NCBI RefSeq assembly: GCF_044704955.1
Contig: NC_091999.1
Span: forward strand, 63,984,001-64,048,000
DNA: 64,000 nucleotides
DNA from: Pristiophorus japonicus
Lineage: Eukaryota
Reading direction: 5' to 3'
Numbering within the stretch: position 1 is the stretch's first letter; each line of letters begins with the position of its first letter. A program made the translations under genes and the position numbers. Of this stretch, positions 1 through 64,000 are shown one piece after another. The notes beneath the pieces were generated by a model. That model had not been told where the DNA came from and searched no databases. It saw only the letters and a list, made by a program, of their open reading frames with translations.

Positions 1-11327: not shown

Positions 11328-14295
11328 TGGCCAGAAAAAGCAGCAAACCTGAGGACTGGGAGAAATTTAAAATTCAGCAGAGGAGGACAAAGGGTCAATT
11401 TCGGACCGTGGAATATAGATTATGAGAGGAAGCTTTCTGGGAACATAAAAACTGACTGCAAAAGCTTCTATAGATATGAAAAGAGGAAAAGATTAGTGAA
11501 GACAAACGTAGGCCTCTTTCAATCAGAATCAAGTGAATTTATAATGGGAAACAAAGAAATGGCAGACAAATTGAACAAATACTTTTGTTCTGTCTTCACT
11601 GAGGAAGACACAAATAACGTTTCAGAAATACTAGTTCCTCCTTCTCGATGGTCTATCGAGAAGGAGGAACTGAAGGAAATTCTTATTGGACAGGAAATTA
11701 TGTAAGGGAAATTGACGGGATTGAAGGCCGATAAATTCCCAGGGCCTGATAGTCTGCATCCCACGAGTACTTACAGAAGTGACCCTAGAAATAATGGCTG
11801 CGTCGATGATAATTTTCCAACAGTCTATCGACTCTGGATTAGTTCCTATGGACTGGAGGGTAGTTAATGTAACACCACTGTTTAAAAAAGGAGGGAGAGA
11901 GAAAAGGGGAAATTATAGACCAATTAGCCTGACATAAGTACTGGGGGAAATGTTGGAATCAATTGTTAAAGATGAATTAGCGGCATTTGGAAATCAGTGA
12001 AAGGAGCGCTCCAAGTCTGCATGCATTTAGGAAAGGGAAATCATGCTTGAAGAATCTTTTACAATTTTTTTGAGGACGCAACTAGTGGAGTGGACAAGGG
12101 AGAACCAGTGGATGTGATGTATTTGGACATTCAAAAGGCTTCTGACAAGGTACCACACAAGAGATTGGTGTGCAAAGTAAAGCACATGGTATTGGGGGCA
12201 ATGTATTGACGTGGATAGAGAAATGGTTAGCAGACAGGAAGCAGAGAGTCGGGTTAAACGTGTCCTTTTCAGAATTGCAGGCAGTGACAAGTGGGGTGCC
12301 ACAGGGGTCAGTGCTGGGATCCCAGATATTTACAATATACATCAATGATTTAGATGCAGGAATTGAGAGTAATATCTCCAAGCTTGCAGATGACACTTAG
12401 CTGGGTAGTGGTGTGACCTGTGAGGAGGATGCTAAGAGACTGCAGGATGACTCGGACAGGTTAGGTGAGTAAGCAAATGCATCACAGATGCAGTATAATG
12501 TGGATAAATGTGTGGTTATCCAATTTGGTGGCAAAAACGTGAAGCCAGAATATTATCTGAATGGTGGCAGATTATGTAAAGGAGAGGTGCAACAAGACCT
12601 GCGTGTCATGGTACATAAGTCATTGAAGCTTGAAATGCAGGTGCAGCAAGTGGTGAAGAAGGCAAATGGCATTTGGGCGTTCACAGCTAGGGGTTTTGAG
12701 TATAGGAGCAGGGAAGTCTTCCTGCAGCTTTACAGGGCCTTGGTGAGGCCTCTCTTGGAATATTGTGTTCAATTTTGGTCTCCTAATCTGAGGAAGGAAG
12801 TTCTTGCTATTGAGGGAGTGCAGCGCAGGTTCACCAGACTGATGCCCGGGATGGCAGGACTGACATCTGAGGAGAGACTGGATCGACTGGGCGTCTATTC
12901 GCTGGAGTTTAGAAGAATGAGAGGGGATCTCCTACAAACATAGAAAATTCTGACGGGACTGGACAGGTTAAATGCCGGAAGAATGTGCACGATGTTGGGG
13001 GAGTTCAGAACTAGAGGTCAGAGTCTAAGGTTGAGGGGTAAGCCATTTAGGACCGAGATGAGGAGAAACTACTTCATTCAGAGAGTTGCTCTCCTGTGGA
13101 ATTCTTTTCCGCAGAGAGTTGTTGATGCCAGTTCGTTAGATATATTCAGGTGGGAGTTGAATATGGACCTTATGGCTAAAGGGAGCAAGGGGTATGGAGA
13201 GAAGGCAGGAAATGGGTATTGAGGTGAACATAGAAACATAGAAACATAGAAAATAGGTGCAGGAGCAGGCCATTCAGCCCTTCTAGCCTGCACCGCCATT
13301 CAATGAGTTCATGGCTGAACATGAAACTTCAGTACCCCCTTCCTGCTTTCTCGCCATAACCCTTGATCCTCCGAGTAGTAAGGACTTCATTTAATTCCCT
13401 TTTGAATATATTTAGTGAATTGGCCTCAACTATTTTCTGTGGTAGAGAATTCCACAGGTTCACCACTCTCTGGGTGAAGAAGTTTCTCCTCATCTCGGTC
13501 CTAAATGGCTTACCCCTTATACTCAGACTGTGACCCCTGGTTCTGGACTTCCCCAACATTGGGAACATTCTTCCTGCATCTAACCTGTATAAACCCGTCA
13601 GAATTTTAAACGTTTCTATGAGGTCCACTCTCATTCTTTTGAACTCCAGTGAATACAAGCCCAGTTGATCCAGTCTTTCTTGATAGGTCAGTCCCGCCAT
13701 CCCGGGAATCAGTCTGGTGAATCTTCGCTGCACTCCCTCAATAGCACGAATGTCCTTCCTCAAGTTAGGAGACCAAAACTGTACACAATACTCCAGGTGC
13801 GGCCTCACCGAGGCCCTGTACAACTGTAGCAACACCTCCCTGCCCCTGTATTCAAATCCCCTCGCTATGAAGGCCAGCATGCCATTTGCTTTCTTAACCG
13901 CCTGCTGTACCTGCATGTTAACCTTCAATGACTGATGTACCATGACACCCAGGTCTCGTTGCACCTTCCATTTTCCTAATCTGTCACCATTCAGATAATA
14001 GTCTGTCTCTTTGTTTTTACCACCAAAGTGGATAACCTCACATTTATCCACATTATACTTCATCTGCCATGCATTTGCCCACTCACCTAACCTATCCAAG
14101 TCAATCTGCAGCCTCATAGCATCCTCCTCGCAGCTCACACTGCCACCCAACTTTGTGTCATCCGCAAATTGGGAGATACTGCATTTAATCCCCTCGTCTA
14201 AATCATTAATGTTCAGCCATGATCTTATTGAATGGTGGTGCAGGCTCGAAGCTCCGAATGGCCTACTCCTGCAGCTATTTTCTATGTTTCTATGC
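11328..14295 (+). mobile_element. 5'-truncated CR1 LINE (RT and 3' UTR), interrupted at 13229-14211
   Basis: RT ORFs 12170-13222; 3' UTR resumes at 14212 (tcagccatgatcttattgaatgg) and ends ttctatgtttctatg. Confidence 0.92.
13229..14211 (-). mobile_element. Younger 5'-truncated CR1 nested in the 3' UTR of another CR1
   Basis: 273-aa open RT C-terminus at 13329-14150; (catagaaa)x3 tail at 13229. Confidence 0.95.
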
Positions 14296-15190
14296 TTCGA
14301 TGTTCCTACTGACCTGCTCTATCAGTTCCTCTCTACCTGGTTTTCAGAGATCACATTGTAGGTGAGCACCTTAATCGTGGAGCAGTTTGCGGACTTCTGC
14401 ATAGTATACTGACACAGTGCCCCGCCCCCCGCCCCCCACCCCTGCACCAGTTCCAGCACGTGACTCTCCTGCGCTTTCCGATTCTCTCTCCAACAGCTCA
14501 CACTTTTGTCGTTGGTTATTTTCTACTGACCACGTATATTCTGGCGTCGTGTCTCGACTTCGCTGCTAGCCACCTGTGACGGTATTTTCTGCATCTTCCC
14601 TGGGTCCCGATCTCCTTGTTGGTCCGTGCTGTACCTTTGCTGGTCACAACCTACCTGTTGGACCGTGCTGTACCTTCCCTGGGTCCCGATCACCCTGTTG
14701 TTCCGTACCTTACTTTCCTCGAGTACCGATATTGCTGTTGGCCTCAGCCTCCGACTTCACTGCTGATTTGTGATGAACCTTCCCTGGATGCCAACTTTAT
14801 TGCCTGTCTTGGCTTCCCGACCTCGCTTCTGCGCTGTGCCTCACGACCCTGCAGCTGGTCCGTGCTGTTTCTTCCCAGGGTCCCGACCTTACTGCTGGCC
14901 TTGGCTTCCCAACCTCGCTCCTGCACTCGGTCTCCGGACCTAGCTGCAGGTCTGTGCTGTACCTTCCCTGGGTTCCGTACTCGCTGCTGACCCCTGCTAA
15001 ACCGTTCATGGGTCCTCCGATCCTCGCCGGCCATCGATTCCCACCGGTCCTCCGATTCTCCATTCCCGCCGTCACCCAGCAACTGGTGCCACGTATTTTT
15101 ACCGGGGTTTTACCCGTTTTCTTGCCAATCGCTGCCCGACTTGGATGGATTGGAGACACCCGGTGTTTGCGCCACACACACCTTGACACC
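14296..15190. repeat. GC-rich internally repetitive segment attached to the CR1 tail (copy 1)
   Basis: Repeated ccgtgctgtaccttccctgggtcccga and ggcttcccgacctcgc units; homologous to 21811-22770. Confidence 0.8.
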
Positions 15191-17099
15191 CATGCAGCAG
15201 AGCCTCGTCTCCAATCATCTTGCATCCCCTTGCCATTGGACCAAGACTTAGTCTGTCAGGTTCGGTGGTAGCTCGTGTGCAAGGGACACACCTCAGTAAT
15301 ATAATTCATGCAGGGGTATCTTCTAACCTTTAAAATGAAGTTCAGGACCTGAAAACTTTAGGACCCTCATGGACAATCCCAACATTAACAGACCAGAACG
15401 TCATACTGCTGCCATTGTCCGGGAACTGAGATGCTTCGACATCGACAACAATGCCCTGAGTGATACAAAGTGGGCAGGACAAGGTCAGCTCAAGGGACTA
15501 GGTGGTTGATACACATTCTCAAACGGCACACCAGAAGAATAACACAGTCTCAATGGGGCATACGCACCAACCCTGGAAACTACGGACACGGACAAAGAGG
15601 AATTCTACTCCAGCCTGGAACAATCCCTGTCCCGACTCCCAATAGGCAACACGCTGATTATTCTTGATGACTTTAACGGCAGAGTTGCAAAGGACACAGA
15701 CCTCATGAGAGGGGTGATTGCCAGGGAAGGAGTAGGGAAAACTAACTCCAATGGGATCCTCCTCCTGAGGAATTTCTTATAACATGTTCTTGTCATATCC
15801 AACACCTTGATTCGTCAGAATGACTACTACAAGGCCACATCGCAACACCCTCGTTCCAGGCACTGGCATCCGATTGAGGGACCACAAGGATGTCCGCATC
15901 ACTCATGACATGACAGGAGCTGCTGACTGCTGCATTGCCCACCGCCTAATCCGTTCTATTATCTCCATCAATATAGCCTCAAAACAGCAGGGGCAACATA
16001 AATCCTGCCGTAAAAAATCAACATTGAAGGTCTCAAAGACCCTGCAAAGAAAGTCCTAATCAGCCAACTGCTCACAGCCTACCGAACGACTTCCAATCAA
16101 CCAAAGCCGCAGAGTGTCCATAGTGCCTGTTCTGCCCTAAATCCACTAAAATTAGCATCTGCGAATAAACACTTGGCTACAATACCAGAAAATATCAAAA
16201 CTGGTTCGATGCGAATGACCAAGAGATCCAGGAGCTAATAAACCGCAAACGCAAATCATTTCTGAATTGGAAACAACACCACAACTCGAGTGAAAGCAAG
16301 CAGTTCTAGAGACAACTAAAGGCTGATGTACAACAAAAAACTCGTGACATAAGAACAGATGGTGGGTGGAAAACGCGCAGGAGATCCAGCAATTAGCTGA
16401 CAATCATGACGTGCGTGGATTTTCTTTTAGCACAATCAAGATCACCTACGGGCCAAGCACACTGTCCGATTCTGCAGAGAACCGAGAATGGAGGAGTGCT
16501 CTTCATGGACAGAGAGGCAGTCATTAGCCACATGAAGGAGCACTTTCTGGATCTCCTCAACCAAGCCTCTGTCTTTGATGTGAGTGTCCTTGAACCCATC
16601 CCACAACATATAACCCGTCACCACATCGGTAAAATCCTGACCCAGCACGAGAGTGAAAAGGCTATCTGACAACTAAAGAACAGCAAGGCCTCAGGAATCC
16701 CCGCCGAAGCACTAACATATGGTGGAGTAAAACACTTGGCGCGAATTCATGTCCTCATATCCCTTAACTGGAAGGAGGAGAGCATACCAGGGCCTCTCAA
16801 AGATGCCGTAATCGTGCCCATCTTCAAGAAAGGTGACAAGTCCGATTGCAGTAATTACAGAAATCCGCAGGGAATATTATCGCACAAGTCATCCTCAATT
16901 ATCTCCTCCCAATGACTGAAGAGCTCCTCCCACAGTCGAAATGCGGATTCCACAAACTAAGGGGCACAATGGGCATGATATTCACCGTGTGACAATTCCA
17001 CGAAAAATGGATAGAGCTACTTCAATCTCTGTACATCGCTTACTTTGCTCTCACAAAGGTCTCCGAATCCGTCAACCATGAGGGATTATGGAGTGTCAT

Positions 17100-17629
17100 T
17101 GTTGAAAAAAAATATGTAGTGGGAACCTAATTGGTTAATAAGGGGACCTAATTAAATAAAGCTAAAAATTAAAAGCAAGTTTGTAAGAGAAAAAAATACG
17201 TGCTACGAACATAGGGAAAATAATAGAACTAGAACGCTCAGGAAGATAGATCAACTTATCACAGTATAAACCAGACAGTTTGGAAAAATACATTCCAAGG
17301 CTAGGTTACATGGGGTAGTAAGAGATTACGGGAAACAAAAGATGATTGAAGAATATCTCACCTGATTCAAAGCAGTTAGGCAAAGAGGAGAAGAGCAAAG
17401 ATTGATGTGACACTTAACTTATCAGATAAAAAGTGCACAAGGACGTAACGAAGCTTGCTTTCAAAGCAATTGCATTAACCAATTAATATTTGTAATCGTA
17501 GTAGGTAGGCGAAAATTTTGTGATGCAGCAGGAAAACAACAAATGGAAAGCCTCTACATGGAACTTTATGATTTTGTATGTATTCATAGACAAACTTGTG
17601 TCGAGTATCTTTTTTAATACTCCATATCA
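17100..17629. mobile_element. Solo LTR inserted in the RTE
   Basis: TGTTG...ATCA termini; 5-bp TSD GTCAT (17095-17099 and 17630-17634); RTE sequence is continuous across it. Confidence 0.75.
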
Positions 17630-18882
17630 GTCATTCTCAAAATTGGATCTCCTCTGAAATTTGTCACCAACGGATCTACTACAAACACAATATAAGTGCA
17701 GAAGGAGGTTAAGCAAGGCTGTGTCATCACAAGGACGCTCTTCTCAATCTTCCTCGCTGCAATGCTTCACATCATCTTTAAAAATCTCCCCACTGGTGTG
17801 TAGTTAATCTAATGGACAAGCAGGAAATTGTTCAACCTGTGACGCCTCCAGTACAGATCCAAGGTAGGTCCAGCCTCTTTCATTGAATTACAGTATTCAG
17901 ACGTTGCTTGCATTTGTGCACATTCGGAGCCCATACACCAAATCTTCATTGACACTTTCACTGGAGCATACGAGAGTGTGGGCCTTTCATTAAGCATCAG
18001 TACGACAAACGTTCTCCAGCAACCCGACCCCGCTGCACAGTACTACTTCTCGATTATCAAGATCCATGTCGGGATCTTTGACAATCGGGACCACCTCCCA
18101 TAACTTGGAAGCCTACTTTCAGCAAGGACAGACATCGATGACTAAGTCCATCACATTATTCAATGTGCCAGTGGAGCCTTTGGTCGTCTGAGGAAAAGAG
18201 TGTGCAAACACCAAGATCTCAATCCCAGCAACAAGCAAATGGAGTAAAGTGCAGTCGTGGTATCCGCCCTCTTCTATGCTTCAGAGACATGAACTATGTA
18301 CAGTAGGCACCTCAAAGCACTGGAGAAGTAGCACCAATGCTTCCTCCGCGAGATCATGCGAACTTATTGGCAGGATAAGCGCACCAACATCAGGGGTCTC
18401 TCTCAGGCCAAATTCTCTTGTATCATGGCATTTAATATGCTCGATCAGTTCCGATAGACGGGCCACATGGTCCACATGTCCGATACTAGAGTTCCGAAAC
18501 AAGCATTCTTCTCTGAGCTATGTCACAGCAGGCGAGGTCGAGGAGGGCAGAGAAAACGCTTCAACGACACCATCGAAGCCTCCTTGATAAAAATTAGCAT
18601 CCCCACTGACCCTTGGGAATCCCTGGCCCAAGTGGATCAGAAGAATCCTACAAGGCACCAAGGACTTCAAGTTTCTCCGCCGTGATCATGTAGAAGCCAA
18701 GTATAAAGAGCGGAAGGAGTGAACCACAAATCAAGCACCCCACCCACCAGTCCCTCCAAAAACCCTCTGCCCCACCTGTGAGAGAGACTCTAAATCCAGC
18801 ATTGTTCTCAGCAGTCACCTTAGAACCCATTTTAGTTTGGAAGCAAGTCATCCTCAACTCGGGGGTCTGCCTAAGAGAAGAT

Positions 18883-19365
18883 AATAGGAAGCCCCTAATA
18901 ACAGAACTACACACCTGTTAATTATAAATCAAGCAATACATCAAAATGAATTAAAATACAATTAAAGTAAACATTTTAAACAAATATTAAACTTTTTGAA
19001 AAATAAATGTAAACGTTTTCAAGAAGTTAAGTTAACATAATAACTTTTAAAGGTTTTATTATGTTTAAATGATTAAAATATATTTTAATAATAACTGCAA
19101 TCTTACACTGGTAAAATAAAACACTCTGCCTCCTTTTAACAGGTGCAAGATTTTCATGGGCATTCGCTAGGCAAATAGCCAAAATCTCCACCATCAAATG
19201 TCCATTTCCCAGGGATGCGGCCGATCTGTCAAGCAAAATCTTGACAGATTGCAATTTCTGTGTTTTCATGCATGCACATCACTTCCAGAAAGCTGGAACT
19301 TGCGTGGCACTTATGGCCCCATTGGCACCATGTATGCATTAAATGCCACGGATATTCCTGGCCAT
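18883..19365. mobile_element. MITE-like element, right part
   Basis: tcttgacagattgcaatttctgtgttttcatgcatgc..ttgcg matches 23822-23890; ends attcctggcc. Confidence 0.5.
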
Positions 19366-20590
19366 TATATTTATGTAACTCTATATATGTCTAAACCGTG
19401 TTGGAGATATTCCCACTGTTATAATACTCATTATTACTGCGAACCAATCACCAACTTGCCGTACTGGATACTGGGCAGGGGAATGGAGAGGGATTCACAA
19501 ATGGGACTTGTTCTGGAATATTCTCTTGTCCCTTTGAAACCAAAGCAGGGCAGTACACTGTAGGATATGGGCAAAATGCAAGATCTGAAATGGAGGACTT
19601 GAAAGAACCTGCAACGACCATCAGTCCATCAGCTTCACAGCAGCTGTCCAACGTTGTAGAGTTTGCTGACTATACAATGTACCACTTGCTTAAATTGTGG
19701 CGTAAATTTTACAAATTCAATGTTAATTTTTTTGATCAGTATGATAATTGATGCAAATTCAAAATAAATGGTGGTGTTTCAGAATAAATGTAACTTACGT
19801 TGATTGTAATGTATTATATACATGTTGAGAAAAAGCTGATGTGGCGACCTGGAGGGTCTGGAGCTGCCTTAAGGCGCTAATAGGAATAAGTAGCATTTCT
19901 TAATGTGCTGATATGTTGAGAACCTGTGATTATTCCATCACGTGCAAGTCAGAATGACATTTCAATGGATGCTGTAGCTATGTTAGTAACAAGCTATTGT
20001 CATCGTAAGGCATGACGTTTCGTTTGGCCATTTGTAAGCTGAACATGTTAAAACTGCAGGCTTAGCAGTTTAGAACAAAGGACAGAAATTTCAACTTGAG
20101 ATTTCAGATATGGTGGTTTAGAACCACCGAACGTGAGATGTAAATGTCTTGATACCGAAACATTTGAGATAACGGAAAGCATCTTCCAAAGCCTACGTGC
20201 GAGACTCTGATCGCTTTGGAAGAGACATGGGTGTATACATTAACCAGTCAGATGGGCAGAGCCAACGGTTGAACAGCTGCTAGTCACAGACATATATGGA
20301 TGTTTTTTATCATTGTAAATTGTCAAGCTTACGCTTCCGCACAATCATTTATAAAACCTGATGCAATTGTTTATCGGAGAGAGCCTTTGCTAATATTCTC
20401 TCCCCTGCATGCTTGTAATAACGTTTCTCACATCATAGCCTGCCCACGACAAAGGGTAGTTTCTTTCCACATCAACAACTGAGGAGTACTGTGAGGTAGG
20501 ATGAGGTGGAGCAATTGGAATGATGTAAAACAAAAATCAGAAGCCACTATCAACCAGGATCCAGAGATTGTTTTTCACTCTTGAAGCATG

Positions 20591-20833
20591 CTGCCAGTGC
20601 GTCTGCCGTATAATACCGGAAATTGGGTTTTTGAAGTCCTTTTAATTGGACTCTGGATTTGTGGGACATCAATACACCAGAATTGTAAATTAGGCTATAT
20701 TATTTTGCTTTCGATGATTACTAGTCGAAATCACCTAGCATTTTATATAGTGACCAAGAAACAAGTGTAGTTATCAGTTTAAATGGAGTTGGAAAGCTGA
20801 GGGAGAATTAAGATCAGAGATATGCAGAAATAA
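20591..20833 (+). repeat. ~245-bp direct repeat, left copy (partner at 22770-23036)
   Basis: Both copies begin ctgccagtgcgtc and end gcagaaataa. Confidence 0.85.
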
Positions 20834-20835
20834 TT

Positions 20836-21810
20836 CATCAATGATATAGATACAGGAATTGAGAGTAATATCTCCAAGTTTGCAGATGACACTAAGCTGG
20901 GTGGCAGTTTGAGCTGTGAGGAGGATGCTAAGAGGCTGCAGGGTTAATTAGACAGGTTAGTTGAGTGGGCAACTGCATTAAAGATGCAGTATAATGTGGA
21001 TAAATGTGCGGTTATCCAATTTGGTGGCAAAAACATGAAGGCAGATTATTATCTGAATGTTGGCAGATTAGTTAAAGGGGATGTGCAACGAGACCTGGGT
21101 GTCATGGTACATCAGTCATTGAAGGTTGAAATGCAGGTGCAGCAAGCGGTGAAGAAGGCAAATGGCATGTTGGCGTTCCTGGCTAGGGGATTTGAGTATG
21201 GGAGCAGGGAGGTCTTGCGGCAGCTCGACAGGGCCTTGGTGAGGCCTCACCTGGAATATTGTGTTCACTTTTGGTCTCCTAATCTGAGGAAGGACGTTCT
21301 TGCTATTGAGGGAGTGCAGCGAAGGTTCACCAGACTGATGCCCCGGAACGCAGGACTGACATATGAGGAGAGACTGGATCGAATGGGCGTCTATTCGCTG
21401 GAGTCTAGAAGAATGATAGGGGATCTCATAGAAACATATAAAATTCTGACAGGACTGGACAGGTTAGATGCAAGCAGAATGTTCACGATGTTGGGGGAGT
21501 CCAGAACCAGGGGTCACAGTCTAATGATAAAGTGTAAGCCATTTAGGACCAAGATGAGGAGGAACTTCTTCACTCAGAGAGTTGTTAACCTGTGGAATTC
21601 TTTTCTGCAGAGAGTTGTTGAGGCCAGTTCGTTAGATATATTCAAGCGGGAGTTGATTATGGACCTTACGACTAAAGGGATCAAGGGGTATGGAGAGAAG
21701 GCAGGAAAGGGGTACTGAGGTGAATGATCAGGCATGATCTTATTGAATGGTGGTGCATGCTCGAAGGGCCGAATGGCCTATTCCTGCACCTATTTTCTAT
21801 GTTTCTATGT
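20836..21810 (+). mobile_element. 5'-truncated CR1 LINE, close relative of the CR1 segment 12340-14295 without the nested insertion
   Basis: 244-aa ORF 20984-21718 (RT C-terminus), 3' UTR and (ttctatgt)n tail. Confidence 0.95.
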
Positions 21811-22770
21811 TCCTACTGACCTGCTCCCTCAGGTCCTCACTAAAATGTTTTCAGAGATCATAGTGTAGGTGAGCACCTTAATCTTGGAGCGGTTTGCAGA
21901 ATTGTGCATAGAATATTAACAGTGTGCTTCCCCCACCCGCCGCGCCAGCCCCGCACCAGCACCAGCATGCGGCTCTCCTGCGCTTTCCTATTCTCTCTCC
22001 AACCGCACACACTTTTGTCGTTGGTTGTTTTCTAGTGACCACGTTTATTCTGGCCTCGTGTTTCGACCTCGGTACTGGCCTCGGATCCGGGCCATGCTGC
22101 TAGCCTCCTGTGCCAAACTCCCTGCTGGCATTTTCTGTATCTTCCTTGCGTCCTGACCTCCTTGTTGGACCGTGCTGTACCTTCCTTGGATCCCGACCAC
22201 CCTGTTGTTCTGTGCTGCTCTGTAATTCCTCGTGTCCTGACCTCGCTGTGGGTCTCAGCCTCCCACCTCACTGTTGGTTCGTGCTGTACCTTCCCTGGGT
22301 CCCGAGCTTACTGCCGGCCTTGGTTTACCGACCTCGCTGCTGCGCTCTGCCTCCCGGCCCTGCTGCGGGTCCATGCTGTACCTTCCCTGGGTCCCGAGCT
22401 TACTGCTGGCCTTGGCTTCCCGACCTCGCTGCAGCATTTGGACTCCGGATCCTGCTGCTGGTCTGTGTTCTACCTTCCCTGGATTCTGTCCTTGCTGCTG
22501 ACCCGTTCCAAACCGTTCCTGGGTCCCGACCTCACTGGTTGTCCGTGCTGACTCTTTCCTGGGTCCTCGCGACCCGCCGATTACTGCCAGTCCTCCGATC
22601 CTCGCCGGCAATCGTTTCCCACCAGTCTTCCAATTCTGTAGGCCCGCTGTCACCCGGCAACTGGTGCCGCATTTTCTTTACCGGGATTTTACCGGTTTTC
22701 TTGCCAATCGCTGCCCGACTTGGACGGACTGGAGACACCGGGTGTTTGCGCCACATACATCTTCACCGAC
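21811..22770. repeat. GC-rich internally repetitive segment attached to the CR1 tail (copy 2)
   Basis: Colinear with 14296-15190, with the same end motif ggtgtttgcgccacayacayc. Confidence 0.8.
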
Positions 22771-23036
22771 TGCCAGTGCGTCCGCCTGTATAATGCCAGA
22801 AATGGGGTTTTTGAGGTCCTTTTAATTAGACTCTTGATGTGTGGGACATGAATGCACCAGAATTGTAAATTAGAATATATTTTACTGCCTGATACAAGCA
22901 TTATTGTTGCTTTAGATGATTACAAGTGGAACTCACCTGGCATTTTATATAGGGCGCAAAAAACAAGTGTAGTGCTCAGTATAAATGGGGTTGGAAAGCT
23001 GAGGGAGAATTAGACCAGAAATAATTGCAGAAATAA
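22770..23036 (+). repeat. Direct repeat, right copy
   Basis: Matches 20591-20833 with indels. Confidence 0.85.
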
Positions 23037-23380
23037 GTCTTCTCCATTTTAAAGTTATACATGCTGCATTCGTTTCATTATATTATGTTTTGGTTTCATG
23101 TTATTACCTTTAGGTAAATAACAAGAGTTAGTGTATTTTGGGAAGGAGAGAAGTAGATTTGTATCGAAAATCGGGCATTGCTTGCTGTCGAGGCGGGGAA
23201 GGCTAGAGATGCAAAACTGAGGCACTACAGCGCCACCGCTATCGGGAGAGTGTAATCAAAGCGTGGCACGTTTGCATAAGCAGTTTCCATTATAAATGTA
23301 GAGATAGGAACATAAAATGCGAGAAGTTCGCACAAAGATCGCAAAGATATAAGATTTCTATGATATTATAGATAGATATA

Positions 23381-23961
23381 TGGGTCCTGAATTTGAGGTC
23401 TGAGGCATACACCCGGAGTACGCCACCGACACGAAAATAAATTGGTGTCTCTGGAGCTTTGGAGTCTTCAGGTCTTGGGACTCAATGCATATATCTGCAT
23501 AAAGGCCAATGGATCCCAGGGAAGCAGGCGGTTCGGAAGCATTCCTGGGATCACGTGGCTGGGCCAGCCCAACAAATTAAATAGAGGGATTCACCATTAC
23601 CTTATGGGGCTTCCAATTACAAAATAAATTCCCATAAGCTTGTGAGAAATCTCTCAATAAAACACAATTCCAATAAAAATAACGAATCCCCTGTTCCAAA
23701 TGAATGAAAAGTCCCTTTTATTAAGCATTTAAAATGTTTCAGGGGCATTCGGTGGGGCGCAGTTGGGCCCTGCACAAGGAAGAGTGTTTTCGGGGTGATC
23801 GCAGATGATCAATCAAGATGAATCTTGACAGATCGGAACTTCCGGGTTTTACGTGCATGCGCAGCGCATATGGAAAGTCAGAAGTTGCGGACCCATTCTG
23901 AGGACTTACGACGGCGCACGCTGTGCAGACACCATCATCAGCCCGGCTAAATCCGGGCAAT
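23381..23961. mobile_element. MITE-like element (unsplit copy)
   Basis: Imperfect terminal inverted repeats (gtcctgaattt / aaatccgggc), AT-rich flanks, no coding capacity; homologous to the split copy at 11038 and 18883. Confidence 0.5.
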
Positions 23962-25217
23962 TATGAATATTCATCATTTTATTCCAATCGTAAATGGACA
24001 GACAGACATATCGATAGATAGACAGTTAGATAGACNNNNNNNNNNNNNNNNNNNNNNNNNNNNNNNNNNNNNNNNNNNNNNNNNNNNNNNNNNNNNNNNN
24101 NNNNNNNNNNNNNNNNNNNNNNNNNNNNNNNNNNNNNNNNNNNNNNNNNNNNNNNNNNNNNNNNNNNNNNNNNNNNNNNNNNNNNNNNNNNNNNNNNNNN
24201 NNNNNNNNNACATATATACAAACATATAGTGAATGTTGTTGATATAAATTATGACATATAGAGCAATATATAGGTAGACATGCAGACAGACAGACAGTCA
24301 GATACAGAGAACGGTACAGTGATGCAGAGAGATCGATAATACTTTTCACAAATCATTTTAATATTTTAAGAGACTAATGAGTAGCCTTGAGTACAGATGG
24401 ATAGATTACCATGGTGAATGAGTGTTTGTTTGCTGTTCGTGTTAAGAAAATGGAAAAGGCTCTTTGTAAACATGAGGGTATGGAAATCTCAACGTGCAGT
24501 GGCATCTGATCTACAGCAATGTGGCATTGGGTACCAGAGTCTGTAATACTATAATTGAGAAAGGGAGACATGACATGAGCTGGAGATCTCCCTCTGTACT
24601 GACTTCTGATCTACAGCAGTTTAGGACTGGTCCCGGGACCGTTATATTATAATGCTGAAGGGGTGGAGGGGTGGGGGTGGGGGGGGTTGCCTTGTGTAGT
24701 GAAACCTGATAAAAAGTAGTGAGCGATTTGACTAAAATATGTAGACAAATCATGGTGGTGGGAGGGGGTGCGGCAGAGAATTGAATATCAGTGAGTACAG
24801 ACACTTGAACTACTGAAGGTTGGGACGGGGTGTCAGAGTCTGTAATAATATAATGTCAGGAGATGGAAATCTTAATGAATACTGAACTACTACGGGGCAG
24901 TTCAATTCGTACTAATCTTGCCCCATAGCCATTTACATCTTTATTTTTGAAGAATATATCAAGGTAATTATGAAGGTTACTAATAAAATCTGCTTCCACC
25001 TCCCTCTCAGACAGTGCATACCCTGTCACAATATCGCGCTGCACAAAAATGCCTCCTAATTTGCCATCTCTTTTAATACCGATTAACTTAAATCGATATT
25101 GCCTGGTTACGATCCTTCCTCCAGTGGAAACTGTTCAGTTTAATTTACTCTATCGATATCTTGTCTAATATTGAAGACCACTATCAAATCTCCACGTAAT
25201 CCTCTCTGCTCAAGGCG

Positions 25218-25660
25218 TCAGCGTTTGCTCAGCAGTCGCACCCGCACCTCTGACATCAGAAGGTTGTGGGTTCAAGTACCGCTACAACGATTTAAGCACA
25301 TAATGTAGTCTGGCACGCCAGTGCATTGCTGAGGGAGTGCTGCACTGTCGAACGTGCCGTCTTTCTAATGAGATGTTGGTCTGAGGTTTTCCCTGCTCTC
25401 TGATGTGAATACAAAAGAACCCATGGCAGGGGAATTTTCCTGGTGCTCCGGCTAATATTTATCCCTCACCCACCATCATTAAAGTACATTATATGCTCAT
25501 TTATCTCATTGCTGTTTGTGGGGTCTTGCAATGCATCGATTGGCTGCTGCGTGCCCTACAATGAACAGTGGCTTAACTTCAAAAGTACTTCATTGATTCT
25601 AAAGCGTTTTGAGACGTCCTGAGCTCATCAAGCACGCTAAATTAATTCGTTATTTATTTC
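25218..25660 (+). mobile_element. tRNA-derived SINE (DeuSINE/SacSINE-like)
   Basis: tRNA-like head with B-box ggttcaagtacc, then gagggagtgctgcactgtcg..gccgtctttc core and L2-like tail. Confidence 0.7.
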
Positions 25661-25789
25661 CTTTCCACACGCAAACAAGAAAAAATCTCCTTCCCTTCAC
25701 CCTTCCCCCACTCCATCAGGGCCTACCCATTGGTTTGAGTAGAAACCTCTTTCCACACACTGCCAAGAGCCAGGGCTACTCTTCGCGGT

Positions 25790-26845
25790 CTCACGCTGTT
25801 AACTGGTGTTCCATAAGTATCTATCCCTGGCCCCCAGATATTTCTCATCTAAACGGCGCCCGTCGGGGCCGTCATCCAAAAACACAATATCACGTTCCAC
25901 ATATATGCTAACGACACCCAGCTCGACCTCACCACTACCTCTCTCCACCCCACCAGTTTCTCTAATTTGTCAGGCTGCTTTTGTGACATACGGTATTGGA
26001 TGAGCAGAAATGTTCTCCAACAAAATATTGGGAGTACTGAAGCATCGTCTTTGCTCTCGCCACAAACTCCGTTCCATAGCCACCCACTCCATTCCTTTCG
26101 CTGGCGTCTGACTGAAGCTGAACCAGTCTATCTGCAATCTTGGGATCGTATTTGACTCCGAGATGAGCTTCCAACCACCTTTGCGCTCCATCACCAAGAT
26201 TGCCTATTTTAACCTCAGTAACCTCGCTATACACCACTCCTACCTCAGCTCATCTGCTGCGGAAACGCTCATCCATGCCTTTCTTATCTCCAGACTTCAT
26301 TATTTCAACGCTCAGATGGATGTGCTCCCATCTTACACCCTCTATAAACTTTACCATATCAAAAGCTCGGCTGCCCGTGCCCTAACTCACACCGACCCGC
26401 TCCTCCATCACTGACCTTCATTCGCTCTCGTTCCGGAAAAATCTCCATTTAAAACTCTCATTGTTTTTTTAATTCATCCCTTTCTCGCTAAGCTCTGTAA
26501 CCTTCTCCAATACAACAACCCACCGACATCTGTGCACATCTCTAAATCCCGGCCTTTTGCGCATTCTCTTTGTTAATCACTCAACATTGGTGGCCGTACA
26601 TATAGCTGCGTAGTTCCTCAGCAAAATAATTCCTCCTTAAACTTCTCCACCTCTCGACCTCGCTCTCAGTCTTTAAGACGCTTGCTTAAGACCTACATCT
26701 TTGACCAAGCTTTTTCTCATCCATCCTAATTTCTTCTTATGAGGCTCGGTGTCAGATTCTGTTTAATAACTCTCCTGTGTAGCACCTTGGGACGTTTTTC
26801 TTGGTTAATGGCGCTACATTGACATAAGTTCTTGTTGGTGTTGAC
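25790..26845 (+). mobile_element. L2-clade LINE 3' fragment
   Basis: YANDTQL (YADDTQL), AETLIHAFLISRL.Y.N, and ggcgctac..gttgttg-type tail. Confidence 0.8.
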
Positions 26846-27199
26846 AGACGAGGAACGCATTGCTATAACCTTGAATTAGTAGATTGTGGTGTTTTTAAAA
26901 AATTAAATGGTTCGGCTCTTTAACATATACATTCAGAGTTTATTGACTGCCAATTTTAGAATTACAACATTCACAGATTCAAACAACATTTCGCAGCAAA
27001 CAGCAGGTAAAGAAACAGACAATGAGAATTAGTATCTATGTTGAGAACCTGATCGCATTTCTCCTTGATGAAGCAACTAATTAATAAATTGTTTACTTTG
27101 ACCAAATGCAAGTGTCCACATATAGAATCTGGGATATGAACCAAAATTTTATAGCGGCACAAACTGAAGCCATTCATTCAGATCGGAATTACTGATTGC

Positions 27200-27990
27200 A
27201 ATTTTGCCCCTTGTGTGATCCTGTCCCCTCTCTCTCCAGAGCCGTATATAAATATCAATCTAATCCCACAGCCGCGCTCATTCCTCATCGTGCTGTATAA
27301 ACCGAAACTAATCATACAGCCACTCTCTCTCGGAAGCCCGATACCAATTGCAAACTAACACCAATGCGCCTCTTTCCCCAGATTCATGTAGGAATTCTAA
27401 TCTAATCCCACAGCCTCGCTCATTGCCTATACCCCAGTTACAATCCCAAACTAAGTATGCTTTCTTCTATTTCCCTATATTCGTCGAACTATTCCACTGC
27501 ATACTCTCCACAAAGCTCTGTATTACTGAAAAACAAATTGCTCTTTCCCCTCTTTCCCCATATTTCTGCATCAATTCAAAACGAATCCCACTGTCCAGCT
27601 CACTCCTCATTGCCCTGTACAAATCCCATGCTAATCCGACAGCCCTCTCTCTCCCCACAGCCCTCAATCTCACCCAAACTGCTCCTGCTGCCCCACTGTC
27701 TCCCCATAACCCTGTATCAATCCCAAACTAATCGCATGGCCCCGCTCTCTCCCCACAGCCCTGTATCAATCCCACACTAATCACACTGCCACACCCACGC
27801 AACATAGCCCTTTATCAATGCCACAAAAATCAAACTGCCCACCCAAGCACCATAGCCTTTATCCATCCGAAACTAACCTCAGTGTGCCACTCTCTCCCTC
27901 TGGTCGTATATGAATCCCAAACTAATGCCACTGCCATGCTCTCTCCTGGCTCTCTTCACGTAGCCTTCTATCAACGCCAAACAATTCCCA
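27200..27990. repeat. Degenerate ~50-bp minisatellite
   Basis: Recurrent ctctctccccacagccctgtatcaatcccaaactaatc units. Confidence 0.75.
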
Positions 27991-28814
27991 CTGATCCATC
28001 ATGAAGGAAGGGAAAAAGCACATGGACCTGCTCCATGCAGTCGCTATTTTCCAATTGAGGAACATGGGTGGAGACTCGGTAAAATCAAGTCCCCACATCA
28101 ATTCTAACCATATACCATCCCGAAATACTTATGCCTTCCTATTGCCTCCCCGCCCTGTCTACACACAGCATGTCTTAAATTTTATCGTCTTCCATCAGTG
28201 AATTATTTGGTCCCATAACTAGATCTACCGTATGCAAACTGCATGTGAAGCACCACTGCTGGCTTGGAGTCGCCGGAAACGTTACAGTAGGTCACCAGCA
28301 ATGAGGTCCAGTAGTCCGAGGTTCGCTCGTGACTTCCGATATTCAGCAGCAGATTGCTCGTGGCGTTGCCCAGGTCAAATTGATGCATGCAATTTGTTTT
28401 CATATACTCAAAATGGCAACACATTTGGGATCGAGACAGTAGAAACGAAGTGGCCTCGTAGTGAGTCTCAGCAACTACAACTACATTTAATAATGCACAA
28501 TTGAATGAAAAATGTTGATGTAGCAATTTGCAATGGGAGATGGTGAGAGAAAAGCATGATCGAGAGATAGANNNNNNNNNNNNNNNNNNNNNNNNNNNNN
28601 NNNNNNNNNNNNNNNNNNNNNNNNNNNNNNNNNNNNNNNNNNNNNNNNNNNNNNNNNNNNNNNNNNNNNNNNNNNNNNNNNNNNNNNNNNNNNNNNNNNN
28701 NNNNNNNNNNNNNNNNNNNNNNNNNNNNNNNNNNNNNNNNNNNNNNNNNNNNNNNNNNNNNNNNNNNNNNNNNNNNNNNNNNNNAGATTGAGAGATAGAT
28801 CGATAGATAGATCC

Positions 28815-29026
28815 CTACCGCAGAGAGTTCTTAATGCCAGTTCATTGAAATTATTCAAGAGAGAGTTAGATATAGCCCTTGTGGCTAAAGGGATCAAGGG
28901 GTATGGAGAGAAAGCAGGAAACGGGTTCTGATGTGAATGATTATCCATGATTATATTGAATTGTGGTGCAGGATGTAAGGGCCGAATGGCCTACTTCTGC
29001 ACCTATTTTCTGTGTTTCTATGTTTC
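28815..29026 (+). mobile_element. CR1 3' end fragment
   Basis: gggatcaaggggtatggagagaaagcagg..ttctatgtttcta. Confidence 0.85.
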
Positions 29027-32000
29027 TATCTCCCATTTCCTCCCGCCACCCCAATTGGATGTGATTTCTGGGGTAAAATTCGATAGAGATAGACGGGGTA
29101 CAGTTGACCCCCACCTATTGGGGAACTGGGTAGGCCAATGGTCCTGAGCTATGTTATTACAGTGCGACAAATATTCATATTAGATCCGGTGTCAGTCAAC
29201 ACAGAGATTTTCAGCAGTGACTTCCTCTCACTACATTTGTATATGACTGGTCCCCACTGCCACGGTGCAGTAGATCAGCTGTCAGTACACAATAAGATTT
29301 CCATACCCTGATGATAAAGCTCAGCATTTTCTACATTCTTAATCCGAACTACAAAAAGAGATAGGGTTTTATTCAAAATAATTCAGATATCCGTCCATTC
29401 ACATTCTTGTTCTAATCTTTCAGATTGAACTTTTATCAATCAACCAAATTGTTCAATGCATCAATATCTTTCTATCTATCAGTCTGCCCTATAATCTACA
29501 TAGAGCTCTATTTGTCTTAATTTCATAACTTATATCAACAACTCTCTCTATATGTTNNNNNNNNNNNNNNNNNNNNNNNNNNNNNNNNNNNNNNNNNNNN
29601 NNNNNNNNNNNNNNNNNNNNNNNNNNNNNNNNNNNNNNNNNNNNNNNNNNNNNNNNNNNNNNNNNNNNNNNNNNNNNNNNNNNNNNNNNNNNNNNNNNNN
29701 NNNNNNNNNNNNNNNNNNNNNNNNNNNNNNNNNNNNNNNNNNNNNNNNNNNNNNNNNNNNNNNNNNNNNNNNNNNNNNNNNNNNNNNNNNNNNNNNNNNN
29801 NNNNNNNNNNNNNNNNNNNNNNNNNNNNNNNNNNNNNNNNNNNNNNNNNNNNNNNNNNNNNNNNNNNNNNNNNNNNNNNNNNNNNNNNNNNNNNNNNNNN
29901 NGGCCTTCACGGTACACGACACTAAAAACATCCCAATAATAGACAACAAAGTGGAAATGGGGAGGAGGAAACTTAAAACATTTCACTTAAGAAAAAGTAT
30001 TTGTTAGCATAATGGGACTAAATTTTCACAAGTCGCCTGGAACTGATGGTCCGCATCCTCGGGTCTTAAAAGAATTGGCTGCAGAGATATTGGATGCATT
30101 GTTTGCATTCTACCAAAATTCCCTGGATTCTGGAGATATCGCAATGGATTGGAAAATCGCAAATATAATGGTGCTATTTAAAAAATGAAGACGACAGAAA
30201 AAAGGACATTATACACTGGTTAGCCTAGCATTTGTCGTGGGGAAAATGCTCGAATCCTTTTGTAAGGAAGTAGTAGCATTGCATTTGCAAAAGCATAATA
30301 CATTCAAGCAGAGTCAGCATGATTTTTTTTAAAGTAAATCATGTTTGACAAATATTCTGGAATTATTTTAGAATGTAACTATCACGGTGGATAAGAGGGA
30401 ATGAGTGGATGTTGTGTATTTTGATCTCCAGAAGGCATTCGATCAGGTGCCACATAAAGGTTACTGCACACGATACAAGCTCAGGGGGTCGGTGATAATA
30501 TATTGGCATGGACAGAGGATTGGCTAACGAACAGAAAATAGAGAGTCGGGATAAACGGGTCATTTTACTTTGGGAAAACCGCAATTCATGGGATGCTACA
30601 GTGATCAGTGCTATGGCCTCAACTATTTACAATGAAGATTAACGATTTGGATGAAGGAACCATGTGTAATGTCGCCACGTTTGCTGTTTATACAAACATG
30701 GGCGGGAAAGCATGTTGTGAGGAGTACACAACGAATATAAAACGGGATATAGACAGGCTAAGTGAGTGGGAAAAGATTTTGCAGATGGTGCATAATGTGG
30801 GAAAAAGTGAGGTTGTCCACTTTGGCATGAACCATAAAAAACAATTTAATATTTTAATAGAGAAGGACTACAAAATTCAGCAGTACAGAGGGACCTATTT
30901 CTCTATCCCTCTGTGAACAAACATTTGGTTTCGATCTTCACGGTACAAGACACTAAACACATCCCAATAATAGACAATAAAGTGACTATAGGGAGGAGGA
31001 AACGTAAAACAATCACTTTCACGAAAGAAAATGTATTGGGTAAAATAATGGAACTAAAGTTGGACAAGTCGCCTGGAACTCATGATCCGCATCCTCAGGT
31101 CTTAAAAGAAGTGGCTGCAGAGATATTGGATGCATTGTTTGCAATTTACCAACATTCCCTGGATTCTGGAGAGATCCCAACGGATAGAAAAATCGCAAAT
31201 ATAACGGTCCTATTTTCAAAAAGTAAGATGACAGAAAGCAGGAAATTAGACACTAGTTAGCCTAACATCTATCGTTGGGAAAATGCCACAGTCCTTTAGT
31301 AAGGAAGTAGGAGCATTGCATTTGGAAAAGCGTAATTCATTCAAGCAGAGTCAGCATGATTTTTTTGAGAAGTAAATCATGTTTGGCAAATATACTTGAG
31401 TTCTTTGAGGATGTAACTATCAGGGGAGACGAGTGGCTGTGCTGTATTTGGATTTCCAGAAGGCATTCGATCAGTTGCCACATAAAAGGTTACTGCACAG
31501 GAGACAAGCTCAGGGGGTCGGTGGTACTATATTTGCATGGATAGAGGATTGGCTAACTAACAGAAAACAGAGAGTCGGGATAAACAGTTCATTTTACGGT
31601 GGGCAACGGTAACTAATGGGGTGCCACAGTGATCGGTGCTATGGCCTCAACTATTTGCAATCTATAATAATGACATGAATGAATGAATGCAGTGTAATGT
31701 GGCCAAGTTTGTTGATTAAGCAAAGGTGGGTGGGAAAGCATGTGGTGAGGAGGACACACAGAATCTGCAAAGGGATATAGACAGTGTAATTGAGTGGGAA
31801 AATATTGGGCAGATGGGGCATTATATGGGAAAGTGTGGCAGGAACAACAACAAAAAAATTAATATTTTAATAGAGATGGATTTAAAAATGCCGCAGTACA
31901 GCGGGACCTGAAGTCTTGAGCATGAAACACAAACGTTAGTATGAATGTAAGGCAAGTAATCAGGAAGGCAAATTGAATGTTGGCCTTTATTGCAATGGGG

Positions 32001-35000
32001 ATGGAATATAAACGTAGGAAAGTCCTGCTACAACTGTACAGGATATTGGTGTGACCACACCAACAACACTTCGTTCAGTTTTGGTCTCCTTATTTAACGA
32101 GGGATATACTGGCATTGGATGGAGTTCAGAAAAGATTCACTAGTTTGAATCCTGAGATAAATGTGGTGACTTATGAAAAAAGGTGGAGCAGGTTGGATCT
32201 ATACAAATTGAGGATTAGAAGAATGAGATGTGAACACGTTGAAACATATAAGTTGCTGAGGGTGTTCGACAAGTTAGATGCAGAGAGCATGCTTAACTAT
32301 CTATCTACCTCTCCGTTTTCCTCTGCCACCCCAATTGGATGCGAATTCTGATGTGAACCTCAATAGTATACAAGCATTGGTGGGATGAGTGTTCGATTCA
32401 CCCCTGGAACTTGAGGTGAAATGCAAACGCGGACAAGGGGATGAAGTTCTGCTCTATCTATTGGTGGATAGCATGTGTCAGTAGCTCAGTGACTTCCGTT
32501 TGGAGACGGGATCAAATTCATACACAGATAGACGGGATATAGTTGTCCTCCCTCTATTGGGGGACTGGTTAGGGCAATGTTCCTGGACTTTGTTATTACA
32601 GATAAACACGTGTTCATATTAGATCCAGTGTCAGTTGACACAGATATTTTCATCTGTGACTTCCTCACACTACATTTGTACATGACGAATCCCCATAACC
32701 ACAGTGCAGTAAATCATGTGTCAGTACATACTGAGATTTATATCTCCTGACTTCCTCCCACAGTATTAGTGTATGATTAGATCTCATTGACATTGTGCAG
32801 TAGATCAGGTGTCAGCACACAATAAGATTTCCATACCCTGATGATGACACTAAGCATTTTACACATTCTTAATCAGAACTTCAAACAGAGATAGGGTTTT
32901 ATTCAAAATAATTCACAATTCATCTGTTCACATTCTTATTCTACTCCTTGGGATTCAACATGACATTTGTCAATCTACCAAATTATTTATTGCATCAATA
33001 CCTTTCGATCTATCAGTCTGTCCAATAATCTACATATTGCACTCTCTGTCCTAATTTATATCAACAACCCTCTCTATAATGTTGTACATATATNNNNNNN
33101 NNNNNNNNNNNNNNNNNNNNNNNNNNNNNNNNNNNNNNNNNNNNNNNNNNNNNNNNNNNNNNNNNNNNNNNNNNNNNNNNNNNNNNNNNNNNNNNNNNNN
33201 NNNNNNNNNNNNNNNNNNNNNNNNNNNNNNNNNNNNNNNNNNNNNNNNNNNNNNNNNNNNNNNNNNNNNNNNNNNNNNNNNNNNNNNNNNNNNNNNNNNN
33301 NNNNNNNNNNNNNNNNNNNNNNNNNNNNNNNNNNNNNNNNNNNNNNNNNNNNNNNNNNNNNNNNNNNNNNNNNNNNNNNNNNNNNNNNNNNNNNNNNNNN
33401 NNNNNNNNNNNNNNNNNNNNNNNNTCACACACAATCCCTCGCTCTTTTTCTCCATCTATCCATCTATCTACCTTTATATGTACATATCTACCTATCCATC
33501 TATCTATCTCTCTATCTATATATGAACGAATATTTGTTATCGGTCTTCACGGTACACGATACTAAAAACATCCCAATATAGAAACATAGAAACTAGGTGC
33601 AGGAGTAGGCCATTCGGCCCTTCTAGCCTGCACCGCCGTTCAATGAGTTCATGACTGAACATGCAACTTCAGTACTCCATTCCTGCCTTCTCGCCATACC
33701 CCTTGATCCCCCTAGTAGTAAGGACTTCATCAAACTCCTTTTTTAATATATTTAGTGAATTGGCCTCAACAACTTTCTGTGGTAGAGAATTCCACAGGTT
33801 CACCACTCACTGGGTGAGGAAGTTTCTCCTCATTTCGGTCCTAAATTGCTTACTCCTTATCCTCAGACTGTGTCCCCTGGTTCTGGACTTCCCAACATTG
33901 GGAACATTCTCCGTGGATCTAACCTTTCTAAACCCATCAAAATTTTAAACGTTTCTATGAGGTCCCCTCTCATTTTTCTGAACTCCAGTGAATACAAGCC
34001 CAGTTGATCCAGTCTTTCTTGATAGGTCAGTCCCGCCATCCCGGGAATCGCCGCACTCCCTCAATAGCAAGAATGTCCTTCCGCAGGTTAGGAGATCAAA
34101 ACTGTACACAATACTCCAGGTGTGGCCTCACCAAGGCCCTGTACAATTGTAGCAACACCTCCCTGCCCCTGTACTCAAATCCGCTCGCTATGAAGACCAA
34201 CATGCCTTTTGCTTTCTTAACCGCCTGCTGTACCTGCATGACAACCTTCAATGACTGATGTACCATGACACCCAGGTCTCGTTGCACCTCCCATTTTCCT
34301 AATCTGTCACCATTCAGATAATAGTCTGTCTCTCTGTTTTTACCACCAAAGTGGATAACCTCACATTTATCCACATTATACCTCATCTGCATGCATTTGC
34401 CCACTCACATAACCTATCAAAGTCGCTCTGCAGCCTCCTGGCATCCTCCTCGCAGCTCACACTGCCACCCAACTTAGTGTCATACATATATTTGGAGATA
34501 CTACATTTAATCCCATCGTCTAAATCATTAAGGTACAATGTAAACAGCTGGGGCCCCAGCACAGAACATTGCGGTACCCCACTAGTCAATGCCTGCCATT
34601 CTGAAAAGTACCCATTTACTCCTACACTTTGCCTCCTGTCTCACAACCAGTTCTCAATCCATGTCAGCGCACTACCCCTATCCCATGTGCTTTAACTTTG
34701 CACATTAACCTCTTGTGTGGGACCTTGTCGAAAGCCTTCTGAAAGTCCAAATATACCACATCAACTGGTTCTCCCTTGTCCACTCTACTGGAAACATCCT
34801 CAAAAAATTCCAGAAGATTTGTCAAGCATGATTTCCCTTTCACAAATCCATGCTGACTTGGACCTATCATGTCACATCTTTCCAAATGCACTGCTATGAC
34901 ATCCTTAATAATTGATTCCATCATTTTACCCACTACCGGTGTCAGGCTGACCGGTCTATAATTCCCTGTTGTCTCTCTCCGTCCTTTTTTAAAAAATGGG

Positions 35001-38000
35001 GTTACATTGGCTACCCTCCACTCTATAGGAACTGATCCAGAGTCAATGGAATGTTGGAAAATGACTGTCAATGCATCCACTATTTCCAAGGCAACCTTCT
35101 TAAGTACTCTGGGATGCAGTGCATCAGGCCCTGGTGATTTATCGGCCTTCAATTCCATCAATTTCCCCAACACAATTTCCCGACTAATAAGAATTAACTC
35201 AGTTCCTCCTCCTTACTAGACCCTCTGACCCCTTTTATATCCGGAAGGTTGTTTGTGTCCTCCTTAGTGAATACCGAACCAAAGTACTTGTTCAACTGGT
35301 CCGCCATTTCTTTGTTCTCCGTTATGATTCCCCTGATTCTGGCTGCAGGGGACCCACCTTTGTCTTTACTAACCTTTTTCCCTTACATACCTATAGAAAC
35401 TTTTGCAATCCATCTTAATGTTCTCTGCAAGCTTCTTCTCGTAATCCATTATCCTTGCCCTCATCAAACCCTTTGTCCTCCTCTGCTAAGTTCTAAATTT
35501 CTCCCAGTCCCCGGGTTCGCTGCTATTTCTGGCCAATTTGTATGCCACTTCCTTGGCTTTAATACTATCCCTGATTTCCCTTGATAGCCACGGTTGAGCC
35601 ACCTTCCCTTTTTCATTTTTACGCCAGACAGCAATGTACAATTGTTGTAGTTCATCCATGCGGTCTCTAAATGTCTGCCATTGCCCATCCACAGTCAACC
35701 CCTTCAGTCTCATTCGCCAATCTATCTTTGCCAATTCACGCCTCATATCTTCAAAGTTAGCCTTCTTTAAGTTCTGGACCATGGTCTCTGAATTAACTGT
35801 TTCATTCTGCATCCTAATGCAGAATTCCACCATATTATGGTCACTCTTCCCCAAGGGGTCTCGCAAAACGAGATTGCTAATTAATCCTCTCTCATTACAC
35901 AACACCCAGTCTAAGATGGACTCCCCCCTAGTTGGTTCCTCGACATATTGGTCTAGAAAACCATCCCTTATGCACCCCAGGAAATCCTCCTTCACCGTAT
36001 TGCTTCACGTTTGGTTCGCCCAATCTATGTGCATATTAAAGTCACCCATTATAACTGCTGCACCTTTATTGCTTGCACCGCTAATTTCCTGTTTGATGCC
36101 CTCCCCGACATCACTACTACTGTTGTGAGGTCTGTACACAACTCCGACGAACGTTTTTTGCCCTTTGGTGTTCTGCAGCTCTACCCATATAGATTCCACA
36201 TCATCCAAGCTAATGTCCTTCCTAACTATTGCATTAATCTCCTCCTTAACCAGCAATGCTACCCCACCTCCATTTCCTTTTATTCTATCCTTCTTGAAAG
36301 TTGAATACCCCTGGATGTTGAGTTCCCAGCTCTGATCATCCTGGAGCCACGACTCTGTAATCCAAATCACATCATATTTGTTAAGAACTATTTGCACAGT
36401 TAATTCATCCAACTTATTACGGATACTCCTTGCATTAAGACACAAAGCCTTCAGGCTTGTTTTTTTAACATCCTTTGTCCTTTTAGAATTTTGCTGTACA
36501 GTGGCCCTTTTTGTTCTTTGCCTTGGGTTTCTCTGCCCTCCACTTTTCCTCATCTCCTTTCTGTCTTTTGCTTTTGTCTCCTTTTTGTTTCCCTCTGTCT
36601 CCCTGCATTGGTTCCCATCCCCCTGCCATATTAGTTTAACTCCTCCCCAACAGCACTAGCAAACACTCCCACTCGGGCATTGGTTCCGGTCCTGCCCAGG
36701 TAGGACAATAAAGTAGCTATAGGGAGGAGGAAACTTCAAACAATCAGTTTCACTAAAGAAAGATTATTGGGTAAAATAATAGGACTAAAGTTGGATAAGG
36801 CGCCTGGAATTGATGGTCTGCTTCCTCGGGTCTTAAAAGAAGTGGCTGCAGAGATATTGAATGGATTGGTTGCAATTTACCAAAATTCCCTGGATTTTGG
36901 AGAGATCCCAACAGATTGGAAAATCGCAAATATAACGGTCATATTTTAAAAAGTAAGACGACAGAAAGCAGGAAATTGTGCACAGGTTCCATTAGTAAGG
37001 TATAAGAAGCATTACATTTGGAAACGCATGACACATTCAAGCGGAGTCAGCATGCTTTTTTGAAAAGTAAATCATGTTTGGCAAATTTCCTTGAGTTCTT
37101 TGAGGATGTAATTATCAGGGTGATAAGGGGGTACGAGTGTATGTGCTGTATTTGGATGTCCAGAAGGCATTCGATAAGTTGCCACATAAAAGGTTACTGC
37201 AAAGGATACAAGCTCAGGGGGTCGGTGGTAATATAATGGCATAGATAGAGATTTGGCTAACTAAAGAAAAGAAAGTGTTGGAATAAACGGGTCATTTTAC
37301 GGTGAGCAAACGGTTACTATTGGGATGCCACAGTTATCGGTGCTATGGCCTCAACTATTTACAATCTATATTAATGAGTTGGTTGAAGGGACCGAATATA
37401 ATTTAGCCAACTTTGCTGATGACACAAAAATGCGTGGGAAAGCATTTTGTGAGGAGGACACAAATAATCTGCAAAGGGATATAGACAGGTTAAGTGAGTG
37501 GGAAAACATTTGGCAGATGGTGTATACATTGCGAAAGTGTGAGCTTATCCACTTTGGCACGAACAATAAAAAAGCAATGTAATATTTTAATGGAGATGGA
37601 TTACAAAATGCAGTAGTACAGAGGGGCCTGACGTCTTGAGCATGAAATACAAAAGTTAGTATTTATGTACAGCAAGTAATCAGGAAGGCAAATTGAATGT
37701 TGGTCTTTATTGCAAAGAGGATGGAAGTTAAACACAGGGAAATCCTGCTACACTGTAGTGGTTATTCGTTTGACCACACCAACAGTACTGCATACAGTTT
37801 TGGTCTCCTTATTTAAGGATGGATATCCTGGTTTTGGAGGCAGTTCAGAAAAGTTTCACTAGTTTGAATCCTGTGATAAAAGGGGGGACTTATGAAAATA
37901 GGTTGATCAGGTTTGATCTATACACATTGGGGATTAGAAGAATGAGAAGTGATCACATTGAAACATATAAGTTACTGAGGGTGTTCGACAAGGTAGATGC

Positions 38001-38990
38001 AGAGAGTATGTTTAACTATCAATCTAGCTGTCCATTTTCGTCCGCCCACCCGAATTGGATCCGATTTCTGATGTGAATCTCAATAGTATACAAGCATTGG
38101 TGAGATGAATGTTTTACTCAACCCCAGAACTTGAGGTGAAATGTAAACGCTGACAGGGGTTGAAGGACTGCTATTTCTAATGGTGGACAGGACGTGTCAG
38201 TAGTTCAGTACCTTTATTTGGATCTGGATTCAAATTCAGACACAGATAGACGGGATACAGCTGTCCTCCCATATTGGTGGACTGGGTAGGCCAATGTTCC
38301 TGAGCTATGTTATTACAGAGTGACAGTGTTCATCTTCGATCTGGTGTCAGTCGATACTGATATTTTCATCTGTGACTTCCTCACACTACATTTATACATG
38401 CCTGCTCCCATAACCACCGTGCAGTAAATCATGTGTCAGTACATACTGAGATTTATATCTCCTGACCTCCTCCCACAATATTAGTGTATGATTAGTTCTC
38501 ACTGCCATTGTGCAGTAGATCATGTTTCAGCACACAATATGATTTCTATACCCTGATGATGACACTAAGCATTTTCCACATTCTTAATCCGAACGGAAAA
38601 CTGAGATGAGCTTTTATTCAAAATAATTCGCTATCCTTCTGTTCACATCCTTGATCTACTCCTTGGCATTCAAAAGGAATTTTGTCAATCAACCAAATTG
38701 TTTATTGCATCAATACCTTTCTATCTATCAGTCTGCCCAATAATCTACATATTGATCTATCTATATTAATTTATATCAACAACTCTCTCTATATGCTTGN
38801 NNNNNNNNNNNNNNNNNNNNNNNNNNNNNNNNNNNNNNNNNNNNNNNNNNNNNNNNNNNNNNNNNNNNNNNNNNNNNNNNNNNNNNNNNNNNNNNNNNNN
38901 NNNNNNNNNNNNNNNNNNNNNNNNNNNNNNNNNNNNNNNNNNNNNNNNNNNNNNNNNNNNNNNNNNNNNNNNNNCCATCGATCTGTCCAT
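29027..38990 (+). repeat. Local tandem amplification (about 3 units of degenerate CR1 RT + unique block + GATA/N run)
   Basis: Unique block at 29027-29555, 32290-33093 and 38010-38800; the CR1 part restarts at cttcacggtac at about 29905, 30936 and 33545. Confidence 0.75.
33577..36700 (-). mobile_element. CR1 LINE covering the ORF1 end and all of ORF2 (decayed), same family as 59094-63714
   Basis: Tail at 33577; endonuclease CLNARSIRNK..GDFN; RT; host CR1 resumes at about 36702. Confidence 0.95.
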
Positions 38991-39029
38991 CTATGCACAT
39001 ATCTATCTATCTGTCTATCTATCTGTCTA

Positions 39030-39580
39030 CTGAACATGCTGGACATAATCAGCAGGTCTGACTGTGTCTGTGGAGAGATAAGTAGGTTTAAGATTTCTGG
39101 TCGAAGACCCTTCATCAAAAGTGGAAACAGTTGGATATGTTACATATTATTAAGCAAGTTTCAAGTCAGGGTTAGGTGGTGTGGAGTAAAGAACAAATGA
39201 TAAGCTCTGTGATAGAATGGAAGGCAAGGGTGATATAAAGACAAAAGCGATGATGGTGCTAGGCAAAAGGAGATGGTATGGGACAAGTTAAGAAACAAAT
39301 GTTTGGTCCGCATGAAGTATAAATGGGAACGGCAGAACCATCAACTGCTGCCATTTGGCAGAAAAACATCGAGGCGGAAGTTCTGGTCTGAAATTCTATT
39401 GAATTCGATATTGAGCAAGTAATGCTATAAAATCGAAGATAAGGTGCTATTCCTCGTGCTTGCATTGAGATTCGTTGGAACCGTGTAAGAGACTGAGGAT
39501 GGAGACGTCAGTGTGGGAGTGGAGCAGAAAATTAAAGCGAGAAGCGGGTTCATGCTTATGGGCTGAATGGATCTATTCTT
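39030..39580 (-). mobile_element. Penelope-like element end fragment with a degenerate hammerhead-like motif
   Basis: Reverse strand ttgatgaagggtcttcgaccagaaa..tctctccacagacacagtcagacctgctga, homologous to 41294-41420. Confidence 0.45.
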
Positions 39581-39589
39581 CAAAGGTGT

Positions 39590-40175
39590 ACAAGTGTGGT
39601 CTCGATATCACACTTAGGACGCTGTGTTCAGTTCTGACCTACATAATCACACTTAATTTACTGAGCATAGTTCTGGCTTCCATATGAGAAGAATGATACA
39701 GAAGCACTGGAGAAGTGCAAATAAAGATTTCCAAGGAGAATACCAGAACTGAACGATTTTAACTGCCAAGAATAAATTAAACCGGCTGGGGATCTTTTTT
39801 TTCAAGAAAAGGGAAGGCTGAGGGGTGACCGAATAAAGTTTTTTGAAATTATGAAGGGGTTTGAAAGGTTAGTCGGGTAGAAGATATTTCTGCTTGAGTA
39901 GGAGCCTGATACTAGGGCCCATAAATATAAGATATTCAATAGGTAATTCAGGAGGGTCTTCTTTACCCAGAGAGTGGGTAGATTGTGGATCTCACTACCA
40001 TAGGTAGTAGTAATTGAGGCAAATATCATAGATGCGTTTCAGGGGAATGCAGATAAGTACACGACGGATAAAGGGATCGAAGGTGTTAATAGGTGGTGAT
40101 GAAGTAGGGAGAGAGGAGACTCATGTGTAACATAAAAATCAGCCTATTGGACTGAATGGCCTGTTTCTATGAAAA
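39590..40175 (+). mobile_element. Old CR1-clade 3' fragment
   Basis: tgtgttcagttctg.., ctttacccagagagtgg and gaatggcctgtttct motifs. Confidence 0.65.
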
Positions 40176-40242
40176 AAACTCTTTACAATTCTTAATTGTT
40201 TGGATTGCAATAAATAATATCAATAAAATAAATTTCTTGCAC

Positions 40243-40524
40243 ATCGTGTGGTACATCATTCAACCGTTATCCTCATCCTGACGTCCGTGAAGAAATCACC
40301 AGCATCAAATATGCATCAGCTGTGTGTTCAATCCTCAAATTCCGTCCAAAGAGTGAGACCTTGAATTGGCTGAGCACTCATGCATCAGGGCTTCGTCACC
40401 TCTCCCATCTGTGAAGTGAACTGAAACTTCTCGGTGACCAGTCGGCTGACATTGCCCCTGGTCTCTACCTGCCAGGTCTCTCATCAAGGGTTCAGACAAA
40501 GCCGAAACTTTGCCAGATCTCACG
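40243..40524 (+). pseudogene. IgM heavy chain Cmu2 exon, decayed
   Basis: Spliced-frame reading STVILILTS/EEITSIKYASAVCSILKFRPKSETLNWL../GFVTSPICEVN*NFSVTSRLTLP../TCQVSHQGFRQSRNF matches elasmobranch Cmu2. Acceptor is ttgcac (AG>AC) and donor is ataa (GT>AT); contains a stop and deletions. Confidence 0.85.
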
Positions 40525-40829
40525 ATAATGGACACCAGCCCGTGGAGTCCCAAATGATTATGAGCGCGGATGTCAATCAGAGCTTTTATTCGAATTAGTA
40601 AAGAGCACAGAACATTTTTCATTGCCAAACATACAGATTGGACTTCCTTTCGTTGTTCGTCCTAATTTAAGTTCCCTCATGGTTCAGGATTCCATAACCT
40701 CGTCAAAGGTTTCCCTGAGCGGTGATGTCGGATAGTGAGTGAGGTGTCCTTAGTCTGAGGTTTATGCTGAGAAAGCTCTATTTCTAATATACAATCGTGC
40801 TGTTTATGGTTTCTTCCATTATATTATAA

Positions 40830-41250
40830 AAGAAAGAAATGCCATGGCCGAACTCCAGTTGTCCTAAAGTGCTTCACCACCAAGGAAGTTCTTCTTGAAT
40901 TGTGGTCACTGTTTTACTGTAGAAATCGCGTCGGCCAATGTTCAGACAGTAAGGTCCCACGAACACCAATGTGATAATGACCAGATAATCCTTTTGTTTA
41001 GTGCTGTTTGTTGAGTCGTAAGTATTGTCCAGGACAACTGGGAGAAATGCCCTGCTCATCTTCGAAATAACCCCAAGGGATATTTTCCATCCACTTCAAA
41101 GGGCAGATGGGGCCTTGGTTTCCTATCTCATCCGAAATATGGTACTCCCATAATGCAGCGCTCCCTCAGTATTGCACTGGGAGTAGCAGCTTACATTTTT
41201 TGTTCAAGAATGTGGAGTGCGACTTGAACCCACAATCTTCTGATTCGGGA
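40830..41250 (-). mobile_element. tRNA-derived SINE (same family as 25218)
   Basis: Reverse B-box gacttgaacccac and core gcagcgctccctcagtattgcactgg. Confidence 0.7.
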
Positions 41251-41293
41251 TTCCTCATGGTTCAGGATTTAATAACCTCGCAAGATGTTCGCC

Positions 41294-41323
41294 CTGACGA
41301 AGGGTCATCGACCTGAAACGTTA
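41294..41323 (+). ncRNA. Minimal type I hammerhead ribozyme-like motif at a Penelope-like element end
   Basis: CTGACGA-A-GGGTC-atc-GACCT-GAAA-CG-TTA: catalytic core boxes, stem II and a minimal palindromic stem III. Confidence 0.5.
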
Positions 41324-41529
41324 ACTATTTTGTCTCTCCACAGATGCTGCCTGACCCGCTGAGATTTCCAGTATTTTCTGTTTTTTTTCAGATTGCAGCA
41401 TCTGCAGTATTTTGCTCTTGCTTTCCCTCTGCTCTAATTTCACATAATATGTCTGCTGCCCTTGGTCTCAGGTTTATACTGAGATGGAGCGACAGGAGGT
41501 GTTGGAACCCTTTGCTGGTAACTGTCTCA

Positions 41530-42007
41530 GGACCCACTGCTAGAAAGGGCGCCTGCCCTATTTAGAACATTGTGTTCAGTTCCGTGCACCGCGCTGCAGG
41601 ATGGATATACCGGCTTTAGAACGGGTGCAATGCAAATTCACCCGAATCATACCGGGGCTAAAATGCGGACAGGTAGCACAGAATAGGCTTGTATTACTTT
41701 GCATTTTGAAGGTAAAGAGGTGATATAAGTTGTTTAACTTGATAAACGGAATTGTTAGGGTAGAGAGAAAATATTTCCTTGGTGCGGGATTGAGAACAAG
41801 GGGCAGAAACTCAAAATTCGAGCGAGCCCATTGAGGAGTGAGGTCAGGAAGGATTCTTTCACACAAATGATAATAGTAATCTGGAAATCTCTCCCCCAAC
41901 AGCGGTTGAGGCGGAGGATCAATTGAAAATGTCAAAACTGAGATTGATACATCTTTGTTAGGCAAGGGGTTACACAAATGAGGCGGATAGATGATATTGA
42001 GGTATAG
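41530..42007 (+). mobile_element. Old CR1 3' fragment (host of the Gypsy insertion; 3' UTR resumes at about 46419-46480)
   Basis: ttagaacattgtgttcagttc..; gaggtatag|..|gtcatccaagaactaattgaatgg. Confidence 0.7.
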
Positions 42008-45000
42008 TATTGTGTTCCTAACACAGATGAGACTTCAGAGGAAGGTTAAAGTAACAGTGACCTCAGTCTTTATTAAGACAATCCAGAGTGAGTAACAGAC
42101 CTTCGGGGCCAGCTTATATACAGTGCTCTCAAGGGATGCTGGGATCCCTTGGGTGTTCTGGGGATGCGCTCCCTGGTGGCGGAACATGGGAGTGCATGCT
42201 TTACAGATGCACAGCATCACTCCCCCTCAAAGTCAAAGTGAAAACTATTTACAAGGTGAGGCGGTCGGGAGCCTTTCTTTCCCTGGTGGACGGCCTTGAT
42301 ACAAATGTCGGTTCTGGTGTGTTGGCTGCACCCTCGCTGGGCTGGTGTGTTGTTGGCCCTGCAGAGCTGCTGGGTGAGCCTGGCCTTGCTGGGCTGTTGG
42401 GAGTGATGGGTTCGATTTCCTGGTCCGGCGTGGTGTTGTTGATCCTTTTGGTGTGTGTTATGCGCTCGAAAAAGGTGGTGTCTGTTGTGGGTTGTTCAGG
42501 GCAGTCTATGAACCACAGCCTCGTGTGGTCCAAGTGCTTCTGCAAATTTGTCCATTGGCTAGTTTGAGTACAAACATCCTACTCCCTTCTTTAGCTATCA
42601 CCCTGCCCGCGATCCACTTTGGACCATGTCCATAGTTTAGCACATACACAGGGTCATTCAGATCAATTTCCCCTTACACAGTGGCGCGACCATCGTTTAC
42701 ATTTTGTTGCTGCCGCCTGCTCTCTACCTGGTCATGCAGGTTGTGGAGAACCAGTGAGAGTCTGGTTTTAAGTGTCCTTTTCATGAATAGCTCAGCCGGG
42801 GGAACCCCTGTGAGTGAGTGGGGTCACGTGCGGTAGCTGAGCAGCACTCGGGACAGGCGGGTTTCGAATAAGCCTTCTGTGACTTGTTTGAGGCTCTGTT
42901 TGATTGTTTGTACTGCCCGCTCTGCCTGCTCATTGGAGGATGGTTCAAACGGGGCGGAGGTGACATGTTTGATCCCATTGCGGGTCATGAATTCTTTAAA
43001 TTTGGCACTGGTGAAACATGGCCCGTTGTCACTGACCAGTATGTCAGGCTGGCCGTGGGCGGCAAACATGGCCCTCAGGCTTTCAATGATGGCGGTGGCG
43101 GTGCTTCCCGACATTATTTCACATTCAATCCATTTTGAAAAATCATCCACCACCACCAGGAACATTATACCGAGAAACGGGCCCGCATAGTCGACATGGA
43201 TCCTCGATCATGGTCTGGAGGGCCAGGACTACAAATTTAGTGGTGCCTCTCTGGGCGTGTTGCTCAACTGAGCACGCATGCTGCATTGGCATACACAAGA
43301 CTTCAAGTCAGAGTCGATACCGGGCCACCACACGTGGGATCTGGCTATCGCTTTCATCATTACTTTACCCGGTGGTGTGCTTTGGAGATCCGAGATGAAC
43401 GTCTCCCTGCCCGTTTTGGGTAGCACTAGGTGGTTACTGCACAACAGGCAGTCTGCCTGAATGGGCAGCTTGTCCTTTCACCGCTGGAACGGCTTGATTA
43501 GCTTTTGCATTTCAACGGGTTTGCTGGCCCAGCTCGCATGCAGTACACAGTTTTTTACTCGGGACAAAAGGGGTTCTTGGCTGATCCAAGTCCGAATCTG
43601 GTGGTCCGTGATCGGTGATTTATCATTTTCAAACGCTTCCATGCCCATCAACAAGTCTGCGGGCTGCGCCACCGTCAATAAGTTTGCAGGCTGCGCCATT
43701 TACACCCCCATGGTGGGCAATGGTAGCCAACTGAGAACAACTGCACAGTTATCGGTGCCTGGCCTGTGGCGGATGGTATAGTTATACGCTGATAGTGCGA
43801 GTGCCCACCTTTGTATGCGGGATGAGACATTAGTATTTATCCCCTTGTTTTCAGTGAACAGGGATATGAGGGGCTTGTGATCGGTTTCTAGCTCAAATAT
43901 GAGGCCAAACAGGTACTGACGCATTTTCTTTACCCCGAACACACACGTTAATGCGTTTTTATCAATCATTCTGTAGGCCCTCTCGGCCTTAGACAAGCTC
44001 CTGGAGGCATAGGCGACAGGTTGCAACTTCACCACATTGTTAGCTTGTTGTAATACACACTCGACTCTGTACGACGACGCATCACATGCTAGCACAAGTC
44101 TTTTACATGGGTTATGCAATACAAGCAGCTTAATGGAGCATAAAATATTTCTGGCTTTCTCAAAAGCAATACTTGTTTTTTTCCCCATAACCAGTTCTCA
44201 CCTTTAGTCAATAACACATGTAGGGGCTCTAAGAGGATGCTTAACCCCGGTAGGAAGTAATCAAAATAGTTAAGGAGTCCCAGGTACGACCGAAGCTGAA
44301 GGACCTCCTCCAAGTTTTGTAGGTGCTCGATGGTGTCCCGACCTGTGACCAATATGTCGTCATGAAAAACCACCGTGCGTGGTACTGACTTGAGTAGGCT
44401 CTCCGTGTTTCTCTGGAAGATCGCTGCAGCCGACCGAGTTCCAAATGGGTATCTGTAGTAGATGAACAATCCTTTTGCGTGTTGATGCAGGTGAGGCCAT
44501 TCGAAGACTCCTCCAGCTCTTGCATCATGTAGGCCGAAGTCAGGTCGAGCTTGGCCAACATCTTGCCTCCTGCCAGCGTCACAAATACGTCATCTGCCTT
44601 AGGTAGTGGGTATTTGTCCTGTAAAGAGAAACGATTAATAGTTACTTTATAATCACCACAAATCCAGACCGTGCCATCACTTTTGAGTACTGGAACAATC
44701 GGGCTGGCCCACTCGCTGAATTCTACAGGGGAGATGATGCCCTCGCGTTGCAGCTGCCCAGCTCGATTTCCACTCTGTCCCTCATCATGTGCAGTACCGC
44801 TCGCGCCTTGTGGTGAAAGGGTCGTGCCTCTGGGACCAAGTGGCACCTTCACCCGGAAATGTTTCCAATGCCTGGCTCAAAAAGGAAGGACATTTTTGAA
44901 GAACCTGTGATAGCGCTCGGAAGTCATCCCAGTTCCGACGGATTTTGCCCAGTCAGCTCCTTCCAAGCAGTGTGGGGTCATCCCCCGGGACAAACCAGAG

Positions 45001-46413
45001 TGGCAGTTCATGCACCGTGCCCTCGTAGGTGACGTTGACCATGGCGCTGCCCATGACAGTGATAAGCTATTTGGTGCAAGTTATCTGTTTCGTGTGGATG
45101 GGGCTTAGGGATGGTCTGAGTGCCTTGTTGCACCACAGTCTCTGAAACATCTTTTTACTCATGGTAGATTGGCTAGTGCCAGTGTCCAGTTCAATGGCTA
45201 CGGGTAAGCAATTCTATTTTATATTTAGCATTATAGGTGGACATTTCATCAAAAATGTGTGAACCCAGTGTATTTCAGCATCTGCCTCCTCTCTCTGTGG
45301 CTCGAAATAGCTTTGATCCATCATGGACCGATCTTCCTCTGCCACGAGGTGGTTAGCACGTTTTGCCGAGCTGCAGCTCATCTGCAAGCTCGTTGGAGGA
45401 GCTCCATTGTTCCACAGCTCTTGCAACCATACCCTTTGAAGCGGCATGAATAGGCTGAATGGAAGCCTCCACAAAGCCGTCAAGGTGGAATTGCCTTGCA
45501 TTCATCCTTTGTTGCGGGCTCTGAGTCATCTGGTTCACCTGAGGCCTTCTGGCAGTTGCAGACTCGTGCGTTCTGCCCTGTACATTTCTGCTCGAAAACA
45601 CAGTTCCAGTTAATTTATGAACATTGCTAGCACTTGTGTACTGAGAGATTTGTTTGCTGTTTTCACTGGTGGACATAAACGCCTGTGCTATCGCAGTGGC
45701 CTTAATGAGGGTAGGTGTCTCTACAGTCAAAATTTTCATAGGATGGTCTCGTGTCCAATACCCAGTACAAAAAATCTGAGCATTTGCTCCAGGTAGCCAT
45801 TAAACTTACATTGTCCTGCAAGTTACCTTAGCTCAGCGACGCAGCTCGCCAATTCCTGACCTTCAGATCGCTGGCACATGTAGAACCGATAGCTCGCCAT
45901 CAACACGCTCTTCCTCAGGTTAAGATGCTCCCAAACCAGTGTACAGTGCTCCTCATATGACATATCTGTGGGTTTCACCAGAGCCAGAAGAAACTTCATG
46001 AGGCTGTAGGTCGGTGCCCCGCACACCATGAGGAGCACCGCTCTCCTTTTTCCAGTGCTTCCTTCTCCATCCAGCTCGTTGGCTACAAAGTACTGGTCTA
46101 GCCGTGCGACATCCACTTCCCAGTCCACACCATCCGAGAAATTCTCCAGGATGCCCACAGTTTGGTGCATCTTTGCGTTGGATTCGTATACTCGTCGCCA
46201 GTTATTGTGTTCCAAACACAGATGAGACTGCACACAGGGAGGTTAAATTAACAGTGACCTCAGTCTTTATTAAGACACTCCAGAATGATTAACAGGCCTT
46301 AAAGGCCGGCTTATATACAGTGCTCTCAAGGGATGCTGGGATCCCTTGGGACTTCAGGGGATGCGCTGCGAGGTGTCGGAACATGGGAATGCATGCTATA
46401 CAGATACACAACA
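42008..46413 (-). mobile_element. Ty3/Gypsy LTR retrotransposon, full structure but decayed
   Basis: ~210-bp LTRs at 42008-42216 and 46203-46413; PBS tggcgacgag beside the right LTR; PPT gagggggagtga beside the left LTR; gag-PR-RT-RNaseH-integrase order (LDLTSAY, ACDASS, TDHKPL, VSDNGPCF); degenerate 5-bp TSD tatag/tgcag. Confidence 0.93.
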
Positions 46414-47143
46414 TGCAGGTCATCCAAGAACTAATTGAATGGAGGAACAGGCTTGATGGACTGAAATTCATATTTCCTTCTGACACTCTTTAACAAGGCA
46501 TGATAAAGGCTCACTAATGATAGAAATGAAAAAACTACTTCACACCAATATTACAAATGATTCCCAAACACGAAAGACCCCTTGGAATGCCATTCTCCCG
46601 ACCTTTCTCTTGGATGGGGGCTGCAAGTGCTGCTTGTACATTTTCATCGCCCCAAAAATCACAAGACACCAGGATATTAACTGTATTTCGTTTCGATTCT
46701 AAAATCCTGAGTTGGATTTGTTATTCGTTTTGAGCCAGTGTAAGTTTCGTGTTGAGCTCTTGAACCTGGGGCAGAGTCATTTTTAGAACGGTGATAACGT
46801 TTGGGCACAAGGATCTTTAGTCGGGCGTAATGGAACAAGGGTTTTCGGGAGGAGCGCTATTCAGTTCGTAACACTATTGTGCATGAATGTATTTAATGTT
46901 TTACGCCGGGTATTTGCTTCACAGCACATTAAAGGTGGCTCTGGATGTAAACACACAGAAAATTTGAAAGATTCTCCCGGGCACGTTGCCAATCTGTTGT
47001 CCTTCCAATAACGATTTGTTTAAGCGACAGCGAGTGCTTGATATCTCAAAGGTGATTTATTCTTCTTGGGGGAATGAAGGCTGCATGCTGTTACCCTGAT
47101 TTTGAAGATGAAGCTTGGCTTGATTTATATTTCTGCTTCACAG

Positions 47144-47433
47144 AATATATCCAATGCAGAAATCACTCTTCTGCAACCGTCAGTAGAACAGGTCTTACTT
47201 GAGACATTATCCTGTGTCGTGTCTAATGGTCCTTATGGAATCAAAGTATCCAGGACCCGAGAAAAGGAAACTTGGAAATCAAAGATTGCCGTCGAAGTCG
47301 GCGAAGCTCCCAACAGTGTGATCAGCAACATAAACATCTCGAAACAAACCTGGCTAAGCGGTGTTGAGTTCTGCTCCGTGATGAGGCACCATTATTATAG
47401 CGACTATAAGAGATTCCATCCACAAGGAAAAGG
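47144..47433 (+). pseudogene. IgM heavy chain Cmu3 exon, decayed
   Basis: [55 protein letters not shown].., with RDSIHKEK in a shifted frame. Core Trp>Arg, second Cys>Ser, frameshift, and donor g|atgag (GT>AT). Confidence 0.9.
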
Positions 47434-47919
47434 ATGAGCGGAGAAATTGTAGCAACAAGTGAGACGCTCTGACTATTTCCGTGCATGTGCTAATTGGCTC
47501 TATTAAGTGTGTTAATGGATTGCTCTGATAATTGAAATGGTAATTCCACTAAATAATCCGACTGGACCCGAAATTATGCACTTAAGTGGAATCTGGATAA
47601 GTCCATGAGGGAAAAAGGGAAATATATTTTATTTGTGTTGGATAAAATTAGCTGGACGAGGCTCGTTTGGAGCATAAACAACGATAATGACCAGTTGGGA
47701 AGAAAATGCTATGTTATTTTCCAGTCCGACTCCTAAAGGACCCAGAGAGAAGGATTGCATTCCCCTCTGCTCCGTGCTGCAAAGCCTGACAGGCCACAGA
47801 GGGGAAAAAGGGAATCCTTTAAAAATCAGCGCAAAGCACATTTCTCTCACATCTAACCACCGGTTTCTTTGTCTCTGGAATTATCCAGTTTATTGACCTT
47901 TAACGTAATTGTTCTGCAG

Positions 47920-48311
47920 CTAAAGATCCGCGGGAACCGGCCGTGTCTGTCCTCCTGCCCTCGGCAGAAGAAGTCTCCGTTCAAACTTTCTTTACCTTCA
48001 ACTGCTTAATGAGAGGTTTCTCCCCCCAAGAGATCTTCGTCAAATGGACCATCAATGACAAGCCGATAGATTCCGGCAACTACAAGAACACCGAGGTGAT
48101 GGCGGAGAACGGCAGCAGCTCCTTCTTCATGTACAGCCTGCTATCCATTGCAGCCGAGGAGTGGGCCAGCGGCGCCTCTTACTCCTGTGTGATGAGACAT
48201 GAAGCGATCATCTTCAAGATCAACAACAAAACCGTTAATAAGTCCAGTGGTAAACTGACTTTTGTGAACATTTCATTAAAGCTGGTAGATACGGTGAATT
48301 ATTGTCAATGA
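47920..48311 (+). CDS. IGHM: IgM heavy chain Cmu4 exon plus secretory tailpiece (open frame)
   Basis: Acceptor ttctgcag; [61 protein letters not shown]; tail [19 protein letters not shown] with NIS sequon and penultimate Cys; internal donor G|GTAAA after 48249. Confidence 0.93.
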
Positions 48312-48339
48312 GAATCTCTCGATTGCATTTAAATTCTTA

Positions 48340-48345
48340 AATAAA
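48340..48345 (+). terminator. Polyadenylation signal of secretory mu
   Basis: AATAAA about 30 bp after the tailpiece stop. Confidence 0.65.
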
Positions 48346-48774
48346 ATACTTTAAAGGCCTCTTCTTCCAACTGCGAGTTAAATACATAGCCACTCAATTA
48401 ATATTGTTTTTCTACCCATTTTTGCGAACGCGGGAGGCTGCTAAACTGAAGCAGGCTATTTACAGGAGTCGGGTCCAAGGCTTGTACAGCCAAAGTTCCC
48501 AGCTCAGATAAACCACTGGTTGGAGACAGGGTGAAGCTCATTCATAACAAGTTTCCTCAATGTAACTTCAGCAAATTTCCTCCCACTGGAGGAATCTTTA
48601 ACGTTCCCATTTCCGACAAACTAATGCAGCCATTTAGATATTGGCGTCCCTGTTTCTCATGTTGTCCATCCCTTCAGAATTGAGGCCAGTTTTATTTTGA
48701 AGCTTCGCATCTTCTGGAAACTGAAAAGAGGGCCAGACACGTATATGAACTGCACCTCCCATTATCACACCAGA

Positions 48775-49022
48775 AAGAGAGGACAGGGAATGGTTAACCC
48801 ACTGTCCCTTCAACTCGCCAGCAGAGAGAGCGGAAAGGACAATTGTTAACCCAATGTACCTCACACTCAACCAGCAGAGATAGGGGAAGGACAATCGTTA
48901 ACCCAATGTACCTCACACTCAACCACCAGAGAGAGGGGAAAGGACAAGTGTTAATCCAATGTACCTCACACTCAACCACCAGAGGGAGGGGTAAGGACAA
49001 TTGTTAACCCAATGTACCTCAC
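48775..49022. repeat. 52-53-bp tandem repeat (about 4.5 units)
   Basis: gttaacccaatgtacctcacactcaacc..ggacaa at 48793, 48845, 48897, 48950 and 49003. Confidence 0.9.
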
Positions 49023-49489
49023 GCGCCCACCATCCGCCCCCCGTCCCTACCGCAGAGAGGGGAAGTCAACCAATCTCCATTCTGTGAACTCAGTCGCAAC
49101 CAGTAAAATGATAGATTCCAACTCGCTGTCAGAAAACGTTAAACTTGCCGAATATGCATCATATTGTATAATAAATGTTGTTCAACATTTTAGCTTTAAC
49201 TAGTATTTGGTTAAATCTATATCAGTTATTCGTAAACTAACTGATTGAATTTTAATAGTCAAAATGTAAACTAGTTATTCAATCCTCTGCAGGTTTTTCA
49301 TGGTTATCTCCAAGATAGGTCCGAGGCCCATCGTTGAATTGTTGAAATCCATCAACTGACATCGCATTGCGTCTCACACGGAAACACTTTTACATAGAGC
49401 GGGCGAGAATGCCTGTAAACGTGCGTGTGTGTCTTTATGTGAACGTGTGTTCGTTGTTGTGTGTAAATTTGCGTGGTTTTGTGTAAGTG

Positions 49490-50080
49490 CACACTTCCAT
49501 ACAAACACACTCAGACTTACAAATAAACAAACAATCTTCATACCAACACAGAATAATATAGGTATCCAGAATATAATGCACACTGTTATTGTCACACTCG
49601 GTTACTGGTACTCTCTAAAACTTTGAGTAAACATACACAGTCTTACACAAAGTACACAAACACACGCATTAACACACAGATTTACACACGCATAACCACA
49701 CATATCAACACAAACACACATACACAAATCACACACACAGATACACACGCAGTTACACTCAAACTCACACAGTTACACATAAAAACACAAACATAGACCT
49801 CAACATACAAAAACGCTTACATATACACATAAGGTACATGCACATTGCTACACATAACACGCACACTTATATATGTAAATACACATATACAAAAACACAC
49901 AAAGACTTACATATAAACATACACACACTTACATAAACACTCGCACAATTATATATAACACACACAGTTACATATTAACATAAACATTAAAACACAAACA
50001 CAGGGAAAACGAAAACAAGAGATCATGATCCACACATATGCAAACAGTAAAGCGCACAAAACATATCAGGATATAAACAT
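49490..50080. repeat. CA-rich low-complexity tract
   Basis: Degenerate (CA)n/ACAT arrays. Confidence 0.8.
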
Positions 50081-50637
50081 ATGTGGAATTCAATGCACTT
50101 TTTATATAGGCACAGCATGGAACGATTGCACTGAATAAAAAATTCCTGAAAACATAATTCTCACTTTCTCAATTCCTACACTGAATCCATGTTCTTGTTG
50201 GAAACTGATACAAGTTAATTATGTTCAGAACACAGCCATAACAAGTAAATAAACAATATTATATGTCACAACTGATCACTTACCTTGTCTCCTTGACAGT
50301 CTCCAAATAAGTAGCTATCTAAACCTATCGTTAAATTATCGATATCAATCAGTAAACCTCCCTCGATCTTACATTATACTATTCCCGAATGGTAGAATGT
50401 AGAAAATTGATGCAAGATCAATTGAAGGCAACATTCATATTCATAAAGGAAGAATGACTGTGGAGGTAGGAACAGAGATAGATGGCCGAGAGTGATTAAC
50501 ATAACACAAGGTATATATTGACAATTAAATTAGAGAACAAAATAATAATTCATGGAAAAGAAAAGAGAATATATGATCACATGATATCTTGGTTTCATAA
50601 GCGATCTCGATATATTTCTATCTCTTCATCCCCGTAG

Positions 50638-50765
50638 ATTCCTCAGACCACATCTCGAGTGAAGACTATGAGGATGAGTGCGACAACATCTGGACAACCG
50701 CTTCCACATTCATCATCCTGTTCTTCCTGAGAATTTCCTACAGCGCTGCCGTCACTCTGATGAAA
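50638..50765 (+). CDS. IGHM: IgM membrane exon TM1
   Basis: Acceptor ccccgtag; DSSDHISSEDYEDECDNIWTTASTFIILFFLRISYSAAVTLMK (CART-like motif); donor is GC (AAA|GCGAG). Confidence 0.92.
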
Positions 50766-50904
50766 GCGAGAAGATTCAATCCATTCACATCGATCTGTTT
50801 GAAGCGGTTTGACAAATCTCTGGATGTTTCATTGATAAAAAACCTTGCGATAAATGCCCCATACCACTAGATCTTCACTTCACTCTTTAATACCTCTTTT
50901 ACAG

Positions 50905-50913
50905 GTCAACTGA
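50905..50913 (+). CDS. IGHM: IgM membrane exon TM2 (coding part VN*)
   Basis: Acceptor ctcttttacag then GTC AAC TGA, 139 bp after TM1; equivalent to the canonical VK*. Confidence 0.7.
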   Translation, partial: VN

Positions 50914-51679
50914 ACGGTTGAATTTCGGATGCCGTGGATTTTCCTCTCTGTTTATTAACAACTCTGTGTCCTGAAAATAAATATGTCCATCGTGATTCTC
51001 AGAGTAAAATGCTTCAATTAATAGATCCGAATCTGTAGCTGAGAATATCATAACCGGGATTTCCATCTTTCTGTTTGAAATGTGTGAGATAATCGTGGCC
51101 ATAATGTAAATATATCTCAGAGTTTCACCGTTGTTTGAATATTTCTTGGGGAAAAAAGTCACTTTTCTAGTTCCTAATTCTCAATTATTCCCTTCCTTTT
51201 ATGTTGATCCCTTATTTTCTCTCCCAGATGCCTGTTACATTTGTACAGATAGCCGGCCAGCTCAGACCACCGGTGTTGTGGTCTCAATGTGCTGTTATAT
51301 TCACTTTGTGCTACATTTTTGAAAAACTTCTCTACAAATTGTTCTTTGCGAAATTGTTAATAAATCTGGAATGGCGATTGGACTAAGTTGGAAATGTTGT
51401 TGAATTCCTTTCTAGGAGGCTCATCCGCACCGTTGCAGATCCCATTACACTTTGTTTTATTTCCCTGACTGATATTTTTTAAACATCCTGTTTTGGTTTT
51501 GTTTCAATCCAAGTTCCTTCGGTTAAGGAGCCACTGTGCCACCCAGTGTCCCATCAGAATAAAGACACCTTTATCTCTGCCTTTGTAAGTCAAGTCCCAG
51601 AGTGCAATTGACAGCACAGCGACAACGCAGTACCTCTAACATTATGGTCTGTCACAGTAAATGTCAGGTTCTATTAAAG

Positions 51680-52971
51680 AGCAAGGGGAGAGGAAGAAGA
51701 ATGGAAGAGCTGTAGTGGTTGGGGCTTCAATAGTCAGGGAAGCAGACAGTCGGTTCTGCGGCCGCAGCTGTGAATCCAGGATGGTATGTTGCCTCACTAG
51801 TGCTAGGGTCAAGGATGTCACCGAACGGTTGCAGGGCTTTCTGGGTGGAGGAGGATGAACAGCCAGAGGTCCTGATCCGTATCGGGACAAACGTCATGGG
51901 TAGTAAGAGGGATGAGGTTCTGCAGGCAGAATTTAGGGAGCTAGGAGACAGATTAAAAAGCAAGACCTCAAAACTAGTAATCTCCAGATTAATCCAGTTG
52001 TCAAGAGCTAGTGAGTACGGAAATAGGAGAATAGAGCAGGTAGATGTGTGACTGATTGAAATAGTACAAGAGGGAGGGCTTTCGAATCCTGAAGCATTGG
52101 AACCGCTTCTGGTGGAGGTGTGACCTGTACAAGCCAGAACGGGTTTCACCTCAACAGAGCCGGACCAATATCCACGCGGGTTGGTCGGGTGGGGTTGCGG
52201 GGGTTGAGAGGGGTTGCTCGTGCTGTTGCGGAGGGTTTAGATTATCTTGGCTTGGGAATAGGAACAGGAGAATAGATTCTCTTTGAAGGGGAATTAATAA
52301 TGGAGCGCAGGGAAATGGCAGAGACGTTGAACAAATATTTTGTACCGGTATTCACGGTAGAAAACACCAAAAACATCCCAATAGTGGATAATCAAGGGGC
52401 TATAGGTAGCGAGGAACTTAATCCAATCACTATCATTAATGAAGTAGTATTAGGTAAAATAATGGGACTAAAGTTGGACAAGTCTCCTGGACCTGATGCA
52501 TTATATCTTAGGATCTTTAGAGAAGTGGCTGCAGAGATAGTAGATGCATTTGTTGTAATCTACCAAAATTCCCTGGATTCTGGGGTGGTCCCATCAGATT
52601 GGAAAACCACAAATGTAATGCGACTATTTCAAAAATCAGGCAGCTACAAATCAGGAAACTAGACCAGTTAGCCAAATATCTGTCATTGTGAAAATGCTGG
52701 AGTCCATTATTAAGGAAGCAGTAGCGGGACATTTGGAAAGCAGGATCCAATCAAGAAGAGTCTGCATGGTTTTATGAAAGGGAAATCACGTTTGAAAAAT
52801 TTGCTGGAGTGGGTAACGAGCAGGGTGGATAAAGGGTAATCATTAGATGTGTTGTATTTGGATTTCCAGAAGGCATTCGATAATGTACCACATAAGTGGT
52901 TACTGCACAAATTAAAAGCTCACCTGGTTGTGTAATATATTACCATTGATTGAAGATTGACTAACTAACAG
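51680..52971 (+). mobile_element. Degenerate CR1 (ORF1 esterase fragment plus internally deleted ORF2), 3'-truncated
   Basis: VVVGASIVR, IGTN, KSPGPD and YLDFQKAFD motifs. Confidence 0.88.
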
Positions 52972-53090
52972 AGCAAACCATACAATAGCCAAGAGATCAG
53001 GAGAAATGAAATGTGGAAGGAACATAGTTATGATTATACATTCTGGGGAGGTTTTCTTGGCAAGATATGCAGTTACTGTTGAAGAAGCTG
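52972..53090 (+). pseudogene. Possible 3' remnant of a TCR alpha/delta-type constant-domain exon
   Basis: YDYTFWGGFLGK, then (shifted frame) VTVEEAG|GTAATG with a phase-1 donor. The resemblance to shark TCR C strands E-F is from memory and weak. Confidence 0.25.
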
Positions 53091-53881
53091 GTAATGAGCA
53101 AGGGAATTGCAGCTGCAAAAATCCCCAACCACCTTTAAAGCTGGAGTAGCAGGAAGAGCTGCATCTGAGTTTCCTGTGGGCGGCTGGGCATGTGAGCCGC
53201 TCTTACGCCCGGATGAAACGTGCTGCAATAAGCACTGAGACACCGCCTACTTTTCAAATGCATCTGTTTGACGGACATTCCACCATTTGTTTCTGACAAA
53301 CAGTTGGCCATATATGTTTGATGTGCTGTCGGCCGTGTTAGTATGACGTAGCCATGTTTCTGTGACGTCTCATTACATGAACTAATGTTTCTTTACAACC
53401 ATTTAAATAAAACATGACTTAAATTCCCACAAAGGAAACAATTTTACTTTTTCAATAAAAACTAGCAAATAGGCGACAGAAATAAAGATACAGGCAGCCA
53501 CGATTAAAGTGTTTGACAGGTTTGAGCCACAATGCCCTTCACACTACCCAGATGCTTTGTCGTTTGGCGAGTAGCACATGTGCGAACAGTCCTCCCATAG
53601 AGCACCGCGGCCCGGGGACCATATTGAGCCTTTTTTGGCCGCTTTGCATTGTGAAAGCTCTGTTATTCACGACTCCTTAAATCATTGAAAGGATGTGAGC
53701 TAAAGGAACCAGTGAATGCCAATTTATTCAAGCCCCCATAAGGCAATCAGAGCTCTCCGTATGAGCTAATAGCACTTGGCCAGATGTATTTCAGGTTAAT
53801 CAAAGCATGGAAATTATATTATTGAGTCAGAGACCGGAAAGTAAGAAGAGCAAATTGTACAAAAATCTTTATTTTCCCCAG

Positions 53882-53986
53882 AGTCCCAGAAACATACAAC
53901 TATTTTCTCTTTCATGTCCTCCCTCATTCGGTTGAGTGATTGCAAGACCACTGTTTTCAAGTTTGGAAAGTTACAGCTGTCTTTAG
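53882..53986 (+). pseudogene. Probable TCR alpha/delta-type transmembrane exon remnant
   Basis: Acceptor ttttccccag and donor G|GTGAA; reads ..FSFMSSLIRLSDCKTTVFKFGKLQLSL, with R-x4-K-x3-F spacing as in TCR alpha/delta TM and a KL-x3-(TTA at the stop position)-G|gt ending as in TRDC exon 3. Confidence 0.4.
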
Positions 53987-54447
53987 GTGAAATTTAAAGA
54001 AAGTAATGGGCCGGAGCCTTCCACGAGCAGAACAACACGATAAATATCCAGCTTTAAAGGAATACACGGGAGGAAATCACCCACAGAGGCAGAATATAGG
54101 AACTAGAACCTTTCCTATTAACTAAGCGACAAGCTGACCTTGGAGCTCCTGGAGCTGATCTGAACATCCATCCATCAAGTCAAGGGAAAACAGCTGATCA
54201 GAAGCAGAAAGGACAGTTTAGAAGTCAGTTCATTCGATGGTGGTCGATTCACAGGTCGATTTTCGGACCGATTGAATAATGCAACTTGTTTTCTCGGCCG
54301 CTCCTGGAATCATTTGGCTGACAATTGGATCCGAGGTTAATTTGGTATATTCTCTGTGTGTCTGAGCGCCTGACAGCGCGCTGCACACTGTGGCTGCATC
54401 TGCCCGCGATTCCAACAGGCAGGAGCTCCGCCGAACTGGCCAATGGC

Positions 54448-54486
54448 AGTTTTTGTACGGTGGTGATGTTGCTTTCCATCTCTGCA
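54448..54486 (-). promoter_or_regulatory. 23-bp-spacer recombination signal sequence (degenerate heptamer)
   Basis: TGCAGAG + 23 nt + ACAAAAACT directly after the V coding end. Confidence 0.85.
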
Positions 54487-54792
54487 TGTCTCAGGGCGCT
54501 GTAATACACGCCAGCGTCAGTAGGGTGCAGCCCGGAGATGTTTAAGCTGATGAATTTATTCGTGGTCTGGAGCTCTGCAGAGAAACGGGTTTGAGCAAAA
54601 TCTGCATTATTCTCACCACCGTTCGAATATTGCCTCAGTGTAAACGTGGGCTGTGTGTCTGGGTGTTAGCAGTAGCAGAATAAATAATACAAGCTCCATG
54701 CAGTTTCATAATATAGCTTAAAGTCACCATTTCACCCTGTGCCTTAACTCCTGAGGACAGCTGGTGAGTGACAGAGTCTCCTTTACTCAGAT
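54487..54792 (-). pseudogene. TCR V (delta/alpha-type) pseudogene, inverted relative to IgM
   Basis: Acceptor ccag; DLSKGDSVTHQ..GEMVTLSY / YETAWSLYYLFCYC*HPDTQPTF..ADFAQTRFSAELQTTNKFISLNISGLHPTDAGVYYSALR. Both Cys and the Trp are lost; contains a frameshift and a stop. Confidence 0.88.
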
Positions 54793-55289
54793 CTGGGCAA
54801 CTTGTTCAAACAGGAAAAGGTCAGACCGGGCTGTGATTACAATTCAGTTTCAACCCATATTAGAAATGATAGAAAAGATTAAATAGGTTTTGTCCACAAT
54901 TATCTTTCAGAAATGTCCCACGCAACCCCGCTGCTGAGTCATCGCATTGTCGCTGCTGCTTTGTAAAAGGGGTTTGTATATTTAAAGACACCCATTCTAA
55001 TACCCACTCTCAATATTCGTGTGTCGTGTCTCAGGATGCTCTCGGTTGTGCTGTGAAACCGTAGGTGGTGAGCTGGCAGCCAGTGTACGGCAACACTCCG
55101 AGCTGGGCTACACTCAGTGTACTTATACGGGAATGGTTTGGTTTTAAACACCAGTGCTGGGAATGAAACCTTTACCTGGTTATTGTGACTGAAATTTGCA
55201 GGATTGTTGATGGCTTTGTTTTATAGGGGGAGGGGCGCTTTTTAGCAATTTCCCGTTCGTCTATTTAATGTTCACGGGAGCAGAATGCG

Positions 55290-55640
55290 GGGAAATTGTA
55301 CAAAAGGGCAGGGTGATTGGAGGCTGGGTTCAAACGCAGAGGATGAATGTTGGGCGGCTATAAATCGCCAGGGTGTGGTGCAGGGCAGATTCACGGCCCC
55401 CGAAGTGAGGTGTTGGACGGCATCAAACCACCAGACTGAGGTGTTGGGCGTGTTCATAGCGCTAGGGTAGGTGTAACGTGAACCAATAGCCCCAGGGTGA
55501 GATGTATGGCGTGTTTAGACCCCCAGGGTGAGATGTAGGGCGATTTCAGTGCCCTAAGGGTGAGGTGTGGAGCTGGTGCAGAGCACCAGTATGAGGTGTA
55601 GGGCGGGTTCAGACCCCTAAGGCGAGGTGTAGGCCGGGTT
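55290..55640. repeat. Degenerate ~33-bp G-rich tandem repeat
   Basis: gaggtgtagggcgggttcagacccc..gggt units. Confidence 0.65.
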
Positions 55641-56727
55641 CTTTTTAATAAAAGATCAACATCAGCATGGCCGGAAAAAATGTCCTTACAACTTTCACTC
55701 ATATTAGAAATGGATATGGCGCAGAAATCAAATAAAGTACAGGCGGATTCGATTTATTGTTCGCCCCGTTAATATCGATCTCTACCATTGGTATAATTAA
55801 TGGCATCAGAAATCAGATCTCAGTGTGTGTCATTGATTCACATTTTAATGTCGTGTTTTCGATTCGCCACACTCTTCTAGTCACGTGTTCTGTCCACAGT
55901 TTACTAACCAAAGCCATCGTTCGATATGACTGATGTCTTTTTTTGATGATTGTGCCCGAAGTACCGACCCAACCCATTTGCGGATTTCACACATTAATCT
56001 TCAATTCATTCCACAATTTGCACAACTTTTGGAATAAAGCAGAATTTAACACAATGCCCGGGATCTGATCCACAATATGTATATTGTGACCTGACACCAT
56101 CTACAGATATTCAGTGAATTGTTCAGATCTCGGGGGAAAGTGTGGGATATTCACTGACCTGATGCAGTTCCTCCTTATGGGAAGCTGGGTTAGAGCAGTC
56201 CTGAAATAATATGCCGAGCAGCAGCAAAGGTTTTACTAAAGACAGAGAGAAGGAAGTTCGTAGCATTATGGATAAAGAGTGGAGACAGGGGAAGAGAAGG
56301 TACATACAGGCACGGAAGTAGCATCGAAAGACAAAGGGTGAATTGTGGCACCACAGACATGATTTCTGAAGTTAATTTTATTATAACTACGAGTTGAAAT
56401 CACAAACTAATATTAATCCGCCGTTTTACTCTCGCTGCATAGAGATAAATCACGAAGGAATTATTTTCAAGTGGCAGGCGTTTGTGTTAATACTTTCCTC
56501 TTCAACCATCATTTCAGGAACTGCCTGTTCCACTGTGCCGTGGTGTCTCCATGGTAACATTAAATAATAGTAATAGTCATCATATTCATCGTCACCATCA
56601 TCTCAAACAAAATAACCATCATCGCCACCATTACACATTTAACCAATAATAACATCTGGGTTACAGCAGTGAAGGGGAGAATGGATTTTCACTGAGAAAG
56701 AAATACTTATTAAGAAGTGATATAATA

Positions 56728-58150
56728 AGAACATAAGAACATAAGAAATGGGTACAGGATTAGGCCATGCAGTCCCTCGAGCCTGCTCTGCCATGCAATA
56801 GATCAATGCTGATCTGATCATGAACTCAACTCCACTTCCCTGCCTGCTTCCCATAACCCATCATCCTCTTTATCATTTAAGTAACTATTTATGTCTTAAA
56901 TTTATTTTATGTCCCAGCATCCACAGTTCCCTGCGGCAGCGAATTTCACAGATTTTCAACACTCTGAGAGAAGAAATGACTCCTCATCTCTGTTTTAAAT
57001 GCGCAGCCCCTTATTCTAAGATCATGCCCTCTAGTTCTACTCCACCCCATCAGTGGAAACATCTTCTCTGCATCCACGTTGCCAAGCCCTCTCATACTCT
57101 TATACGTTTCGATAAGATCACCGCTCATACTTCTGCATTCCAATGAGTAGAGGCCCAATCTACTCAACGTTTCCTCAGAAGTCACCCACTCATCCCCGGA
57201 ATCAACTTAGTGAAGCTTCTCTGAACTGCCTACAAGCAAGTATATCTTTTCGTAAATATGGAAACCAAAACTGCACACAATATGTGGCCTCACCAATATT
57301 CTGTACAGCTGTAGCAAGACATCCCGGCTTTTATACTCCATCCCCTTTGCAATAAAGGCCAAGATTCCATGGGCCCTCCTGATCACTTGGTGTACCTGCA
57401 TACGATCGTTTTGTTTTTCATGCACCAGCACCTTCTCTTCCCGCTGAACTGTGGCACTTTGCAATCTTTCTCCATTTACATAAGAACTTGCTCGTTGGTT
57501 TGTTCTGCAAAAGCGCTTGACCTCCCACTTCCCAGCATTATACTCCATCTGCCAAATTCTTACCCATTCACTTAGCCTGTCTATGTCCTTTCGCAGTTTT
57601 TTGTGCCCTCCTCACACATTGCTTTTCCTCTCATCTATTTATCATCAGCAAAATTGAATACTTTACTCTCAGCCCCTTCCTCCTAGTTGTTAATATAGAT
57701 TGTACATATCTGAGGTCCCAGCACTGATGCATGCGGCGCCGCACTGGTTGCCAACCAGAGAATGAACAATTTTTCCCGACTCTCTGTTTTCTGTTAGTAA
57801 GCCAATCCTCTATCCATGCTAATATATTACCCCAACCCCTTGAACTATTATCTTGTTCTGTAATCTTTTATGTCAAATGGCTTCCGGAAATCCAAATACA
57901 TCACATCTTCTGTTGCCCATTTATCCACCCTGTTCGTTAGATCCTCAAAGAATTCCAGCAAATTTGTCAAAAATGATTTTGCTTCATAAATCCATGGTGA
58001 CTCTGCTTGACCGAATTTTGCTTTTGCAAATGTCCTGTTACTGCTTCTTTCATAATGGACTCCAACATTTTCCCAACCACAGATGTTAGGCTAATTGGTC
58101 TATAGTTTTCTGCTTTTTGGCTGACTCCTTTTTTAAACAGGGATTTTACA
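56728..58150 (-). mobile_element. CR1 LINE 3' fragment, (cataagaa)n-tail subfamily
   Basis: Tail aagaacataagaacataagaa; reverse RT ORFs (NYRPISLTSVVGKML). Confidence 0.9.
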
Positions 58151-58402
58151 TAATGATGAGGAGCAGTGCGAGATGGTTCCACATTACATTCCCTGAGTCT
58201 GAAGCTATGCGGTCCTGGAAACCCTCTGTCGGAACAGAAATAGAGTACCATGCCACACTGCCCTGCTGATCCAAACAATGCTAAACAGGGATCTGCAGCA
58301 GCAATCTCTCCAATAAAACAGGGCATGCAAGCAGTTTAAGGGCGCCCATGAACAGACTAACTATTTGTACTACGTCGCCCTTCTGCGCATATGCACATTA
58401 AT

Positions 58403-58562
58403 GTGTCTGTGTGTGTGTATGTGCGTGTGTGTGTGTGTGTGCGTGTGTGTGTGTGTGTGTGTCTGTGTATGTGTGGCTGAGTGCATGTCTATATGTCTAT
58501 GGATGTCTATGTGTGTGTGTGAGTACGGCTGTCTGTGCATGTGTGTATGTGTATATGTATGT
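58403..58562. repeat. (GT)n microsatellite
   Basis: Direct observation. Confidence 0.95.
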
Positions 58563-58980
58563 CTATTTGTCCGTGTTGCCAATGCACTATGCCATAGTTG
58601 TATGATCGGCAGGAGTGAGCTCTCTGATCACTTTACAAAGATCATGATCTCTATGTACAGTGGTGGCTGTTTAGAGAGGTAAAAATGGGCGGGAAGAAGA
58701 AATCCCAGCCAAGCTGATAAGATCCCCGTCCTATTTGAGTTTTCCACTTCAGGCCTGGTAAAGGCAGTGATGACAGTATCTTTTTCCTGGAGTTTAGACT
58801 GTAACAATTGAAGTGAAACTCTTCCTGTCTCTGATTATTGTCCTGAACAGAGTTTGTGATATTTTGAACCATTCTATAAGATTCTCCAGTTCTCATACAA
58901 CTTCTCGTTTCCATCTACGGGTGCTTCTTCTCTACCTGTTTCTCTGTCTAACCTGCTGTGTGTCTGCTGTTTATTTTCAG

Positions 58981-59093
58981 GGATGACGAGCGGAGACTCT
59001 GTGTCCCAAGGAGTCGGGTCAGAGTTGGGTGCAGATTCAGCAATAAATTGCAGTTACTCTGTATTGGCTACAAGCTATGGCCTGTTCTGGTAT
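58981..59093 (+). pseudogene. TCR V (alpha/delta-type) pseudogene, 5' part (FR1 to WY)
   Basis: Acceptor ttattttcag; GMTSGDSVSQGVGSELGADSAINCSYSVLATSYGLFWY, cut by the CR1 tail. Confidence 0.85.
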
Positions 59094-59190
59094 AGAAACA
59101 TAGAAACATAGAAAATAGGTGCAAGAGCAGGCCATTCAGCACTTCTAGCCTGCACCGCCATTCAATGGGTTCATGGCTGAACATGAAACT

Positions 59191-62170
59191 TCAGTACCCC
59201 TTTCCTGCTTTCACGCCATACTCCTTGATCCCCCGAGTAGTAAGGACTTCATCTAACTCCCTTTTGAATATATTTAGCGAATAGGCCTCAACTACTTTCT
59301 ATTGTAGAGAATTCCACAGGTTCACCACACTCTGTATGAAGAAGTTTCTCCTCATCTCGGTCCTAAATGGCTTACCCCTTATCCTTAGACTGTGATCCCT
59401 GGTTCTGGAATTCCCAAACATTGGGAACATTCTTCCTGCATCCAACCTATCCAAACCCGTCAGAATTTTAAACGTTTCTATGAGGTCCCCTCTCACTCTT
59501 CTGAACTCCAGTGAATACAAGCCCAGTTGATCCAGTCTTTCTTGATAGGTCAGTCTCACCTTCCCGGGAATCAGTCTGGTGAGTCTTCGCTGCACTCCCT
59601 CAATAGCAAGAATGTCCTTCCTCAAGTTAGGAGACCAAAACTGTACACAATACTCCAGGTGTGGCCTCACCAAGGCCCTGTAAACTGTAGCAACACCTCC
59701 CTACCACTGTACTCAAATCCCCTCGCTATGAAGGCCAACATGCCATTTGCTTTCTTAACCGCCTGCTGTACCTGCATGCCAACCTTCAATGACTGATGTT
59801 CAATGACATCCAGGTCTCGTTGCACCTTCCCTTTTCTTAATCTGTCACCATTCAGATAATAGTCTGTCTCTCTGTTTTTACCACCAAAGTAGATAACCTC
59901 GCATTTATCCACATTCTACTTCATCTGCCACGCATTTGCGCACTCACCTAACCTATCCAAGTCACTCTGCAGCCTAATAGCATCCTCCTCGCAGCTCACA
60001 CTGCCACCCAACTTAGTGTCATCCGCAAATTTGGAGATACTACATTTAATCCCCTCGTCTAAATCATTAATGTACAATGTAAACAGCTGGGGCCCCAGCA
60101 CAGAACCCTGCGGTACCCCACCAGTCACTGCCTGCCATTCCGAAAAGTACCCATTTACTCCTACTCTTTGCTTCCTGTCTGACAACCAGTTCTCAATCCA
60201 CGTCAGCACACAACCCCCAATCCCATGTGCTTTAATTTGCACATTAATCTCCTGTGTGGGACCTTGTCGAAAGCCTTCTGAAAGTCCAAATATACCACAT
60301 CAACTGGTACTCCTTTGTCCACTTTACTGGAAACATCCTCAAAAAATTCCAGAAGATTTGTCAAGCATGATCTCTCTTTGACAAATCCATGCTGACTTGG
60401 ACCCATCATGTCACCATTTTCCAAATGCGCTGCTATGACATCCTTAATAATTGATTCCATCAAATTACCCACTACTGAGGTCAGGCTGACCGGTCTATAA
60501 TTCCCTGCTTTCTCTCTCCCTCCTTTTATAAAAAGTGGGGTTACATTGGCTACCCTCCACTCGATAGGAACTGATCCAGATTCAATGGAATGTTGGAAAA
60601 TGACTGTCAATGCATCCGCTATTTCCAAGGCCACCTCCTTAAGTACTCTGGGATGCAGTCCATCAGGCCCTGGGGATTTATTGGCCTTCAATCCCATCAA
60701 TTTCCCCAACACAATTTCCCGACTAATAAAGATTTCCCTCAGTTCCTCCTCCTTACTAGACTCTCTGACCCCTTTTATATACGGAAGGTTGTTTGTGTCC
60801 TCCTTTGTGAATACTGAATCAAAGTACTTGTTCAATTGGTCTGCCATTTCTTTGTTCCCCGTTATGACTTCCCCTGATTCTGACTGCAGGGGACCTACGT
60901 TTGTCTTTACTAAACTTTTTCTCTTTACATACCTATATAAACTTTTGCAATCCGCCTTAATGTTCCCTGCAAGTTTCTTCTCGTACTCCATTTTCCCTGC
61001 CCTAATCAAACCCTTTGTCCTCCTCTGCTGAGGTCTAAATTTATCCCAGTCCCCAGGTTCGCTGCTATTTCTGGCCAATTTGTATGCCATTTCTTTGGCT
61101 TTAATACTATCCCTGATTTCCCTTGATAGCCACGGTTGAGTCACCTTCCCTTTTTTATTTTTACGCCAGACAGGAATGTACAATTGTTGTAATTCATCCA
61201 TGCGGTCTCTAAATGTCTGCCATTGCACATCCACAGTCAACCCCTGAAGTATCATTAGCCAATCTATCTTACCCAATGCACGCCTCATACCTTCAAAGTT
61301 ACCCTTCTTTACGTTCTGGACCATGGTCTCTGAATTAACTGTTTCATTCTCCATCCTAATGCAGAATTCCACCATGTTATGGTCACTCTTCCCCAAGGGG
61401 CCTCGCACAATGAGATTGCTAATTAATCCTCTCTCATTACACAACACCCAGTCTAAGATGGCCTCCCCGCTAGTTGGTTCCTCGACATATTGGTCTAGAA
61501 AACCATCCCTTATGCACTCCAGGAAATCCTCCTCCACCGTATTGCTTCCAGTTTGGTTAGCCCAATCTATGTGCATATTAAAGTCACCCATTATAACTGC
61601 AGCACCTTCATAGCATGCACTCCTAATTTCCTGTTTGATGCCCTCCCCAACATCACTACTACTGTTTGGAGGTCTGTACACAACTCCCACTAACTTTTAT
61701 TGCCCTTTAGTGTTCTGCAGCTCTACCCATATAGATTCCACATCATCTAAGCTAATGTCTTTCCTAACTATTGCATTAATCTCCTCTTTAAACAGCAATG
61801 CTACCCCACCTCTTTTTCCTTTTATTCTATCCTTCCTGAATGTTGAATACCCCTGGATGTTGAGTTCCCAGCCCTGATCATCCTGGAGCCACGTCTCCGT
61901 AATCCCAATCACATCATATTTGTTAACATCTATTTGCACAGTTAATTCATCCAGCTTATTGCGGATACTCCTTGCATTAAGACACAAAGCCTTCAGGCTT
62001 GCTTTTTTAACACCCTTTGTCCTTTTAGAATTTTGCTGTAAAGTTGCCCTTTTTGTTCTTTGCCTTGGGTTTCTCTGCCCTCCACTTTTCCTCATCTCTT
62101 TTCTGTCTTTTGCTTTTGCCTCATTTTTGTCTCCCTCTGTGACCCTGCATAGGTTCCCATCCCCCTGCAA
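59191..62170 (-). pseudogene. CR1 ORF2 (AP endonuclease + reverse transcriptase) with a few stops and frameshifts
   Basis: Consecutive ORFs 61697-62170, 60203-61690, 59916-60242, 59667-59912 and 59299-59673; motifs NARS, ITETW, GDFN, SDH, YLDFQKAFD, FADD. Confidence 0.95.
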
Positions 62171-62172
62171 TA

Positions 62173-63120
62173 TTATTTTAACTCCTCCCCAACAGCACTA
62201 GCAAACACTCCCCCTTGGACATTGGTTCCGGTCCTGCCCAGATGCAGACCGTCCGGTTTGTACTGGTCCCACCTCCCCCAGAACCGGTTCCAATGCCCCA
62301 GGAATTTGAATCCCTCCCTGCTGCACCACTGCTCAAGCCATGTATTCATCTGCTCTACCCTGCGATTCCTACTCTGACTAGCACGTGGCACTGGTAGAAA
62401 TCCCGAGATTACTACTTTTGAGGTCCTACTTTTTAATTTAGCTCCTAGCTCCTTAAAATCTTTTCGTAGGACCTCATCCCTTTTTTTACCTATGTCGTTG
62501 GTACCAATGTGCACAGCGACAACTGGCTGTTCTCCCTCCCACTTCAGAATGTCCTGCACCCGCTCCGAGACATCCTTGACCATTGCACCAGGGAGGCAAC
62601 ATACCATCCTGGAGTCTCGGTTGCGGCCGCAGAAACGCCTATCTATTCCCCTCACCATCGAATCCCCTATCACTATCGCGCTCCCAATCATTTTCCTGCC
62701 TTCCTGTGCAGCAGAGCCAGCTACGGTGTCATGAACTTGACTGCTGCTGCCCTTCCCTGGTGAGTCATCCCCCCGAACAGTACTCAAAGCAGTGTATCTG
62801 TTTTGCAGGGGGATGACCACAGGGGACCCCTGCACTATCTTTCTTGCACTGCTCTTCCTGCTGGTCTTCCATTCCCTATCTGGCTGTGGACACTTCTCCT
62901 GCGGTAAGACCAACTCACTACACGTGATACTCACGTCATTCTCAGCATCGTGGATGCTCCAGAGTGAATCCACCCTCAGCTCCAATTCCACAACGCGGAT
63001 CGTCAAGAGCTCGAGGCGGATACACTTCCCACACACGTAGCGCCCAGAGACACCGGAAGTGTCCCCGAGTTCCCACATGGTACAGGAGGAGCATATCACG
63101 TGACCGAGCTCTCCTGCCAT
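62173..63120 (-). CDS. CR1 ORF1p: zinc finger, coiled coil and SGNH esterase domain
   Basis: Open 315 aa; CSSC..CGKC; heptad LELLTIRVVELELRVDSL; GDS, G, GTND and DGLH blocks. Confidence 0.93.
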   Translation of the reverse strand: MAGELGHVICSSCTMWELGDTSGVSGRYVCGKCIRLELLTIRVVELELRVDSLWSIHDAENDVSITCSELVLPQEKCPQPDREWKTSRKSSARKIVQGSPVVIPLQNRYTALSTVRGDDSPGKGSSSQVHDTVAGSAAQEGRKMIGSAIVIGDSMVRGIDRRFCGRNRDSRMVCCLPGAMVKDVSERVQDILKWEGEQPVVAVHIGTNDIGKKRDEVLRKDFKELGAKLKSRTSKVVISGFLPVPRASQSRNRRVEQMNTWLEQWCSREGFKFLGHWNRFWGRWDQYKPDGLHLGRTGTNVQGGVFASAVGEELK

Positions 63121-63305
63121 GTCTTAACCTTAGATACCCTTAAATTGGTAATAACAATGCTAAAGTTCACTTACTGATATAAAAAAGAAAAGAAAATTTA
63201 CTCACCAATCACTAGCCAATCACTTACCCCATTGGCTGTGACTTCACTTTTTGATTCCTTTCTACTTCTATTTTGCTTTCTCTCCCGCTGTAGCTGCAGC
63301 GGTAC

Positions 63306-63714
63306 GCTGGCTCTCGCTCTCCCGCTGGGCCTTTTATAGGTCGCTCCCCTCTCACCAACTGCCGCTGGCTCTCGATCTCCCGCTGGGCTTTTGACAGGTC
63401 GCTCCCCTCTCACCAACTGCTGTTGGCTCTCGCTCTCCCGCTGGGCCTTTTATTGGTCGCTCCGCTCTCACCAACTGCCGCTGGCTCTCGCTCTCCCGCT
63501 GGGCCTTTGACAGGTCGCTCCCCTCTCACCAACTGCTGTTGGCTCTCGCTCTCCCGCTGGGCCTTTTATAGGTCGCTCCCCTCTCACCAACTGCCGCTGG
63601 CTCTCGCTCTCCCGCTGGGCCTTTGATAGGTCGCTCCCCTCTCACCAACTGCCGCTGGCTCTCGATCTCCCGCTGGGCTTTTGACAGGTCGCTCCCCTCT
63701 CACCAACTGCCGCT
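63306..63714 (-). repeat. Seven 58-bp tandem monomers at the CR1 5' end
   Basis: Units start at 63306, 63364, 63422, 63480, 63538, 63596 and 63654; the element sense strand carries cctataaaagg or variants. Confidence 0.93.
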
Positions 63715-63876
63715 CTGCAGATTCCCCACCAAGCCCCCCAGTATCTGATCGGAGCCGATAGTTAAGGCATTTGAACACTTCAGCAGGAATCTCAACCGGA
63801 CACAAAGAACTTTTCACTTATCCATGAAAGGCATTAAGATCAGAAACAGTGCCGTGTATTACTATGTGCGATGACC
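63715..63876 (+). pseudogene. TCR V pseudogene, 3' part (continuation of 58981-59093)
   Basis: LQIPHQAPQYLIGADS* / FEHFSRNLNRTQRTFHLSMKGIKIRNSAVYYYVR*; Cys>Tyr, stop and frameshift. Confidence 0.85.
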
Positions 63877-63915
63877 CATAGTGAATAAGAATCCCTCGGG
63901 CCTCATGCATAAACA
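63877..63915 (+). promoter_or_regulatory. 23-bp-spacer RSS (degenerate)
   Basis: CATAGTG + 23 nt + GCATAAACA. Confidence 0.8.
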
Positions 63916-64000
63916 GGTCACAGGTCAGCAAATGTGGGCTCTGGAAAAATGCCAGCGATTGAATCCTACAGAGTTTGTTGAGGAAATAAATGTGAAAGTA

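Follow-up and report, generated by a model that had tools for sequence, protein, structure and literature searches.

Mammalian Ig and TCR orphon V genes were copied away from their D, J, and C segments by segmental duplication and later decayed. In the nurse shark, IgH V segments reportedly lie within the TCR delta locus (the TAILV genes, work attributed to Deiss et al. 2019 and Ott et al. 2021). Both TAILV and the VH segments that rearrange in trans resemble Ig V segments and become joined to TCR delta D-J-C. In elasmobranchs, IgH miniclusters and the TCR alpha/delta locus share a chromosome (the AgRC; Flajnik et al. 2025, PMC12227049), and that article describes V exons of TCR alpha/delta type located between the IgH clusters of other elasmobranchs in some cases. 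For the great white, its Table S1 has “IgM pseudo?” and “IgM (missing V)” models interspersed with TCRad V and “TCRadV pseudo” models across 8.9-17 Mb. The layout of a shark IgM minicluster is given as V-D-D-J-C in PMC6795676. In the literature covered, to which subscription journals contributed little, no description of a repeated IgM-TCR V duplicon was found.

The window considered here is the whole 64,000-nucleotide stretch at positions 63,984,001-64,048,000 of the forward strand of contig NC_091999.1 (C23) in the Pristiophorus japonicus assembly GCF_044704955.1. The original prediction read positions 40243-63915 of this window as a mixed IgH/TCR unit in which IgM constant exons are interleaved with TCR-type V genes. 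All the parts that it named (Cmu2, Cmu3, Cmu4/sec, TM1, TM2, V1, and V2) are present where it had placed them, and the adjacency of IgM constant exons and TCR-type V genes is genuine. Inside 40243-63915, the exons are merely adjacent, but interleaving does appear once the flanks are included: a second broken IgM gene lies upstream at window -21.6 to -9.8 kb, and TCR V pseudogenes are found on both sides, as a remnant at window -7.2 kb and as further pseudogenes at window 64,963 and 74,591. Every IgM and V part in the block is a pseudogene, with V-gene lesions shared among copies, and the suggestion that it might be a fossil is borne out. We regard it as highly probable that an old module of an IgM gene and TCR V genes was copied from the TCR array into the IgM minicluster array, died, and was spread by segmental duplication.

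The constant exons are of the mu class, as had been proposed: Cmu4 shows 75% identity to the Triakis IgM heavy chain and 70% to the nurse shark mu chain, and Cmu2, Cmu3, and the TM exons align to intact IgM. The Cmu2 pseudo-exon (40243-40524, plus strand), recognized by tblastn, for which an intact IgM from this genome served as query, and by DNA alignment, has lost both its splice acceptor and donor and bears several deletions with a frameshift and one stop. The intron between Cmu2 and Cmu3 carries an LTR retroelement-like insertion (42008-46414, no strand assigned) detected by self-blast and flanked by ~210-bp direct repeats that are 88% identical (42008-42217 vs 46203-46414). In the Cmu3 pseudo-exon (47144-47433, plus strand), identified in the same way as Cmu2, an 8-bp deletion shifts the frame, the core Trp is gone, a further frameshift occurs at the 3′ end, and the donor GT has become AT. 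Cmu4 with the secretory tail (47920-48311, plus strand), assigned by homology, its C1-set domain, and codon variants among copies, is the sole open C exon and keeps its acceptor and poly(A) signal. TM1 (50638-50765, plus strand) is 86% identical to TM1 of intact IgM with the donor changed from GT to GC, making three mutated donors in the IgM part (Cmu2, Cmu3, and TM1). DNA alignment places TM2 at 50905-50913 (plus strand), and it is followed by an IgM 3′-flank element (51447-51683, plus strand) that is also seen five times within the TCR alpha/delta V array. VH, JH, and Cmu1 are missing from the IgM gene of the block, and the closest Cmu1 fragment, 61 kb upstream, is part of another broken IgM. 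The four intact C exons of a functional minicluster are not found here, as Cmu1 is missing, Cmu2 and Cmu3 are frameshifted, and donors are mutated. Among 150 scored VH matches, none lies on the same strand within ~60 kb upstream of the Cmu4 of any copy.

V1 (54487-54947, minus strand), a TCR alpha/delta V pseudogene ~3.5 kb from TM2, is defined by PDB hits (the best being human TRDV1/TRAV chains), a tree, and a 14-copy alignment. Its V exon (54792-54487, minus strand) has a frameshift and a TAA and has lost both Cys and the Trp, while a stop lies inside the leader remnant (54947-54904, minus strand), whose donor is gone. The adjoining signal (54486-54448, minus strand) is a degenerate 23-spacer RSS with the heptamer TGCAGAG and the nonamer ACAAAAACT. 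Hence, the predicted TCR-type V with a 23-RSS near TM2 stands as regards the V, its place, and the spacer, but the heptamer lacks the canonical CAC and the V is dead. The 1-bp deletion with the TAA and the CAC-less heptamer recur in 14/14 copies read, and the second Cys is gone in 13 of the 14. Because the frameshift, the stop, and the broken heptamer are common to all copies read, V1 must have decayed before the block spread.

Overlooked in the original prediction is a V gene of yet another TCR alpha/delta family, the third in the block, of which a 5′ fragment remains (56461-56728, minus strand). Its DNA is 75-76% identical to that of the V genes at C23:11.516 and 9.996 Mb. V2, another TCR alpha/delta V pseudogene, consists of a 5′ part (58981-59093, plus strand; homology and copy alignment) and a 3′ part (63715-63915, plus strand) with a stop, a frameshift, and no second Cys. 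It ends in a degenerate 23-RSS (63877-63915, plus strand; heptamer CATAGTG). Its spread over 5 kb (58981-63876) is due to a 4.6-kb LINE (59091-63714, minus strand; endonuclease and reverse transcriptase, Pfam RVT_1 and Exo_endo_phos_2) that splits the exon. Accordingly, the second V foreseen at 58981-63915 is a V with a 23-spacer signal, but one with a CAC-less heptamer, a stop, and an exon cut by the LINE. This LINE is missing from the three older copies read, where V2 is unbroken (23.03, 50.28, and 66.27 Mb); its stop and frameshift are present in 3/3 of these uninterrupted copies, and a CAC heptamer is kept by V2 in the three older copies and by V3. An RSS scan with a fixed CAC gave no signal at V1 or V2 of the window. 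No V of the unit is free of stops or frameshifts, and all have lost cysteines.

The TCR alpha/delta class of the V exons, inferred originally from the letters, agrees with the PDB hits and with a tree of motif-found array V genes from the fetched stretches plus three VH, its rows including no IgL, NARTCR, or TAILV references. In this tree, starred clades unite each of V1, V2, and V3 with TCR alpha/delta array V genes and keep them apart from VH. A TAILV- or IgHV-like identity of the window V genes was also considered; the tree, which holds no named TAILV, separates them from the VH clade.

The block occurs at 15 places, 13 of them on C23: V1 DNA is at least 91% identical at 15 of the 40 places scored, and V2 at the same 15 (15/19 scored). 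Copies range from 23 to 66 Mb, the most distant being 55 Mb away from the TCR locus. A stretch of ~124 kb (window -21.6 to +102 kb) is collinear with C23:22.99-23.11 Mb, mostly at 91-97% identity, and 10-kb blocks at 97.7-98.4% identity are shared by nine copies; with more than 1 kb of DNA above 90% identity at several loci, extending beyond mobile elements, the block is a segmental duplication. V1 lesions were scored in 14 copies, the TM2-V1 junction in 13 besides the window, and Cmu4 codons in 15. Across this junction, 12 of the 13 other copies give an unbroken alignment at 93.7-98.4%; the remaining copy (66.24-66.26 Mb) has the two sides ~12 kb from each other, each in a stretch fetched separately. 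No TCR V was found behind TM2 in eight ordinary IgM clusters read for ~10-17 kb from Cmu4, which restricts the junction to certain lineages. A second kind of IgM-V junction is present in 20 copies. An open-frame V gene with a canonical 23-RSS was noted at C23:52.39 Mb.

The TCR alpha/delta locus of P. japonicus occupies C23:9.7-11.7 Mb, its array ~52 Mb from the block, so that of the two origins offered, orthologous or independently duplicated, the second applies. The order Cmu4-TM, V1, V fragment, V2, V3 is seen again, with equal orientation of the parts, at ~70% identity in the TCR V array at 11.43-11.46 Mb. One of the older copies is collinear with C23:11,464,554-11,428,994 at 66-77% identity, over Cmu4, TM, the 3′ flank, V1 and its flanks (1.7 kb), the DNA between genes, the V fragment, V2, and V3. 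IgM 3′ remnants occur in the TCR array at 9.98, 10.16, and 11.46 Mb. V1 pairs with a V at 11.489 Mb (95/86) and not with the collinear V at 11.440 Mb. The present 11.43-11.46 Mb block is not the direct parent of the unit. Reading covered ~370 kb of the TCR region's 2 Mb, which leaves room for a closer source elsewhere in it; as the trees include no outgroup, direction is judged from gene content, not from a root.

These data allow the history of the block to be sketched. We infer that the ancestral V array once housed an IgM gene, or just the 3′ half of one, beside a V1-family gene, and that the IgM array received a copy of a segment carrying this IgM end together with four or more V genes. 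Separated from D, J, and C, the segment would have decayed ahead of its spreading. Unequal exchange driven by repeats or by IgM homology may then have multiplied it, first into the 88-95% copies and later into the 98% copies, whose V2 contains the LINE.

It is improbable, though worth weighing, that the V stretch alone left the array and joined an ordinary IgM by unequal crossover or gene conversion via an IgM remnant in the array, the Cmu exons being native to the IgM array. Consistent with this, a clade with the 11.46-Mb remnant as sole sister of the unit's Cmu4+TM is rejected (AU p 4e-5); Cmu2 and Cmu3 find no match at that remnant, though the window keeps both; and the unit's Cmu4 region is 82-88% identical to intact IgM vs 81-84% for the array remnants. 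Nevertheless, in the free Cmu4+TM tree, from which six near-identical unit copies and rows lacking one exon were left out, the unit forms its own deep branch, on a long stem rather than within the 17 sampled rows of other IgM genes. The AU test does not reject a clade that joins the unit to the two array remnants (p 0.10). Moreover, array homology continues through TM2, the 3′-flank element, and the V1 flank.

Unlikely, too, is a history in which the IgM-end and TCR V module is an ancient elasmobranch unit that moved repeatedly between the arrays, with some exported V genes still recombining; this reading builds on the five TCR-array places of the 3′-flank element and the second, 20-copy junction. 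Were it true, the great white runs of “IgM pseudo” and TCRad V would be orthologues, and V genes of the 52.39-Mb type would give TCR-V-on-IgM chains or long-range joins to TCR delta, a mirror image of the known IgHV-TCR delta chimeras.

That the copies are kept for a side role, as sources of a short Cmu4/secretory transcript, gene-conversion donors, or decoy RSS sites, is very doubtful. The block is widespread, and its Cmu4/sec frame is open in 12/15 copies with the acceptor and poly(A) signal intact. However, stops occur in the other three, a leader or V exon to feed Cmu4 is absent, and the variant codons of the 15 copies are near the neutral ratio (17 synonymous vs 52 nonsynonymous, with sites at 84:306). 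The pN/pS is 0.79 for the 15 unit copies vs 0.27 for 12 open-frame IgM exons, and Cmu4/sec of the block drifts near-neutrally among its copies.

A working or recently working unit, in which a TCR V would join a nearby D-J and then Cmu or take part in trans-rearrangement, is close to refuted and has very little probability left. In its favor, 23-spacer TCR V exons, some with the CAC heptamers mentioned, lie within kilobases of mu exons, and Ig-TCR chimeras are frequent in sharks according to PMC12227049 and PMC5931798. Against it stand the lesions of every V, the frameshifts of Cmu2 and Cmu3 together with the lost splice sites, and the geometry: the strand of V1 is opposite to that of the C exons, whereas V2 and V3 are downstream of these exons and face away. 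Within 264 kb around the window, VH and JH gave no match at the protein or DNA level, no J or D segments, TCR J included, emerged from Ig-motif and RSS scans, and TCR delta C is absent. As for NARTCR, in which an IgNAR-type V with its own D-J precedes a supporting TCR delta V, no NAR-like V-D-J was seen near the window in a comparison that included no named NARTCR sequence. The D, J, and C in cis of a TCR alpha/delta locus proper are likewise not found at the window (the C searched being C delta). The single TCR delta C match in the genome is at C23:9.72 Mb, 54 Mb from the window, with J and D segments beside it. A working mixed IgH/TCR unit is contradicted by these results, as is a substrate for cis Ig-TCR mixing, V1 having been dead already in the ancestor of the 14 copies. 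Judged by its letters, the window is predicted to encode nothing functional, and the block to make no receptor and to play no productive part in V(D)J recombination. Among the sequencing runs listed as containing the stretch, there are four DNA runs of one sample and no RNA run, which speaks neither for nor against expression. An assembly misjoin between 50.9 and 54.4 kb, a caveat of the original prediction, can be considered ruled out: LINE fragments lie in the interval, no single public contig crosses it (contigs from four DNA runs of one sample cover 30/30 bins of 49.5-56.5 kb, and as none spans the junction, they speak neither for nor against contiguity), and a copy on unplaced contig C3770, 100% identical in the three exons searched, may be the locus assembled twice, but the 12 copies aligned across are 2-7% diverged from the window, and the TCR array repeats the order.

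The TCR V genes scattered between IgM clusters are, at least here, carried along in a duplicated pseudogene block rather than forming additional receptor loci, and the block accounts for a published but untraced trait of shark antigen receptor chromosomes. On the preferred reading, IgM constant genes would once have stood inside the TCR alpha/delta V array, and DNA would have moved between both arrays, which bears on the possible origin of Ig/TCR hybrids such as NARTCR and TAILV. Since 15 of ~140 Cmu4 matches in the genome belong to the dead block, cluster counts based on C exons overstate the working IgM genes.

The mixing of Ig and TCR genes in sharks is known, but here its likely route can be traced; the locus is less surprising than it first seemed because TCR V genes between IgH clusters were already published (PMC12227049). 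As in the AgRC of other elasmobranchs, IgH miniclusters and TCR alpha/delta share a chromosome and TCR V genes lie between IgH clusters; in P. japonicus, however, the spread is wider (23-66 Mb), with one block repeated 15 times, whereas the article, in the sections consulted, offers gene models that are not traced to a duplicon or source block. The P. japonicus block resembles an IgM minicluster in its Cmu2-Cmu3-Cmu4/sec-TM1-TM2 order and intron homology with the intact cluster at C23:46.48 Mb, but differs in lacking VH, JH, and Cmu1 and in its broken exons. With the TAILV system, it shares a physical mixing of IgH and TCR alpha/delta parts, the P. japonicus TCR array itself holding IgM 3′ remnants; in contrast to TAILV, the V genes of the block are TCR-type, the Ig part is constant-region only, and all is broken and far from D-J-C. 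Like mammalian orphons, these V genes were probably copied away from D-J-C and decayed, but unlike them, they are accompanied by IgM constant exons and have remained on their chromosome of origin, among IgM miniclusters.

Comparison with an intact IgM cluster elsewhere in the genome (46.48 Mb on chromosome NC_091999.1, here C23) bore out the IgM exons Cmu2, Cmu3, Cmu4/sec, TM1, and TM2 of the original prediction, each in its place in the window. In Cmu2 neither splice site survives, and there are deletions as well as a frameshift and a stop; Cmu3 is damaged by a deletion of 8 bp and a frameshift towards its 3′ end, and its donor GT has become AT; the TM1 donor is GC. No VH or JH was matched in the 264 kb searched (80 kb upstream, the window, and 120 kb downstream), and the sole Cmu1 match there is a fragment within another broken IgM gene in the upstream flank (−21.6 to −9.8 kb). 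The reading frame of Cmu4/sec is open. In 15 copies of the unit, however, the variant codons of Cmu4 comprise 17 synonymous and 52 nonsynonymous ones (84 and 306 sites; pN/pS 0.79) vs. 43 and 50 in 12 open-frame IgM exons (pN/pS 0.27), and three of the 15 have stops. The window block is predicted to yield no product. The reference cluster itself looks germline VD-joined at C23:46,484,280–46,484,600, where V is followed by a D-like stretch and a 22-spacer RSS; nine VH copies are 98–100% identical to its VH. A non-mu heavy-chain-like C exon 0.6 Mb off the window (C23:64,658,183–64,658,545, minus strand; 36% to Cmu4) is probably IgW or IgNAR.

The accompanying V segments had been called TCR-type, which agrees with their relationships. 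The top PDB matches of V1, lying on the minus strand behind TM2, are human TRDV1/TRAV chains, and in a 33-row DNA tree that included three VH, V1, the plus-strand V2, and V3 (64,963–65,253, just past the window end) each fall in a starred clade with V genes of the TCR array, apart from VH. V1 bears a 1-bp deletion and a TAA stop, and its window copy lacks both Cys and the Trp. V2 is interrupted by a LINE at 59,091–63,714 and has a stop and a frameshift of its own. RAG requires CAC as the first three heptamer bases; the heptamers in the window are TGCAGAG (V1) and CATAGTG (V2). Further V remnants lie at 56,461–56,728 and 74,591–74,870. A V1-family remnant at −7.2 kb (within about −7.7 to −6.8 kb) forms a second IgM–TCR V junction: it follows TM1 of the broken IgM gene in the upstream flank at a distance of 3.5 kb and, like V1, lies on the strand opposite to its IgM neighbour, with 20 of 43 matches at 94–100%.

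V1 is matched at 91–100% at 15 places (among 40 scored), and 15 of the 19 matches to the 3′ part of V2 fall at these same places. Of the places, 13 are on C23 (23–66 Mb); the other two are on contigs not placed on a chromosome, and one of these is identical to the window. Thirteen copies besides the window were compared: nine are 97.7–98.4% identical to it across 10 kb, three about 94%, and one, in two parts, 86–92%. A single alignment crosses TM2–V1 in 12 of the 13, and the window with its flanks is collinear with C23:22.99–23.11 Mb over about 124 kb. The V1 deletion and stop are common to all 14 copies examined, the second Cys is lost in 13, and none has a CAC heptamer at V1; in the three older copies examined V2 lacks the LINE but is already broken. 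Decay therefore appears to have preceded the spread, and the LINE, present in younger copies only among those examined, would have arrived between two copying rounds. Together with an LTR retroelement-like insertion (42,008–46,414), also found in the older copies examined, it is a useful marker of duplication order. None of 150 scored VH matches lies within about 60 kb upstream, on the same strand, of any copy's Cmu4. Among the 150 matches to the window Cmu4 that were scored, out of 740 candidates genome-wide, about 140 reach at least 55% identity, roughly 105 of these on C23 at 5–67 Mb.

The IgM homologues of this 5.9-Gb genome indicate an elasmobranch. C23 also carries a real TCR alpha/delta locus, whose V genes form a dense array at 9.77–11.68 Mb, while the J, D, and C delta segments lie at 9.72–9.74 Mb. 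The C exon, 48% identical to a whale shark TCR chain C region and a single match genome-wide (one of 19 candidates), is named delta because the adjoining D segment has 12- and 23-spacer signals. Within the array, a divergent V with a 12-spacer RSS behind it (C23:9,973,484, minus strand) may be of NARTCR type. IgM 3′ remnants are embedded in this working array at 9.977–9.980, 10.155–10.158, and 11.456–11.465 Mb.

An older copy of the block (50.26–50.29 Mb) aligns at 66–77%, with order and orientation kept, to C23:11,464,554–11,428,994 in the V array. The collinear parts are the Cmu3–4 intron, Cmu4, TM1–TM2, and the 3′ flank at the IgM end, and a V1-family gene with 1.7-kb flanks, intergenic DNA, a V fragment, and V2-like and V3-like genes on the V side. 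A 300-bp stretch from the 3′ flank of IgM recurs at five sites within the array, 1–3 kb behind a V1-family gene at the four examined; its 40 scored matches, out of 101 candidates, all fall on C23 or on contigs also bearing IgM exons. The trees speak against a simple parent–copy account. The unit's Cmu4+TM forms a separate deep branch, the 11.46-Mb remnant was rejected as its sole partner (p = 4 × 10⁻⁵), and the tree sister of V1 is a V at 11.489 Mb; the 11.43–11.46 Mb block thus most plausibly represents a sibling of the source. Grouping Cmu4+TM with both remnants was simply not rejected (p = 0.10). The tree is unrooted, and transfer from the TCR array to the IgM array is suggested because several V families run in array order and have intact relatives there.

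Other TCR V exons lie outside the TCR array. In one that is alpha/delta-like and sits amid the IgM array (C23:52,391,030–52,391,287, minus strand), 43 Mb off C delta, the frame is open, both Cys are present, and the signal, CACAGTG-23-ACAAAAACC, is canonical; in its close copy at 51.21 Mb the YYC motif has been lost. Alpha/delta V orphons of other families, mostly broken, at 19.62, 37.27, 51.20, 52.40, and 65.41 Mb, some behind other IgM remnants, appear to have been exported from the TCR array on several separate occasions.

It is proposed that an IgM gene was once embedded within the ancestral V array, that a stretch with its 3′ half and adjacent V genes was exported and then decayed, and that segmental duplication would have spread it together with neighbouring broken IgM clusters. 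Of the mixed IgH/TCR unit originally suggested, the adjacency of IgM exons and TCR-type V segments stands, but its functional reading does not. Our literature search turned up no account of this repeated block. Ig–TCR delta chimeras and the minicluster plan are confirmed (PMC5931798, PMC6795676), and a great white shark table has models labelled “IgM pseudo?” and “IgM (missing V)” amid TCRad V genes (PMC12227049). The block is a new, well-traceable case of this known arrangement, a pseudogene duplicon.
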